Below, one piece after another: positions 1-64,000 of a stretch of DNA of 64,000 bases (position 1 is the stretch's first letter; every line of letters starts with the position of its first letter). Both the position numbers and the translations under genes were made by a program. Under the pieces are notes generated by a model. The model worked only from the letters and a program-made list of their open reading frames with translations, had not been told where the DNA came from and did no database searches. The stretch comes from Escherichia coli (GTDB lineage: Bacteria > Pseudomonadota > Gammaproteobacteria > Enterobacterales > Enterobacteriaceae): the NCBI RefSeq assembly GCF_001677475.2, contig NZ_CP015229.1; one strand, 5' to 3'.

Positions 1-289
1 GTGGCCACTGGCAGGATTTAATATGGCGCAACAGCCAGTCAGACAATGCACCAGCACCACCAGCAGCACGAATCACCCGTGCGTTACTGAAAAACGGCAG
101 CAATGTTTTGTCTTCCACCAGCGGCTGGCGAACGGCAGGAACGACCCCGGACGGCAGATTACGCATGCTTTTCGGTTCCGGCTCCACCAATACCCGGGTA
201 TTGTGGAATACCGGCATGGATTCACGGCCCGGCTTAACGATCACCAGCCCGAGTTCCGGTACCAGAACAGGTCGAAGTAATACCCGCAC
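1..289 (-). CDS. Partial ORF running off the left window edge (about 96 codons visible, possible GTG start near 289); hypothetical prophage protein
   Basis: Hand translation of the minus strand shows one frame open from about 289 to position 1 with protein-like composition; absent from the ORF track, probably because it is truncated. Function not recognised. Confidence 0.3.
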   Translation of the reverse strand, partial: MRVLLRPVLVPELGLVIVKPGRESMPVFHNTRVLVEPEPKSMRNLPSGVVPAVRQPLVEDKTLLPFFSNARVIRAAGGAGALSDWLLRHIKSCQWP

Positions 290-290
290 G

Positions 291-569
291 TTACCTCCAG
301 ATGCGTTGCTGGAATGTGCGAGACGGACGCGGTGGGCGCTCGGAGTACGGCAGCCTGACGTAGATTATCCAGAGACGATAATCGAGGCTGAGGGATTTCT
401 TAATCTCGTATCCACGCCTGCGGTAGTTCTGAATCAGCCATTTGGCCTGTTCTTCAGTGCATGGTTCATGCTGGAACCAGTCAGATTTGAATGTGAGAGA
501 ACGCCGCCCGTGCCTGCTGGCAAAGACGGCTGAATTATCGGAATTGTGTAGTCTGGAATTTTGCGCCAT
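291..569 (-). CDS. Hypothetical prophage protein (92 aa)
   Basis: ORF track entry; co-oriented and tightly packed with neighbouring minus-strand prophage genes; no family recognised. Confidence 0.35.
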   Translation of the reverse strand: MAQNSRLHNSDNSAVFASRHGRRSLTFKSDWFQHEPCTEEQAKWLIQNYRRRGYEIKKSLSLDYRLWIIYVRLPYSERPPRPSRTFQQRIWR

Positions 570-635
570 CGGCTTTCTCCGCTGGCACAGTGTTACTCAA
601 CAGGGGTTCAGCCCTGCGCTGAATTGTAGTTGAAT

Positions 636-899
636 TCACTCATATTCAAAAGCAGAAAAACCAGCCTTAAGCTCAGCTTCTTTCAGAGACTGCAATGATG
701 TGACAAATTCATTTTCACGCAAAATAAAACCATCCGTCACAAATCCATCCACAAAATAAATTAACGCAGCTCCACTCTTCCCTTGTTGAGACTGTAAACA
801 TTTAATACGGCAGTGACTGACAATAGCGCCATTCTCAACGCGCGCAGTGTAGAGGCCATCTTCACTAAAAATTTCACGTAATTCTTCGATTTTCATCAA
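636..899 (-). CDS. Hypothetical prophage protein (87 aa)
   Basis: ORF track entry; same orientation as the prophage late-early genes; no family recognised. Confidence 0.45.
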   Translation of the reverse strand: MMKIEELREIFSEDGLYTARVENGAIVSHCRIKCLQSQQGKSGAALIYFVDGFVTDGFILRENEFVTSLQSLKEAELKAGFSAFEYE

Positions 900-1049
900 C
901 AGAATCCTTCCAGATAAATAGCACTCCCCTGTTCGGGGTCCATCCCTCTTCTCCCTGCGCGCTAACTAAGTAATATGATTCTATTTACCCCAAACGCCCC
1001 CTCAAGAACCGCAACCAATGGAGTACACAAAAAGCTAATCAGCTACGCT

Positions 1050-1082
1050 ACGCAATAAAAAACCCGCCGAAGCGGGTTAAGT
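1050..1082 (-). terminator. Intrinsic terminator-like hairpin downstream of hok
   Basis: GC stem cccgcttcggcggg followed by a U-run when read on the minus strand. Confidence 0.5.
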
Positions 1083-1148
1083 GCGGGCGCGTTGAGGATG
1101 CCTGACACATCAGAGGTGGCGAGGGATTTCTCCCTCGCCAGGTCACTC

Positions 1149-1304
1149 TTACTCCTCAGATTCGTAAGCTGTGAAGACAGCGACCTCCGTCTGGCCGGTT
1201 CGGATTCGCACCTCGCAGAGGTCTTTCCTCGTTACCAGTGCCGTCACTATGACGGTTAAACAGATGACGATCAGGGCGATTAACATCGCCTTTTGCTGCT
1301 TCAT
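1149..1304 (-). CDS. hok: Hok/Gef-family type I toxin (51 aa membrane peptide)
   Basis: Translation MKQQKAMLIALIVICLTVIVTALVTRKDLCEVRIRTGQTEVAVFTAYESEE is near-identical in pattern to Hok/Gef proteins (single TM helix, conserved KDLCEV.IRTG..EVAVF.AYE). The 70-aa ORF track entry 1149..1361 is an upstream in-frame extension. Confidence 0.85.
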   Translation of the reverse strand: MKQQKAMLIALIVICLTVIVTALVTRKDLCEVRIRTGQTEVAVFTAYESEE

Positions 1305-1514
1305 AGCCTGCTTCTCCTTGCCTTTCGGCACGTAAGAGGCTAACCTACATGTGCAAAGCATGAAATTGGCCTCAGATTAATGTTAAGCGTCTTGCCGGAC
1401 GCGTAATGTTAACTGGGGCTTTTCTCTATCTGCCGTTGGTGTTCATGCCCGAGGCAGATAGCCTCAAGCACCCGCTGCAATTCTACTTAACTCTCCTTTT
1501 CCCGCAAACCGTTT

Positions 1515-1598
1515 TTATCCCCAGCGGCAAATCGAATACACCACCAGCGCCACCGCAAGTGCAATTCCTACCGTTGTGAATGCTTCAGGCCAGGTCAT
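1515..1598 (-). CDS. Small hydrophobic peptide (27 aa, MTWPEAFTTVGIALAVALVVYSICRWG)
   Basis: Its ATG overlaps the stop of the upstream 140-aa ORF in an ATGA arrangement; single predicted TM helix; below the ORF track size cut-off. Confidence 0.3.
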   Translation of the reverse strand: MTWPEAFTTVGIALAVALVVYSICRWG

Positions 1599-2017
1599 CG
1601 ATTCACCTCCTGCTCAATATTTTTAAGGTCATTTTCCGCATACAGTATTGCTGTCCTGGCTGCTCGTAACCGGGCTTTGGCATTTTTCTCTTCACGTTCA
1701 AGTTTTTCCACAGCTTCACGAAGAGCATCCCGCTTTGCATAGAGTGATTTAATCTCAGACACTATGTTTTCACCGTTTCTCGCACGGTCGAGAACAAGCT
1801 CGAACGGATCTAAAGCCAATCCGCATCGGTTACAGGTAATCGTACGATTCACTTCTGAAATTGTTGTACGGATATGCTGACAGCATTTTTGCTCGCCGCT
1901 TTTTCTGTCGGTTATCACAACGTTGAGAAGCCCTTCTTCCTCTGATTTTGGTTGCACAAGGGTGATAACATTGTCGATGTCATTTTTCATTAGCCCCCCA
2001 CTCTTGTGGTGATTCAT
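1595..2017 (-). CDS. Hypothetical prophage protein with a C-x2-C zinc-ribbon-like motif and a coiled-coil C-terminus
   Basis: ORF track entry; CCQH...CNRCG cysteine pairs; charged helical C-terminal half; a GGGGG Shine-Dalgarno precedes the internal MKNDIDN start. Confidence 0.5.
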   Translation of the reverse strand: MNHHKSGGLMKNDIDNVITLVQPKSEEEGLLNVVITDRKSGEQKCCQHIRTTISEVNRTITCNRCGLALDPFELVLDRARNGENIVSEIKSLYAKRDALREAVEKLEREEKNAKARLRAARTAILYAENDLKNIEQEVNR

Positions 2018-2190
2018 TCATCACCCCACTCATCACAATATGCTTCGACAGGTGTTTTTCCTGCTTCGTAGTCATCACGCCAGGCTTCAGCATCAACAGC
2101 ACTTCCACCACGTAACTCTGCATAGTCCATTAACAGTTCATGCCATTCTTCAAAACTGACGTTGTATTTAGTTGAACCAAAATCAGCCAT
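2014..2190 (-). CDS. Small hypothetical prophage protein (58 aa)
   Basis: Hand-found ORF MADFGSTKYNVSFEEWHELLMDYAELRGGSAVDAEAWRDDYEAGKTPVEAYCDEWGDE filling the gap between two track ORFs; its stop overlaps the next start. Confidence 0.3.
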   Translation of the reverse strand: MADFGSTKYNVSFEEWHELLMDYAELRGGSAVDAEAWRDDYEAGKTPVEAYCDEWGDE

Positions 2191-2365
2191 TTTGTTCTTC
2201 CTCTTCGTCTTTTATTGCGTGATATGAGTAATTGCAGTAGTTAAAGAAAATTTCTTTTGCTTCATCATGAATTTCATCAGGTGTTGCGTCATCGCCCACT
2301 TCGAATACATCCTCAAAATCTCCACCAGCTATTCCCGTTTCAATAATTATTTTGAACTTTCGCAT
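2183..2365 (-). CDS. Small acidic hypothetical prophage protein (about 60 aa from the internal start MRKFKII)
   Basis: ORF track 2183..2419; the internal start is preceded by a purine-rich Shine-Dalgarno. Confidence 0.4.
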   Translation of the reverse strand: MRKFKIIIETGIAGGDFEDVFEVGDDATPDEIHDEAKEIFFNYCNYSYHAIKDEEEEQNG

Positions 2366-2509
2366 TTCACTACCGCCCTTTCGGGCGGCCTCCTGATGAT
2401 TTGAGAGTGCAAAAATCACTCCGGTTAAGGATTAAATTTTATTTACAGAACTGAATTTAATTATTCAGATATACGTATCTGTAACCCTACGAACCTACTC
2501 ACTGGATGC

Positions 2510-2983
2510 CTATTTCATAAAAATAATCCAGTGAGTTTTATCGTTTTTTCCTGTTCGTTGACCGATAACAGGTTTTCTGTCGGTCAGTGCCAATATCTGG
2601 CGAACAGGTATTTGCGTTTCATTCCATTTGAAAATCAGAACGCCGTATGGCTGCAACACACGAAAGGCTTCTTTAAATCCCTGCCGCAAATCATCACGCC
2701 AGGTATCTTTATTTAGCCGTCCATATTTCTTTCCCATCCAGGCGTTATCACCAACACGCTCAAGATGCGGAGGGTCGAATACAACCATCGAAAAAGATGC
2801 GTCTGCAAATGGTAGTGCACGAAAATCTGCTATCAGGTCAGGGCTAATTATCAGGCGTCGTCCATCACATAATGTGTGCTCTTCTTTTCTGATATCGCTA
2901 AATATCGCCCGGTCGTCATTCTTATCGAACCAGAACATACGACTACCACAGGACATATCAAGAATGGTTGCCGATTCACTCAC
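2510..2983 (-). CDS. Small prophage DNA amino-methyltransferase (probable N6-adenine), orphan
   Basis: Motif I-like LDMSCGSR near the N-terminus and catalytic motif IV-like FDPPH about 55 residues later; no adjacent restriction endonuclease ORF. Confidence 0.7.
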   Translation of the reverse strand: MSESATILDMSCGSRMFWFDKNDDRAIFSDIRKEEHTLCDGRRLIISPDLIADFRALPFADASFSMVVFDPPHLERVGDNAWMGKKYGRLNKDTWRDDLRQGFKEAFRVLQPYGVLIFKWNETQIPVRQILALTDRKPVIGQRTGKNDKTHWIIFMK

Positions 2984-3203
2984 TGTTTACCTCCTGCAAC
3001 GCTACCCGGTACGCCTTCTTTATCCACGCTGTACTGCCATATAACTTCGTCTTCATAAAAAACACCCCTGCACGGCTCGCCGATATCCCCGGACAGGCTA
3101 ACAGCACTGCATCCACCACACGGTTATGCTTCCGGAACTCCATTACAGTACTGCTGATAACCACCTGTCCCACCGGGCCGTAATCCTGATACAGGATTTT
3201 CAC
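2976..3203 (-). CDS. Hypothetical prophage protein (75 aa)
   Basis: ORF track entry in a tightly packed minus-strand gene array. Confidence 0.35.
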   Translation of the reverse strand: MKILYQDYGPVGQVVISSTVMEFRKHNRVVDAVLLACPGISASRAGVFFMKTKLYGSTAWIKKAYRVALQEVNSE

Positions 3204-3454
3204 GCAGACACCCTCCTGTCGAAATAAACGTAGTTATTCACTGTGCGCAGCGGCATTCCAAATTTTCTGGCGATTTCTCTCCTGGACACGCCACGCTGAT
3301 GCAATTGTCGCGTCAGCTCAATATCACTCTGCGGATATTTTGCTGACTGGTGATAATCACCCCGTAACATCATACTAATACCCAGTTCCCGCGCTTTCGT
3401 TCTGACCGCCGCCTCACTACGGCCAATCAGACTGCCGATGCTTTTTACCTTCAT
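3200..3454 (-). CDS. Small helix-turn-helix protein (GcrA-like N-terminal motif), about 84 aa
   Basis: ORF track 3200..3601; probable start at the internal MKVKSIGSL; two HTH-like segments (SIGSLIGRSEAAVRTKARELGIS and SRREIARKFGMPLRTV). Confidence 0.45.
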   Translation of the reverse strand: MKVKSIGSLIGRSEAAVRTKARELGISMMLRGDYHQSAKYPQSDIELTRQLHQRGVSRREIARKFGMPLRTVNNYVYFDRRVSA

Positions 3455-3510
3455 TGTTCCCGCGCACTGCCGAAGAATAAGGATTTCAGCCCGCACCCAG
3501 CCACGCCATC

Positions 3511-4272
3511 TCACTTCACATCCTCTCTGGAACAATTCATCTGCCGTATAATATCCCGGTACTTGTTCAGCTCCCGCAGCGCGGCGCAGACACGCTCCCA
3601 CTTCTGGACATGGCTTTTCGCCCGACGCAATTCGCGGTTTGCTATATGCAGCGATGGTAAAATCAGGTCATCCCCTTGCGTTTCGGTGAGCGATGGTAAC
3701 GACTGCACCATGTCCGCCACAGTTTCTGTTTTAATATCTTCCTGTGTTGCAGCTTCCTGTACCGGTAACGCAACACCGGCTGGCTGAGGAAAGGCTTTAC
3801 CATCGGTTTCCGCTACCGATGCGGCTTTCAGCTCTGCTGGTAAATTATCTCCCGGCATGCAGTAGCGAAATTTACCGTTCTGGTTTACGCGTGCCAGCCG
3901 CCCCGTTGCGGTTACTACTGCCAGCGTGGAAGCAACCTTGCGAGTGCTGACACAGAACTTACCCGCCAGTTCCTCACACGTTTTAGCTCCCTCCTGACCG
4001 ATAAACTCAATCATCATGTCAGCGGTAACTTTTCGTTCGACCGCCCTGGTCAGCACATCCGGTACTTCAGATTGTGCTGGCTGCTCTTCGGTTACCCCGG
4101 ATTCACCTTCGCCAGCCAGAAACCAGGTGTGACCCGTTTTATCAACGACGCCATTTCTTTTCAGTTCCCACAGCTCGTTCAGCACTTCTTCACGACTGAT
4201 ATCAAGTCGCGCAGCCAGTTCTGTCGACGTGGCTTTCCCCATTGCTTTCAGTGCGTCAAAAACAGTCTCCAT
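3511..4272 (-). CDS. Hypothetical prophage protein with an N-terminal winged-helix-like domain (about 253 aa)
   Basis: ORF track 3511..4338; the probable start METVFDALK at 4272 avoids overlap with the upstream gene; N-terminal [27 protein letters not shown] resembles a wHTH. Confidence 0.5.
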
Positions 4273-4306
4273 TAAAATTTCCTCCCGGTAAAAATCACTT
4301 CTCAAC

Positions 4307-4972
4307 TCAAACAAAACCAGCCGTTTTCCGGCGTTCATACTCCTGTTTCAGCAACTCAATTGGCGTTGGTCCCGACGGGCGTTTGGGTGCCGCCAGTTGT
4401 CGCCGGACTGGCGGAATGCTCAGGCCATTACCAACATGCTTTGCCCATTTCGTCAGTTGCCGTTCTGCAAGCCGTTTTAACTCCCCTTCGGTCATCTGGC
4501 GCTCAATCCCCTTTGAACGCATCTCGAGGCAAATGTGATACAGCACAGGCTGAGACCACGGGTACTTATCACTTCCGTCGTATCGCCAGGACTCATTGCG
4601 CCAGCGGCGGTACTCCTCCATCACAGCATCCACCGTCAGACCGAATGGATTGGCTCCGCTTTCCGAAATCAGTGCCACAAACTCAGCCAGGTCCGGAGGC
4701 CATGTTTCACCCGCCCGGCAGCGGTCCATGCACTGGCGGCAGACCTGCCGGATTTGCTGCTCAGTCATCGCGCCAATCTGTGCAATCCAGAGCTTCGAAG
4801 GTGCGGCCCCGTTCTTCCGGGGCCAGCGGTTCGAATAAACCTCCCCCATGAGTTCCCACAGCTTCCAGGCCGTTTCCGTCGCTGATAAATCCGTTTTCAC
4901 GTTCCCACTGCTCACGTGCTGCCCGAATTTCCTGAACTGCCCGTGATGCGGTGCCACCTGGTGCTGCTGCAT
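4307..4972 (-). CDS. Lambda P-like replication protein (helicase loader); start uncertain
   Basis: C-terminal half aligns in pattern with lambda P ([28 protein letters not shown]) from memory. The ORF as listed overlaps the upstream gene by 212 bp; internal starts at about 4846 or 4768 are more likely. Confidence 0.55.
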
Positions 4973-5876
4973 GGTTTGCCCCCTTGCTGACTGGTTTAAC
5001 CTGTGCCCTGACGTGATTTACGTGACGGGCGAATTTCTGCTCCCACTGAACCTGCGTGAAAACTTTACCCTCCTCAGTCCAGTAATCCCTGAATGCGGCA
5101 AGTTCAGCAGGTGTAAATTCCGGCTCTGGCAGAGCCATCCCCCACAACGCAGCCCGTCGTCGAAAATCCCGTGACGGATACCAGCTATCGGTCATCGGAA
5201 ATTTTCCGATGGGTTCGTTCACGCCGTCCAGGAGCACGGGGGGGGTTGTCTGTAGCGACAAAACTCCCCGCTCACTGGTCGGAGCACTCTCACGTGCGTT
5301 ATGTGTGGGGTTTAGATCTTTGGGTTCCTTTGGGTTCCGTGATCCGTTTTTGGGTGTCTTTGATGGAAAATTTGGGTGTCTTTGGTTATTTTCCATGCAG
5401 CAAAGAGTTCCGTTTTTGGGGCTGTTTTGTGCTGAAACATAACCGTTTTCGGTACTGTTTTTATTAACAGCACCAATTTTACCCACCTTTAAAGACACCC
5501 GTTTTTGGGTGTATTCAGGCTCGGCAACACTTTCTTCTACACCGATAAGTCGGTACACCACAATTTGCTTTGTTCTGCCTTTTCTCTCACCGGTATCAAT
5601 AATTAACCCAATCTCCATCAGGTGTCGTAAGCTGTCCTGCACAGTCTTTTTGTTCAGTTCCGTTACTTCTGCCAGTGCAGATACAGACGGGTATGCACAC
5701 AAATCGGCACCGCACATATCAGCAAGCCAGGTCAATACTGACTTACTGGATGAACTGCCGGTTTTCACCTTTTTAGCCCACCGTAGTGCATCGATACTCA
5801 TACGAACCTCTGGCAGACATTTGTTTATCTGCAAAGTAATAATGATATTGCTGACGATACGCATGCTTGAAAGCAA
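4761..5876 (-). CDS. Prophage replication initiation protein (N-terminal HTH, C-terminal DnaT-like domain)
   Basis: N-terminal winged-helix-like region (SVSALAEVTELNKKTVQDSLRHLMEIGLI), low-complexity linker, C-terminal WYPSRDFRRR...ELAAFRDYW...WEQKF resembling DnaT/DUF1376-type phage replication proteins; probable true start near 5801 (MSIDALRW). Confidence 0.6.
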   Translation of the reverse strand: MLSSMRIVSNIIITLQINKCLPEVRMSIDALRWAKKVKTGSSSSKSVLTWLADMCGADLCAYPSVSALAEVTELNKKTVQDSLRHLMEIGLIIDTGERKGRTKQIVVYRLIGVEESVAEPEYTQKRVSLKVGKIGAVNKNSTENGYVSAQNSPKNGTLCCMENNQRHPNFPSKTPKNGSRNPKEPKDLNPTHNARESAPTSERGVLSLQTTPPVLLDGVNEPIGKFPMTDSWYPSRDFRRRAALWGMALPEPEFTPAELAAFRDYWTEEGKVFTQVQWEQKFARHVNHVRAQVKPVSKGANHAAAPGGTASRAVQEIRAAREQWERENGFISDGNGLEAVGTHGGGLFEPLAPEERGRTFEALDCTDWRDD

Positions 5877-6324
5877 TAGCTTTTTCTATAAGCTCGTCAG
5901 TCTCACGTTCCACAACAGATGGATCCGCAAAAAGCAGCCCGGACTCCACCACATCGCCATATTCTTTGTTTAACCCGGCGATCATGTACGTAATGCTTTT
6001 TCCGTCAGTAATTTCACAATACAACCTGAAATCGCTGATCCGGATAGCCTCCATAATTGCCGGAATCAGCGCCGTGAATTTTTCCCGCTTATCCCTGGTG
6101 TCGATAGCTTTCCAGCGTTCGAATATCTTCACCCGGTTAACGCCCAGCGCCCGTTGATCAACCTCGCCATCATTAAACGTGACGCGTTGAACATCGATGT
6201 TCGGGCGTTCTTTCAGAGCCCAGAATGCTTCCGTGATTAAAATAGTCGCCTGCTCCTGTGTCATTCCTGGTCGGCATACCCAGGCATCCAGAGCCTCACA
6301 AACCTGTTCAGGGGTGATTTTCAT
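5773..6324 (-). CDS. YdaT-like prophage regulatory protein (CII-position gene)
   Basis: Lies directly downstream of the cro-like gene; central segment REKFTALIPAIMEAIRISDFRL resembles the YdaT-family helix; call is by position and weak motif only. Confidence 0.45.
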   Translation of the reverse strand: MKITPEQVCEALDAWVCRPGMTQEQATILITEAFWALKERPNIDVQRVTFNDGEVDQRALGVNRVKIFERWKAIDTRDKREKFTALIPAIMEAIRISDFRLYCEITDGKSITYMIAGLNKEYGDVVESGLLFADPSVVERETDELIEKAIAFKHAYRQQYHYYFADKQMSARGSYEYRCTTVG

Positions 6325-6535
6325 TGTTCAACCGCCCCGCCCGCTTTGCCTTACGATATTCGTCATAAACTTTGGGGTCGTACTGAAGTTCCCCGCCGGA
6401 TGCCTCTTGCAGGCGCATCGCGCGACCTTCAGGAACCAGTTCCCCCCATGCAGCAATGCTTGCCAGCCTAACTCCTGCGGCATTGGCAAGCTTTGTTTTG
6501 CTGCCAAAAAACGCTATAGCATCAATTTTCAACAT
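6308..6535 (-). CDS. dicC: DicC-like Cro-type regulator
   Basis: 75-aa protein divergent from the DicA-like repressor across a 76-bp operator region; sequence pattern MLKIDAIAFFGSKTKLANAAGVRLASIAAWGE...EGRAMRLQEASGGELQYDPKVYDEY matches my recollection of DicC. Confidence 0.7.
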   Translation of the reverse strand: MLKIDAIAFFGSKTKLANAAGVRLASIAAWGELVPEGRAMRLQEASGGELQYDPKVYDEYRKAKRAGRLNNENHP

Positions 6536-6611
6536 ATCGAGTTCCTTAGATTTTCCTAAGGAAACTAGATCGTAGAGAAACCTAAGTCAATAAAAATTAG
6601 AATTCCCTAAT
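6536..6611. promoter_or_regulatory. Divergent operator/promoter region between the dicC-like and dicA-like genes
   Basis: Contains the inverted repeat CCTTAG-N6-CTAAGG and a further CCTAAG half-site; expected location of the immunity switch. Confidence 0.5.
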
Positions 6612-7019
6612 ATGAAAAACGAAACCTTCGGTGCTCGCCTCTTACATAGGCGTAAAAAATTAAAACTGTCTCAGGCCGCATTAGGTAAGCTGGTCAAAGT
6701 GGCTCACGTAACAATTTCTCAATGGGAAAGAGATGAAACACAGCCGGCGGGGAAAAGATTATTCGCACTGAGCCAAGCGCTTCAGTGCTCACCGACTTGG
6801 CTTCTTTTTGGGGATGAAGATAAACAACCAGGCGAACCGATCCCGGATAATCAGCCAGCCATTCTGACAGAAGATCAAAAAGAGTTACTTCAACTGTTCG
6901 ACGCACTGCCTGAGTCAGAGCAAAAGGCCCTGTTGTCAGAGATGCGTGCTCGAGTTGAAAATTTCAACAAACTTTTTGAAGAACTACTCAAAGCTCGCAA
7001 AAGAAGCGCAAACAAATAA
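6612..7019 (+). CDS. dicA: DicA-like prophage repressor (XRE-family HTH)
   Basis: 135 aa; strong pattern match to DicA as I recall it (LFALSQALQCSPTWLLFGDEDKQP, LFDALPESEQ, MRARVENFNKLFEELLKAR). Confidence 0.85.
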   Translation: MKNETFGARLLHRRKKLKLSQAALGKLVKVAHVTISQWERDETQPAGKRLFALSQALQCSPTWLLFGDEDKQPGEPIPDNQPAILTEDQKELLQLFDALPESEQKALLSEMRARVENFNKLFEELLKARKRSANK

Positions 7020-7029
7020 CCCCCTTTTT

Positions 7030-7150
7030 TCTCCACACCCTGTAATAAAAAGCACAAAATTTCAAACAATTGTGTTTTTTACATCAAAAAACTTAGGTTT
7101 TTCTACATAAACAGCTTGACCACATACCTTAGGTTATTCTAAATTTCATT
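7030..7150. promoter_or_regulatory. Putative second operator set and early promoter downstream of dicA
   Basis: Repeated motifs CTTAGGTTTTTCTAC and CCTTAGGTTATTCTAA share the CTTAGG half-site with the dicC-dicA intergenic region; AT-rich. Confidence 0.4.
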
Positions 7151-7221
7151 CATCAAGACACCGCACGGTGTTCTCAGCAAACAGTTCCGCTACCCCAGCG
7201 TTAAGGGGAAATGAGGTCAGC

Positions 7222-7377
7222 ATGGATACTATCGATCTTGGTAACAACGAATCTCTGGTGTGCGGCGTGTTCCCAAACCAGGACGGCACATTCACCGCGA
7301 TGACGTATACCAGAAGCAAAACGTTTAAAACCGAAGCTGGCGCGCGTCGCTGGCTGGAAAGAAATTCAGGTGAGTGA
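7222..7377 (+). CDS. ydfA: YdfA-like small protein (51 aa)
   Basis: Size and position (first gene of the dicB operon) match Qin ydfA; the ORF track 7168..7377 includes an upstream extension. Confidence 0.65.
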   Translation: MDTIDLGNNESLVCGVFPNQDGTFTAMTYTRSKTFKTEAGARRWLERNSGE

Positions 7378-7378
7378 T

Positions 7379-7507
7379 ATGGATTTCGACGCAATCATGG
7401 AAAAGGCTTACGAAGAATACTTCGAAGGCCTTGCCGAAGGCGAAGAAGCTCTCAGCTTCAGTGAGTTTAAACAGACGCTTTCCAGTTCGGCAAAATCTAA
7501 CGACTGA
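7379..7507 (+). CDS. ydfB: YdfB-like small acidic protein (42 aa)
   Basis: Hand-translated MDFDAIMEKAYEEYFEGLAEGEEALSFSEFKQTLSSSAKSND; the ATG lies 1 nt after the ydfA stop; size and position match Qin ydfB. Confidence 0.55.
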   Translation: MDFDAIMEKAYEEYFEGLAEGEEALSFSEFKQTLSSSAKSND

Positions 7508-7536
7508 TAAGAGAAGCGGCACCGCGAGGAATCAGT

Positions 7537-7752
7537 ATGCAGAAACGAGAACCCGTCATCATCGCACCAGACTATACCGAGGATGAAATTTACGAATGGA
7601 TGTGCGGAAAGATACGCGCCATTAATTACCTGAAGCAGGCCGCTGACTACAAAGAGCGCCTCTCTAAAGAACTGGTGTCAGCGGAGCAGGATATTACCAC
7701 TCTGGCAAAAAGCGCGGCATTAAACGTTTCGCGAGTGACTGAAAACTACTGA
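7537..7752 (+). CDS. ydfC: YdfC-like protein (71 aa)
   Basis: ORF track; size and position match Qin ydfC. Confidence 0.6.
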   Translation: MQKREPVIIAPDYTEDEIYEWMCGKIRAINYLKQAADYKERLSKELVSAEQDITTLAKSAALNVSRVTENY

Positions 7753-7841
7753 CCACTGAGCTCAAGTAGTTCTCCACAGATGAAGTGCGTGCGCCGGACA
7801 CGGATAAACCTCCGGCATGCTCTTTAACAATCTGGATATTC

Positions 7842-8288
7842 CTAACCACAAAGAAATCGCATCAATTTGGATTTTGTGGGCAACTTCTCTTGTTGTTCGA
7901 TGGAGACGCCCATTTTGATCTGTGTTTTTAAGATCGCAATATCTTTAAGTGATGACCAAATATGACCATCTGTTTTTTCCAGAATTTTTAACTGAATTTT
8001 CAATTCCGAATCAGAATATTTTTCTGCATCATCAAAAAGCTGCAAATATTCTGCGGATTTTCTCATGGCATTACCTGACTTTTGTCCGAATCCATAAATC
8101 GTTTGGACGGTTGCGATCACAACAATAAAAACGCCAGAAATTTCCGGAATGAATCCGCCAATGACAGATGAACCGAGGATAACACTCACTACTGAGAGAA
8201 GTTTATCGAGACGACCAGTCGCTACAGAAAATAGTTGCTCAAGAAAATAGCCATATAAAATTCTGTCAAGAATATCATCCCGGTCCAT
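7842..8288 (-). CDS. Two-TM membrane protein encoded antisense inside the dicBF operon (148 aa); candidate superinfection-exclusion or abortive-infection protein
   Basis: ORF track; AT-rich codon usage distinct from its flanks; AGGTGA Shine-Dalgarno 7 nt upstream of the ATG; two adjacent hydrophobic helices (about residues 35 to 75) and a charged C-terminal domain; sits in extra DNA absent from the K-12 Qin ydfC-dicF interval as I recall it. Confidence 0.6.
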   Translation of the reverse strand: MDRDDILDRILYGYFLEQLFSVATGRLDKLLSVVSVILGSSVIGGFIPEISGVFIVVIATVQTIYGFGQKSGNAMRKSAEYLQLFDDAEKYSDSELKIQLKILEKTDGHIWSSLKDIAILKTQIKMGVSIEQQEKLPTKSKLMRFLCG

Positions 8289-8746
8289 ACATCATCACCT
8301 GCTTGTTTGGTTGTTGCTGTTCCCCCTCTCCTCCGAAGGAGTTGGAGATGGTTTTGGTCGAATGTTTTTCTCTGGTATGTGATCCCAGACTGTTTTATGC
8401 GTCGAATTGCCACCACCTGCTTGTGCTCTTTGCTCTGTCATATGATTTCCTTGGATCGTTGGGGATATCCAGATTATACAGATTTCCTGTCGTTGGGGAA
8501 TGACGGAAACCACCTCGCCTGACGTGGTTAAAAGCAGGCACACAACACGAAAGCGCACGGCGAAGTTCGTCTCACTGTACGGTGTCGGTAAATTTAATTC
8601 GACCGTGCGCTTCCGGTTGTGGCACTCCGCGAAATGACGCGGCGGTAAGTATGGCGGGGTTATTCTTTCCCCGTTGAGGACACCGGGTTGTCAGGTTGAC
8701 CATACGCTTAAGTGACAACCCCGCTGCAACGCCCTCTGTTATCAAT

Positions 8747-8799
8747 ATTCTGGTGACATTTGGCGGTATCAGTTTTACTCCGTGACTGCTCTGCCGCCC
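8747..8799 (+). ncRNA. dicF: DicF small RNA
   Basis: The sequence tTCTGGTGACaTTTGGCGGTATCAGTTTTACTCCGTGACTGCTCTGCCGCCCTTTTT matches the 53-nt DicF sequence from memory with about two substitutions, ends in a GC hairpin plus U-run, and lies about 185 bp upstream of dicB as in Qin. Confidence 0.65.
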
Positions 8800-8983
8800 T
8801 TTTTAAAAGTGAATTTTGTGATGCGGTGAATGCGGCTCAGCGCACGCGGAACAGTTAAATCGGTAAAGAGGTCATTTGCTGAGTAACGGGAATGCTCTGT
8901 ATCCGGCGTTAATTGTTAACTGGTTAACGTCACCTGGAGGCACCAGGCACTGCATCACAAAATTCATTGTTGAGGACGCGATA

Positions 8984-9172
8984 ATGGAAAAGTTATCATG
9001 CAATGCCAGTACGTCTGAACTTCGTTTCGAAATTGGCGTTATCACTGGAGAAAAAACATTTATTGAAGACGCCATTAAGCAGAGAAAACTCGAGCAGGAC
9101 CTGTTAAATGAAGTATGCATTCCTTCAATGCTGGCTCGTCTGGACCTGCTGCAAAAAGGATATAAACAATGA
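8984..9172 (+). CDS. dicB: DicB-like cell division inhibitor (62 aa)
   Basis: Internal start MEKLSCNASTSELRFEIGVITGEKTFIEDAIKQRKLEQDLLNEVCIPSMLARLDLLQKGYKQ aligns along its length with K-12 DicB (FEIGV, EDAI.KRK, SMLARL); the ORF track 8876..9172 is an upstream extension. Confidence 0.85.
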   Translation: MEKLSCNASTSELRFEIGVITGEKTFIEDAIKQRKLEQDLLNEVCIPSMLARLDLLQKGYKQ

Positions 9173-9360
9173 ATACAACATTTGCACTCGTTCTGACAGT
9201 TTATCTTGTTTCCGGCGAATCTCTTGAGCTGGTGACTGGCTTATACGGTTCAATGAAAGAATGCATGGCTGCCGCAGCAGAACAAAAAATTCCCGGTAAC
9301 TGTTATCCGGTAGATAAAGCTACTCACACTAATAATAACGAAATACCGGCGGGACTTTAA
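9169..9360 (+). CDS. ydfD: YdfD-like small protein (63 aa) with an N-terminal hydrophobic segment
   Basis: Immediately follows dicB with a 4-bp overlap, as ydfD does in Qin; 63 aa with a signal/TM-like N-terminus. Confidence 0.6.
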   Translation: MNTTFALVLTVYLVSGESLELVTGLYGSMKECMAAAAEQKIPGNCYPVDKATHTNNNEIPAGL

Positions 9361-9453
9361 AACAGCACCGAAATAAACATCCGGTTTCATTTTTATATGC
9401 CAGCAATGGCAGGGATTTGTTCACCCTTAAATCTGTAATGAGGTTAAAACAAA

Positions 9454-11925
9454 ATGAATAAAGTCTTTATTTGCGCAGCTATTCCGGACGAACAGGCAAT
9501 AAAGGAAGAAGGTGCAGTCGCTGTGGCCTCTGCCATTGAAGCCGGTGACGAGCGCCGCGCCCGTGCCAAATTTACCTGGCAATTCCTGGAGCAATATCCG
9601 GCTGCTCAGGACTGCGCTTATAAATTTCTTGTCTGTGAGGATAAACCCGGCATGCCCCGCCCTGCCATTGACTCCTGGGATACCGAATATATGCAGGAAA
9701 ACCGCTGGGATGAGGAATGCGCTTCCTTTGTTCCGGTCGAACCAGAATCCGATCCGATGAACGTCAATTTTGACAAGCTGTCCCCTGAAGTACAGAACGC
9801 GGTCCTGATTAAGTTCGGTACATGTGAAAACATCACCGTTGATATGGCGATTGACGCTCAGGAATTACTGCAGGAAGACGTGGCTACCTTTGACGGGCAT
9901 ATCGTTGAAGCACTGATGAAAACGCCTGAAATTAACGCTATGTATCCGGAACGCAAACTGTTCGCTATCGGATGGGTTAAACACAAATGTAAGCCGGGTA
10001 CCAAATGGACCGAAATTCAGGCTGAATTACGTAACTGGAAAAAACGGCAGGACGCAGAGCGCAAAGAGACTGGAAAATACACGTCTGTTGTTGATCTTGC
10101 CCGCGCCAGAGTCAACCGACATAGCACTGAAAACTCAGCAGAAAAAATCAATTCTGTCACTGCCGCCATTCGTCGCGAATACAAGCAGACCTGGAAAACA
10201 CTGGATAAAGAACTGGCCTATGCTCTCTGGCCTGGTGACATTGATGTCCGGAACATTGACGGCAGCATCCATAGATGGGCAAAAAATGAAGTTATCGACA
10301 AGGATCGCGAAGACTGGAAACGCATCTCCGCATCAATGCGCAAACAGCCTGATGCGATTCGCTACAGCCGTCAGACGATTTTTGGCCTTGTTCGTGAACG
10401 TCCGGTCGACATTCACAAAGACCCCGTGGCACTGAATAAATACATCACTGAATACCTTGCGACAAAGGGCGTGTTTGAAGATGAAGAAGAAGATCAGAGC
10501 GTTGTTGATGTTCTCCAGTCGTCAGCATCACAAACTGATGCAGTGGAAACTGAAGTACCTGATACCCAAAAAAATGAAAGCGCGCTGGAAGATGAATCAT
10601 CTGTAGAGCGTGAGGGGCCGTTCTACTTCCTCTTCAGCGATAAGGATGGAGAAAAATACGGTCGCGCAAACAAACTTTCAGGTCTGAATAAGGCGCTCGC
10701 TGCAGGGGCTACTGAAATCACGAAAGAAGAATATTTTGCTCGAAAAAACGGTACATACTCAGGTTCACAACAAAATACTGGTGCATCTGACACGACCGCA
10801 CAACCAGAGCCGGTAAAAGTTACTGCTGACGAAGTGAACAAAATTATGCAGGCAGCCAATATCAGCCTGCCTGACGCCAGTCAGTTGCTCGCTGCATCAC
10901 GTGGTGAATTTGTTGCAGGGATTAGCGACCCGAATGATCTGAAATGGATTAAAGGGATCCAGACCCGCGATTCTATGAACCAAAACCAGCAAGAAACGGA
11001 ACAGAACGACCAGAAAGCGGAACAAAGCAGCCCAAATGCGCAACAAAACGAGCCAGAAACGAAACAATCCGAACCAGTAGTGCAACAGGAACCGGAAAAA
11101 GTCTGCACCGCCTGCGGTCAGAGCGGTGGCGGCAACTGCCCCGATTGTGGCGCGGTCATGGGCAACGCAACATACCAGGAAACATTCGATGAAGAGAATC
11201 AGGTTGAAGCTCAGGAGAATGATCCGGAGGAAATGGAAGGCGCTGAACATCCACACAAGGAGAACACTGGCGGCAATCAGCATCACGCCAGCGATAGTGA
11301 AACTGGCGAGACGGCAGATCCCTTAATTACGGTGAACAGTCATCACGTTATCACATCCACCAGCAGGACGTGTGACCATCTAATGATCGACCTTGAAGCC
11401 ATGGGAATAAATCCTGATGCCCCGATTATCTCAATAGGTGCAATATTTTTCGATCCGCAAACCGGAGATATGGGACCGGAATTTAGTAAGACTGTCGATC
11501 TGGAAACTGCTGGCGGAGTCATTGATCGGGACGCCATTAAATGGTGGCTTAAGCAATCACGCGAAGCGCAATCTGCCATTATGACCGATGAAATCCCGTT
11601 AGATGATGCACTGTTACAATTGCGGGAATTTATCGACGAAAACTCCGGTGAATTTTTTGTTCAGGTCTGGGGAAATGGAGCAAACTTCGACAACACGATT
11701 TTGCGCCGTTCATACGAACGGCAGGGGATCCCCTGCCCGTGGCGTTACTACAACGATCGCGATGTGCGCACAATCGTTGAGCTGGGGAAAGCCATAGACT
11801 TCGATGCCAGAACTGCTATCCCATTCGAAGGTGAGCGCCATAATGCACTTGATGACGCTCGTTACCAGGCAAAATACGTTTCAGCTATCTGGCAAAAACT
11901 GATCCCGAGTCAGGCTGATTTTTAA
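9454..11925 (+). CDS. Large prophage exonuclease in the RecE position (823 aa) with a C-terminal DEDDh-type 3-prime-5-prime exonuclease domain
   Basis: C-terminal motifs MIDLEAMG (Exo I), WGNGANFDNTIL (Exo II) and HNALDDARYQAKY (Exo III); central low-complexity Q/E-rich linker with C-x2-C...C-x2-C; occupies the ydfE/recE position between dicB-ydfD and xis-int. Confidence 0.75.
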   Translation: MNKVFICAAIPDEQAIKEEGAVAVASAIEAGDERRARAKFTWQFLEQYPAAQDCAYKFLVCEDKPGMPRPAIDSWDTEYMQENRWDEECASFVPVEPESDPMNVNFDKLSPEVQNAVLIKFGTCENITVDMAIDAQELLQEDVATFDGHIVEALMKTPEINAMYPERKLFAIGWVKHKCKPGTKWTEIQAELRNWKKRQDAERKETGKYTSVVDLARARVNRHSTENSAEKINSVTAAIRREYKQTWKTLDKELAYALWPGDIDVRNIDGSIHRWAKNEVIDKDREDWKRISASMRKQPDAIRYSRQTIFGLVRERPVDIHKDPVALNKYITEYLATKGVFEDEEEDQSVVDVLQSSASQTDAVETEVPDTQKNESALEDESSVEREGPFYFLFSDKDGEKYGRANKLSGLNKALAAGATEITKEEYFARKNGTYSGSQQNTGASDTTAQPEPVKVTADEVNKIMQAANISLPDASQLLAASRGEFVAGISDPNDLKWIKGIQTRDSMNQNQQETEQNDQKAEQSSPNAQQNEPETKQSEPVVQQEPEKVCTACGQSGGGNCPDCGAVMGNATYQETFDEENQVEAQENDPEEMEGAEHPHKENTGGNQHHASDSETGETADPLITVNSHHVITSTSRTCDHLMIDLEAMGINPDAPIISIGAIFFDPQTGDMGPEFSKTVDLETAGGVIDRDAIKWWLKQSREAQSAIMTDEIPLDDALLQLREFIDENSGEFFVQVWGNGANFDNTILRRSYERQGIPCPWRYYNDRDVRTIVELGKAIDFDARTAIPFEGERHNALDDARYQAKYVSAIWQKLIPSQADF

Positions 11926-11977
11926 TGTTCAACCCTAATTGCCGCTAACCGTATATAGTTAGCGGCGGTTATGAGAT

Positions 11978-12187
11978 ATGGCTATGAGCAGCTTATTTTT
12001 AACCGAAGATGAATTGCTAATATTAACGGGCTGCAAATATGCAAGCCACCAGCGAAAATGGTTAATGGAAAACGGGCTTCCGTTCTATACCAATCGTAGT
12101 GGCAAACCGATTGTCAGCCGGGATCTATTTACCTGCAATAAAACTTTACCACCACGCGAGGTAGAGCCGAATTTTGGTGCAATCTGA
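11978..12187 (+). CDS. Excisionase-like small DNA-binding protein
   Basis: 69-aa ORF immediately upstream of and overlapping the integrase start; the position is typical of xis. Confidence 0.5.
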   Translation: MAMSSLFLTEDELLILTGCKYASHQRKWLMENGLPFYTNRSGKPIVSRDLFTCNKTLPPREVEPNFGAI

Positions 12188-13212
12188 TGGGAAGACGAAG
12201 GAAAAATCCTGAACACGAAAAATTACCTCCAAATGTATACCCAAATAAATATAGTTATGTATGGAAACCAACATCCAGAGAATCTGTCACACTAACCGCC
12301 ATCAAGGATGGTTTAGCTGCTTTATGGAAAAAGTATGAGGAAACTGTAAATAATCGCGATCGCGCAATGACATTCGGTCGCTTGTGGGAAAAATTCCTCG
12401 CCAGCGCCTATTACAGTGACCTCAGTCCAAGAACACAAAAAGATTATCTGCAACATCAAAAAAAGTTGCTTGCCGTATTCGGTAAGGTGCCGGCAGATTC
12501 CATAAAACCAGAACACATCCGTCGATACATGGACAAGAGAGGGGAACAGAGTAAAACGCAAGCCAACCATGAAAAAAGCAGTATGTCCCGCGTTTACAAT
12601 TGGGGGTATGAGCGAGGGTACGTGAAGGGTAACCCATGTGCAGGTGTAAGTAAATTCAAGGCCAAAAACCGCGAACGATATGTAACCGACAAAGAATACC
12701 AGGCAGTATTAAGTGTTGCACCTCTTCCTGTTTTTATCGCAATGGAAATTGCCTATCTGTGTGCAGCGAGGGTTTCCGATGTGTTATCACTGAAATGGGA
12801 GCAGATTGGAAACGACGGGATCTTTATCCAGCAAGGGAAAACAGGGAAAAAACAGATAAAAGCATGGAGTCCACGATTACAGGCGGCGATCGAAAAAGCA
12901 AAACAGTTACCAACATCTGCCTATGTAATCAGCAATCAATATGGCAACCGATATATGTACAAAGGTTTTAACGAAATGTGGGTAGAAGCAAGAAATCACG
13001 CAGGCAAAATTTCAGGTATTTTAACCGACTTCACCTTTCATGATCTGAAGGCGAAAGGAATTTCAGACTATGAAGGAAGCAGCCGGGATAAGCAACTTTT
13101 CTCTGGTCACAAAACCGAAGGGCAAGTGCTAATCTATGACAGAAAGGTTAAAGTTTCACCAACACTTGATGTCCCGTTACCTGATAATATTCCAAGAAAA
13201 TATTCCAAGTAA
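12187..13212 (+). CDS. int: Tyrosine-type phage integrase
   Basis: 341 aa; C-terminal catalytic region with H-x-x-R (FTFHDLKAKG) and the tyrosine motif (VLIYDRK); ends about 50 bp from the 3-prime end of tRNA-Ser. Confidence 0.9.
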   Translation: MGRRRKNPEHEKLPPNVYPNKYSYVWKPTSRESVTLTAIKDGLAALWKKYEETVNNRDRAMTFGRLWEKFLASAYYSDLSPRTQKDYLQHQKKLLAVFGKVPADSIKPEHIRRYMDKRGEQSKTQANHEKSSMSRVYNWGYERGYVKGNPCAGVSKFKAKNRERYVTDKEYQAVLSVAPLPVFIAMEIAYLCAARVSDVLSLKWEQIGNDGIFIQQGKTGKKQIKAWSPRLQAAIEKAKQLPTSAYVISNQYGNRYMYKGFNEMWVEARNHAGKISGILTDFTFHDLKAKGISDYEGSSRDKQLFSGHKTEGQVLIYDRKVKVSPTLDVPLPDNIPRKYSK

Positions 13213-13264
13213 TTCCAAGTGTGATTTTTGTCACTGACTTAATGATGTGTAAGTGATTGAATTT

Positions 13265-13354
13265 TGGCGGAGAGAGGGGGATTTGAACCCCCGGTGGAGT
13301 TGCCCCCACTCCGGTTTTCGAGACCGGTCCGTTCAGCCGCTCCGGCATCTCTCC
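13265..13354 (-). tRNA. serU: tRNA-Ser (anticodon CGA), serU-like
   Basis: Reverse complement reads GGAGAGATGCCGGAGCGGCTGAACGGACCGGTCTCGAAAACCGGAGTGGGGGCAACTCCACCGGGGGTTCAAATCCCCCTCTCTCCGCCA, a 90-nt class II tRNA with a CGA anticodon and long variable arm. Confidence 0.9.
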
Positions 13355-13447
13355 GTTCAGATGGTTGCCATGATGCCAGGAAATTTGGCATTTTAACAGT
13401 CCCTGTCCGTGCAATTTTGTTCAAGTGACGAGTTTGCGAGCAAAACG

Positions 13448-14245
13448 ATGATTAAGTGGCCCTGGAAAGTACAAGAATCAGCACATCAAACTGCCCTTCC
13501 CTGGCAGGAAGCACTATCGATCCCCCTTTTAACGTGTCTGACGGAACAGGAACAAAGCAAATTAGTCACTCTTGCCGAACGTTTTTTACAGCAAAAACGG
13601 CTTGTTCCTTTACAGGGCTTTGAACTGGATTCATTAAGAAGCTGCCGGATAGCACTTCTATTTTGCCTGCCCGTTCTGGAGTTAGGACTGGAATGGCTGG
13701 ATGGTTTTCATGAAGTCTTAATTTATCCTGCGCCATTTGTGGTCGATGATGAATGGGAAGACGATATCGGTCTGGTGCATAACCAACGTATTGTTCAGTC
13801 AGGTCAGAGCTGGCAGCAAGGGCCTATCGTTTTGAACTGGTTGGATATACAAGATTCTTTTGATGCTTCTGGTTTTAACCTGATTATTCATGAAGTCGCT
13901 CATAAGCTGGACACCCGTAACGGCGATCGCGCCAGTGGAGTTCCCTTTATTCCGTTGCGTGAGGTTGCTGGCTGGGAACACGATCTTCATGCTGCAATGA
14001 ACAACATTCAGGAAGAAATCGAATTAGTTGGCGAGAATGCGGCGAGCATTGATGCTTATGCTGCCAGTGATCCTGCTGAATGTTTTGCCGTACTTTCTGA
14101 ATATTTCTTTAACGCCCCAGAACTTTTTGCTCCTCGTTTCCCTTCATTGTGGCAACGTTTCTGCCAATTTTATCAACAAGATCCTTTGCAGAGACTGCAT
14201 CACGCTAATGATACAGACTCGTTTTCGGCGACGAATGTTCATTAA
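13448..14245 (+). CDS. mtfA: MtfA (Mlc titration factor A) zinc-dependent peptidase
   Basis: Internal start MIKWPWK within ORF 13409..14245; HEVAH zinc-binding motif; matches E. coli MtfA/YeeI in sequence and position next to asnT. Confidence 0.85.
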
Positions 14246-14345
14246 TTAACAACTTTGCAGATTAATTAACCAATTGAAATGACTTATGAAATTTAGTGTT
14301 GACAGACAAGGTACCGCTAAGTAATATGCGCCCCGTTCACACGAT

Positions 14346-14421
14346 TCCTCTGTAGTTCAGTCGGTAGAACGGCGGACTGTTAATCCGTATGTCACTGGTT
14401 CGAGTCCAGTCAGAGGAGCCA
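14346..14421 (+). tRNA. asnT: tRNA-Asn (GUU)
   Basis: TCCTCTGTAGTTCAGTCGGTAGAACGGCGGACTGTTAATCCGTATGTCACTGGTTCGAGTCCAGTCAGAGGAGCCA; canonical E. coli tRNA-Asn with encoded CCA; preceded by the GC-rich discriminator taatatgcgccccgttcac. Confidence 0.95.
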
Positions 14422-14509
14422 AATTCTAAAAATTCGCTTTTTTAGCGCAATGTCACTGACCTTAGTTGAACATTGTTTTTTAACGGATAGCGGTTTTTTA
14501 ACATCTTAA

Positions 14510-14543
14510 GCGCCCTCGACCTTTATGGTTGAGGGCGTTTTGC
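14510..14543 (+). terminator. Intrinsic terminator downstream of asnT
   Basis: Hairpin gccctcgacc/ggttgagggc followed by TTTTG. Confidence 0.6.
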
Positions 14544-14734
14544 TATGAACGCCATCACCATTTTCCCCTCGATTATAAAACTTGAGTTATTCAGTAGTCT
14601 CCCCTCTTGCAACTCACACCCAAAACTGCCTAACGAAAAGTTATTAATTTTCAATCATATTGCTATCAGGATTTACATTTTTTCGCTGTGCTAGAAAGGG
14701 CGCATTTATGTTAGCTCGTTCAGGGAAGGTCAGC

Positions 14735-22738
<8,004 letters not shown>

Positions 22739-23319
22739 TTTTTCGTTATAATTTCTTACAGAGTGCTCCATTCGGGGCGCTCTGCTTTTACATTCGTTTA
22801 CTGTCAAACGCTCTATTAATATACCTGCATTTCCCATACCCCCCTGTTAGTTTGAAGATAGTCGAGCCTCCTTACTTTTTTTATAAAAGCTTTCACACAC
22901 GATATAACCACCTGTTCCACGCCAGCAGGAAACGAAGTACATGAGCTATTTTTGATAGCTATGATTGTTGCTATGTAGTCAAATTACGTTAATGTTTAGC
23001 TAATTACATCAAGAAGGAAGATATGTTAGGACGTACAAACAACATTAATTCATATTTCAATATTACAAATTACATCAGTACCACTCATAATAATGTATGC
23101 CTGTTAACGGAGATTTAAGTTCAGGTTGTCTTATTTATGATGGTGAAATACATTACAATGTTTTAGTTCCACCTGAATCGCGTTCGGTGTGACTATGATC
23201 ATTTTCGGTGAGTACTGCTTTGATCCAAAGGCTGGTTTTCTGTGATGATTAACCAGCCTCAGGGTATTGATGACACCACCGTTCATAACAGATCGGCATT
23301 ACTTTGCATACGTACTGCT

Positions 23320-24372
23320 TCATATTCTTGCCAAAACACTTTTTAATGCCTTTGCGAATTCATCCAGACTTATATTGTCAATTTTTTGCCCAACGACGAC
23401 TGACTCCGAGACATCGGCCATTGCGGGCCATCGCGTTTTGTAATCAGCATAAATTGCAACAACGGGGGTATTATAGGCACTTGCCATATGTAATATTGAG
23501 GTGTCAGGAGTTATTGCGATATAAGCATCTTTTATGATTGCTGCCGAACGTTTAATCGAGGGTGATAAGGATAAACGGAAGACATTATTATAACAATCCA
23601 CTAATACCCTGGCTTTATCTTCCCCTTTTGGTCCATGAACGATCACTATTGGCATATCTGTTTCATTTTTAATTTTTGCTATTAGATTTTCTGCTATCGA
23701 TAATGAAAATGTACGTTCCTGTGCACTACCTTCTAAATTGAGCGCAATGTAAGCTCCTAACGATCGCATTTCCTCGCGCACCTCATCGAGTACATCCTCG
23801 CTTAATGGCAATTCATATATTGGCCTGACTGCAGGAAAACCCGCTTCACGCATCATAAACGCCCATGTCATGGGTACGGGAGCCCTGAGATTCTGATCCA
23901 TCCGGGACGCGTTCTTACACAAAGGGGAATAGCACTTCATGGTTAAACCGACAACCTGAAAATTCGTTTTTGCTTTCAACTGACTGATAAATAACATCGT
24001 TTTCAGGTTCTTTTTACGCATCGCCTCTATACAAAGATCCGGCGTACCGTATTGCTGTGTTATGTTCTTCGCTAAATCTTTTATTTCTTTTAATGTTGCG
24101 TGATCCTGCATAGTCATTGTGACTAATGTTAATTTAGTCTGTTCAAGTTTGAGCGCATTAAAGACTTCTAAATTAATAGTCGAAGTAACAATTAAAAGAT
24201 GCTTTATTTTATGCATTTCAATCGCCCGAATAACTGGAAAGATGGCCATCGCATCGCCAATTTGATCGGGAATATGGATGACAACAAAGTCTGTTTTTCC
24301 AATATTGAAATTATTAGCTTTATAATCGTAGTAACTAAATGCAATACGTCTCAACAATGATGCTAAAAACAT
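23320..24372 (-). CDS. yeeL: YeeL-like glycosyltransferase family 9 (heptosyltransferase-like) protein, apparently intact
   Basis: 350-aa ORF between yeeJ and shiA, the K-12 position of the yeeL pseudogene; GT9-like composition. Confidence 0.6.
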   Translation of the reverse strand: MFLASLLRRIAFSYYDYKANNFNIGKTDFVVIHIPDQIGDAMAIFPVIRAIEMHKIKHLLIVTSTINLEVFNALKLEQTKLTLVTMTMQDHATLKEIKDLAKNITQQYGTPDLCIEAMRKKNLKTMLFISQLKAKTNFQVVGLTMKCYSPLCKNASRMDQNLRAPVPMTWAFMMREAGFPAVRPIYELPLSEDVLDEVREEMRSLGAYIALNLEGSAQERTFSLSIAENLIAKIKNETDMPIVIVHGPKGEDKARVLVDCYNNVFRLSLSPSIKRSAAIIKDAYIAITPDTSILHMASAYNTPVVAIYADYKTRWPAMADVSESVVVGQKIDNISLDEFAKALKSVLARI

Positions 24373-24686
24373 ACCTAACCTCGCCTCCCTACTGGTTATA
24401 ATGCAATGCAGTCTATCAGACTCATCAGGGTGCTATTTTGTACATATGCGGACTTTTATGTTTCATATCTCGAACCTGTGGGTGCTCTGCTTAATCCTTA
24501 AACAACACCAGCAACACCTGCGCTTTCATCTTCCATCGAATTTTTCATGTTGCCGTTAATCAGCTATAAAATCATTTGCAGATGCGCTCTGTCGAGGTAG
24601 TCTCATAAGGTTCGTTTATAGATCGACGGCAATGTGAGTTACCTTTTCCATACTAATTATAAAAAGACAGTACAAACAGGATCATT

Positions 24687-26003
24687 ATGGACTCCACGCT
24701 CATCTCCACTCGTCCCGATGAAGGGACGCTTTCGTTAAGTCGCGCCCGACGAGCTGCGTTAGGCAGTTTTGCCGGTGCCGTCGTCGACTGGTATGATTTT
24801 TTACTCTATGGCATTACCGCCGCACTGGTGTTTAATCGCGAGTTTTTCCCGCAAGTAAGCCCGGCTATGGGAACGCTCGCCGCATTTGCTACCTTTGGCG
24901 TCGGATTCCTTTTCCGTCCGCTCGGCGGTGTCATTTTCGGTCACTTTGGCGACCGACTGGGACGTAAGCGCATGTTAATGCTGACCGTCTGGATGATGGG
25001 CATCGCGACAGCCTTGATTGGTATTCTTCCTTCCTTCTCGACCATTGGGTGGTGGGCACCTATTTTGCTGGTGACACTGCGTGCCATTCAGGGATTTGCC
25101 GTCGGCGGCGAATGGGGAGGCGCAGCGTTGCTTTCCGTTGAAAGTGCGCCGGAAAATAAAAAAGCCTTTTACAGTAGCGGTGTACAAGTTGGCTACGGTG
25201 TAGGTTTACTGCTTTCAACCGGACTGGTTTCATTGATCAGTATGATGACGACCGACGAACAATTTTTAAGCTGGGGCTGGCGCATTCCTTTCCTGTTTAG
25301 CATCGTACTGGTACTGGGAGCATTGTGGGTGCGCAATGGCATGGAGGAGTCCGCGGAATTTGAACAACAGCAACATAATCAAGCGGCCGCGAAAAAACGC
25401 ATCCCGGTTATCGAAGCACTATTACGACATCCCGGTGCTTTCCTGAAGATTATTGCGCTACGACTGTGCGAGTTGCTGACGATGTACATCGTTACCGCCT
25501 TTGCACTTAATTATTCAACCCAGAATATGGGTTTACCGCGCGAACTTTTCCTTAATATAGGTTTGCTGGTCGGTGGATTAAGCTGCCTGACAATTCCCTG
25601 TTTTGCCTGGCTTGCCGATCGTTTTGGTCGCCGCAGGGTTTATATCACAGGCGCGTTGATCGGAACGTTGAGCGCATTTCCTTTCTTTATGGCGCTTGAA
25701 GCACAATCTATTTTCTGGATAGTTTTCTTCTCCATAATGCTGGCAAACATTGCGCATGACATGGTGGTGTGTGTACAACAACCGATGTTTACCGAAATGT
25801 TTGGTGCCAGTTATCGCTATAGTGGCGCTGGAGTCGGTTATCAGGTTGCCAGTGTGGTTGGTGGTGGATTTACACCTTTTATTGCCGCTGCACTCATCAC
25901 TTACTTTGCCGGGAACTGGCATAGCGTCGCCATTTATTTGCTGGCTGGATGCCTGATTTCCGCAATAACCGCTTCGTTGATGAAAGACAATCAACGCGCT
26001 TGA
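24687..26003 (+). CDS. shiA: Shikimate/dehydroshikimate MFS transporter
   Basis: 438-aa 12-TM MFS protein with the sugar-transporter signature GHFGDRLGRKRM; matches E. coli ShiA and its position upstream of amn. Confidence 0.85.
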   Translation: MDSTLISTRPDEGTLSLSRARRAALGSFAGAVVDWYDFLLYGITAALVFNREFFPQVSPAMGTLAAFATFGVGFLFRPLGGVIFGHFGDRLGRKRMLMLTVWMMGIATALIGILPSFSTIGWWAPILLVTLRAIQGFAVGGEWGGAALLSVESAPENKKAFYSSGVQVGYGVGLLLSTGLVSLISMMTTDEQFLSWGWRIPFLFSIVLVLGALWVRNGMEESAEFEQQQHNQAAAKKRIPVIEALLRHPGAFLKIIALRLCELLTMYIVTAFALNYSTQNMGLPRELFLNIGLLVGGLSCLTIPCFAWLADRFGRRRVYITGALIGTLSAFPFFMALEAQSIFWIVFFSIMLANIAHDMVVCVQQPMFTEMFGASYRYSGAGVGYQVASVVGGGFTPFIAAALITYFAGNWHSVAIYLLAGCLISAITASLMKDNQRA

Positions 26004-26104
26004 TAGTCTGGCGAAGATCATCCGATCTTCGCCTTACACTTTTGTTTCACATTCCTGTGACATACTATCGGATGTGCGGTAATTGTATGGAACAGGAGAC
26101 ACAC

Positions 26105-27559
26105 ATGAATAATAAGGGCTCCGGTCTGACCCCAGCTCAGGCACTGGATAAACTCGACGCGCTGTATGAGCAATCTGTAGTCGCTTTACGCAACGCCATT
26201 GGCAAATATATTACAAGTGGCGAATTACCTGATGAAAACGCCCGCAAACAAGGTCTTTTTGTCTATCCATCACTGACCGTAACCTGGGACGGTAGCACAA
26301 CCAATCCCCCCAAAACGCGCGCATTTGGTCGTTTTACTCACGCAGGCAGCTACACCACCACGATTACTCGCCCTACTCTCTTTCGTTCGTATCTCAATGA
26401 ACAACTTACGTTGCTGTATCAGGATTATGGTGCGCATATCTCTGTGCAACCCTCGCAGCATGAAATCCCTTATCCTTATGTCATCGATGGCTCTGAATTG
26501 ACACTTGATCGCTCAATGAGCGCTGGGTTAACTCGCTATTTCCCGACAACAGAACTGGCGCAAATTGGCGATGAAACTGCAGACGGCATTTATCATCCAA
26601 CTGAATTCTCCCCGCTATCGCATTTTGATGCGCGCCGCGTCGATTTTTCCCTCGCGCGGTTGCGCCATTATACCGGTACGCCGGTTGAACATTTTCAGCC
26701 GTTCGTCTTGTTTACCAACTACACACGTTATGTGGATGAATTCGTTCGTTGGGGATGCAACCAGATCCTCGATCCTGATAGTCCCTACATTGCCCTTTCT
26801 TGTGCTGGCGGGAACTGGATCACCGCCGAAACCGAAGCGCCAGAAGAAGCCATTTCCGACCTTGCATGGAAAAAACACCAGATGCCCGCATGGCATTTAA
26901 TTACCGCCGATGGTCAGGGTATTACTCTGGTGAATATTGGCGTGGGACCGTCAAATGCTAAAACCATCTGCGATCATCTGGCGGTGCTACGCCCGGATGT
27001 CTGGTTGATGATTGGTCACTGTGGTGGCTTACGTGAAAGCCAGGCCATTGGAGATTATGTACTTGCACACGCTTATTTACGCGATGACCACGTTCTTGAT
27101 GCGGTACTGCCGCCCGATATTCCTATTCCGAGCATTGCTGAAGTGCAACGTGCGCTTTATGACGCTACCAAGTTAGTCAGCGGCAGGCCAGGTGAGGAAG
27201 TTAAACAGCGGCTACGTACTGGCACTGTGGTAACCACAGATGACAGGAACTGGGAATTACGTTACTCAGCTTCTGCACTTCGTTTTAACTTAAGCCGGGC
27301 CGTAGCAATTGATATGGAAAGTGCAACCATTGCCGCGCAAGGATATCGTTTCCGCGTGCCATACGGGACACTACTGTGTGTTTCAGATAAACCGTTGCAT
27401 GGTGAGATTAAACTTCCCGGTCAGGCTAACCGTTTTTATGAAGGCGCTATTTCCGAACACCTGCAAATTGGCATTCGGGCGATCGATTTGCTGCGCGCAG
27501 AAGGCGACCGACTGCATTCGCGTAAATTACGAACCTTTAATGAGCCGCCGTTCCGATAA
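26105..27559 (+). CDS. amn: AMP nucleosidase
   Basis: 484-aa product from the internal ATG (MNNKGSGLTPAQALDKL...); the ORF track 25949..27559 is an upstream extension overlapping the shiA end; matches E. coli Amn. Confidence 0.9.
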   Translation: MNNKGSGLTPAQALDKLDALYEQSVVALRNAIGKYITSGELPDENARKQGLFVYPSLTVTWDGSTTNPPKTRAFGRFTHAGSYTTTITRPTLFRSYLNEQLTLLYQDYGAHISVQPSQHEIPYPYVIDGSELTLDRSMSAGLTRYFPTTELAQIGDETADGIYHPTEFSPLSHFDARRVDFSLARLRHYTGTPVEHFQPFVLFTNYTRYVDEFVRWGCNQILDPDSPYIALSCAGGNWITAETEAPEEAISDLAWKKHQMPAWHLITADGQGITLVNIGVGPSNAKTICDHLAVLRPDVWLMIGHCGGLRESQAIGDYVLAHAYLRDDHVLDAVLPPDIPIPSIAEVQRALYDATKLVSGRPGEEVKQRLRTGTVVTTDDRNWELRYSASALRFNLSRAVAIDMESATIAAQGYRFRVPYGTLLCVSDKPLHGEIKLPGQANRFYEGAISEHLQIGIRAIDLLRAEGDRLHSRKLRTFNEPPFR

Positions 27560-27619
27560 TAAGTTCTGAACCTTCTTATCAAAAATAGATGTGAAGGATT
27601 AAGTAAGACATCTGGCAAA

Positions 27620-27648
27620 TAGCCCGCAATAAACGCGGGCTGTTTGCT
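27620..27648 (+). terminator. Terminator-like hairpin after amn
   Basis: agcccgc-aataaac-gcgggct followed by a T-rich run. Confidence 0.5.
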
Positions 27649-27901
27649 TCCTTGGGCGGATACGAGTTTTATTATCGTCTTAATGATTTCCACATATTAA
27701 AAGCAAGTATGCTTTCAAAACACAATTATAAAAAATTCCGCCAACAATATAAGTTTTTATAAAATTAAATATAAGATTATGGCTTTAGAATATTTTTATT
27801 TCTAATAGACGAGATTTTTCCTGTTATGATATAATATGCCGAATTAACACATGTTAACGATTTACCAGTAATGTAAATAAATTTTCGAGGAGATCATTCC
27901 A

Positions 27902-28618
27902 GTGGGACGTAAATGGGCCAATATTGTTGCTAAAAAAACGGCTAAAGACGGTGCAACGTCTAAAATTTATGCAAAATTCGGTGTAGAAATCTATGCCGCT
28001 GCCAAACAAGGTGAACCCGATCCAGAATTAAACACATCTTTAAAATTCGTTATTGAACGAGCAAAGCAGGCACAAGTTCCAAAGCATGTTATTGATAAAG
28101 CAATTGATAAAGCCAAAGGCGGCGGAGATGAAACGTTCGTGCAGGGCCGTTATGAAGGCTTTGGTCCTAATGGCTCAATGATTATCGCTGAGACCTTGAC
28201 TTCCAATGTTAACCGTACGATTGCTAACGTTCGCACAATTTTCAATAAAAAAGGCGGCAATATCGGAGCGGCAGGTTCTGTCAGCTATATGTTTGACAAT
28301 ACGGGTGTGATTGTATTTAAAGGAACAGACCCTGACCATATTTTTGAAATTTTACTTGAAGCTGAAGTTGATGTTCGTGATGTAACTGAAGAAGAAGGTA
28401 ATATTGTTATTTATACTGAACCTACTGACCTTCATAAAGAAATCGCGGCTCTAAAAGCAGCTGGAATCACTGAGTTCTCAACAACAGAATTAGAAATGAT
28501 TGCTCAATCTGAAGTTGAGCTTTCCCCAGAAGATTTAGAAATCTTTGAAGGGCTTGTTGATGCCCTTGAAGATGACGACGATGTTCAAAAAGTTTATCAT
28601 AACGTCGCAAATCTCTAA
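27902..28618 (+). CDS. yeeN: YebC/PmpR-family probable transcriptional regulator
   Basis: 238 aa, GTG start, N-terminal [11 protein letters not shown] typical of the YebC family; position matches yeeN. Confidence 0.85.
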
Positions 28619-29071
28619 TTATATTTTAAAGAAATCTGTCTTTATGGCAGATTTCTTTAATCTCATATAATTCTTATAAAAAATATAATATTCAACTCGT
28701 CATATTGATTATAAAAATACCGGTCCCAGAGAAATAATATTTATTAAATTTCCAGGTTTTCTTTTTCTGATTACAGAAGACAAAGTGGCAATTACGTTTA
28801 GTTTCCCGATAAAAACGCGACAGCAACATCCCGCATAAGGCATTTTTCTCTTTATCTTTGTACGATACTTCATGGAACAGAGTTTTTGACCTTGTGAATC
28901 GTGATGTCTGTTGGGGAGGGGCAATTTGCTCACTGAAGCGTGAGACTCGATTAAGCGCACGAAACACAGAAATCAAAAAACCCGGTCACTTTTTTACAAG
29001 GTAACCGGGTAAAAATAATTTTTATTTTTTAATTGTTTTGAGACTCATAGAGATGTCTCAAAACTAAAATT

Positions 29072-29147
29072 TGGCTCCTCTGACTGGACTCGAACCAGTG
29101 ACATACGGATTAACAGTCCGCCGTTCTACCGACTGAACTACAGAGGA
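29072..29147 (-). tRNA. asnW: tRNA-Asn (GUU)
   Basis: Exact reverse complement of the 76-nt asnT sequence. Confidence 0.95.
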
Positions 29148-29247
29148 ATCGTGAGAACGAGGCGAATATTAGCGATGCCCATCCACAATGTCAAAGCCTG
29201 TTTTTTAAATTTGAAATCGTTTGCTGAAATAATCTGCATTTTGTCGT

Positions 29248-30888
29248 TTATTCCGACACAACTGGCTTTTTTTCACACTTTTGCGGCTCGGGTCGAGGGT
29301 ATTTCCATAGCCAACGTCCAGTAACCATTCGCCAGTAAAACAGCACGGCCCGCACAGCCCAGTCGGCAAACATTCCCATCCAGACACCAACCACACCCCA
29401 GCCAAGCATGATTCCCAGCACATAACCGACTACAACCCGGCAACCCCACATGCTCAACATAGAAACCCACATGGCGTAACGGGCATCACGAGCACCTTTA
29501 AATCCAGCGGGTAGCACCCATGAGGCGGACCAAATAGGCATAAATAAAGCATTTAGCCAAATCAGAATCACAACGACATGTTTAACCTGTGGATCCTGGG
29601 TGTAAAACGATGCCATAAGCCCGGCAAAGGGAGCCGTTAGCCAGGCGATGGCCGTTAACCCAAGAGTGGACAGCCAGAACACATGCCGCAACTGAATCTC
29701 TGCTTGCGCTATCTGCCCTACCCCCAACCTTCGGCCTGTAATGATCGTAGAAGCAGAGCCGAGCGCACTTCCGGGTAAGTTGATAAGAGCCGCAATTGAA
29801 AACGCGATAAAATTTCCGGCAATAACACTGGTCCCCATCCCGGCAACGAACATTTGGGTTAATAACCGACCACTGGTAAATAACACTGATTCGACACTCG
29901 CGGGAATACCAATCCCCATGACTTCCCAGATAATGCTAAAATTCAGCGGTTTAAAATAGCTCTTTAACGAAATCCTTAGCGCAGGATTAAAACCAATCGC
30001 CAGCACCCACAAAATTGCAACTGCGCCAATATAACGAGAAATGGTTAAACCCAACCCAGCCCCGACAAATCCCAGTCCCGGCCAGGAGAAAAGGCCGTAA
30101 ATCAATATGCCGCTAATAATAATATTAAGAATATTCAGGCTACCGTTAATCAGTAGCGGTATTTTCGTATTCCCTGCACCACGAAGTGCCCCGCTACCAA
30201 TTAGAGTGATGGCAGCTGCTGGATAACTGAGTACCGTCAGCTCCAGATAAGTCAACGCCAGTGCTTTAACTTCTGTCGTGGCATCACCCGCGACGAAATC
30301 AATAATTTGCTCGCCAAAATGATGAATAAGCGTTGCCAACAGTACGGCAAACAACGTCATGATCACCAATGACTGCCGCGTCGCCACCCTCGCTCGTCGT
30401 CGATCCCGCTTACCGAGACTAAATGCCACAACGACAGTAGTACCAAGATCGATAGCAGCAAAAAAAGCCATAATGACCATATTGAAGCTGTCCGCCAATC
30501 CCACGCCGGCCATCGCATCTTTTCCCAGCCAGCTGACCAGAAAAGTGCTCAGGACCCCCATCAGCAGGACACAGGCATTCTCCATGAAGATAGGAACAGC
30601 AAGCGGGGTTATCTCGCGCCAGAACAACACTTTGTAGCTCTTGCGTTTAGCGTGCCAGCGAGTGCCGTGAACAACCTGGCGTAAAGCAGAGGAGATATTC
30701 AAAGCCGACCTTAATTGCAGAAAGTGAAACCACATTTCAAATGATGAGGGAGAATCAGCAAAGCTGCAAAGATTTTCGCCAACAAATTGTCTGCAAATGC
30801 AACAAACTGTTGATAGAAACGGCAAACAGTTGGGGAATTTAAAAATCGGGTTTGACAAAAGATTTTTCGCCGTTAAGATGTGCCTCAA
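29248..30888 (-). CDS. yeeO: MATE-family multidrug/flavin efflux transporter
   Basis: 546-aa polytopic membrane protein, 12 TM helices, MATE-like; position between asnW and asnU as in E. coli; the true start may be an internal Met. Confidence 0.8.
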   Translation of the reverse strand: MRHILTAKNLLSNPIFKFPNCLPFLSTVCCICRQFVGENLCSFADSPSSFEMWFHFLQLRSALNISSALRQVVHGTRWHAKRKSYKVLFWREITPLAVPIFMENACVLLMGVLSTFLVSWLGKDAMAGVGLADSFNMVIMAFFAAIDLGTTVVVAFSLGKRDRRRARVATRQSLVIMTLFAVLLATLIHHFGEQIIDFVAGDATTEVKALALTYLELTVLSYPAAAITLIGSGALRGAGNTKIPLLINGSLNILNIIISGILIYGLFSWPGLGFVGAGLGLTISRYIGAVAILWVLAIGFNPALRISLKSYFKPLNFSIIWEVMGIGIPASVESVLFTSGRLLTQMFVAGMGTSVIAGNFIAFSIAALINLPGSALGSASTIITGRRLGVGQIAQAEIQLRHVFWLSTLGLTAIAWLTAPFAGLMASFYTQDPQVKHVVVILIWLNALFMPIWSASWVLPAGFKGARDARYAMWVSMLSMWGCRVVVGYVLGIMLGWGVVGVWMGMFADWAVRAVLFYWRMVTGRWLWKYPRPEPQKCEKKPVVSE

Positions 30889-30895
30889 CAGCGAT

Positions 30896-30971
30896 TCCTC
30901 TGTAGTTCAGTCGGTAGAACGGCGGACTGTTAATCCGTATGTCACTGGTTCGAGTCCAGTCAGAGGAGCCA
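30896..30971 (+). tRNA. asnU: tRNA-Asn (GUU)
   Basis: Identical 76-nt tRNA-Asn sequence. Confidence 0.95.
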
Positions 30972-30979
30972 AATTTCTA

Positions 30980-31009
30980 AAAAGCCCGCTTTTTTAGCGG
31001 GCTTTTTGC
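30980..31009 (+). terminator. Intrinsic terminator after asnU (probably bidirectional, abuts the cbl stop)
   Basis: aaagcccgc-ttttttag-cgggcttttt. Confidence 0.7.
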
Positions 31010-31429
31010 TATATCTGATAATCAATTTCCTCTTCACTGTTTTCCATCACCTGCCGCTTAATATCCTCAACTGACAGTCCTGCATTACAAAGTTCCAGAA
31101 AGCGCCAGACATAGTTACGCTGAAGTTGTCCTCGCTTGAGTCCCAACCAGACAGTATTAGCATCAAAAAGATGCCGCGTATCCAGGCGGATTAGATTCTC
31201 TTCCTCTTGTTCGCCGCTGGATTGTTCGGCAACTAATCCGATCCCAAGCCCAAGAGCAACATAGGTTTTAATGACATCAGAATCCTGCGCACTTAATACA
31301 ATATCTGCCAGCAAACCTTTGCGGGCAAATGCGTCATCAATACGTGAGCGCCCCGTAATCCCCTGTCGGTAAGTGATTAACGGCCACTTCGCTATTGATT
31401 CCAGCGTCAATGGTGAAATTTGCGTCAAG
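31009..31429 (-). pseudogene. cbl: cbl 3-prime fragment (C-terminal about 135 codons of the LysR-family sulfonate-utilisation regulator Cbl), separated from its 5-prime part by an IS insertion
   Basis: Translation TQISPLTLESIAKWPLITYRQGITGRSRIDDAFARKGLLADIVLSAQDSDVIKTYVALGLGIGLVAEQ... continues the reading frame of the 5-prime fragment at 33840..34375 exactly across the IS. Confidence 0.85.
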
Positions 31430-31522
31430 TATGAGACGACAATAACTCAGTCCGCCTGGCGCCGATTATTCTGGCCGGTTTTGTAACCTGAGTGTCATTT
31501 ACATGATCCAACAGGAAATGGC

Positions 31523-33022
31523 GTGACGCTCAATACTTCTCAGGTCAGTTACTATATGACTCAGCGTAAGAAAGGTATAACTCAGCATATCTCGGCCATG
31601 AAGGCTGGTATCTCAGTCCGTTCTGGTCGTCGGATCGAAAAAGGAGAGTGGGCAAAAAACAGTGTTCGGCACTGGCGCACACGCAAAGATCCTCTGGAAG
31701 CTGTGTGGGACAGCATGCTTGTTCCTCTGTTGAAAGAGAGGCCGGCTCTGACACCAACAACTCTACTGGAGATGCTACAGGATAAATATCCCGGCCAGTA
31801 CCCCAACAGCCTTCGAAGAACAATGCAACGGCGGGTTCGCGAATGGAAACTACAGTATGGTACAGAGCAGGAGGTCATGTTCCGCCAGCAACATCAGCCC
31901 GGCCTGCGAGGCCTGTCGGACTTTACTGAACTGAAAGGTGTAGTTGTCACCATCGCCGGTAAGTTGTTGGCGCATAAGTTGTATCACTTCCGTCTGGAAT
32001 GGAGCCACTGGAGCTGGATGCGGGTTGTTCTGGGTGGTGAGAGCTTCTCTGCTCTGGCTGAAGGCCTGCAGGAAGCCCTCGGACAACTGGGCGGAGTGCC
32101 GGTAGAACATAAAACGGACAGCCTGAGGGCAGCATGGAAACAACAGGGCGAAGATGGACGCCGCGAGCTGACTGAGCGTTATGCTACTCTCTGTCAGCAC
32201 TACGGAATGCAGGGCGTACACAATAATGCCGGTCGGGGCCACGAAAATGGCTCGGTTGAAAGTGCCCACGGACATCTGAAAAGGCGTATCTGTCAGGCGC
32301 TGATACTGCGGGGCAGTAACGACTTCAGCACCATAGAAGAATATCAGGCCTTCATCACTCAGCAGGTTATGCGGCACAACCGTAACAATCAGGATCTGGT
32401 CAAGGAAGAACGTCTTCATCTGAAACCGCTGCCGCTTCGTCGCAGTGCTGACTATGATGAGCTGACTGTGAGGGTTAGTCGCAGCAGTACCATCAATGTG
32501 AAGCACGTCGTCTACAGCGTACCTTCCCGGCTTGTAGGTCAACTGTTACGGGTCAGGTTATGGGACGATCGTCTGAGCTGTTACGTTGGCAGCAGCGAGG
32601 TCATGAGCTGCCCTCGCGTCAGACCAGAAAAAGGGAAGACGCGGGCCCGTCGTATCGACTTCCGACATGTGATCGACAGTCTGGCAAAAAAGCCCGGTGC
32701 GTTCTGCCATGCAACGCTGAGAAATGACATCCTGCCGGACGATGAATGGCGGAGGCTGTGGCGTCGCTTATGTAATCATCTGGAGCCCGATATGGCAGGA
32801 AGGCTGATGGTACATGCCCTGAAACTGGCTGCAGGATACGACGATATCTCAGTCGTGGCAAAAGGTATGGAGCAGATGCTGAATACCCCGGGAAACGTGG
32901 ATCTGCACCGGCTGATGCGCTTCCTGGGTATAAAAGAAAAGGCGTTGCCGGTAGTCAATGTGATACAGCATAACCTGAGCAGTTATGAGCAACTACTGCG
33001 TGGCAAGGGAGGTTCGCAGTGA
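31523..33022 (+). CDS. istA: IS21-family transposase IstA
   Basis: 499 aa; N-terminal HTH, central DDE-type integrase core; overlaps the downstream istB by 4 bp as in IS21-family elements. Confidence 0.85.
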   Translation: MTLNTSQVSYYMTQRKKGITQHISAMKAGISVRSGRRIEKGEWAKNSVRHWRTRKDPLEAVWDSMLVPLLKERPALTPTTLLEMLQDKYPGQYPNSLRRTMQRRVREWKLQYGTEQEVMFRQQHQPGLRGLSDFTELKGVVVTIAGKLLAHKLYHFRLEWSHWSWMRVVLGGESFSALAEGLQEALGQLGGVPVEHKTDSLRAAWKQQGEDGRRELTERYATLCQHYGMQGVHNNAGRGHENGSVESAHGHLKRRICQALILRGSNDFSTIEEYQAFITQQVMRHNRNNQDLVKEERLHLKPLPLRRSADYDELTVRVSRSSTINVKHVVYSVPSRLVGQLLRVRLWDDRLSCYVGSSEVMSCPRVRPEKGKTRARRIDFRHVIDSLAKKPGAFCHATLRNDILPDDEWRRLWRRLCNHLEPDMAGRLMVHALKLAAGYDDISVVAKGMEQMLNTPGNVDLHRLMRFLGIKEKALPVVNVIQHNLSSYEQLLRGKGGSQ

Positions 33023-33774
33023 GCAATATCCATCACCTTGAACATAGCCTGCGTAAACTACGCCTGACACGAGTTGGAGCTGAATGGCACGCTCTGGAAA
33101 AACGAGCGCTGGCAGAAGGCTGGACACCATCGCGCTATCTTCTGACGCTATGCAATGAAGAACTCCTGTGGCGCGAGAGTGAAAAACTGCGTCGTTATAA
33201 AAAGGAGGCCCGGTTGCCAGTTGCCAAAACGCTGAGCGAATACGACTTCAGTCAGGTGCCGGAACTGAATGGAGCTCAGTTCCGGCAACTCTGTGAAACG
33301 ACAGACTGGGTTGATGCAGGAGAAAACGTTCTGCTGTTCGGAGCCAGCGGGTTGGGGAAAAGCCATCTGGCGGCAGCGATCGTGGATGGCGTAGTAGGTC
33401 AGGGCTACCGGGCCCGGTTCTACAGCGCAGGAGAGCTGTTGCAGGAACTACGTAAAGCCAGAGCTCAGTTGAAACTGAATGAGCTGCTACTGAAACTGGA
33501 TCGCTACCGGGTGATAGTGGTGGATGATCTTGGCTATGTCAAACGCGATAGTGCCGAAACGGGTGTGCTGTTCGAGTTAATAGCGCATCGCTATGAACGT
33601 GGGAGCCTGGTGATAACCAGTAACCATCCGTTCAGCATGTGGGGCAGCATCTTCGTGGATGAGACTATGGCGGTGGCTGCGGCAGACAGGCTGATCCATC
33701 ACGGATATATGTTCGAACTGAAAGGGGAAAGCTACAGGAAAAAGACAGCGAAGGCAGTAACAAGCGCGACTTGA
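33019..33774 (+). CDS. istB: IS21-family helper ATPase IstB
   Basis: 251 aa; Walker A GASGLGKSH and Walker B VIVVDDLGY; DnaC-like AAA+ fold typical of IstB. Confidence 0.9.
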   Translation: MSNIHHLEHSLRKLRLTRVGAEWHALEKRALAEGWTPSRYLLTLCNEELLWRESEKLRRYKKEARLPVAKTLSEYDFSQVPELNGAQFRQLCETTDWVDAGENVLLFGASGLGKSHLAAAIVDGVVGQGYRARFYSAGELLQELRKARAQLKLNELLLKLDRYRVIVVDDLGYVKRDSAETGVLFELIAHRYERGSLVITSNHPFSMWGSIFVDETMAVAAADRLIHHGYMFELKGESYRKKTAKAVTSAT

Positions 33775-33839
33775 TGTCGCCCTGAAGGGTGCGGCCAGTA
33801 TAGTTGGCGCGAGTCGGCAAAACTAGTTGACGTCTAATA

Positions 33840-34375
33840 GTCAAGGGATGATCGTGTGGAACAAGCAAACTATGGTGCCAACGAAACCACGGGAAGGCGA
33901 CGAGCTGCGGGTCATTACTCAAACGCTCGCTGGCGATACCAATATCAGCTTCACCATTTTGCAACAACGTCGCAATTTCCTGTGGCGTCCCCTGGATTAG
34001 CTCGAGCCGAACCTCCGGGAAAAGTTCGCGAAAAGCTTTAATGACCTCTGGCAAGCTATAACGTGCCTGAGTATGCGTCGTTGCAATAGTGAGAACGCCA
34101 GACGTATCGTTGGTAAACAGGTCTGCAAGCCGACGAACATTACTGGCTTCATTCAGAATACGTTCTGCAATGACCAGTAATGCTTTGCCCGGTTCAGTCA
34201 TGCCCAGCAGTCTCTTACCTCGTCGAACAAATATTTCGATGCCAAGTTCATCCTCCAGTTCCCGAATATGACGGCTGACGCCTGACTGTGAGGTAAAAAG
34301 CATATTCGCAACCTCTGTCAGGTTGTAATCCTGACGTGCAGCTTCGCGGATTATCTTTAGTTGTTGGAAATTCAC
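33840..34375 (-). pseudogene. cbl: cbl 5-prime fragment (N-terminal about 178 codons, LysR HTH and start of the substrate-binding domain)
   Basis: MNFQQLKIIREAARQDYNLTEVANMLFTSQSGVSRHIRELEDELGIEIFVRRGKRLLGMTEPGKALL... up to ...LLVPHDHPL, then the frame runs into IS sequence; the ORF track entry 33665..34375 is the artefactual read-through. Confidence 0.85.
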
Positions 34376-34476
34376 GGTAAACTCCGGGCAGTTCAGATAT
34401 CCCGTTATTGTTAAAGTCTAATGCCCGGCATAACAAATAATAAAAACCCGCATCTTATTCCATCCCGATATAACGC

Positions 34477-35394
34477 TTAGCTCACCAATTGCCACTGCCT
34501 TTTTTCCATCACTGGAGAACTAATCACTGACATTAACAACTCTTTCACTGCTTGCGCCTGTGGTGATAAGTTCGCTCTGGCGGGTAAATTTAATGACAAA
34601 GAGAGACTCATGGAAGGTGTGGTAATGCGTGACATCCACCCGTTTACTGCGCCACATAACGAACGCGCGGCCGATTCGGGTAATACTGCAACGCCCATGC
34701 CGCTGGCAATCGCTGCGGTAAGCGTGGCAATAGACTCAATTTCACCAATGACTTTTGCCGTGAGCCGCCGTAGGGAAAAAGCCTCATCAACACGAAGTCT
34801 AATAGCACTGTAATCACTGGGGAGAAAGAGGTTCATTTGCGCAATAGCATTAACATCAACGCTTTGCCCCGGGCAATCTTGAGTTCCTACCAGGAAAAGA
34901 TCTTCTTTCAGCAAAGCCTGACTGGATACACCAGCCACAGGGGAATGCTCATAAATCACCGCCATATCGAGTTGATGATTTATCAGTTTTTCGTTAAGTA
35001 CTGCACCGCTATTTTCATGAAGATAGATAACGATCTCCGGGAATTCAGCGCGAACCGCCTGTAATAAGGGCATGGTGATGGATGACGCTGCGGTTCCTGG
35101 CGCAAAGCCAATCGAGACTTGCCCCGATAATGCCTGACCAACGTTATGCACCGCCAGTTGGGCCTGCTCACACTGACGTAAAATGGCCCGCGCATGGGTA
35201 TAGAGAATTTTTCCGGCGTCTGTTGGCGTAACGCCCCGTTTTGTGCGAATCAAAAGTTGTTGATTTAACTCACCTTCCAGTGTGGCAACCTGCTGACTGA
35301 GCGCTGGTTGTGCGATATGCAATACTTCAGCAGCCTGGGTCAGGCTACCAATATCTACAATTTTTACGAAGTATTTCAGGCGTCTGAAGTTCAT
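34477..35394 (-). CDS. nac: Nitrogen assimilation control protein Nac (LysR family)
   Basis: 305 aa from MNFRRLKYFVKIVDIGSLTQAAEVLHIAQPALSQQV...; position between cbl and asnV as in E. coli. Confidence 0.85.
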   Translation of the reverse strand: MNFRRLKYFVKIVDIGSLTQAAEVLHIAQPALSQQVATLEGELNQQLLIRTKRGVTPTDAGKILYTHARAILRQCEQAQLAVHNVGQALSGQVSIGFAPGTAASSITMPLLQAVRAEFPEIVIYLHENSGAVLNEKLINHQLDMAVIYEHSPVAGVSSQALLKEDLFLVGTQDCPGQSVDVNAIAQMNLFLPSDYSAIRLRVDEAFSLRRLTAKVIGEIESIATLTAAIASGMGVAVLPESAARSLCGAVNGWMSRITTPSMSLSLSLNLPARANLSPQAQAVKELLMSVISSPVMEKRQWQLVS

Positions 35395-35448
35395 GTTGCC
35401 TCCGGTGTTTAAGAATCGGCACAAGTGCCGCCATTACTTACAACCAGA

Positions 35449-35465
35449 GTGCAAGATGCTTGCCA
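35449..35465 (-). promoter_or_regulatory. Sigma-54 (-24/-12) promoter element for nac
   Basis: Minus-strand sequence CTGGCAAGCATCTTGCA fits TGGCAC-N5-TTGCA and lies about 55 to 70 bp upstream of the nac ATG; nac is known to be NtrC/sigma-54 dependent. Confidence 0.55.
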
Positions 35466-35720
35466 GTTTTATTTTGGCGTTGATGTACAAGCTAACCAGC
35501 TGTCAAATAAGAGATTATGATAGATTCGTCATTGGCTCCTTTAATCAGCTGTCGCGTTCCCCTGCCCTATAAAAGGAGGGTATGCACCACGATGGTTCAT
35601 TACCCAATAAGATTGAAAGCTCACCACTTTGTTGAAATTGACAGCAAACAAACAAAAAAATGCATTTCACCCTTTGACATCACCATGCACTGCCATTAAT
35701 ATGCGCCCCGTTCACACGAT

Positions 35721-35796
35721 TCCTCTGTAGTTCAGTCGGTAGAACGGCGGACTGTTAATCCGTATGTCACTGGTTCGAGTCCAGTCAGAGGAGCCA
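35721..35796 (+). tRNA. asnV: tRNA-Asn (GUU)
   Basis: Identical 76-nt tRNA-Asn sequence; same upstream discriminator as asnT. Confidence 0.95.
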
Positions 35797-35802
35797 AATT
35801 CA

Positions 35803-35832
35803 AAAAAGCCTGCTTTTAAGCAGGCTTTTTGC
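35803..35832 (+). terminator. Intrinsic terminator after asnV
   Basis: aaaaaagcctgc-tttta-agcaggcttttt. Confidence 0.7.
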
Positions 35833-35851
35833 TTTGTAATTACCAACGCTC

Positions 35852-36787
35852 TTAAAACATCTGTCTTGAACCAGAACTAATTTGCACAGGCATTCCCGAT
35901 CGTCGTTGCAACGCAGCATTTGCGCGATTTACATCAACTTCTTGCCCGTTGATAAACGCCCGCAAAGATGGGGTTACCGGCAATGGTACTTTTCGGTCAG
36001 ACTCATATTCTGCACGATTGCGCGACAGCGGCTCATGAACTTCCAGCCACTTTGAACCATCCGGTTCCGTTGTGTATTTCACTGGCTGATCAATAATTTG
36101 AACACGAGTACCTACAGGAACATTATCAAACAGATATTTGATATCGTCATTGCGCAGACGAATACAGCCCTGACTTACCCGGAGCCCAATACCAAAATTG
36201 GCATTGGTACCGTGGATGGCATACAACCTGCCAATATAAATCGCGTACAGCCCCATGGGATTATCGGGACCCGCAGGAACAAATGCGGGCAAACTCTCCC
36301 CTCGTTTCGCATATTCGCGCCGAGTGTTCGGCGTTGGCGTCCAGGTTGGAGCTTCTTGTTTACGTTCAACGGTAGTCACCCAGTTACGCGGGGTTTCTCG
36401 CCCAGCCTGGCCGATACCAATAGGAAAGACTTCCACAGTATTACTGTCTGGCGGGTAGTAATAAAGACGCATCTCAGCGACGTTAACCACAATCCCTTTA
36501 CGAACAGTGGCGGGCAAAATCAGTTGCTGCGGAATGGTGAGTTGTGAGCCAGACTTCGGTAAAAAAACATCAGCGCCCGGATTCGCTTCCAGCATATTAC
36601 TTAACCCTTGCCCGTATTGTGCGGCAAAAGTCTCCAGCGGCTGAGTATTGTGATTAGGAACAGTTACAGTAAGCGACTGCCCCACTAAACGGCTACCCTC
36701 TGGAGGTAATGGATAAGTTACCGCCAGGCTATTTTGGCTGGCAAAAAGCAGAGCAAATGAGCAAAGAATATTTACACGACGCATCAT
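35852..36787 (-). CDS. ldtA: L,D-transpeptidase (ErfK/YbiS family)
   Basis: 311 aa with signal peptide and YkuD catalytic domain (conserved H...GC motif: [22 protein letters not shown]). Confidence 0.85.
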
Positions 36788-36848
36788 GTCCCTTTCCTAA
36801 GTCGCGAATACTATCCGATAAGTATAGCTTTTATCAGAATTTTCGTTT

Positions 36849-37928
36849 TTAGCTGTTCAAATCAGAAGTCGTATTCCCCGGTAGAACAATATTACTGGCA
36901 GCAAGTTCGCCCATGTTGTTGTATATCGCACAAGCAGCTTCGATGATGGGCATCGCCAGAGCTGCACCACTCCCCTCACCTAAACGCATATCCATATTGA
37001 GATAAGGCTCCAGCCCCAAATGCGACAGCGCTATACGCGCGCCTTTTTCTGCCGACAAGTGAGAAGGAATGAGATACGGTTTGATTGCAGGAGACATCTG
37101 GTAGGCTGCGAGCGCAGCAGCATAAGAAAGAAATCCATCCAGCAACACAGGTAAACCGCAGGAAGCAGCGCCTAACATCACGCCAGCCATTCCGACCAAA
37201 TCAAATCCACCCACTTTTGCCAGGACATCAACGCCATCCTGAGGATTTGGTTTATTCAACGTAATCGCCCGGCGCACAACATCAATTTTATTAGCCAGTT
37301 TATCTGTCGGCAGGTTTGCGCCAATCCCAACCACTTCTTCAGGATCCCGGCCAGTGATTGTGCTGACTATTGCCGCTGCCGGTGTCGTGTTTGCCATCCC
37401 CAGTTCACCTACACCAAACAGCGTGACACCGTTTTTTGCCAGCTCCCGCGTATAACATATGACGTCCAAAAGCAACTTTTCAGCCTGACGGCGACTCATT
37501 GCCGGAGCTGAAGCAATATTGCCGCTACCTCGTGCGACACGCATGTTGATAAGCCCGGGGATAGGCTTAGCAGTATCAATACCAACATCAATTACGTGGA
37601 CGTTAGCGCCCGCTTGTGCTGCCAGCACACACACGCCGGTTGTTCCGCGGGTCATATTTTCAGCCTGAATGGCTGTCACTTCTTTTGGGGAAATAGCGAC
37701 CCCTTCCTCCCAGACGCCGTGATCGGCACACATAACCAGTACTGCTTTTTTGCCCACATGCGGTATGCCATTCAACCCCGGCATTCCCGCCAGTTGTATG
37801 GCAAGCGCCTCCAGCCTTCCCAGGCTACCAACAGGTTTGAGTAACCCGTCGATATGCCGTTGTGCACGCGACATAGCGGCAGGATCGATGGCAGGGATCG
37901 TATTCAGTAAATCGGCAAGTGTTTGCAT
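36849..37928 (-). CDS. cobT: Nicotinate-nucleotide--dimethylbenzimidazole phosphoribosyltransferase
   Basis: 359 aa; matches CobT in length and sequence pattern; first gene in the cobUST order read on the minus strand. Confidence 0.9.
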
Positions 37929-37939
37929 GTCACGTCTCT

Positions 37940-38683
37940 TTATAGCATTGCCAGCAGGAAGACCAGTTCACCTAGCTCTATGGCTGCTCCCAGCGTATCG
38001 CCGGTTTGCCCGCCCAGCGTACGTTTGAGAAGCTGACCGAGAATGAAAATCGCAGCCATCGTCAACACCATAGCAGCCACACCATGCATACCCGGCAATA
38101 ATACGGCAGCAAAAATAGCGGCTAAGCCGAGTGTGACGCAGGTTTGTCGCCCATCAATTTTGCCAATGAACACATTGCCAAGCCCTTCTTCCCGGGCATA
38201 ACGATGACGATACATCAATAATGTGGCAGTCCCGCGGCTGACCGCACATGCTGCCGCCAGCGATGCAAGGATCGGTTCGCCACGCAGAGCCAACTCGCTT
38301 AACACCAGAATCTTTGCCAGTACAACAAAAATCAAGGCCAGACCGCCGTGGGTGCCTAACCGGCTATCCCGCATGATTTCCAACATGCGTTCGCGACTAC
38401 GTGCAGAAAATACGCCATCACAGGTATCGGCGAGGCCGTCCAGGTGGAATCCCCCGGTCATCAGCGCCAGCACAAGTACGCTAAACAGTGCCGCCAGTGG
38501 TACGCCACACCATGCCTGCAGCACCATGAAGACCAGCCCGCTGATCGCGCCAAGCAATAATCCAATCAAAGGAAAAGTAATAATACCGCGAGAATAATGC
38601 TCGAAATCCAGTCCCTGGGACCAGCGACGCGGTACAGGCAGACGCGTAATAAAAGAGAGCATCGCCCAAAATAATTTACTCAT
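37940..38683 (-). CDS. cobS: Adenosylcobinamide-GDP ribazoletransferase (cobalamin synthase)
   Basis: 247-aa polytopic membrane protein from [20 protein letters not shown] overlap with the cobU stop; the ORF track 37940..38719 is an upstream extension. Confidence 0.9.
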
Positions 38684-39225
38684 TTGATTTTTACTCCAAT
38701 ACCCGAAACCACCAGCCATACTTCATTTGCCGCAGCGGCCAGCTGCTGATTTACCCGCCCGGCAATATCACGAAAATGTCGTGCCAGACGACTCTCCGGC
38801 ACAATCCCCATACCCACTTCGTTAGTCACTAATACAACCTTTGCGGGGCAACGTTGGCAGGCAGTAATCAACGACTGAATCTCAGCATTAATCGCCTGTT
38901 CCATCACCTGATAATCCCATTCATCAGGGTCTTTATCGCCGCCATAATCAAACAACAGATTAGTCACCATTGTGGTAACGCATTCCAGCAACACAGCCTC
39001 ATTCGGGTTAATGTCTGCATGAATTAATTCATCAAGATGTTGCCAGCGCTCCACTGTGCGCCAGTGCGCCGGGCGGCCTTGCCGATGATGTTCTATCCGT
39101 GCAGCCATCTCATCATCAAGGATTTGCGAGGTGGCGATATACAGAACCTGTGAAGAGTCCCCAATAAGCGCCTCTGCGTGGCGACTCTTCCCGCTCCGTG
39201 CGCCCCCCGTCACCAAAATCATCAT
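38680..39225 (-). CDS. cobU: Bifunctional adenosylcobinamide kinase / adenosylcobinamide-phosphate guanylyltransferase
   Basis: 181 aa with P-loop GGARSGKS; matches CobU. Confidence 0.9.
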
Positions 39226-39358
39226 ACCGACTCCTGATTCATTTGTATGATGGTATTCATTGAACAGAACAATGGATCCCCCACCGTTGCTGACCGCAAA
39301 ACATTTACGCGATTAATACTGCGCGTAATATAATTAAAAATCCAGTATTCTCAATCCA

Positions 39359-39865
39359 TTACGAAAGAAGATGGCATTGCGGGATAGCCAGACTTCCTCG
39401 TGTTAACGTCCGACAAAATGCGTCATTGACAGCGGTTTCTCTGGCATGACAGATTTCATTCAGATAATGGATTAATGCTGCAGCCCCACCAGCCGGACCA
39501 GTCAGCAAACGGGCATTGTGTTCTGCAATCAAAATTACCGTCGTTCCCTCAGAATGAGCGAGCCATTCTGGTACAGATATCTCGCTTTCAGCTGCTATCA
39601 ATAGCAGCACTGAATAATCGCTATATGCATCTGATAACGATTGCACAGGCCCACCGTCAAAAGGCTGGAAATCTTGCTGCCAGTCCTCACCAACAAAACA
39701 GGTTATTGGCAATATTTCAGCCAGATGTTTCGCCAGGTCCACATCTCCAGATAAGAGGCAAAAAAGAGCTATCGATTCGGGTTTTATCGTTTTCATGCCC
39801 CTCGCCCTCCACTTAATTTCCTGTAATGGCGGTCTGGTTGATAAGCCATGAAACAAGATTGCCAC
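39359..39865 (-). CDS. Orphan ORF (145 to 168 aa) occupying the slot of the cbi genes, immediately downstream of the cobalamin riboswitch; possible remnant or fusion of cbi genes
   Basis: ORF track; first ORF after the riboswitch on the cob-operon strand; no family recognised; the corresponding interval in Salmonella holds 17 cbi genes. Confidence 0.4.
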   Translation of the reverse strand: MAILFHGLSTRPPLQEIKWRARGMKTIKPESIALFCLLSGDVDLAKHLAEILPITCFVGEDWQQDFQPFDGGPVQSLSDAYSDYSVLLLIAAESEISVPEWLAHSEGTTVILIAEHNARLLTGPAGGAAALIHYLNEICHARETAVNDAFCRTLTRGSLAIPQCHLLS

Positions 39866-39959
39866 ACCTTAAGTGCAGCCCTGGTGCCTGTCGGCACTGC
39901 GATGAAAGAACTAAATGATGCCGCCATACCCTGATCCTTTCAGGGTGGTAGGGGTATAA

Positions 39960-40190
39960 AGACGCGCCTGTACTCTACCTGACGCTTCCGGGCAACCCAC
40001 TTCCCACCGAAGTTGTTGGTATTGACTGACTGGCTGGTCTTCTGGCTTAGCGTCATCCTCACCCGACCTTCCCAATCTCGCGATCAGTGGCATTTTCGGG
40101 TTTGTCAGCATTACAGCAGCGGGGGCTGCGAGGGATTTTCACCCTCTTCCCAGGCACAAATGTGCCACACCTGTCAGCGTATGTTATGAG
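39960..40190 (-). promoter_or_regulatory. Cobalamin (B12) riboswitch in the cob operon leader
   Basis: The minus strand reads ...GGGAAGAGGGTGAAAATCCCTCGCAGCCCCCGCTGCTGTAATG...GCCACTG...GGGAAGGTCGGGTGAGG..., matching the conserved core and the B12 box (GCCACTG) of the cobalamin riboswitch; located between pocR and the first cob-strand ORF as in Salmonella. Confidence 0.8.
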
Positions 40191-40277
40191 CTGATTTCAC
40201 TTTTCCCATAACAGGTAAATAACGTTAATTATTCATTCCAGCGTTTATTTAAACCTTCCCTTTTTTTAGCATTTACT

Positions 40278-41192
40278 CTATACCGTTTCCATCGCCGCAT
40301 TTTCACTCACTTGCTGTCGATACACCTGCGGCGTAACCTGATAAGTCTGACGAAAAACTTTGCAAAAATAACTGGTTTGTGAAAAACCTAAATTACGCGC
40401 AATGCTGGCGATGCTCCAGTCGCTATGGCACAGTAACTCACGAGCGCTGGCCATCCGTTGTTGGTTTACCCACGCATTAAACCCGATTCCATGGTATTTC
40501 TTGAATAACTTACTGAAATAATAAGGGCTTAGATAAACATGCGAGGCGACATCTTCCAGACGCAAATCGTCTGATAAATGCGCATCAATATAGCGTAAAG
40601 CTTTTTTCATTTTATTGTCGTGGGGACCAGGCGCACGAGTCTGGCGCACCGAATCTGACTGAGATTTGTTCTCTTTAATAACCACAAAATTGAGTTGTTT
40701 TTTGAGGCAATTTTCTACAATCAACTTCAACAAATCAGCAGAGGCCATAACTCTTGAGTAATCCATCTCAGGGACTTTGCGAAATTCATTAAGTAATTCG
40801 GGATCTGCCTGCCAGCAATCATCGACATTCAGAATATCGACCAAATCGACATCATCATTACGCAGACGAACTTGCCCGCACAATACAAAACCGACTAAAT
40901 GCCCGGCGATTACCAGTGGAATAGAGAAATCGGTTAATCCGGCATGACAGCGATAAATACAAGGCTGATCGGATTTAGAGGCTTCCAGGCCCCCACAACG
41001 ATCGCTCATGCGACATCGAGTGCTTAGCTGAGGGTGTTGCCGCATCAACTGACAAAATGGAGTGAAGTTAAACAGCTCGGAAATTTCATCGCCGTGAATA
41101 TTGACCACGACAACCGCAAGGCTGGTCGCCTGCGCAAAATCCTGCGCGATTTTATTAATGAGTTCTGAATTAAGTGTCGCCGCAGAAATCAT
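40278..41192 (-). CDS. pocR: AraC-family regulator PocR (activator of pdu and cob operons)
   Basis: 304 aa; C-terminal AraC-type HTH (DVASHVYLSPYYFSKLFKKYHGIGFNAWVNQQRMASARELL); position between pduF and the cob leader. Confidence 0.85.
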   Translation of the reverse strand: MISAATLNSELINKIAQDFAQATSLAVVVVNIHGDEISELFNFTPFCQLMRQHPQLSTRCRMSDRCGGLEASKSDQPCIYRCHAGLTDFSIPLVIAGHLVGFVLCGQVRLRNDDVDLVDILNVDDCWQADPELLNEFRKVPEMDYSRVMASADLLKLIVENCLKKQLNFVVIKENKSQSDSVRQTRAPGPHDNKMKKALRYIDAHLSDDLRLEDVASHVYLSPYYFSKLFKKYHGIGFNAWVNQQRMASARELLCHSDWSIASIARNLGFSQTSYFCKVFRQTYQVTPQVYRQQVSENAAMETV

Positions 41193-41394
41193 GATAAAAC
41201 CTCCCAGTTAATTTATTGTTATAGCAAAACAATTGTTTTACATTTAATCTTCACATCATCCTTGATGATTTACTGACGAGAAGCACAAAGGACAATAACA
41301 AAAGCCTCCGTGAAGCGGGAGACTTTTTAATAAGTTCGGAAAGCAGATCACAAACAGTAAAAAAATAAACGTTTATAACTGCCAGATTATTTCG

Positions 41395-42204
41395 TTATTC
41401 GCTGATTTCTTTAGGCGTTACACTATTGACAGGTAAATTCTTTGCAATGAGATAGCGATAAATCGCCGCACCAACACATGCGCCAATGATCGGTGCAATA
41501 ATGGGTACAATGAAATAAGGAATATTGCGTCCACCAGTCATCGCAATTTCCCCCCAACCCGCAAGCCAGGTGAAAAATTTAGGTCCAAAATCACGCGCTG
41601 GATTCATGGCAAAACCGGTTAATGGTCCGGTAGAAGCACCAATAACAGCAACCAGAATACCAATTAGTAAAGGCGCAAGCGGTCCTTTGGGTACGCCATT
41701 ACCGTCATCGGTCAACGCCATAATCAACCCCATTAACATGGACGTTATGACCACTTCGACCAACGCAGCTTGCCATACATTAATCGCCGCTGCCGGATAA
41801 GTACTGAAGATACTGGCGAGTTGTAAACTTTCTGCACTACCACGCACCATATTGTGAGCAGATTCAAAATCGGTAAACAAACTGCTGTATAGAGAATATG
41901 CCAGAACCGCACCACCAAAGGCACCCGCTAATTGCGCCACACAAAATGGCAGCACTTTACGGGCTGGGAAAGAGGCAAACAGCCACAGAGCAATGGTAAC
42001 TGCCGGGTTGAGATGAGCGCCGGAAATACCTGCCGTAAGGTAAACAGCAAGCGAAATCCCTAACCCCCAAATGATACAAATTTCCCACAGTCCCAGACTT
42101 GCCCCGGCAACTTTCAGGGCGCACAAACAACCAATGCCAAAAAAGAGGAACAGTCCGGTGCCTAAAAACTCGGCAACGCATTGCGCCTTGAGTGAATCAT
42201 TCAT
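41395..42204 (-). CDS. pduF: Propanediol diffusion facilitator (MIP/aquaporin family)
   Basis: Two NPA motifs (HLNPAVT and NPARDFGPK), six TM helices; start taken at MNDSLKAQC within ORF 41395..42243. Confidence 0.85.
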   Translation of the reverse strand: MNDSLKAQCVAEFLGTGLFLFFGIGCLCALKVAGASLGLWEICIIWGLGISLAVYLTAGISGAHLNPAVTIALWLFASFPARKVLPFCVAQLAGAFGGAVLAYSLYSSLFTDFESAHNMVRGSAESLQLASIFSTYPAAAINVWQAALVEVVITSMLMGLIMALTDDGNGVPKGPLAPLLIGILVAVIGASTGPLTGFAMNPARDFGPKFFTWLAGWGEIAMTGGRNIPYFIVPIIAPIIGACVGAAIYRYLIAKNLPVNSVTPKEISE

Positions 42205-42243
42205 AGTGACACCTTCTTTACGGAGTTTTTCTTTATCAGCCAA

Positions 42244-42716
42244 CTATGCGCTGATTGTTGTGTATATCGAGCGCAACTATAAAAAATTGCTCTGCAGAAA
42301 ATATTGCCAACATGCATGACAGACTCGTGTAAAAATCGTTCTAACATAGCAAATTATTGTCATTGCCGAAGCATGCAACACAGCGTTAATCAGTGTTGAA
42401 AGTAATAATTACTGTCAAACTTTCACAATAAAAAATTGTCATCATGATATAATAAAATTTAAACAAATATCACAATTCCCTTCCGCCAACCAAACCCAAC
42501 GAAATTTTATCCGCGATTAACCCCCTCAACCAACGCAATTAATTCACATTGAAACATCCACAAAATAACCAAGAAATTAATAACATATAGTTTATAAAAG
42601 CAATTTTATAATATTTGCCCTCTATTAATTTTTCTCATTAGCCGATTAAGTCAGCCATTCTTTTTCCTCGCTTTTTTTTATAGTCATATCGTCAAAAAAA
42701 TCCAGGCGAGGTCTTT
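42244..42716. promoter_or_regulatory. Divergent pduF/pocR - pduA control region
   Basis: 473-bp AT-rich intergenic region between divergently transcribed pduF and pduA; expected site of the pdu promoters and PocR binding. Confidence 0.5.
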
Positions 42717-43001
42717 ATGCAACAAGAAGCGTTAGGAATGGTAGAAACCAAAGGCTTAACTGCCGCCATAGAGGCCGCAGACGCCATGGTGAAGTCGGCA
42801 AATGTTTTGCTGGTCGGCTACGAAAAAATAGGTTCCGGGCTGGTGACAGTCATCGTTCGTGGTGATGTCGGGGCGGTAAAAGCGGCAACAGACGCAGGTG
42901 CCGCAGCTGCGCGTAACGTCGGCGAAGTAAAAGCCGTACACGTTATTCCCCGCCCACATACCGATGTCGAAAAAATCTTACCAAAGGGAATTAACCCATG
43001 A
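42717..43001 (+). CDS. pduA: BMC-H shell protein PduA
   Basis: 94 aa with a single BMC domain ([30 protein letters not shown]...). Confidence 0.9.
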
Positions 43002-43810
43002 GCAGCAATGAACTGGTCAAACAGATCATGGCGCAGGTCATCGCTCGCGTAGCGACGCCAGAGCATGAGGTTCTCCCGAAAACCACTCATCAAATACGAG
43101 AGACGGCTATGGCAGAAAAAAGCTGCACGTTAACAGAATTTGTTGGCACCGCTATTGGCGACACTGTAGGTCTGGTCATTGCGAACGTTGATAGCGCCCT
43201 GTTGGACGCGATGAAACTTGAAAAACGCTATCGTTCCATTGGCATTCTGGGTGCGCGTATTGGCGCAGGGCCACACATTATGGCCGCTGATGAAGCGGTA
43301 AAAGCCACCAACACTGAAGTTATTAGCATTGAACTTCCTCGGGATACTAAAGGCGGTGCCGGACATGGCTCATTGATCCTCTTAGGTGGCAACGATGTTT
43401 CCGACGTGAAACGCGGTATTGAAGTCGCCCTGAAAGAACTCGATCGGACCTTTGGCGATGTCTATGCCAACGAAGCCGGACATCTTGAGCTGCAATATAC
43501 CGCCCGCGCCAGCTATGCACTGGAAAAAGCGTTTGGAGCACCATTGGGACGGGCTTGCGGCGTTATTGTCGGCGCTCCGGCTGCGGTGGGTGTTCTGATG
43601 GCCGACACCGCGCTGAAGTCCGCCAATGTGGATGTCGTGGCATACAGCTCCCCCGCTCAAGGCACCAGCTACAGCAACGAAGTCATTCTGATTATCTCGG
43701 GTGACTCCGGCGCAGTCCGCCAGGCGGTCATCTCCGCACGCGAAATCGGTAAAACCGTGCTTTCGACTCTCGGCGATACACCGAAAAACGATCGCCCTTC
43801 CTACATCTGA
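42998..43810 (+). CDS. pduB: Tandem-BMC shell protein PduB (an internal start would give PduB-prime)
   Basis: 270 aa; ATGA overlap with pduA; internal Met at [11 protein letters not shown] corresponds to the known PduB-prime start. Confidence 0.85.
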
Positions 43811-43828
43811 ATTCTCTGAGGCAGATTT

Positions 43829-45493
43829 ATGAGATCGAAAAGATTTGAAGCACTGGCAAAACGCCCGGTCAACCAGGACGGTTTCGTTAAAGAGTGGATT
43901 GAAGAAGGCTTCATTGCGATGGAAAGCCCGAACGATCCTAAACCGTCAATCAAAATTGTTAACGGCGTCGTTACCGAACTGGATGGAAAACCCGCCAGTC
44001 AGTTTGACCTGATCGACCACTTTATCGCCCGCTACGGCATCAATCTCGCGCGCGCAGAGGAAGTCATCGCGATGGATTCGGTAAAACTGGCCAATATGTT
44101 GTGCGATCCAAATGTCAAACGTAGCAATATCGTTCCCCTTACCACAGCAATGACGCCTGCAAAAATAGTCGAAGTAGTTTCGCAGATGAACGTGGTAGAG
44201 ATGATGATGGCGATGCAGAAAATGCGCGCCCGTCGAACACCATCACAACAGGCTCACGTCACCAACGTCAAAGATAACCCGGTACAAATTGCCGCCGACG
44301 CAGCTGAAGGCGCATGGCGCGGGTTTGATGAACAGGAAACCACCGTTGCCGTTGCTCGCTATGCCCCGTTCAACGCCATCGCCCTGCTGGTCGGCTCACA
44401 GGTGGGACGCCCGGGCGTCTTGACCCAGTGTTCACTGGAAGAAGCCACCGAACTGAAACTCGGTATGTTAGGCCACACCTGTTACGCCGAAACAATTTCT
44501 GTCTATGGTACAGAACCTGTTTTCACCGATGGCGATGACACCCCGTGGTCAAAAGGATTTCTCGCGTCATCCTATGCTTCTCGCGGCTTAAAAATGCGCT
44601 TTACTTCCGGCTCTGGCTCTGAAGTACAGATGGGTTACGCGGAAGGTAAATCAATGCTTTATCTCGAGGCTCGTTGCATTTACATCACCAAAGCCGCAGG
44701 CGTTCAGGGCCTGCAGAGTGGTTCGGTAAGCTGCATCGGTGTTCCATCAGCTGTGCCATCAGGCATCCGCGCGGTATTAGCGGAAAACTTAATTTGCTCA
44801 TCGCTGGACCTGGAATGCGCCTCCAGTAATGACCAGACCTTTACCCACTCGGATATGCGCCGTACAGCACGTTTCCTGATGCAGTTTCTGCCAGGTACCG
44901 ACTTTATCTCTTCCGGTTTTTCCGCTGTGCCGAACTACGACAACATGTTTGCTGGTTCAAACGAAGATGCTGAAGACTTCGATGATTACAACGTCATTCA
45001 GCGTGACCTGAAGGTTGATGGCGGGCTGCGACCAGTACGCGAAGAAGATGTTATCGCTATCCGCAATAAAGCCGCTCGCGCTTTACAGGCTGTCTTTGCC
45101 GGTATGGGACTACCGCCTATTACCGATGAAGAAGTCGAAGCGGCAACCTATGCCCACGGTTCGAAAGATATGCCTGAGCGCAATATTGTGGAAGACATTA
45201 AGTTCGCCCAGGAGATTATCAATAAAAACCGTAACAGCCTGGAAGTGGTGAAAGCCCTGGCGCAAGGCGGTTTTACCGATGTCGCCCAGGCCATGCTCAA
45301 CATGCAAAAAGCAAAACTGACCGGCGATTATCTCCATACCTCAGCCATCATCGTCGATGACGGACAAGTGCTCTCTGCGGTCAATGACATCAATGATTAC
45401 GCCGGACCGGCTACAGGTTACCGCCTGCAAGGGGAACGCTGGGAAGAGATCAAAAATATTCCCGGTGCACTTGATCCCAACGAAATTGACTAA
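43829..45493 (+). CDS. pduC: B12-dependent diol dehydratase large subunit
   Basis: 554 aa; MRSKRFEALAKRPVNQDGFVKEWIEEG... matches PduC/PddA. Confidence 0.9.
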   Translation: MRSKRFEALAKRPVNQDGFVKEWIEEGFIAMESPNDPKPSIKIVNGVVTELDGKPASQFDLIDHFIARYGINLARAEEVIAMDSVKLANMLCDPNVKRSNIVPLTTAMTPAKIVEVVSQMNVVEMMMAMQKMRARRTPSQQAHVTNVKDNPVQIAADAAEGAWRGFDEQETTVAVARYAPFNAIALLVGSQVGRPGVLTQCSLEEATELKLGMLGHTCYAETISVYGTEPVFTDGDDTPWSKGFLASSYASRGLKMRFTSGSGSEVQMGYAEGKSMLYLEARCIYITKAAGVQGLQSGSVSCIGVPSAVPSGIRAVLAENLICSSLDLECASSNDQTFTHSDMRRTARFLMQFLPGTDFISSGFSAVPNYDNMFAGSNEDAEDFDDYNVIQRDLKVDGGLRPVREEDVIAIRNKAARALQAVFAGMGLPPITDEEVEAATYAHGSKDMPERNIVEDIKFAQEIINKNRNSLEVVKALAQGGFTDVAQAMLNMQKAKLTGDYLHTSAIIVDDGQVLSAVNDINDYAGPATGYRLQGERWEEIKNIPGALDPNEID

Positions 45494-45502
45494 GGGTGAG
45501 AA

Positions 45503-46171
45503 ATGGAAATTAACGAAAAATTACTGCGTCAGATTATCGAAGACGTGCTGGCAGAAATGCAAACCAGCGACAAGTCCGTTTCATTTCGCGCACCTGTCTC
45601 TGCAACTGCCTTTTCCGCGCCAGATACCGGAAATTTTCTGACCGAAATTGGCGAAGCACAACAAGGCACTCAGCAAGATGAAGTCATTATTGCTGTAGGC
45701 CCGGCGTTCGGCCTGGCGCAAACCGTCAATATCATCGGTATTCCGCATAAAAACATCTTGTGCGAAGTGATTGCCGGTATCGAAGAAGAAGGCATTAAAG
45801 CCCGTGTGATTCGCTGCTTTAAATCGTCCGATGTCGCATTCGTAGCAGTCGAAGGCGATCGTCTTAGTGGTTCAGGTATTGCTATCGGTATTCAGTCGAA
45901 AGGTACAACGGTTATCCACCAGCAAGGTCTTCCTCCCTTGTCTAACCTGGAACTTTTCCCACAAGCGCCTTTGTTGACGCTGGATACTTATCGTCAGATT
46001 GGCAAAAACGCCGCGCGTTATGCGAAGCGTGAGTCTCCACAACCGGTGCCGACCCTCAACGATCAAATGGCGCGGCCGAAATACCAGGCCAAATCTGCCA
46101 TTTTGCATATTAAAGAGACGAAGTACGTGGTCACTGGCAAAAAACCGCAAGAACTGCGCGTGACGTTTTAA
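45503..46171 (+). CDS. pduD: Diol dehydratase medium subunit
   Basis: 222 aa; position and size match PduD. Confidence 0.85.
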
Positions 46172-46185
46172 CAAAGGAAACCTTC

Positions 46186-46704
46186 ATGAATACCGATGCA
46201 ATTGAGTCGATGGTCAGGGACGTGTTGAATCGCATGAACAGTTTACAGGATGCAGCTCCTGTTTCTGCGGTCCCCAACGCGTCAATACAGAGCGCCAAAG
46301 TGACGGATTACCCGCTGGCAAATAAACATCCGGAATGGGTTAAAACAGCGACCAATAAAACGCTCGACGATTTCACCCTGGAAAATGTGCTAAGCGATAA
46401 CGTCACCGCCCAGGATATGCGCATTACCCCTGAAACATTGCGTATTCAGGCTGCGATTGCCAGAGATGCTGGTCGCGATCGTCTGGCGATGAATTTTGAA
46501 CGCGCCGCTGAGCTTACCTCAGTACCGGATGATCGCATCCTCGAAATCTACAATGCGTTACGCCCTTATCGTTCAACTAAGCAAGAACTTATTGCCATTG
46601 CTGACGATCTTGAACGGCGTTATCAGGCCCAAATTTGTGCTGCATTTGTCCGTGAAGCTGCGGAACTTTATGTCGAGCGCAAAAAACTGAAAGGCGACGA
46701 TTAA
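46186..46704 (+). CDS. pduE: Diol dehydratase small subunit
   Basis: 172 aa; position and size match PduE. Confidence 0.85.
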   Translation: MNTDAIESMVRDVLNRMNSLQDAAPVSAVPNASIQSAKVTDYPLANKHPEWVKTATNKTLDDFTLENVLSDNVTAQDMRITPETLRIQAAIARDAGRDRLAMNFERAAELTSVPDDRILEIYNALRPYRSTKQELIAIADDLERRYQAQICAAFVREAAELYVERKKLKGDD

Positions 46705-46713
46705 GGACGAACT

Positions 46714-48546
46714 ATGCGATATGTAGCAGGCATTGATATCGGCAACTCATCAACAGAGGTTGCGCTGGCAACGCTCAGTGCAACTGGAGAGTTGTCGTTC
46801 GTGAGTAGCGCCCTGGCGGAAACCACAGGAATTAAAGGTACGTTGCGTAACGTCCATGGTATTCAGGAGGCGCTCGCACAGGCAACGAAAAAAGTCGGCA
46901 TCAATGTTAGCGATATTTCGCTTATTCGTATCAATGAAGCAACCCCGGTCATTGGTGATGTGGCGATGGAAACCATCACTGAAACTATCATCACCGAATC
47001 AACCATGATCGGTCACAACCCGAAAACTCCGGGCGGAGTGGGGCTGGGCGTAGGGCTCACCATCACTCCGCAAGAGTTATTAACACGCCCGGCGGACACA
47101 CCTTACATTCTGGTGGTGTCATCGGCATTTGATTTTGCCGATATCGCGAAGATGATAAACGCCTCCGTACGAGCCGGATATCAGCTGACTGGCGTTATTC
47201 TACAACGCGACGATGGTGTGCTGGTCAATAACCGCCTGGAAATTCCTTTACCTATTGTGGATGAAGTCCTCTACATCGATCGTATTCCGCTCGGCATGCT
47301 GGCTGCAATTGAAGTTGCCGTTCCCGGGAAAGTTATCGAAACCCTGTCTAACCCGTATGGGATTGCCACCGTTTTCGCCCTCAATGCTGAAGAGACTAAA
47401 AATATTGTTCCTGTCGCGCGGGCGCTAATCGGCAACCGTTCAGCAGTGGTAGTGAAAACGCCCTCTGGCGACGTTAAAGCCCGTTCGATACCCGCCGGAA
47501 ATATCGAACTGCTTTCTGCCGGGCGCACAACGCGGGTTGATGTAGCTGCTGGTGCCGATGCCATTATGAAAGCGGTCGGTGAGTGCCCAAAACTGGAAAA
47601 CGTGACAGGAGAACCAGGCACCAACATCGGCGGAATGCTGGAACATGTTCGCCAGACCATGGCGGAACTGACCAACAAACCCAGCAACGAAATTTTTATT
47701 CAGGATTTGCTGGCGATAGATACCTCTGTCCCCGTCAGCGTAACCGGCGGTCTGGCAGGTGAATTTTCACTGGAACAGGCTGTGGGTATTGCTTCTATGG
47801 TGAAATCCGACCGTCTGCAAATGGCGATGATCGCCAGTGAAATTAAGCAAAAACTGCATGTTGATGTTCAGGTCGGAGGCGCAGAAGCAGAAGCCGCCAT
47901 TCAGGGGGCCTTGACTACCCCAGGAACCACACGTCCACTGGCAATTCTGGACTTAGGTGCAGGCTCTACCGATGCCTCCATCATCAATCAGAAAGGGGAA
48001 ATCGTTGCCACTCACCTTGCGGGAGCGGGCGACATGGTAACGATGATTATCGCTCGTGAGCTGGGCTTAAATGATCGTTATCTGGCAGAAGAAATCAAAA
48101 AGTACCCGTTGGCAAAAGTAGAAAGCCTGTTCCACTTACGCCATGAAGATGGCAGCGTTCAGTTCTTCCCTACTCCCCTATCCCCTCATGTATTCGCCCG
48201 CGTTTGTGTGGTGAAACCTGACGAACTGGTGCCTATTCCCGGTGATTTGACGCTGGAAAAAGTACGCGCTGTTCGTCGCAGTGCGAAAGAACGTGTCTTC
48301 GTAACCAATGCCCTGCGCGCGCTACGTCAGGTAAGCCCTGCCGGAAATATTCGCGACATTCCGTTCGTCGTTCTGGTGGGTGGTTCTTCGCTGGATTTCG
48401 AAGTACCGCAATTGGTCACCGACGCGCTGGCACATTATCGACTGGTCGCCGGGCGGGGGAATATCCGTGGTAGCGAAGGTCCGCGCAACGCGGTAGCTAC
48501 TGGGCTACTCATCGCCTGGCACAAGGAGTCGATTCATGGAAAGTAA
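46714..48546 (+). CDS. pduG: Diol dehydratase reactivase large subunit
   Basis: 610 aa; MRYVAGIDIGNSSTEVALA... actin/Hsp70-like ATPase fold typical of PduG/DdrA. Confidence 0.85.
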   Translation: MRYVAGIDIGNSSTEVALATLSATGELSFVSSALAETTGIKGTLRNVHGIQEALAQATKKVGINVSDISLIRINEATPVIGDVAMETITETIITESTMIGHNPKTPGGVGLGVGLTITPQELLTRPADTPYILVVSSAFDFADIAKMINASVRAGYQLTGVILQRDDGVLVNNRLEIPLPIVDEVLYIDRIPLGMLAAIEVAVPGKVIETLSNPYGIATVFALNAEETKNIVPVARALIGNRSAVVVKTPSGDVKARSIPAGNIELLSAGRTTRVDVAAGADAIMKAVGECPKLENVTGEPGTNIGGMLEHVRQTMAELTNKPSNEIFIQDLLAIDTSVPVSVTGGLAGEFSLEQAVGIASMVKSDRLQMAMIASEIKQKLHVDVQVGGAEAEAAIQGALTTPGTTRPLAILDLGAGSTDASIINQKGEIVATHLAGAGDMVTMIIARELGLNDRYLAEEIKKYPLAKVESLFHLRHEDGSVQFFPTPLSPHVFARVCVVKPDELVPIPGDLTLEKVRAVRRSAKERVFVTNALRALRQVSPAGNIRDIPFVVLVGGSSLDFEVPQLVTDALAHYRLVAGRGNIRGSEGPRNAVATGLLIAWHKESIHGK

Positions 48547-48886
48547 AGAGCGTGCACCAGCCATCGTCGTCATGGAGATCGGTGACTGTATCACTACATG
48601 GGATGAAGTGCTTCTTGGCATTGAAGAGGAAGGTATTCCCTTTCGCATTCAACACATTCCGTCAGGTGAAGTTATCGATAGCGCCTGGCTGGCTGCTCGT
48701 CAATCTCCCCTGTTGGTTGGCATTGCCTGCGATCAGGAAAAACTGATTGTACATTACAAAAACTTACCGGCATCAGCGCCACTGTTTACGCTGATGTATC
48801 AACAAGATAACCATGCCCGGCGCAGCATCGGCACTAACGCTGCCCGCCTGGTAAAAGGGATTCCCTTCCGGGAACTCCACTCATAA
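48536..48886 (+). CDS. pduH: Diol dehydratase reactivase small subunit
   Basis: 116 aa; overlaps the pduG end; position and size match PduH. Confidence 0.8.
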
Positions 48887-48905
48887 TCCACAGGAGAAAC
48901 GCAGT

Positions 48906-49181
48906 ATGAACAACGCACTAGGACTGGTTGAAACAAAAGGGTTAGTTGGCGCAATTGAAGCTGCAGATGCCATGGTTAAATCCGCCAACGTGCAACTGGT
49001 TGGCTATGAAAAGATTGGTTCGGGTCTGATTACGGTGATGGTCCGCGGTGATGTTGGTGCAGTAAAGGCCGCCGTGGATGCGGGGAGCGCTGCGGCAAGC
49101 GCAGTTGGCGAAGTGAAATCCTGCCATGTCATCCCGCGCCCACACAGTGATGTTGAGGCTATTTTACCTAAATCGGCATAA
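48906..49181 (+). CDS. pduJ: BMC-H shell protein PduJ
   Basis: 91 aa; single BMC domain, PduA paralogue. Confidence 0.9.
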
Positions 49182-49204
49182 CCCCATTTGCTAAGGAGCA
49201 CAGC

Positions 49205-49627
49205 GTGAAGCAATCACTGGGATTACTTGAAGTCAGTGGTCTGGCTCTCGCCATCAGTTGCGCAGACGCTATGGCAAAAGCCGCGTCCATCACGCTGGTT
49301 GGCCTTGAGAAGACCAATGGCTCAGGCTGGACGCTCATCAAAATCACCGGTGACGTCGCCTCGGTTAATGCGGCGATCGCGACGGGAGCCAGTTTCGCCG
49401 GACAGCGAAATGGCCTTGTCGCACACAAAGTGATTGCCCGCCCGGGAGACGGCATTCTGCCCCACACAACTGAAGCATTGACCGTGACGGTTGAAACAAG
49501 CAAAACACCAGCAACAACCGTCACCTCAGAGATTATCAGTTGTAATTTGTGTCTTGACCCGGCATGTCAGCGGCAAAAAGGTGAGCCCCGCTCACTTTGC
49601 CTGTACGCCAATAAGCGAGGGGAGTAG
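49205..49627 (+). CDS. pduK: BMC shell protein PduK
   Basis: 140 aa; N-terminal BMC domain with C-terminal extension containing cysteines (CNLCLDPAC). Confidence 0.8.
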   Translation: MKQSLGLLEVSGLALAISCADAMAKAASITLVGLEKTNGSGWTLIKITGDVASVNAAIATGASFAGQRNGLVAHKVIARPGDGILPHTTEALTVTVETSKTPATTVTSEIISCNLCLDPACQRQKGEPRSLCLYANKRGE

Positions 49628-49629
49628 CA

Positions 49630-50262
49630 GTGGATAAACAAACCCTGCAGGAAACAGTGAGCCAGATTCTGGATGAGATGCGCGAGCGCCCTATCCCACT
49701 GGGCGTTTCCAGTCGCCATATTCATCTTTCAACAGCGGATTATTTGCGTCTTTTTCCTGAACAACCGATTAGCGAGAAAAAGCCGTTAATGCAACCTGGC
49801 CAATTCGCTGCTGAACAGGTTGTTACGCTGGAGGGACCAAAAGGCAAATTGCACAACGTTCGCTTGTTGGGGCCGCTACGCAATGCAAGCCAGGTGGAAA
49901 TTTCCCGGACGGACGCCAGAACGTTAGGGATCACCGCCCCGCTACGCATGTCAGGCGATCTCAGCGGCACTCCGGGGATTCGTTTGATAAGCCCATTTGC
50001 GGAACTGGAGATCACATCTGGCGTCATTGTCGCGCAACGGCATATTCATATGTCTCCGCTGGATGCCCTGATTTATGGCGTTACGCATGGCGATAAATTG
50101 GCGGTTGCCATTGAAGGTGATGAGCGAGGACTGATATTCGAAAACGTCGCTGTTCGCGTCTCTCCGGATATGCGTCTTGAAATGCATATTGATACCGATG
50201 AGGCCAACGCCGCAGGCGCTGATAGCCCTGACGTTTTTGCCACACTGGTGTCAGTGCCATGA
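49630..50262 (+). CDS. pduL: Phosphate propanoyltransferase
   Basis: 210 aa; PduL/EutD-like; position matches. Confidence 0.8.
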   Translation: MDKQTLQETVSQILDEMRERPIPLGVSSRHIHLSTADYLRLFPEQPISEKKPLMQPGQFAAEQVVTLEGPKGKLHNVRLLGPLRNASQVEISRTDARTLGITAPLRMSGDLSGTPGIRLISPFAELEITSGVIVAQRHIHMSPLDALIYGVTHGDKLAVAIEGDERGLIFENVAVRVSPDMRLEMHIDTDEANAAGADSPDVFATLVSVP

Positions 50263-50750
50263 ATAACATGCTGATGCAACGTATTGTTGACGAAGTGGTT
50301 TTTCGCCTTAAACAACGTGCGGGAAAAGCACTCGTGCTGACTGTTTTTCAACTGCGAGACGCCAGCGTTCAAGAGAGCGTTCATCAGTATGCGTCATTAC
50401 AAATCCGATATGTCGATCTGCCGTTGTTACGACAACTTGCGGAGAACAAAACGTCAGATCGAGCAGCAATTCAGATACACGAAGCGTTAGCCTGGGGATT
50501 GCACATTCAATTGTCGTTGCAGCGTCATTTCCTGAACGCCATTGAATTGAAGACTCTCGCCCGTCTACCGCTAAGCTGGTGCGACGAGCAAGGGCAACCG
50601 ATCTACCTTCATCGTGATCGACTTTTAAGTTATGCCGATATTGCACAGTTAAGCTCGGGAATACTGGTGTTACAGCGAAAATGTTGTGTGACCGCACTGG
50701 CTCGTGAAGCGGCAATTACCCGAAATATTCAGTTAATCAGGCAGGAGTAA
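50259..50750 (+). CDS. pduM: Microcompartment structural protein PduM
   Basis: 163 aa; position and size match PduM. Confidence 0.75.
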   Translation: MNNMLMQRIVDEVVFRLKQRAGKALVLTVFQLRDASVQESVHQYASLQIRYVDLPLLRQLAENKTSDRAAIQIHEALAWGLHIQLSLQRHFLNAIELKTLARLPLSWCDEQGQPIYLHRDRLLSYADIAQLSSGILVLQRKCCVTALAREAAITRNIQLIRQE

Positions 50751-50753
50751 CCT

Positions 50754-51029
50754 ATGCATCTGGCTCGAGTCACTGGCGCGGTAGTATCCACGCAAAAATC
50801 ACCTTCTCTGATCGGGAAAAAACTGCTGCTGGTTCGCCGGGTCAGTGCTGACGGCGAACTGCCTCTCACGCCATTAACCGGCGACGAAGTTGCCGTTGAT
50901 TCCGTCGGCGCAGGCGTTGGTGAGTTGGTACTCCTCAGCAGTGGTTCCAGTGCCAGACATGTGTTTTCAGGCCCTAACGAGGCCATCGACCTGGCAGTGG
51001 TCGGCATTGTCGATACGCTTTCGCGCTAA
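50754..51029 (+). CDS. pduN: BMC vertex (pentamer) protein PduN
   Basis: 91 aa; EutN/CcmL-family pattern. Confidence 0.85.
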
Positions 51030-51040
51030 GGAGCTGAAAG

Positions 51041-52048
51041 ATGGCAATTTATACCCGAACAGGTGATTCAGGAAGTACGTCTTTATTTACCGGACAGCGC
51101 GTCAGCAAAACTCATCTACGTGTCGAAACCTATGGCACGCTGGATGAACTGAACGCGACACTCAGTCTGTGTTATTGCGCCACCGCCATCGAAAGCCATC
51201 GCATCTTACTGGAAGCTATTCAACAACAGATATTTTGGTTTAGCGCCGAACTCGCCAGTGAAAGCGAACAGCCGTCAGCGCAGCAGCGTTACATCGGTAC
51301 GGAAGAAATTGCCGCGCTGGAAAACGCGATCGATAGCGCAATGAACGCCGTCCCCCCAGTTCACAGCTTCATTCTGCCTGGTCGATGTGAAGCCGCGAGC
51401 CGCATGCATTTCGCCCGCACAGTGGCTCGACGGGCTGAAAGACGTCTGGTTGAACTGACAACGGAAACCACCGTCCGGAAGGTTTTGCTGCACTATATCA
51501 ACCGACTTTCCGATTGTCTGTATGCCCTCGCCCGCGTGGAAGACAACGTTGCTCATCAAAACCTGATGATTCAGGAAATCACAAAACGTTATCACGAAGC
51601 CAACCATACACCAGCATTGAAGGAACGCACAATGCCGCTCACTTTTCAGGATCTTCACCAGCTCATTCGTAGTGCGGCAATGCGCGCAGATGAACTGCAT
51701 ATTCCCGTTGTCATCAGCATTGTTGATGCCAACGGAACAGAAAGTGTTACCTGGCGGATGCCTGATGCCCTGTTGGTCAGCAGTGAACTGGCACCGAAAA
51801 AAGCCTGGACCGCCGTGGCGATGAAAACGGCAACCCACAAACTTGCTGATACCGTGCAACCCGGCGCGCCGCTTTACGGGCTCGAAAGCCATATGCAAGG
51901 CAAAGTCGTCACTTTTGGTGGCGGCTTCCCCCTCTGGCGTGACGGAATATTGCTTGGCGGGCTTGGCATCAGCGGCGGTAGCGTTGAACAAGACATGGAT
52001 ATTGCTCAAAGCGCAATGGCGGCAATTAACGTGGGAGTAAACCAATGA
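51041..52048 (+). CDS. pduO: ATP:cob(I)alamin adenosyltransferase (PduO type) with C-terminal DUF336 domain
   Basis: 335 aa; N-terminal MAIYTRTGDSGSTSLFTG is the PduO-type ATR signature. Confidence 0.85.
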   Translation: MAIYTRTGDSGSTSLFTGQRVSKTHLRVETYGTLDELNATLSLCYCATAIESHRILLEAIQQQIFWFSAELASESEQPSAQQRYIGTEEIAALENAIDSAMNAVPPVHSFILPGRCEAASRMHFARTVARRAERRLVELTTETTVRKVLLHYINRLSDCLYALARVEDNVAHQNLMIQEITKRYHEANHTPALKERTMPLTFQDLHQLIRSAAMRADELHIPVVISIVDANGTESVTWRMPDALLVSSELAPKKAWTAVAMKTATHKLADTVQPGAPLYGLESHMQGKVVTFGGGFPLWRDGILLGGLGISGGSVEQDMDIAQSAMAAINVGVNQ

Positions 52049-53430
52049 ATAACTCTGAATTAGAAACACTGATCCGCAATATTCTGCGCGAGCAACTTGT
52101 CCCCGCTACACCACGAACGCAAAGAAACGCTATTTTCCAGACTGTTGATGAAGCGGTCTGCGCAGCACACCAGGCCTTTTTACGCTTTCAACAGTGCCCG
52201 CTGAAAACCCGTAGCGCCATTATCAGCGCCATTCGCGAAGAATTAATGCCCCGCCTTACCGAACTGGCAGAAGAAAGCGCCAAAGAAACGGGGATGGGAA
52301 ATAAAGAAGATAAGTACCTAAAAAACAAAGCGGCACTCGATAACACGCCAGGAATTGAAGATTTAACCACCACTGCACTAACCGGTGATGGTGGCATGGT
52401 TTTGTTTGAATACTCCCCGTTTGGGGTTATTGGCTCGGTCACGCCGAGCACCAACCCCACGGAAACCATCATTAACAACAGCATCAGCATGCTGGCAGCA
52501 GGTAATAGCGTCTACTTCAGTCCACACCCGGGAGCCAAATACGTTTCGTTAAAACTGATTACCACAATCGAAGACATCGCGTTTCGCTGTAGTGGCATTC
52601 ATAACCTGATCGTTACCGTATCTGAACCGACCTTTGCTGCTACCGAACAGATGATGGCGCACCCTAAAATCAGCGTTCTGGCGATTACCGGCGGTCCGGG
52701 GATCGTCGCCATGGGAATGAAAAGTGGCAAGAAAGTGATTGGTGCCGGAGCGGGTAACCCTCCGTGTATCGTCGATGAAACGGCGGATATTGTGAAAGCC
52801 GTCGAAGATATCATCAACGGCGCTTCATTTGATTACAACCTGCCGTGTATCGCTGAAAAAAGCCTGATTGTCGTAGCATCAGTGGCAGAGTATTTAATTC
52901 AGCAGATGCAAAGTTTTGGCGCGCTTCTTCTTAACTATGAGCAAACGGAGAAATTGCGTGCAATTTGCCTGCCAGACGGTAGCGCCAACAAAAAACTGGT
53001 TGGGAAAAGCCCATCAGCCTTGCTGGAAGCGGCAGGCCTCCCTTTGCCCGCAAAAGCGCCGCGCCTACTGATTGCTGTTGTCGACGCCAATGATAGTTGG
53101 GTTACTTGTGAACAACTGATGCCAATGCTGCCCATTGTGAAGGTCAACGATTTTGATAGCGCTCTCGCCCTGGCGCTGAAAGTGGAAGACGGCTTGCACC
53201 ACACGGCAATTATGCACTCGCAGAACGTCTCACGGCTCAACCTTGCCGCACGCGTTATGCAAACCTCAATCTTTGTCAAAAACGGCCCCTCCTGGGCGGG
53301 TATTGGCGTCGGCGGCGAAGGCTTTACGACCTTTACCATTGCAACACCGACCGGAGAAGGGACAACGTCAGCACGGACTTTTGCCCGCTCACGACGCTGC
53401 GTGTTAACCAGCGGCTTTTCAATTCGCTAG
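52045..53430 (+). CDS. pduP: CoA-acylating propionaldehyde dehydrogenase
   Basis: 461 aa; aldehyde dehydrogenase fold with catalytic Cys region (NPPCIVDE...); position matches PduP. Confidence 0.85.
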   Translation: MNNSELETLIRNILREQLVPATPRTQRNAIFQTVDEAVCAAHQAFLRFQQCPLKTRSAIISAIREELMPRLTELAEESAKETGMGNKEDKYLKNKAALDNTPGIEDLTTTALTGDGGMVLFEYSPFGVIGSVTPSTNPTETIINNSISMLAAGNSVYFSPHPGAKYVSLKLITTIEDIAFRCSGIHNLIVTVSEPTFAATEQMMAHPKISVLAITGGPGIVAMGMKSGKKVIGAGAGNPPCIVDETADIVKAVEDIINGASFDYNLPCIAEKSLIVVASVAEYLIQQMQSFGALLLNYEQTEKLRAICLPDGSANKKLVGKSPSALLEAAGLPLPAKAPRLLIAVVDANDSWVTCEQLMPMLPIVKVNDFDSALALALKVEDGLHHTAIMHSQNVSRLNLAARVMQTSIFVKNGPSWAGIGVGGEGFTTFTIATPTGEGTTSARTFARSRRCVLTSGFSIR

Positions 53431-53440
53431 AGAAACGGAA

Positions 53441-54553
53441 ATGAATACTTTTTCACTGCAGACGCGTTTATACAGCGGACCGGGAAGTCTCAAGGTACTT
53501 AGCCGTTTCTCTCATAAACACATCTGGATTGTTTGCGACGTCTTTCTGGCACGTTCACCACTCATTGACACGTTGCATCAGGCGCTGCCCGACAGTAATC
53601 GTCTTAGTATTTTTAGCGAAATAACGCCCGACCCAACTATCCAGACCGTGGTGAAAGGCATTGCGCAAATGCAGACTTTACGCCCGGATGTGGTTATCGG
53701 TTTTGGCGGCGGTTCTGCCCTGGACGCCGCAAAAGCGATTGTCTGGTTCGGTCGCCAGTGTGGCATTGAAATTGAAACCTGCGTAGCCATTCCTACCACC
53801 AGCGGTACCGGTTCCGAAGTGACCAGTGCTTGTGTCATCAGCGATCCTGAGAAAGGGATTAAATATCCCCTTTTCGATAATGCACTTTATCCGGATATCG
53901 CGATCCTTGATCCATCTCTGATCGTCAGCGTGCCACCGGCGATAACGGCCAATACCGGGATGGATGTTTTAACCCATGCGCTTGAAGCTTATGTTTCTCC
54001 TCGCGCCAGCGACTTCACGGATGCACTGGTCGAAAAAGCCGTGCAAATTGTTTTTCAATACCTGCCCACTGCAGTGAAAAAAGGCGATTGTCTTGCCACC
54101 CGTGGCAAAATGCATAATGCATCGACGCTTGCAGGAATGGCCTTTAGCCAGGCCGGACTCGGTTTAAACCATGCAATTGCTCATCAACTCGGCGGACAGT
54201 TTCATCTGCCGCACGGACTGGCGAATGCGCTCCTGCTCACGGCAGTTATCCGCTTTAATGCTGGCGATCCGCGCACAGCCAAACGCTATGCCCGGCTGGC
54301 GAAAACGTGCCATTTATGCCCGGACAACGCCAATGACACCGCCAGCCTGAATGCACTTATTCAACATATTGAGCAGCTTAAAACAACCTGTACGCTGCCG
54401 ACTCTTACCAATGCGCTGAAAGAAAAAAAAGCAGAATGGTCAATACGCATACCAGATATGGTTCAGGCGGCACTGGCGGATGCAACGTTGCGTACCAACC
54501 CGCGTGCGGCTGATGCCTCCGCTATTGCAGAACTGCTCGAGGAGTTGTTATGA
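53441..54553 (+). CDS. pduQ: Iron-containing 1-propanol dehydrogenase
   Basis: 370 aa; Fe-ADH family GGGS glycine-rich motif; position matches PduQ. Confidence 0.85.
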   Translation: MNTFSLQTRLYSGPGSLKVLSRFSHKHIWIVCDVFLARSPLIDTLHQALPDSNRLSIFSEITPDPTIQTVVKGIAQMQTLRPDVVIGFGGGSALDAAKAIVWFGRQCGIEIETCVAIPTTSGTGSEVTSACVISDPEKGIKYPLFDNALYPDIAILDPSLIVSVPPAITANTGMDVLTHALEAYVSPRASDFTDALVEKAVQIVFQYLPTAVKKGDCLATRGKMHNASTLAGMAFSQAGLGLNHAIAHQLGGQFHLPHGLANALLLTAVIRFNAGDPRTAKRYARLAKTCHLCPDNANDTASLNALIQHIEQLKTTCTLPTLTNALKEKKAEWSIRIPDMVQAALADATLRTNPRAADASAIAELLEELL

Positions 54554-55893
54554 ACGTCGAGTTAACCTCCTGCGACGACCAGACCATCCGCGAGCGAGTA
54601 CAGGCAGCAGGTGTCGTGGGTGCAGGCGGCGCAGGTTTTCCAACCCATATTAAGCTACAAGCGCGTGTTGACACTTTCCTGGTGAATGCGGCGGAATGCG
54701 AACCAATGTTGAACGTGGATCAACAGTTAATGGCGCAGCAAGCCAGTCGCCTGCTTCGCGGTGTTCACTATGCGATGAAAGCCACCGGGGCCAGTAGCGG
54801 AATCATCGCGCTGAAAGAGAAATATCAACTGGCAATAAACGCACTCACACCACTGTTACCACCGGATATCCGCCTGCATATTTTGCCCGACGTTTACCCC
54901 GCAGGAGACGAAGTGCTGACCATCTGGATGGCAACTGGTCGCCGCGTTCCACCCGCTGCATTACCCGTTAGCGTCGGTGTGGTGGTCAATAATGTTCAAA
55001 CCGTACTTAATATTGCCAGAGCCGTCGAGCAACAGTATCCAGTGACGCGCCGCACACTCACCGTTAATGGTGCAGTGGCGAAACCAATAACGGTAACCGT
55101 CCCCATCGGCATGTCTTTACGTGAAGTCCTGGCGCTGGCGGGCGGCGCAACAGTGGATGCTCCTGGTTTTATCAATGGCGGACCGATGATGGGAAGTTTG
55201 ATCACATCGCTCGACACACCAGTCAGCAAAACCACTGGCGGCTTGCTGGTTTTACCCAACTCTCATTCACTGATCCAACGTCGAATGCAGAATGACCGCA
55301 GCGTACTTGCCGTCGCGAAAACTGTTTGTGAGCAATGCCGCTTGTGTACCGATCTCTGCCCACGTCATTTAATCGGTCACGAACTGGCACCCCATTTGTT
55401 AGTACGTGCGGTTAACTACCAACAGCTCGCTACGCCGCAACTGTTACTGACGGCGCTCACCTGTTCAGAGTGCAACGTCTGCGCCAGCGTCGCCTGTCCG
55501 GTAGGAATTTCACCAATGCGCATAAACCGCCTGCTTAAGCAGGAATTACGCGCACAAAATCTCCGTTACGAAGGTACCTTAAATCCTGCAGATCCCATGG
55601 CAAATTATCGACTGATTCCCGTAAAACGGCTGGTAACCAGACTTGGCTTAACCCCGTGGTATCAGGATGCGCCATTGTCTGAACAGGTGCCTCAGACCGA
55701 AAAAGTGACGTTATTGTTACGCCAGCACATCGGTGCCAGCGCAATTGCGTGTGTACAAAAAGGCGATCGCGTCGTTCATGGGCAATGTGTAGGTCAAATT
55801 CCACACGGCACATTAGGTGCCCCCATTCATGCCAGTATTGATGGCATGGTCAGCGATGTGACAGAAAACGCAATTACGCTTGTGAGAGGTTAA
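54550..55893 (+). CDS. pduS: Cobalamin reductase (Fe-S flavoprotein, RnfC-like)
   Basis: 447 aa; two Cys clusters ([12 protein letters not shown] and [13 protein letters not shown]); position matches PduS. Confidence 0.85.
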
Positions 55894-55895
55894 CC

Positions 55896-56450
55896 ATGTC
55901 GAAAGCGGTAGGTATTTTAGAACTTAGCAGTATCGCGAAAGGGATGGAAACCGGCGACGCCATGCTGAAAAGCGCCAACGTTGAGTTACTGGTCAGCAAA
56001 ACGCTATGCCCCGGAAAATTTCTGCTGATGCTCGGTGGCGATGTGGGCGCGGTGCAACAGGCCATCAATAGCGGATCTTCCCTTGCTGGTGAAATGCTGG
56101 TCGACAGTCTTGTCCTGCCGAATATTCATCCCAGCCTCCTTTCTGCAATCAGCGGACTTAACCATGTTGAACAGCACCGGGCTGTCGGCGTAGTCGAAAC
56201 CTGGAGTGTCGCCGCCTGCATTGACGCAGCCGATTGTGCTGTCAAAGCTGCGAATGTCATTCTCGTTCGCGTACATATGGCTTTTGGCATTGGTGGTAAA
56301 TGCTACATGGTGGTTGCTGGCGATATTTCAGATGTTAATAACGCGGTCTCTGTTGCCAGCGAGCGTGCGGGGGAAAAAGGTTTGTTGGTCTATCGGTCAG
56401 TGATTGCCCGTCCACATGAAGCCATGTGGCGTCAGATGGTGGAGGGATAA
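55896..56450 (+). CDS. pduT: Tandem-BMC shell protein PduT
   Basis: 184 aa; two BMC-like repeats. Confidence 0.85.
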
Positions 56451-56800
56451 TGACAACTCAGCACACAACTGAACGGATGATTCAGGAATATGTCCCTGGT
56501 AAGCAGGTCACGCTGGCACATGTCATCGCCAATCCAGGGAAGGATCTGTTTAAGAAATTGGGTTTACCAGACACCGTTTCTGCTATTGGCATTCTGACGA
56601 TTACCCCCAGCGAAGCATCTATCATCGCATGTGATATCGCCACAAAATCAGGCGCTGTAGAGATCGGTTTTCTTGATCGTTTTACCGGTGCCGTAGTGCT
56701 GACTGGTGATGTTTCTGCGATTGAATATGCACTTAGCCAGGTTACCCGTACGCTGGGTGAAATGATGCGCTTTACCGCTTGCCCCATTACGCGGACCTGA
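56450..56800 (+). CDS. pduU: BMC shell protein PduU (permuted BMC)
   Basis: About 116 aa from [18 protein letters not shown]...; its start overlaps the pduT stop; the ORF track 56426..56800 is an upstream extension. Confidence 0.85.
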
Positions 56801-56804
56801 CGTT

Positions 56805-57248
56805 ATGCAACGTATGATGCTCATCGGCCCCAGCCAGTGCGGAAAAACGTCGCTCACGCAATGTCTGCGTGGCGAAAATATTCATTATCAGAAAACGCAG
56901 GCAATCGTCTGGTCCCCGACCACCATTGATACACCAGGCGAATACCTCGAAAACCGCAGCCTCTACAGTGCTCTGTTGGTCAGCGCCTGCGAAGCGGACA
57001 TTATCGCCCTGGTGCTTAATGCGGACGCACCGTGGTCCCCTTTTTCGCCAGGCTTTACCTCGTCAATGAATCGCCCGGTCATTGGAGTAGTAACCAAAGC
57101 AGATTTAGCCAGCATGGAACAAATATCTTTGGTGAAATGTTGGTTACGGGAAGCTGGAGCGCACAACGTGTTAGTAACCAGTGCGGTTAATAACAATGGA
57201 GTTACAGAACTTTTTGCCTTGCTGCATACAGAAGATGTCTGTCGCTAA
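56805..57248 (+). CDS. pduV: Small GTPase-like protein PduV
   Basis: 147 aa; P-loop GPSQCGKTS; last gene of the operon in this window. Confidence 0.85.
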
Positions 57249-57307
57249 TTTCGATAGGTTATCAGATGGGAATGATGACTTTGATACACAGAAAAGAATC
57301 AATGAGC

Positions 57308-57336
57308 AATGAGGGTTGCCGGGCAACCCTCATTGA
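57308..57336. terminator. Perfect inverted repeat between convergent pduV and yeeX (terminator-like)
   Basis: tgagggttgcc-g-ggcaaccctca. Confidence 0.5.
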
Positions 57337-57348
57337 ATAAAACAGGAA

Positions 57349-57678
57349 TTACTTCGCTTCGCCGTTTTTCATTTCGCCCATAGCTTTCAGCTTTTTGGAG
57401 ATATCGCGGCGTTCTTTGGAGAGCTCGGCATTTTTGATGATGTAATCGTCAACACGATCTTCATAGTCACCTTTCATGCTGGCGATGATGCCCTGGATTG
57501 CTTCAACGCTCATCCCCGGCTTGATGTAATCGCTCAGGTTGTCCAGCAGCAGGACGCGCTTCTGGTTGTCACGGATCTTTTTCTCAACGTCCTGAATTTC
57601 ACGTTGCAGTTTGTTCTTACGACGGAACAGACGAACAAATTCCAGTACGTCCTGGAATGAAGGCTTGGTAGTTTCCAT
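57349..57678 (-). CDS. yeeX: DUF496 family protein YeeX
   Basis: 109 aa from [11 protein letters not shown]...; matches E. coli YeeX. Confidence 0.85.
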
Positions 57679-57849
57679 TTTTATACCCCTGATAATGTGA
57701 GAGTCGGATTCGTTTAAGCAACCGCTATTCGTTAGGGCCAACATTACTCATAGCTGCCGCAGATGACAATGCTTTTATCCCTTTTCACTATCATACCCTT
57801 TATCCTTGCTGAATCGAAGCAGCAGCAAGATGATTCTGAAGTTCAGGAA

Positions 57850-58908
57850 TTATTTGCGCAAGGCCCGGCAAATCAGATTCGATAGCAACTCAAGCTGATG
57901 TGCCGTTTCCATGTTCAGCCACACATAACCATAGATTGGTGTTTCCACAACCTTCAGGTCATGGTGGTTATTGAGCAACTGACGCAGCTCTTCCACAGCA
58001 TCGTTCAATTTTTCCGTATTGGCAAAAACCGGCTGCGGATTACCTTCGTACAACGCATGAACAAGGCTCAGCAGTATTTGCTGCATCATGTGCTGGGTAT
58101 CACGAAGTTTTTGCGCGTTCAATAACACGAAATGGCTGGGGCGCGTGGCCCAGTACGCATTGATTTGCAACTCCAGCATACAAACCAGATTGCGGTTAAT
58201 GGTCTGGATACCTTCATATATCGATTTTGGAATACGGGTTTCTTTGCTAGCGGGCGCAATCAGCCCACGCATTTTCACAGCATCGGTCAGGAGTTTTTGT
58301 AGATGGCTTTCCAGACGTGGGCGTTCGAGTAAGTTCGGTGAGAATGCTGATTGATAGACCCGATTATACTCGGTCAGACTTTTCGCCAGTTGAATGCGCC
58401 AGTGGATGAACGCCCGTTGTGGCCAGATACCGGTAAATAACATTGCCAGTAAAGAGCCGAGGATCACATCGCCGCTTCGCCATAACGCCGTATCAATTTC
58501 ACCTGTCGGCGAACCCACAACAATTGCTAGCGTCACCCCAATCAATAATCCTTGATACGGTTTCTTGCCCAGCGCCATCCAACCGCAAAGAAACATAGCC
58601 GCCGCGCACCAGACTAACATCAGCGGTAACGAAATTAACTCCAGTTGCAGAGCGATAAGACCTAAAATCGACCCCAACACCGTACCGCCAATACGTTCGA
58701 AGGCGCGAGGGACTACGTTACCCCAGAACGAGATTGGCCCCATAATCACCACCATGGTGACCAGCGGCCAGGTGCTTTCAGGGATAGTAAACAGGCGGAT
58801 AATGAGAAAAGTGAGCAGGAATGCCAGCGCGACCCGAGTACCATGCACAATGCGGTAATGGCGGTATACCCGGATTTCAAACGGGCTTAATGACTTATCG
58901 GCACGCAC
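57850..58908 (-). CDS. yeeA: FUSC-family inner membrane protein YeeA
   Basis: 352 aa, multiple TM helices; position between yeeX and sbmC as in E. coli. Confidence 0.8.
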   Translation of the reverse strand: MRADKSLSPFEIRVYRHYRIVHGTRVALAFLLTFLIIRLFTIPESTWPLVTMVVIMGPISFWGNVVPRAFERIGGTVLGSILGLIALQLELISLPLMLVWCAAAMFLCGWMALGKKPYQGLLIGVTLAIVVGSPTGEIDTALWRSGDVILGSLLAMLFTGIWPQRAFIHWRIQLAKSLTEYNRVYQSAFSPNLLERPRLESHLQKLLTDAVKMRGLIAPASKETRIPKSIYEGIQTINRNLVCMLELQINAYWATRPSHFVLLNAQKLRDTQHMMQQILLSLVHALYEGNPQPVFANTEKLNDAVEELRQLLNNHHDLKVVETPIYGYVWLNMETAHQLELLSNLICRALRK

Positions 58909-59105
58909 GCAGAAACTCCGTAATGAAAATTAAAAGCGCTCATAACACATCTGTCGGCCAGAAGGCGCGCCTCTGAGTTATCCGACGGACATACCGGGAA
59001 CAGTGTAATTTCCCGGCAGGAGCGAAAAAATTGAAAGGCGCATCTTACTCTTTTCGCTTTCAAAAAAAGAGTGGTCATCGCGTTAACACACCGCCCTAAG
59101 ATGAA

Positions 59106-59579
59106 TTAGTGATGTTTTGGCTGCACCGCAACATACATTTCGATATCCCAGTACCCATCTTCCGCGCCATTGTTCAAATAAACCTCAAAACAGGGCTTTG
59201 GTAACATTTCATAAGCACTGTCTTGCAAGAGGCTATTAAAGAACTGATACCAGGGTTTAGCAAAATCATCACCGACTACACGAGCTACCGCCACCGCATA
59301 CTGACCACCTGAAATTTCTGTCAGAATGACGCCCTCACTGTTTTCGGGGAGCGTGAAGTAACCCGGCACCGTCACGACGGTGTCGCAGCGTAATTTTTCG
59401 GCGGGTGTTTCGTCTGGATTGTCGTAATAGACAGCAACCCACTCCTTCGGCACAATATTTTGGCTATCTACCCACATCATCAACTGCTCAAAACCTTTCT
59501 TTACCGTCTGCTCCCACGGGCCAACGAGATGGAAACCTGCAACGGTACGTTTATCTTCCTGCTTAATCTCGTAGTTCAT
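59106..59579 (-). CDS. sbmC: DNA gyrase inhibitor SbmC (GyrI)
   Basis: 157 aa; [39 protein letters not shown]... matches SbmC. Confidence 0.9.
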
Positions 59580-59723
59580 GAAGCCTCCATTAATACTGTT
59601 TTTATATACAGTATAGTTGCAATATTAAAACCACAAGGAATGAGTGTTGATTATGCGAGCAGACTCGCACTCCTGCCAGTCTGCTGCAAAAGAAAGGTCA
59701 GGCCTTATGGTGGAAATAATCAC

Positions 59724-60869
59724 TCAGGCGAGAAAACATGCTGCCTCCCCGACAGATTCCAGGGTAACCAGCGGCCAGTGCGCCACCTGTTTATCACGGT
59801 CGTAAAGTTCAATTTCCCCTACCCGCTGATGGGCGCTAATTGGCGCGGTGAGCTCTTTACCATCAAGGGTATATTTGGCTTTGATATGTGGAATTTCAGC
59901 TTTCGGTAGCACCATCCAGAACTCTTGTTCCGTTCCCAAGGCGATATTTTCTTTATCGCCATACCAGATGCGTTCCGTACCGACCTTTTTCCCACGGTGC
60001 AAAATTTGCACCGTAGTAAAGTTTTGTTGCCCCCAACGCAGTAATTTTCTTGCCTCTTCCTCACGACCTTTTGCACTGTCAGCCCCCATTACCACTGCAA
60101 TGAGACGACGCTGCCCATCTACAGCCGAAGCAATGAGGTTAAACCCGGCACCAGAAGTATGACCCGTTTTCAGGCCGTCAACATTCATGGTTTTATCCCA
60201 CAATAACCCGTTACGGTTTTGCTGGGTGATACCGTTCCAGGTGAGGCTTTTCTCACTGTACATATGATAAAACTCGGGCTCGCCGTGGATGATAGCGCGA
60301 GAAAGCACAGCTAAATCATAAGCCGAGCTATGCTGGCCTGGTGCATCCAGACCATGCACTGTTTCAAAATGTGTATCCTTGAGATGCAGCTTCTCGGCAT
60401 AGTTGTTCATCATTGCAACAAACTGCCGTTGCCCGCCGGCAATATAGTCAGCCAGTGCAACACAAGCGTCATTTCCGGAATCCACAATTAAACCACGGCT
60501 TAAATCACGTACCGATACGCGATCGCCCTCTTTCAAAAACATCAGTGAAGAACCGACAAACACTGGATTATCTTTCGCCCACGCATCGCGCCCTACGGTG
60601 ACAATATCGTCTGGCGTAATGCGATGACTATCGATAGCGCGATCCACGACATAACCCGTCATCAGCTTTGTCAGGCTGGCGGGATTGCGCTGTTGATGCT
60701 CATTACCCGCGGTGAGGATCTGTCCGGTGGTGTAATCCATCAGTACCCAGGACCCGGCTTGAATCTGTGGAGGCTGAGGTGAAAAAGGAATGTTTTCCGC
60801 CGCAAAACCAGACGATAAGTTAAAAACGAACAAAGAAGCAGCAATAATAAGACGGCGTTTCAACAGCAA
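59724..60869 (-). CDS. dacD: D-alanyl-D-alanine carboxypeptidase DacD (PBP6b)
   Basis: 381 aa; signal peptide; SxxK (ASLTK), SGN and KTG motifs of class C PBPs. Confidence 0.85.
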   Translation of the reverse strand: MLLKRRLIIAASLFVFNLSSGFAAENIPFSPQPPQIQAGSWVLMDYTTGQILTAGNEHQQRNPASLTKLMTGYVVDRAIDSHRITPDDIVTVGRDAWAKDNPVFVGSSLMFLKEGDRVSVRDLSRGLIVDSGNDACVALADYIAGGQRQFVAMMNNYAEKLHLKDTHFETVHGLDAPGQHSSAYDLAVLSRAIIHGEPEFYHMYSEKSLTWNGITQQNRNGLLWDKTMNVDGLKTGHTSGAGFNLIASAVDGQRRLIAVVMGADSAKGREEEARKLLRWGQQNFTTVQILHRGKKVGTERIWYGDKENIALGTEQEFWMVLPKAEIPHIKAKYTLDGKELTAPISAHQRVGEIELYDRDKQVAHWPLVTLESVGEAACFLA

Positions 60870-61071
60870 ACCCTCAGGAGTTTCAAATAGCTGTTCTTTT
60901 TACGGAAATACTTATGAACTGGCTGGAATAAAGTGCAAGAAAATGTGACTACCCTCGCATTTTTATCTGACATGATCTGTTGCCACTCGCTGTCAAATTG
61001 TTGCGCTAAAGCTGATTAGCAAGGTGATATTTGATACTCTGGCAGACAGCAGTAATAACGGATTTAACCTA

Positions 61072-62499
61072 ATGATGAATGATGGTAAGCAACAATCTAC
61101 CTTTTTGTTTCACGATTACGAAACCTTTGGCACGCACCCCGCGTTAGATCGCCCTGCACAGTTCGCAGCCATTCGCACCGATAGCGAATTCAATGTCATC
61201 GGCGAACCCGAAGTCTTTTACTGCAAGCCCGCGGATGACTATTTACCCCAGCCAGGAGCAGTATTAATTACCGGTATTACCCCGCAGGAAGCACGGGCGA
61301 AAGGAGAAAACGAAGCCGCGTTTGCCGCTCGTATTCACTCACTTTTTACCGTACCGAAGACCTGTATTCTCGGCTACAACAATGTGCGTTTCGACGACGA
61401 AGTCACACGCAACGTTTTTTATCGTAATTTCTACGATCCTTACGCCTGGAGCTGGCAGCATGATAACTCGCGCTGGGATTTACTGGATGTTATGCGTGCC
61501 TGTTATGCCCTGCGCCCGGAAGGAATAAACTGGCCTGAAAATGATGACGGTCTACCGAGCTTTCGCCTTGAGCATTTAACCAAAGCGAATGGTATTGAAC
61601 ATAGCAACGCCCACGATGCAATGGCTGATGTGTACGCCACTATTGCGATGGCGAAACTGGTAAAAACGCGTCAGCCACGCCTGTTTGATTATCTCTTTAC
61701 CCATCGCAATAAACACAAACTAATGGCGTTGATTGATGTTCCGCAGATGAAACCCCTGGTTCACGTTTCCGGAATGTTTGGGGCATGGCGCGGCAATACC
61801 AGCTGGGTAGCACCGCTGGCGTGGCATCCTGAAAATCGCAATGCCGTAATTATGGTGGATTTGGCAGGAGACATTTCGCCATTACTGGAACTGGATAGCG
61901 ACACATTGCGCGAGCGTCTATATACCGCAAAAGCCGATCTTGGCGATAACGCCGCCGTTCCGGTTAAACTGGTGCATATCAATAAATGTCCGGTGCTGGC
62001 CCAGGCGAATACGCTACGCCCGGAAGATGCCGACCGACTGGGAATTAATCGTCAGCATTGCCTCGAAAACCTGAAAATTCTGCGTGAAAATCCGCAAGTG
62101 CGCGAAAAAGTGGTGGCGATATTCGCGGAAGCCGAACCGTTTACGCCTTCAGATAACGTGGATGCACAGCTTTATAACGGCTTTTTCAGTGACGCCGATC
62201 GTGCAGCGATGAAAATTGTGCTGGAAACCGAGCCGCGTAATTTACCGGCACTGGATATCACTTTTGTTGATAAACGGATTGAAAAGCTGTTGTTCAATTA
62301 TCGGGCACGCAACTTCCCGGGGACGCTGGATTATGCCGAGCAGCAACGTTGGCTGGAGCACCGCCGCCAGGTATTCACACCCGAGTTTTTACAAGGCTAT
62401 GCAGAAGAGATTCAGATGCTGGCGCAGCAGTATGCCGACGATAAAGAAAAAGTGGCGCTGTTAAAAGCGCTTTGGCAGTACGCGGAAGAGATTGTCTAA
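61072..62499 (+). CDS. sbcB: Exodeoxyribonuclease I
   Basis: 475 aa from MMNDGKQQSTFLFHDYETFGT (DEDDh exonuclease motif I); the ORF track 61024..62499 is an upstream extension. Confidence 0.9.
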   Translation: MMNDGKQQSTFLFHDYETFGTHPALDRPAQFAAIRTDSEFNVIGEPEVFYCKPADDYLPQPGAVLITGITPQEARAKGENEAAFAARIHSLFTVPKTCILGYNNVRFDDEVTRNVFYRNFYDPYAWSWQHDNSRWDLLDVMRACYALRPEGINWPENDDGLPSFRLEHLTKANGIEHSNAHDAMADVYATIAMAKLVKTRQPRLFDYLFTHRNKHKLMALIDVPQMKPLVHVSGMFGAWRGNTSWVAPLAWHPENRNAVIMVDLAGDISPLLELDSDTLRERLYTAKADLGDNAAVPVKLVHINKCPVLAQANTLRPEDADRLGINRQHCLENLKILRENPQVREKVVAIFAEAEPFTPSDNVDAQLYNGFFSDADRAAMKIVLETEPRNLPALDITFVDKRIEKLLFNYRARNFPGTLDYAEQQRWLEHRRQVFTPEFLQGYAEEIQMLAQQYADDKEKVALLKALWQYAEEIV

Positions 62500-62541
62500 T
62501 GTGAAGCCTCCGCCGCTGGTACGGCGGAGGACAATGTTGAG

Positions 62542-62769
62542 TCAGGCTTTTTGAACGGTGATGCTCCACGCTGCATCGCCAATCTGCTGATAATCGGTGA
62601 TGGCATGTCCTTCTTCTGCCGCCCACTGTGGGATTGCTTCAGTTGCCTGGGTGCAATCAAACTCAATTACCAACTCGTCGCCGCTGGCCATTTCTGCCAG
62701 TGCTGCTTTTGCTTCTATGAGTGGAAACGGACAGACCTGCGTCACCACATCCAGCTTTTTAATCGCCAT
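62542..62769 (-). CDS. yeeD: TusA-like sulfurtransferase YeeD
   Basis: 75 aa with conserved CPFP motif (VTQVCPFPLIEAK). Confidence 0.85.
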   Translation of the reverse strand: MAIKKLDVVTQVCPFPLIEAKAALAEMASGDELVIEFDCTQATEAIPQWAAEEGHAITDYQQIGDAAWSITVQKA

Positions 62770-62782
62770 CTTTACACCTTAC

Positions 62783-63841
62783 TTAATTTGCCGCAGCAGT
62801 TGCCAGTCGCGCCTTACGCTGCGGTCGAACATACATAAGCCAGGACGCAGTCCAGACTCCGAGAATCATAAATACAAGGCCAACCCAGCCCTGCCAGGTC
62901 ATCATTGCAGTCATAACCAATCCATTACCAATAGAGCAACCACCTGCAATACTGGCACCGAAGCCCATCAGTACACCACCTAACCCGCTACGTAATGTTG
63001 TTTGTGCATCAGCTGCGCGAACGCGGAACTCACGGCTCGCTTTGGCTGCAATAAATGACCCCACGAAGATCCCTAACACCAGGAAAACGCCCCAGTTAAT
63101 GTATTTCACATCACCCGCGACCAGAAATTGCAGAATATTGGCCGTTGGGGAAGTGATTCCTAACCCAAACATGCGTCCGGTTGCTTCACTCAGGGGCCAG
63201 GCTAAAAGCGCAATCAAACCGATGAGTACAGCAGTGACAAAGGGATGCCAGCGTTTTTCAAACAGAATATGAGCGATCCCGGTTCGGCGCGGCGGTAAGG
63301 TCGCGACTTTCAGTTTTGGCTTCTTCAACTCTTTCATCACCACCCAGAGCGTTATCACCAGCAAAACGGCAACCAACGGCCACACAGACAAATTAAAAGT
63401 ATCAGCAATAGAGTTATGTTCAGTAGTGTAGTGCTGCAAGGTTTGATTTAAACCACTGGCGTGTGGAGAACGCATCACCGCACTCATCACCATATAAGTG
63501 AAAAGCGCGATCCAACTGCCGATCAATCCCTCACCCGCGCGATACCAGGTACCGGTGGCACATCCACCCGCCAGAACAATTCCCAGCCCGAAGATATACC
63601 CACCTATAACAGTACCAAGCCACGGGAACGCCCCGGCTTCGTAAGTCAGTAGGCCCGCCTGAATTAACGCAAAAACCCCCACGCTTTGTACCGAAATTGC
63701 AATCAGCAGGGCATAAAACATGCGATTATTTTTCGCGATATACATATCGCGAAAACCACCTGTCAGGCAAAAACGCCCACGCTGCATGACAAATCCCAGC
63801 AGAGCACCACAAATTAGCCCGCTTAATATCATTGAAAACAT
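62783..63841 (-). CDS. yeeE: Thiosulfate transporter YeeE/TsuA
   Basis: 352-aa polytopic membrane protein immediately upstream of yeeD on the same strand. Confidence 0.85.
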   Translation of the reverse strand: MFSMILSGLICGALLGFVMQRGRFCLTGGFRDMYIAKNNRMFYALLIAISVQSVGVFALIQAGLLTYEAGAFPWLGTVIGGYIFGLGIVLAGGCATGTWYRAGEGLIGSWIALFTYMVMSAVMRSPHASGLNQTLQHYTTEHNSIADTFNLSVWPLVAVLLVITLWVVMKELKKPKLKVATLPPRRTGIAHILFEKRWHPFVTAVLIGLIALLAWPLSEATGRMFGLGITSPTANILQFLVAGDVKYINWGVFLVLGIFVGSFIAAKASREFRVRAADAQTTLRSGLGGVLMGFGASIAGGCSIGNGLVMTAMMTWQGWVGLVFMILGVWTASWLMYVRPQRKARLATAAAN

Positions 63842-64000
63842 AAATTAATTAACCAGATGAATGTTAATGGGGAAATTATTCATGACTGGTGGAATGCAGA
63901 CCAATAACCAAATTCTCTAAATTAGAACAAATGGTTATTAATGAGGATGTCGATAAGAAAGAATAAAAAAACCGGAGCCAAATGTTCATTCGACTCCGGT

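Follow-up and report, generated by a model that had tools for sequence, protein, structure and literature searches.

An ancient cob operon scar in Escherichia retains a cobalamin riboswitch and may still provide a regulatory leader for cobUST

Description

By sequence comparison, the Escherichia locus between pocR and cobU is an old deletion scar of a Salmonella-type cob operon (vitamin B12 synthesis). In the window, the 64,000-nucleotide stretch of Escherichia coli DNA analyzed here (contig NZ_CP015229.1), none of the 17 cbi genes is intact, fragments of cbiA, cbiG and cbiP remain, and the order along the minus strand is pocR, B12 aptamer, cbiA', cbiG', cbiP remnant and cobUST. To judge from its junctions, the scar is ancient and shared across the genus Escherichia, and we propose with modest confidence that part of it still acts as a regulatory leader for cobUST. 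Translation of the relic frames most likely remains under the control of the switch, which would influence cobUST by way of these frames. The features of the locus are:

41192..40278, minus strand: pocR, AraC-family regulator of pdu/cob (NF047788, 553.8 bits vs cutoff 500)
40277..40190, minus strand: 88-nt spacer between pocR and the aptamer, from alignment with Salmonella and Citrobacter
40189..40015, minus strand: cobalamin riboswitch aptamer (RF00174, model positions 1-189 of 189, 109.5 bits vs gathering 31.5, E = 2e-27)
40014..39928, minus strand: 3' leader, predicted expression platform
39946..39940 and 39934..39928, minus strand: ribosome-binding-site (RBS) hairpin within the 3' leader (ACCCTGA, loop AAGGA, TCAGGGT), ending directly before the cbiA' AUG
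39927..39793, minus strand: cbiA' mini-ORF, 44 codons plus stop, with the original cbiA start codon and a TGA stop that overlaps the cbiG' ATG (ATGA)
39796..39359, minus strand: cbiG' ORF, 145 codons, of which codons 1 to ~124 are the CbiG N-terminal region and a ~21-codon tail spans the cbiG/cbiP junction
39358..39226, minus strand: 133-nt spacer, the decayed 3' end of cbiP, now non-coding, which also carries the cobU Shine-Dalgarno sequence
39225..36849, minus strand: cobU, cobS and cobT, nucleotide-loop assembly (corrinoid salvage); no other intact cob genes follow the switch
39225..38680, minus strand: cobU (NF004469, 246.8 bits vs cutoff 161)

The gene order pduF-pocR and cobUST-ldtA is the same in the window and in the full operons of Salmonella (L079) and Citrobacter (L081), with proteins 78-91% identical, and the Salmonella enterica cob leader occupies the same chromosomal place (pduF-pocR-leader...cobUST-ldtA). 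The initial annotation had reported that the cbi block is absent relative to Salmonella, and this holds: in Salmonella and Citrobacter the same leader is separated from cobU by 17 cbi genes (cbiA to cbiP), whereas the Escherichia leader heads the 44-codon cbiA' and the 145-codon cbiG', followed by cobUST. Three deletions account for this arrangement. Deletion D1 took ~230 nt after pocR, D2 took cbiA from ~codon 4-16 through cbiF, and D3 took cbiG from ~codon 125-137 through cbiP, sparing the last ~115-160 nt of cbiP. On this reading, a complete Salmonella-type cob operon once stood at the same chromosomal place in Escherichia, and de novo B12 synthesis was lost via three internal deletions before the genus diversified, which bears on the long-standing loss-and-reacquisition account of cob and pdu in enteric bacteria. 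A literature search found no description of the cob scar. The cbiA' mini-ORF, the cbiP origin of the spacer, the loss of the upstream promoter region, the genus-wide extent of the scar and the existing annotation are additions to the initial annotation.

Riboswitch and leader

A cobalamin riboswitch had been claimed on the minus strand between pocR and an ORF, and a covariance-model search with RF00174 detected it over the full model, with both the B12 box, AGCCAGAAGACCAGCC, and the GCCACUG core visible in the alignment. It lies in sense orientation, on the strand shared with cbiA', cbiG' and cobUST. Other Escherichia alleles score 105.6-112.8 bits and Salmonella 106.9 bits. Between Escherichia, Salmonella and Citrobacter the B12 box and core hardly vary; 1-2 positions differ, in the last third of the B12 box. 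Identity of the aptamer and 3' leader to the cob leaders of Salmonella and Citrobacter is 82-85%, and the aptamer is orthologous to that of the Salmonella cob leader.

The RBS hairpin was predicted in both folds, and the alignment places the same hairpin in Salmonella and Citrobacter, where it likewise ends at the cbiA AUG. Across the 3' leader, 12-15 of 15 columns are invariant in each 15-nt bin, except in bin 39984..39970 (6 of 15). The leader is predicted to respond to B12.

Upstream, the spacer equivalent to the 88 nt behind pocR is 310-325 nt long in Salmonella and Citrobacter, so that ~220-240 nt are missing here (deletion D1). The lost stretch, which Salmonella keeps, holds a hairpin and U-run directly after pocR, a block with a promoter-like site (TTGTCA-16-TAAAAT) and the leader start. 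No terminator-like or promoter-like sites were found in a scan from the pocR stop codon to the aptamer, and the riboswitch RNA probably derives from the pocR transcript.

Relic reading frames and the cobU spacer

The leader match to the full operons stops 9 nt inside cbiA, and the mini-ORF segment MAASFSSFIAVPTGT aligns with MAANFHAFVLAGTGS of CbiA (tblastx). The length of the mini-ORF and its ATGA overlap are identical in 11 of 11 valid alleles. For the part at 39882..39797, nhmmer found no source. A cbiF origin for the mini-ORF tail, suggested by the likeness of DRHYRKL to the CbiF C-terminus (HEYRKA), was rejected on frame, position and the lack of an nhmmer match. A terminator-like stem lies within the mini-ORF (39879..39861), and such sites are no commoner in the region than expected by chance.

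The ORF of 145 to 168 aa, followed by 133 nt and then cobU as originally described, runs from 39865 or 39796 to 39359, and it proved to be the 5' third of cbiG. It had been suggested to be a cbiA-cbiP fusion or an unrelated captured gene. The first suggestion fails, as no similarity to CbiA or CbiP, both P-loop amidotransferases, was found by NCBIfam, Pfam (PF01656, PF07685), tblastx or nhmmer; CbiA-like sequence is confined to the mini-ORF, and cbiP-like sequence to the non-coding spacer. Against the second, NF004463 aligns at profile positions 1-126 of 351, with homology running from the cbiG ATG to ~codon 124 (ORF nt 1-372 by nhmmer). The supported start is the ATG at 39796: cbiG homology begins exactly there, a GGAGG precedes it by 9 nt, and the PGAP call in E. 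coli LR-45 is 438 nt long. The GTG at 39865 (168 aa) is disfavored by the same three lines of evidence, and the extension would overlap the mini-ORF in another frame.

cbiG' shares the start codon and first ~124 codons of cbiG (cobalt-precorrin-5A hydrolase, NF004463 / PRK05788), but it covers about one third of the protein, and its NF004463 score of 74.2 bits lies below the whole-protein cutoff of 546. The CbiGs of the Salmonella and Citrobacter operons have 351 aa and all three domains, whereas cbiG' ends at residue 145 and matched none of Pfam CbiG_N, CbiG_mid and CbiG_C. Protein alignment gives ~37% identity between cbiG' and real CbiGs, compared with ~90% among the latter, and shows a 7-codon loss. 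In the relic alleles, the GHAGGAN motif of Salmonella, Citrobacter and Klebsiella is replaced by GPAGGAA, GPAGGAV or GPAGEAV. The AlphaFold model of cbiG' has a pLDDT of 62, and Foldseek against the PDB returned nothing better than E = 0.02 and TM ~0.3; a PDB sequence search with Salmonella CbiG found 3eeq and CobE and no definition of a stand-alone N-domain. The proper annotation for the ORF is cbiG fragment, instead of "hypothetical protein" or "cobalamin biosynthesis protein".

cbiP and cobU overlap at their stop and start codons, respectively, in the full operons. An nhmmer profile of the 133-nt spacer matches the last ~115 nt of cbiP in Salmonella (L079; E = 2e-6) and in Citrobacter, and a translated spacer segment of 14 residues aligns with Salmonella NLYHHATAPGASMM. 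Four non-triplet or mixed indels separate the alleles of this remnant. It contains a promoter-like site (39354..39327, minus strand, TTGAGA-16-TATATT) that agrees with the consensus at 10 of 12 positions; the promoter scan of the region gave 2 sites vs 2.0 expected by chance. Downstream, cobS and cobT were called in all related loci (Pfam CobS, DBI_PRT), and dN/dS is 0.21, 0.04 and 0.09 for cobU, cobS and cobT, respectively.

Constraint on the aptamer and relic frames

Constraint was assessed among Escherichia alleles, of which three extra ones added almost no independent divergence; one of these three, a chimeric scaffold with Ns (L093), was excluded, and the mini-ORF played no part in finding any allele. 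Mean pairwise divergence is 0.060 for the aptamer, with no indels, and 0.076 for the 3' leader, compared with 0.15-0.19 for the spacers and relic ORFs. The suggestion in the initial annotation that cobUST may still be under B12 control is thus plausible, with 6-8% divergence between lineages in the aptamer and expression platform vs 15-19% in the flanking relic DNA.

Neither relic frame is interrupted in any of the 11 valid alleles, and cbiG' has 144 or 145 codons. The probability that cbiG' would remain free of stops under neutrality is 7e-6 to 2e-4 with nine alleles, 8e-4 to 5e-3 with the alleles found independently of the ORF, and 1.7e-6 to 6.5e-5 in a re-run that included L093. For the mini-ORF the same probability is marginal (P ~0.02-0.03; 0.09 with four lineages). 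The ORFs carry 1 in-frame indel in 569 nt, the spacers 7 indels in 221 nt (P ~3e-7, Poisson arithmetic).

The dN/dS of cbiG' is 0.43 overall and 0.39 for its CbiG-derived core (codons 2-124), which also has a third-position excess (57/47/93, p = 1.3e-4; unbiased set 38/28/54, p = 0.014). This excess is absent from the equally old cbiP remnant. Protein-level constraint is confined to the core and was not seen in the 21-codon tail, the mini-ORF (dN/dS 0.56, codon periodicity absent) or the cbiP relic. Neutral decay, taken as stops or frameshifts, dN/dS ~1 and no periodicity, describes the cbiP remnant and the ORF tail and, as far as periodicity is concerned, also the mini-ORF; the cbiG' core has no stops and a single in-frame indel besides its low dN/dS and third-position excess. 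These values indicate weak protein-level constraint on the cbiG' core (dN/dS ~0.4).

Distribution and further erosion

The architecture and junctions of the scar are identical in E. whittamii, E. albertii, E. marmotae and divergent E. coli-labelled lineages. Among complete E. coli genomes, 643 of 5,426 carry it, and PGAP already annotates the riboswitch there; the ORF, too, has an annotation in hundreds of E. coli genomes. The switch is kept only in genomes that retain pocR and pdu; ~88% of E. coli are without it and have also lost pdu and pocR, so riboswitch control of cobUST is dispensable. Later events in E. coli, independent deletions as well as IS insertions, have all left at least ~128 nt before cobU, and all E. 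coli genomes with a match keep at least that much of the cbiP-derived spacer. Shorter ORF variants (83-136 aa) are present in the protein database, and some strains therefore tolerate its disruption.

The E. albertii locus has an internal deletion in cobU and no cobT, but its switch and both its frames are intact; this fits poorly with, and counts against, a role confined to cobUST.

Proposed regulation and alternatives

The observations in favor of the proposed leader include the leader match that ends in cbiA, the cbiG match that begins at its ATG, and aptamer scores that equal or exceed that of Salmonella. Read-through from pocR would supply the riboswitch RNA. Adenosylcobalamin on the aptamer would sequester the cbiA' ribosome-binding site and leave the mini-ORF and the coupled cbiG' untranslated; the resulting ~700 nt of naked RNA would lead to premature (Rho-type) termination or decay, and less cobUST would be made from the transcript. 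At low B12 the relic frames would be translated and transcription would continue through cobUST. A weak promoter within the cbiP remnant may give basal, B12-independent cobUST expression, and this remnant is the only part that survives in the ~88% of E. coli lacking pdu, pocR and the switch. As a separate observation, classical Rho-utilisation sites are C-rich and the relic RNA is not, which counts against Rho polarity.

A tentative extension of this model is that the gene fragments were recruited as a translated leader, their frames being kept open to relay the B12 signal over ~700 nt to cobUST by coupling and anti-polarity, with the original protein function irrelevant. It would overlap with an option in which cbiG' is a new B12-regulated small protein. 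The locus is a clean natural test case for whether pseudogene fragments are retained as translated regulatory spacers, with the decaying, equally old cbiP remnant as a built-in control.

It is unlikely that the scar is inert, with a functionless switch and frames that persist between the selected pocR and cobU and owe their conservation to limited time or allele recombination. Most E. coli did drop the switch and keep cobUST, IS elements and deletions are still eroding the locus, truncated ORF variants occur, and the relic ORFs change 4-8 times faster at non-synonymous sites than their neighbors, at about the spacer rate. What speaks against an inert scar is an aptamer and leader that diverge a third to half as much as the flanking relic DNA, without indels in either and with undiminished aptamer scores in every lineage. 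So does a cbiG' that is stop-free at P <= 5e-3 even in the unbiased set, with a third-position excess in its core that the cbiP remnant lacks.

The frame might instead be kept because cbiG' is a functional small protein, a stand-alone CbiG N-domain remnant under B12 control, which we regard as rather improbable. Its constraint is confined to the CbiG-derived codons (third-position excess p = 1e-4), its frame, start codon and Shine-Dalgarno sequence are conserved genus-wide, and it is intact in E. albertii, where cobU and cobT have decayed. On the other hand, such a protein would have to work without the CbiG middle and C-terminal (CobE-like) domains, without a Pfam CbiG_N match, and with 7 codons lost; in the conserved GH-GGAN motif, the His and Asn are gone. 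Its identity to real CbiGs is low, its structure model is of low confidence with no structural match, and the other cbi genes, which are needed to make its substrate, are missing. A dN/dS of 0.4 indicates weak constraint and also fits selection against a harmful or misfolding translated product.

Finally, the switch could have pocR as its target in place of cobUST: lying in the 3' UTR of the pocR mRNA, it would set the 3' end or stability of that mRNA by B12 and tune pdu induction. D1 took the hairpin and U-run and the native promoter-like block, the aptamer now lies 88 nt behind the pocR stop on the same strand, and the switch is retained only alongside pocR and pdu. In Listeria, a B12 riboswitch beside pocR controls pocR through antisense RNA. 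This is the least probable reading. The most conserved part of the leader is the cbiA RBS hairpin and start codon, on which translational control of downstream frames depends; a pocR model does not require their conservation.

For the proposed cobUST leader, known systems offer two further comparisons besides Salmonella, whose RF00174 score is equal or lower. The E. coli btuB riboswitch belongs to the same RNA family and acts through the accessibility of the ribosome-binding site that serves the first frame after it. It precedes an intact functional gene, whereas in the scar the first two frames are gene fragments, with the presumed targets another ~700 nt downstream. The E. coli K-12-type locus shares cobU, cobS, cobT and ldtA with the window and keeps the cbiP-derived spacer and the last ~160 nt of cbiG' at ~92% identity. 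Unlike the window, K-12/HS-type loci retain nothing upstream of window position ~39530, where an IS4 remnant marks the junction. They have neither pdu and pocR nor the switch, which therefore cannot control cobUST in them. pdu is present in about 12% of complete E. coli genomes, among them those of strains for which propanediol use is important in the gut, and in these pdu-positive E. coli B12 salvage may be wired to both PocR and B12 via the leader.

Genomic context

The initial annotation placed a cobalamin riboswitch between pocR and an orphan ORF in front of cobU, and this arrangement is confirmed, coordinates included: the aptamer covers positions 1-189 of the 189 in RF00174 and scores 109.5 bits (gathering score 31.5). 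It is a clear member of the family, orthologous to the aptamer that heads the cob operon of Salmonella. The features of the locus, all within the window, are:

from 42717, opposite direction to the pocR-cob genes: pduA, pduB, pduC and later pdu genes
42243..41395 (-): pduF
41192..40278 (-): pocR
40189..40015 (-): cobalamin riboswitch aptamer, full-length (RF00174)
39927..39793 (-): 44-codon frame headed by the cbiA start (mini-ORF)
39796..39359 (-): 145-codon ORF, here called cbiG', then a 133-nt spacer
39225..38680 (-): cobU, with cobS, cobT and ldtA coming next

The cbi block is indeed missing relative to Salmonella: between matching flanks, the full operons of Salmonella (L079) and Citrobacter (L081) carry 17 cbi genes, with overlapping cbiP stop and cobU start codons and hence no spacer. 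The pocR-pduF gap contains, on the opposite strand (41253-41336, +), the enterobacterial sRNA STnc230 (RF02075, 76.3 bits), which was present at the same place in 7/7 related loci scanned.

Origin of the relic frames

BLAST of 40300..39160 against 77 pocR-linked loci and the two complete operons gave three anchors. The leader anchor (40193..39919) is 82-85% identical to the Salmonella and Citrobacter riboswitch and leader and stops 9 nt inside cbiA (ATG GCG GCA at 39927), and the codons past it are still CbiA-like at the protein level (MAASFSSFIAVPTGT vs MAANFHAFVLAGTGS). The second anchor (39797..~39650) matches about 6 kb deeper in the full operons, beginning exactly at the cbiG ATG, and a profile of Escherichia alleles carries this match on as far as nt ~372 of the ORF (codon ~124). 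The third is the spacer, which corresponds to the 3'-terminal ~115-160 nt of cbiP (nhmmer E = 2e-6) and from which a 14-residue peptide can be read that aligns with NLYHHATAPGASMM of Salmonella. No source could be assigned for 39882..39797 and ~39424..39380. Because the cbiG match begins at the cbiG ATG and the cbiA and cbiP matches fall elsewhere, the ORF derives from cbiG, as BLAST, NCBIfam and profile matches agree, and the cbiA-cbiP fusion suggested in the initial annotation is rejected.

The mini-ORF TGA stop and the cbiG' ATG overlap as ATGA. The cbiG' product matches positions 1-126 of 351 of the NCBIfam CbiG profile (74 bits, cutoff 546), has no Pfam match and, though cbiG-derived, fell outside CbiG in every membership test applied. 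Its identity to real CbiGs is only ~37%, against ~90% among the real ones, and it has lost seven codons, carries GPAGGAA for GHAGGAN and lacks the middle and C-terminal domains; it is thus predicted to be far from a working CbiG. Inside the mini-ORF, a short stem, a 4-nt gap and a T-rich run (39879..39852, -; T8 in the E. whittamii allele, interrupted in the window) could form a weak terminator or attenuator at the cbiA' junction, a kind of site no commoner than chance.

A further deletion lies behind pocR. In Salmonella, Citrobacter and Escherichia sp. MOD1-EC7003, 310-325 nt with conserved blocks separate the pocR stop from the aptamer, vs only 88 nt in the window. The lost stretch includes a hairpin and U-run immediately 3' of pocR. 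It also includes a site with good resemblance to a promoter (TTGTCA-16-TAAAAT), ~480 nt before cbiA, a distance that suits the long leader known from the Salmonella cob operon. Neither promoter-like nor terminator-like sites were found in the remaining 88 nt, from which we infer that read-through out of pocR now produces the aptamer RNA. The MOD1-EC7003 locus (L036, 11204-18932), from a genome known as Escherichia by label only, has what looks like a full cbiA to cbiH block after a pocR whose product is 85% identical to that of the window, and illustrates the pre-deletion state.

Conservation

Mean pairwise divergence among six lineages was 0.060 for the aptamer and 0.076 for the 3' leader, vs 0.170 for the pocR-aptamer spacer, 0.187 for the mini-ORF, 0.180 for cbiG' and 0.148 for the cbiP-derived spacer. 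Through the RBS hairpin (ACCCUGA-AAGGA-UCAGGGU, ending at AUG) and the first ~6 cbiA' codons, 12-15 of every 15 columns are invariant, except in bin 39984..39970 (6/15), and invariance is lower thereafter. Aptamer scores are 105.6-112.8 bits in Escherichia vs 106.9 in Salmonella. Given this low divergence, the invariant columns and the undiminished scores, sensor and expression platform are under purifying selection.

In 11/11 valid alleles the 44-codon frame and its ATGA overlap are retained, as is a cbiG' of 144 or 145 codons; a JGI metagenome contig (L093) was left out as chimeric (an N run, with an E. marmotae-like to window-like switch at ~1100-1140). With substitutions counted by parsimony (255 in cbiG', 86 in the mini-ORF), cbiG' would stay stop-free under neutrality with a probability of 7e-6 to 2e-4, and the mini-ORF with one of 0.02-0.03; a run on 12 alleles that still included the chimera gave 1.7e-6 to 6.5e-5 for cbiG'. 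The cbiG' test is biased by four alleles that were found via the intact protein. With loci found by pocR or DNA similarity only, cbiG' gave 8e-4 to 5e-3 and the mini-ORF ~0.09; the mini-ORF value of 0.02-0.03 stands because that frame was never used in finding alleles. Indels number 7 in 221 nt of spacers, 0 in 262 nt of aptamer and leader and 1 (in-frame, 3-nt) in 569 nt of ORFs, where ~18 are expected at the spacer rate (Poisson P ~3e-7), though AT-rich spacers may be more indel-prone.

Pooled dN/dS (Nei-Gojobori) was 0.04 for pocR and cobS, 0.05 for pduF, 0.09 for cobT, 0.21 for cobU (the highest of the intact genes within Escherichia), 0.43 for cbiG' (core 0.39, tail 0.54) and 0.56 for the mini-ORF. 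Substitutions were also counted, free of any model, at codon positions 1/2/3.

Substitutions by codon position
cbiG' codons 2-124: 57/47/93, p = 1.3e-4 (0.014 in the unbiased set)
cbiG' tail (last ~21 codons): 19/19/20, not significant
mini-ORF: 26/26/34, not significant
cbiP remnant: 19/13/11, not significant

The CbiG-derived core is apparently under weak constraint at the protein level, the mini-ORF and cbiG' tail look constrained, weakly, merely to remain open, and the cbiP remnant changes in the manner of neutral sequence.

Distribution and possible function

The three junctions are common to E. whittamii (L003), two divergent lineages labelled E. coli (L004 and L005), E. marmotae (L085), E. 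albertii (L083) and further Escherichia sp. loci. Since flanking genes differ by ~8-13% between these lineages, the scar is older than the diversification of the genus. The whole arrangement occurs in 643 of 5,426 complete E. coli genomes (up to 98.6% identity), where PGAP labels it "riboswitch" plus "hypothetical protein" or "cobalamin biosynthesis protein", and a further 4,754 hold the cobU-proximal part alone, mostly 39530..39200 beside an IS4 remnant. Among the other endpoints are a deletion that joins pduV' to cbiG' and an IS1 143 nt upstream of cobU; in every case ~128 nt or more in front of cobU survives. Independent erosions of these types, with the IS4-remnant junction inside cbiG' and the pduV fragment joined to mid-cbiG', were seen in L090 (E. 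coli HS, 3805-4163), L094 (788-1500) and L095 (1207-1841), with cobU itself untouched. Two assemblies look E. coli-contaminated: a contig of a "Citrobacter sp." MAG (L002) 98.4% identical to the window, and a 383-nt contig in a Streptomyces assembly (L064) encoding PocR at 98% identity.

The riboswitch is already marked by genome annotation, and a literature search for the scar found no description. The novelty lies in the architecture and its past: three deletions left a scar, found across the genus, in which an intact switch that lost its own promoter heads two gene fragments that have been kept open and then the salvage genes.

The best-supported reading, towards which we lean somewhat, is a live switch and translated leader controlling cobUST. 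Translation initiation at the cbiA' start would still be gated by the switch, the leader would consist of the mini-ORF and coupled cbiG', and with B12 bound these frames would go untranslated, lowering cobUST output from the pocR read-through transcript via polarity or decay; the cbiP remnant would supply a basal promoter (TTGAGA-16-TATATT at 39354..39327). Against this stand the absence of the switch from most E. coli, the E. albertii locus, which retains the switch and both frames despite a damaged cobU and absent cobT, and the promoter scan, in which such sites were no more frequent than chance. That the scar is inert, its conserved sensor and open frames notwithstanding, is unlikely; that cbiG', with its weakly constrained core, has turned into a new small protein is rather more doubtful. 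Action of the switch on the pocR mRNA, with which the aptamer would be co-transcribed, is improbable.

The E. albertii locus (L083, 6436-7900) has an internal deletion in the cobU P-loop region and lacks cobT, so that corrinoid salvage is probably broken in this strain; its riboswitch (112.8 bits), mini-ORF and cbiG' are all intact. Identity to the Salmonella and Citrobacter counterparts is lower for CobU, CobS and CobT of the window (36849-39225; 78-85%) than for PocR (90-91%) and PduF (86-87%).

What the first reader, a model, noticed from the sequence alone, without database searches (positions are those of the whole stretch)
40278..57348. Complete pocR-pduF-pduABCDEGHJKLMNOPQSTUV locus without pduW/pduX, abutting yeeX
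A full 1,2-propanediol utilisation microcompartment operon (21 genes on the plus strand) with its regulator and facilitator sits between cobU and yeeX, the position occupied in K-12 by the CP4-44 prophage as I recall it. The operon stops at pduV, only about 100 bp from yeeX, so the propionate kinase pduW and the threonine kinase pduX are absent. With the cbi genes also missing, the strain would need exogenous corrinoids for diol dehydratase activity but keeps adenosylation and reactivation (pduO, pduS, pduGH).
Basis: partly seen in the sequence, partly recalled or inferred. Interest (0 to 1): 0.5.

Follow-up and report, generated by a model that had tools for sequence, protein, structure and literature searches.

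The report
Ordinary E. coli propanediol-utilisation (pdu) locus
This is the well-known, intact gene cluster that lets about one in eight E. coli strains break down 1,2-propanediol inside a protein-shelled compartment using imported vitamin B12; its lack of pduW and pduX is normal for the whole genus Escherichia, so the finding is correct but ordinary.

Summary
Window 40278-57248 carries pocR and pduF on the minus strand and 19 intact genes, pduABCDEGHJKLMNOPQSTUV, on the plus strand. A 100-bp gap with a strong hairpin separates pduV from yeeX (tmaR). No pduW or pduX homologue lies anywhere in the window. Between cobU and pocR there are only 1,052 bp, holding a cobalamin riboswitch and a 145-aa CbiG-like remnant.

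None of this is unusual. The same layout, cobU to yeeA, occurs in 635 of 5,426 complete E. coli genomes at about 98% identity. E. albertii, E. whittamii and two divergent E. coli lineages also run from pduV straight into tmaR. Citrobacter, Salmonella, Phytobacter and Kosakonia have pduV-pduW-pduX-tmaR at the same chromosomal site.

The pdu genes are under purifying selection within Escherichia. PduW and PduX are cytosolic in Salmonella. Their likely replacements are AckA/TdcD and corrinoid salvage through cobUST. The locus is already known from LF82 and other adherent-invasive E. coli. Interest is low.

The parts
36849..39225 (-). cobT (36849-37928), cobS (37940-38683) and cobU (38680-39225): the nucleotide-loop assembly and cobinamide salvage genes
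   Evidence: NCBIfam: CobT 470.8 bits, CobS 301.6 bits, CobU 246.8 bits. Same order as in the RefSeq annotation of E. coli UTME-8.
39359..39796 (-). 145-aa remnant ORF resembling the N-terminal part of CbiG; the only trace of the cbi operon
   Evidence: NCBIfam cobalt-precorrin-5A hydrolase, E = 1e-20, profile positions 1-126 of 351, far below the cut-off. No Pfam hit. Homologues of about 144 aa were found only in Escherichia and Shigella. Annotated as CbiG (LF82_328) in LF82 (PMC4509574).
40015..40189 (-). Cobalamin riboswitch aptamer, pointing toward the cbi remnant and cobUST
   Evidence: Rfam RF00174, 109.5 bits against a gathering score of 31.5, full-length match. Annotated at the same place in UTME-8.
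40278..41192 (-). pocR, the AraC-family activator of the pdu/cob regulon
   Evidence: NCBIfam TransRegPocR, 553.8 bits against a cut-off of 500.
41253..41336 (+). Match to the enterobacterial sRNA family STnc230, between pocR and pduF
   Evidence: Rfam RF02075, 76.3 bits against a gathering score of 50. A terminator-like hairpin lies at 41300-41327.
41395..42204 (-). pduF, the propanediol diffusion facilitator (MIP channel)
   Evidence: NCBIfam MIP family, 224.4 bits. Named pduF in the RefSeq homologue.
42717..43810 (+). pduA (42717-43001) and pduB (42998-43810), shell proteins
   Evidence: pduA matches BMC-domain families. PduB scores 473.5 bits against a cut-off of 173.
43829..46704 (+). pduC (43829-45493), pduD (45503-46171) and pduE (46186-46704): the B12-dependent diol dehydratase
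   Evidence: NCBIfam: 1068.7, 387.6 and 356.1 bits, all above their cut-offs.
46714..48886 (+). pduG (46714-48546) and pduH (48536-48886): the diol dehydratase reactivase
   Evidence: PduG matches TIGR04491 at 961.6 bits. PduH is named reactivase beta/small subunit in RefSeq.
48906..51029 (+). pduJ (48906-49181), pduK (49205-49627), pduL (49630-50262), pduM (50259-50750) and pduN (50754-51029)
   Evidence: pduJ and pduK match BMC-domain families. PduL (phosphate propanoyltransferase) scores 253.4 bits, PduM 244 bits. PduN matches the EutN/CcmL vertex-protein family.
51041..55893 (+). pduO (51041-52048), pduP (52045-53430), pduQ (53441-54553) and pduS (54550-55893)
   Evidence: PduO N-terminal adenosyltransferase domain 161.4 bits. 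PduP-type aldehyde dehydrogenase 712.2 bits. PduQ matches iron-dependent alcohol dehydrogenases. PduS matches the RnfC-like subfamily at 257.3 bits. RefSeq names agree.
55896..57248 (+). pduT (55896-56450), pduU (56450-56800) and pduV (56805-57248), the last genes of the operon
   Evidence: PduT-like tandem BMC protein, EutS/PduU family at 134.4 bits, EutP/PduV family at 186.7 bits. PduV aligns with residues 1-144 of the 146-residue Salmonella PduV, so it is not truncated.
57307..57335 (.). 13-bp-stem hairpin in the 100-bp gap between the convergent genes pduV and tmaR; probably a two-way terminator
   Evidence: RNA fold -21.8 kcal/mol, z = -4.69, 0 of 200 shuffles fold as well. Conserved in E. 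coli, K-12, E. whittamii and E. albertii.
57349..57678 (-). tmaR (yeeX), the conserved right-hand neighbour
   Evidence: NCBIfam DUF496/TmaR, 197 bits. It is the neighbour of pduV in Escherichia and of pduX in Citrobacter and Salmonella.

Best explanation
This is the native Escherichia form of the pdu locus. It is a vertically inherited, functional operon for degrading 1,2-propanediol inside a microcompartment with coenzyme B12, and it runs on imported corrinoids.

Inferred mechanism, by homology to Salmonella:
- PduF admits propanediol, and PocR switches on the divergent promoters.
- The shell proteins PduA, B, J, K, N, T and U, with PduM, enclose the PduCDE diol dehydratase, which produces propionaldehyde.
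- PduP converts propionaldehyde to propionyl-CoA. PduQ recycles NAD+ by making 1-propanol. PduL makes propionyl-phosphate.
- PduGH, PduO and PduS reactivate the enzyme and re-adenosylate the cofactor. PduV is shell-associated.
- The last step, propionyl-phosphate to propionate plus ATP, has no dedicated kinase here. The housekeeping cytosolic kinases AckA and/or TdcD presumably carry it out.
- B12 is not made de novo. It has to come from imported cobalamin, or from cobinamide completed by the adjacent cobUST genes. PduX, the threonine kinase for the de novo linker, is therefore dispensable.

pduW, pduX and the cbi operon are absent together across the genus Escherichia. The pdu-negative state of K-12 and most E. 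coli is a later replacement of window 39531-57065 by an IS/CP4-44-type island.
For: Shown here:
- All 21 genes are intact, with family matches above the cut-offs.
- The same cobU-to-yeeA arrangement occurs in 635 of 5,426 complete E. coli genomes, at best 98.3% identity. The pduA-V segment alone is in 636.
- Every pdu-negative genome in a spread sample of 26 keeps the 3' end of pduV (about 183 bp in most, 40-299 bp overall) next to tmaR; 5,410 genomes match in all.
- K-12 J53 matches the window at 36801-39530 and from 57066 onward, with IS5, IS2, agn43, yeeRST, cbeA/cbtA and yeeW in between.
- E. coli E69, E. whittamii, E. coli SCPM-O-B-8794 and E. albertii all go from pduV to tmaR. Citrobacter, Salmonella, Phytobacter and Kosakonia have pduV-pduW-pduX-tmaR-yeeA-sbmC-dacD.
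- The pduV-tmaR spacer and its hairpin are conserved across Escherichia.
- Nucleotide identity of the pdu genes tracks that of the flanking core genes in every comparison: about 98% to E. coli, about 90% to other Escherichia, about 75% to Citrobacter and Salmonella.
- dN/dS of the pdu genes against E. albertii, E. whittamii and E69 is 0.00-0.35, mostly 0.13 or below.

From the literature:
- pdu is present in about 50% of adherent-invasive and about 20% of other E. coli, and isolates were grown on 1,2-propanediol (PMC9220930).
- The LF82 gene list runs CbiG fragment, pocR, pduF, pdu genes (PMC4509574).
- A pdu-positive Crohn's isolate has pduL but only TdcD (44% identical) as a PduW relative (PMC7360682).
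- PduW and PduX are cytosolic, not microcompartment components (PMC7181861).
- PduX is used for de novo synthesis, not for cobinamide salvage (PMC5282855).
Against: - No experiment on this strain exists; growth on propanediol and compartment formation are inferred.
- Only this 64-kb window of the source genome could be read. The presence of ackA, tdcD, btuB/CDF, btuR(cobA) and cobC elsewhere in the genome is assumed from E. coli in general.
- Synonymous divergence of the pdu genes from E. albertii (about 0.2-0.5) is lower than that of the flanks yeeA, dacD and sbcB (0.7-1.0). Strictly vertical descent may therefore be too simple. Exchange of the segment between Escherichia lineages by homologous recombination is possible.
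- Whether pduWX were lost in the Escherichia ancestor or gained in the sister lineages cannot be decided from the spacer, which holds no recognisable pduW or pduX remnant.
Confidence: 0.88

Rival explanations
1. The locus is a recently acquired genomic island, for example from Salmonella or Citrobacter, whose right end was cut off on integration and so lost pduW and pduX.
For: K-12 carries a mobile island (CP4-44) at the same site, so the site does accept foreign DNA. One E. coli genome (strain 48) does carry an IS-flanked foreign pdu cluster elsewhere. dS of the pdu genes is lower than dS of the flanks against E. albertii.
Against: - There is no integrase, IS or repeat at either boundary of the pdu segment in the window.
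- pdu identity equals flank identity in each comparison and is only about 75% to Citrobacter and Salmonella.
- The same pduV-tmaR junction is present in four other Escherichia lineages.
- K-12 and most E. coli retain pduV and cbi scars, which shows that pdu was there before the island.
- G+C content of 0.50-0.54 is similar to the neighbouring sequence.
Confidence: 0.04
2. The operon is a decaying relic. Without pduW, pduX and cbi it no longer supports propanediol use and is drifting toward loss, as in most E. coli.
For: About 88% of complete E. coli genomes have lost it. The neighbouring cbi remnant is clearly degenerate. In LF82 cultures without inducer the pdu genes were expressed at low levels (PMC4509574).
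Against: - All 21 reading frames are full length.
- dN/dS is mostly 0.13 or below over the divergence from other Escherichia species, that is, since pduWX and cbi were already absent.
- pdu genes are induced by fucose, and E. coli isolates have been grown on 1,2-propanediol (PMC9220930).
- The two missing genes are cytosolic and have housekeeping or salvage substitutes.
Confidence: 0.06
3. The end of the operon at pduV is an assembly or window artefact, and pduW and pduX are really present just downstream.
For: None found.
Against: The sequence runs without interruption from pduV into tmaR, yeeA, sbmC, dacD and sbcB. The same junction is seen in 635 complete genomes. Salmonella pduW-pduX DNA matches only 1 of 5,426 E. 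coli genomes, at a different locus.
Confidence: 0.01

Closest known systems
pdu locus of pdu-positive E. coli (e.g. adherent-invasive strain LF82, genes LF82_328-348; RefSeq strain UTME-8, NZ_CP157115.1)
   Same: Gene content, order, strands and both junctions are identical: cobUST, CbiG-like remnant, cobalamin riboswitch, pocR, pduF, pduA-V, tmaR. All gene lengths are the same.
   Different: About 1.5-2% nucleotide divergence only. No complete RefSeq genome is closer than 98.3% over the 20.4 kb.
cob-pdu regulon of Salmonella enterica (and the Citrobacter equivalent)
   Same: Same chromosomal position, next to tmaR-yeeA-sbmC-dacD. Same order pduA through pduV, with pocR and pduF divergent. Proteins are about 70-92% identical.
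   Different: Salmonella and Citrobacter have pduW (propionate kinase, overlapping the pduV stop codon) and pduX (threonine kinase) between pduV and tmaR. By established knowledge of Salmonella (the cbi region itself was not read here; the order cbiABCDETFGHJKLMNQOP-cobUST is quoted in PMC5282855), they also have the 17-gene cbiA-P operon between the riboswitch and cobU. Here both are absent.
E. coli K-12 cobU-yeeX interval with the CP4-44 cryptic prophage
   Same: Flanks are the same: cobTSU with 172 bp of the remnant ORF on the left, and the last 183 bp of pduV with the hairpin spacer and tmaR on the right.
   Different: Window 39531-57065 (riboswitch, pocR, pduF, pduA through most of pduV) is replaced in K-12 by about 12.7 kb of IS5, IS2, agn43, yeeRST, cbeA/cbtA and yeeW.

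Membership tests
Pdu (1,2-propanediol utilisation) bacterial microcompartment locus, Salmonella LT2 type | B12-dependent diol dehydratase PduCDE | tested here: met
   NCBIfam: 1068.7, 387.6 and 356.1 bits, all above their cut-offs.
Pdu (1,2-propanediol utilisation) bacterial microcompartment locus, Salmonella LT2 type | Shell genes: hexamer type (PduA, J, K, U), tandem-domain type (PduB, T) and pentamer type (PduN) | tested here: met
   BMC-domain, PduB (473.5 bits), PduT-like, EutS/PduU (134.4 bits) and EutN/CcmL matches.
Pdu (1,2-propanediol utilisation) bacterial microcompartment locus, Salmonella LT2 type | Aldehyde-processing core: PduP, PduQ and PduL | tested here: met
   PduP-type aldehyde dehydrogenase 712.2 bits, iron-dependent alcohol dehydrogenase, phosphate propanoyltransferase 253.4 bits.
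Pdu (1,2-propanediol utilisation) bacterial microcompartment locus, Salmonella LT2 type | Cofactor recycling: PduGH reactivase, PduO adenosyltransferase, PduS reductase | tested here: met
   PduG 961.6 bits, PduO N-terminal domain 161.4 bits, PduS RnfC-like 257.3 bits. PduH is identified by its RefSeq name and position.
Pdu (1,2-propanediol utilisation) bacterial microcompartment locus, Salmonella LT2 type | Divergent pocR regulator and pduF facilitator | tested here: met
   PocR equivalog 553.8 bits against a cut-off of 500. MIP channel 224.4 bits.
Pdu (1,2-propanediol utilisation) bacterial microcompartment locus, Salmonella LT2 type | Operon-encoded propionate kinase PduW and threonine kinase PduX | tested here: not met
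   tblastn of Salmonella PduW and PduX against the window: best E-values 0.11 and 0.18. pduV is followed by tmaR after 100 bp. These two genes are accessory and cytosolic in Salmonella (PMC7181861), so the locus is the Escherichia variant of the type, not the full LT2 set.
Pdu (1,2-propanediol utilisation) bacterial microcompartment locus, Salmonella LT2 type | Linked cbi operon for de novo B12 synthesis | tested here: not met
   Only a riboswitch and a 145-aa CbiG-like remnant lie between cobU and pocR.
Pdu (1,2-propanediol utilisation) bacterial microcompartment locus, Salmonella LT2 type | Growth on 1,2-propanediol that depends on B12, and formation of polyhedral bodies | not testable with these tools
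   Reported for other pdu-positive E. coli (PMC9220930). Not known for the source strain.
Escherichia-type pdu locus (as in LF82 and 635 complete RefSeq E. coli genomes) | Same gene order and same left (cobU, remnant, riboswitch) and right (pduV, hairpin, tmaR) junctions | tested here: met
   One-piece megablast match over 100% of window 38600-59000 in hundreds of genomes. Annotation of UTME-8 agrees. Spacer alignment agrees.

The most novel reading that the evidence does not exclude
The pdu operon without pduW, pduX and cbi is the ancestral state of the cobU-tmaR interval for the whole genus Escherichia. It has been kept under purifying selection as a salvage-dependent version. The pdu-negative state of K-12, O157:H7 and most other E. 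coli would then descend from one replacement event with fixed breakpoints (window 39530 and 57066), and E. coli would carry an old presence/absence polymorphism. This differs from the textbook statement that E. coli simply lost cob-pdu. It would also fit vertical descent of cob-pdu at this site across Escherichia, Citrobacter and Salmonella better than loss followed by reacquisition.
Probability: 0.55. Interest if true: 0.3.

Novelty: already known. Interest (0 to 1): 0.1.

Why it matters
It matters little as a discovery. The E. coli pdu locus is annotated routinely and has been studied as a fitness and inflammation factor of Crohn's-associated E. coli.

The check still gives three useful results:
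- The source strain belongs to the roughly 12% of E. coli that can be expected to use fucose- or rhamnose-derived 1,2-propanediol in the gut when B12 or cobinamide is available.
- The missing pduW and pduX should not be read as damage.
- The exact K-12 breakpoints are 39530 and 57066 in window coordinates, and the junction is shared across the genus. This is a clean example of an ancestral metabolic operon replaced by a mobile island.

Tried and rejected
- Pfam scan of the remnant ORF 39359-39865 gave nothing significant. A PDB sequence search gave nothing. Only the NCBIfam CbiG model (E = 1e-20, below its cut-off) and the LF82 annotation support its origin, so why a CbiG N-terminus sits right after the riboswitch remains unexplained.
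- I searched the pduV-tmaR spacer for leftover pduW or pduX sequence against the Salmonella and Citrobacter loci. Only tmaR coding sequence matched, so loss in Escherichia cannot be told apart from gain in the sister genera.
- A recently acquired island, a decaying pseudo-operon and an assembly artefact were considered and rejected (see the rival explanations).
- Three key papers were not held and could not be read: Lawrence and Roth 1996, Palacios et al. 2003 and Viladomiu et al. 2021. Statements about AckA compensating for PduW therefore rest on my own knowledge of Palacios et al. 2003 and on the secondary citation in PMC7360682.
- The simple promoter scan of 39200-42800 found fewer sigma-70-like sites than shuffled sequence did. 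It does not locate the pdu or pocR promoters.
- The source strain could not be identified. The best complete genomes are 96.3-99.0% identical depending on the segment.

Full report
**1. What is in the sequence**

The ORF list and NCBIfam scans show the following genes:

| Gene | Coordinates | Strand |
|---|---|---|
| pocR | 40278-41192 | - |
| pduF | 41395-42204 | - |
| pduA | 42717-43001 | + |
| pduB | 42998-43810 | + |
| pduC | 43829-45493 | + |
| pduD | 45503-46171 | + |
| pduE | 46186-46704 | + |
| pduG | 46714-48546 | + |
| pduH | 48536-48886 | + |
| pduJ | 48906-49181 | + |
| pduK | 49205-49627 | + |
| pduL | 49630-50262 | + |
| pduM | 50259-50750 | + |
| pduN | 50754-51029 | + |
| pduO | 51041-52048 | + |
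| pduP | 52045-53430 | + |
| pduQ | 53441-54553 | + |
| pduS | 54550-55893 | + |
| pduT | 55896-56450 | + |
| pduU | 56450-56800 | + |
| pduV | 56805-57248 | + |

Every gene has the same length as its RefSeq counterpart in E. coli UTME-8. The diagnostic families score above their curated cut-offs: PocR 553.8 bits, PduB 473.5, PduC 1068.7, PduD 387.6, PduE 356.1, PduG 961.6, PduL 253.4, PduM 244, PduP-type dehydrogenase 712.2 and PduV family 186.7.

Its phrase "21 genes on the plus strand" is not: 19 are on the plus strand and 2 on the minus strand.

**2. The right boundary**

pduV ends at 57248, and the stop codon of tmaR (yeeX, 57349-57678, minus strand) begins at 57349, which leaves 100 bp. 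The spacer holds a 13-bp-stem hairpin at 57307-57335. It folds at -21.8 kcal/mol with z = -4.69, and none of 200 shuffles folds as well. This fits a shared terminator for the two convergent genes.

PduV aligns with residues 1-144 of the 146-residue Salmonella PduV, so it is not truncated.

I took PduW and PduX from Salmonella enterica subsp. diarizonae (L031). The 404-aa protein scores 870.4 bits on the acetate/propionate kinase equivalog. I took the following 300-aa ORF as PduX from its position and length. It got no NCBIfam match, but it has conserved counterparts at the same position in Citrobacter and the other genera. Neither protein has a match anywhere in the 64-kb window; the best tblastn E-values are 0.11 and 0.18.

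**3. The left boundary**

cobT, cobS and cobU lie at 36849-39225 on the minus strand. Only 1,052 bp separate cobU from pocR. This stretch holds two features:
- A full-length cobalamin riboswitch at 40015-40189 on the minus strand, scoring 109.5 bits.
- A 145-aa ORF at 39359-39796 on the minus strand. It resembles the first 126 positions of the CbiG model at E = 1e-20, far below the cut-off. It has no Pfam or PDB match. Homologues were found only as ORFs of about 144 aa in Escherichia and Shigella. The same gene is called CbiG (LF82_328) in strain LF82 (PMC4509574).

The cbi operon is therefore absent apart from this scar. Rfam also reports STnc230 between pocR and pduF, at 41253-41336.

**4. 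How common the locus is**

Megablast of window 38600-59000 (cobU to yeeA) against 5,426 complete E. coli genomes finds one-piece matches covering at least 80% in 635 genomes, or 11.7%. The best identity is 98.3%. The pduA-V segment alone is present in 636 genomes.

In total 5,410 genomes match some part of pduA-V. In an evenly spaced sample of the ranking, all 26 pdu-negative genomes match only the 3' end of pduV: about 183 bp in most, and between 40 and 299 bp overall. RefSeq annotates this piece as a short EutP/PduV protein next to tmaR.

Salmonella pduW-pduX DNA, searched at low stringency, hits only 1 of 5,426 genomes. That hit is in strain 48 from a deer. It lies in a different pdu cluster flanked by IS66, IS21 and IS4 elements, and that cluster has pduW but no pduX.

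The lack of pduW and pduX is therefore the rule for E. coli. It is not a feature of this strain, and it is not an assembly gap.

**5. Comparison with K-12**

In the K-12 derivative J53, the order is:
- cobU
- a 174-bp "cobalamin biosynthesis protein" fragment
- IS5
- TonB-receptor fragments split by IS2
- a GTPase fragment
- agn43
- yeeR, yeeS, yeeT
- cbeA, cbtA
- yeeW
- a transposase fragment
- a 183-bp piece of pduV
- tmaR

Direct alignment shows K-12 collinear with the window from 36801 to 39530 and again from 57066 onward. Window 39531-57065 is therefore exactly what CP4-44 and its insertion sequences replace in K-12. The scars on both sides show that the pdu-bearing arrangement came first.

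**6. Comparison with other genera**

A scan of one genome per species with PduS returned 80 loci. tblastn mapping gave the following.

| Group | Loci | Order after pduV |
|---|---|---|
| E. coli E69, E. whittamii, E. coli SCPM-O-B-8794, E. albertii | L004, L005, L006, L007 | pduV, then tmaR directly |
| Citrobacter (many species), S. enterica subsp. diarizonae, Phytobacter, Kosakonia and others | several, including L031 | pduV-pduW-pduX-tmaR-yeeA-sbmC-dacD |
| Klebsiella-type loci and Escherichia sp. MOD1-EC7003 | including L012 | pduW and pduX present, but no tmaR neighbour |

The pduV-tmaR spacer, including the hairpin, aligns across all the Escherichia loci and K-12. It contains no recognisable remnant of pduW or pduX.

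Nucleotide identity of the pdu genes tracks that of the flanking core genes in each comparison:
- about 98-99% to E. coli UTME-8
- about 88-93% to E69, E. whittamii and E. albertii
- about 72-84% to Citrobacter and Salmonella

This is what vertical descent at a fixed site predicts. It argues against a recent island.

One caveat applies. Synonymous divergence from E. albertii is lower for the pdu genes (about 0.2-0.5, with pduV at 0.62) than for yeeA, dacD and sbcB (0.7-1.0). Some later exchange among Escherichia lineages, or stronger codon constraint, cannot be excluded.

**7. Is the operon alive?**

dN/dS of the 16 pdu genes testable against E. albertii, E. whittamii and E69 is 0.00-0.35, and mostly 0.13 or below. 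The genes have therefore stayed under purifying selection over a period in which pduW, pduX and cbi were already absent.

Published work agrees:
- pdu is reported in about 50% of adherent-invasive and about 20% of other E. coli.
- It is induced during growth on fucose.
- Isolates have been grown on 1,2-propanediol (PMC9220930).

**8. How it most likely works**

The pathway is inferred from the Salmonella system:
- PduF lets propanediol in, and PocR activates the divergent promoters.
- The shell (PduA, B, J, K, N, T, U, with PduM) encloses PduCDE, which makes propionaldehyde.
- PduP and PduQ convert propionaldehyde to propionyl-CoA and 1-propanol.
- PduL makes propionyl-phosphate.
- PduGH, PduO and PduS keep the cofactor active.

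The two missing functions both act outside the compartment. GFP fusions in Salmonella place PduW and PduX in the cytosol (PMC7181861).

- **Propionyl-phosphate to propionate plus ATP.** AckA or TdcD can supply this step. A pdu-positive Crohn's isolate has pduL but only TdcD, 44% identical, as a PduW relative (PMC7360682). That AckA compensates for the loss of PduW in Salmonella is my recollection of Palacios et al. 2003, which I could not open.
- **PduX.** It phosphorylates threonine for the aminopropanol linker in de novo synthesis and is not needed for cobinamide salvage (PMC5282855, citing Fan and Bobik 2008). With cbi gone it has no role.

cobUST remain. They lie downstream of, and on the same strand as, the riboswitch and the remnant ORF, and a promoter-like site sits just upstream of cobU at 39354-39327.

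**9. Verdict**

The object is the standard, already described Escherichia pdu locus.

The only mildly interesting by-product is evolutionary. The junctions are shared across the genus, and most E. coli keep scars of the operon. This suggests an old presence/absence polymorphism at a site that Citrobacter and Salmonella also use. That sits awkwardly with the simple statement that E. coli lost cob-pdu (for example PMC3158058). I rate that reading as plausible but of modest interest.

Overall interest is low, and the novelty class is "already known".

Noticed in passing
window 31009-34375: The sulfur-regulation gene cbl is split by an IS21-family element. Cbl residues 1-202 are at 33665-34375 (minus strand) and residues 178-316 at 31009-31428 (minus strand). 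istA (31523-33022) and istB (33019-33774) lie in between.
   Followed up: partly
L083 (E. coli strain 48, NZ_CP166879.1, 5249950-5269130): This is the only one of 5,426 complete E. coli genomes with a pduW-like kinase after pduV. It belongs to a second, divergent pdu cluster (about 75% identical to Salmonella pduW) flanked by IS66, IS21 and IS4 elements, so it is a real horizontally acquired pdu island.
   Followed up: partly
window 39359-39796 (-): The CbiG-like remnant keeps an open frame of about 144 aa in E. coli, E. albertii, E. marmotae and Shigella, although protein identity is only about 70%. It starts at position 1 of the CbiG model, directly downstream of the riboswitch that precedes cbiA in Salmonella. 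How that junction arose is unexplained.
   Followed up: partly
window 45503-62499 compared with L007 (E. albertii): Synonymous divergence of the pdu genes (about 0.2-0.5) is roughly half that of the adjacent core genes yeeA, dacD and sbcB (0.7-1.0). This could reflect later exchange of the pdu segment between Escherichia species or stronger codon constraint.
   Followed up: no
window 1-13354: Prophage remnant next to tRNA-Ser(CGA) (13265-13354) and mtfA. It carries the sok antitoxin RNA (1299-1473), DicF sRNA (8748-8799), an 823-aa RecE/exonuclease VIII-like ORF (9454-11925) and a tyrosine-recombinase-like ORF (12187-13212).
   Followed up: no
window 14346-35796: Four identical tRNA-Asn genes lie at 14346, 29072, 30896 and 35721. 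A 2,692-aa inverse-autotransporter adhesin (yeeJ-like, 14660-22738) follows the first of them. This 25-kb stretch is only 96.3% identical to the best complete E. coli genomes, less than the pdu region.
   Followed up: no
L012 (Escherichia sp. MOD1-EC7003): This Escherichia-labelled genome carries a Klebsiella-like pdu operon (PduS 80% identical) with pduW and pduX and without the tmaR neighbour. It is either a transferred cluster or a mislabelled or contaminated assembly.
   Followed up: no
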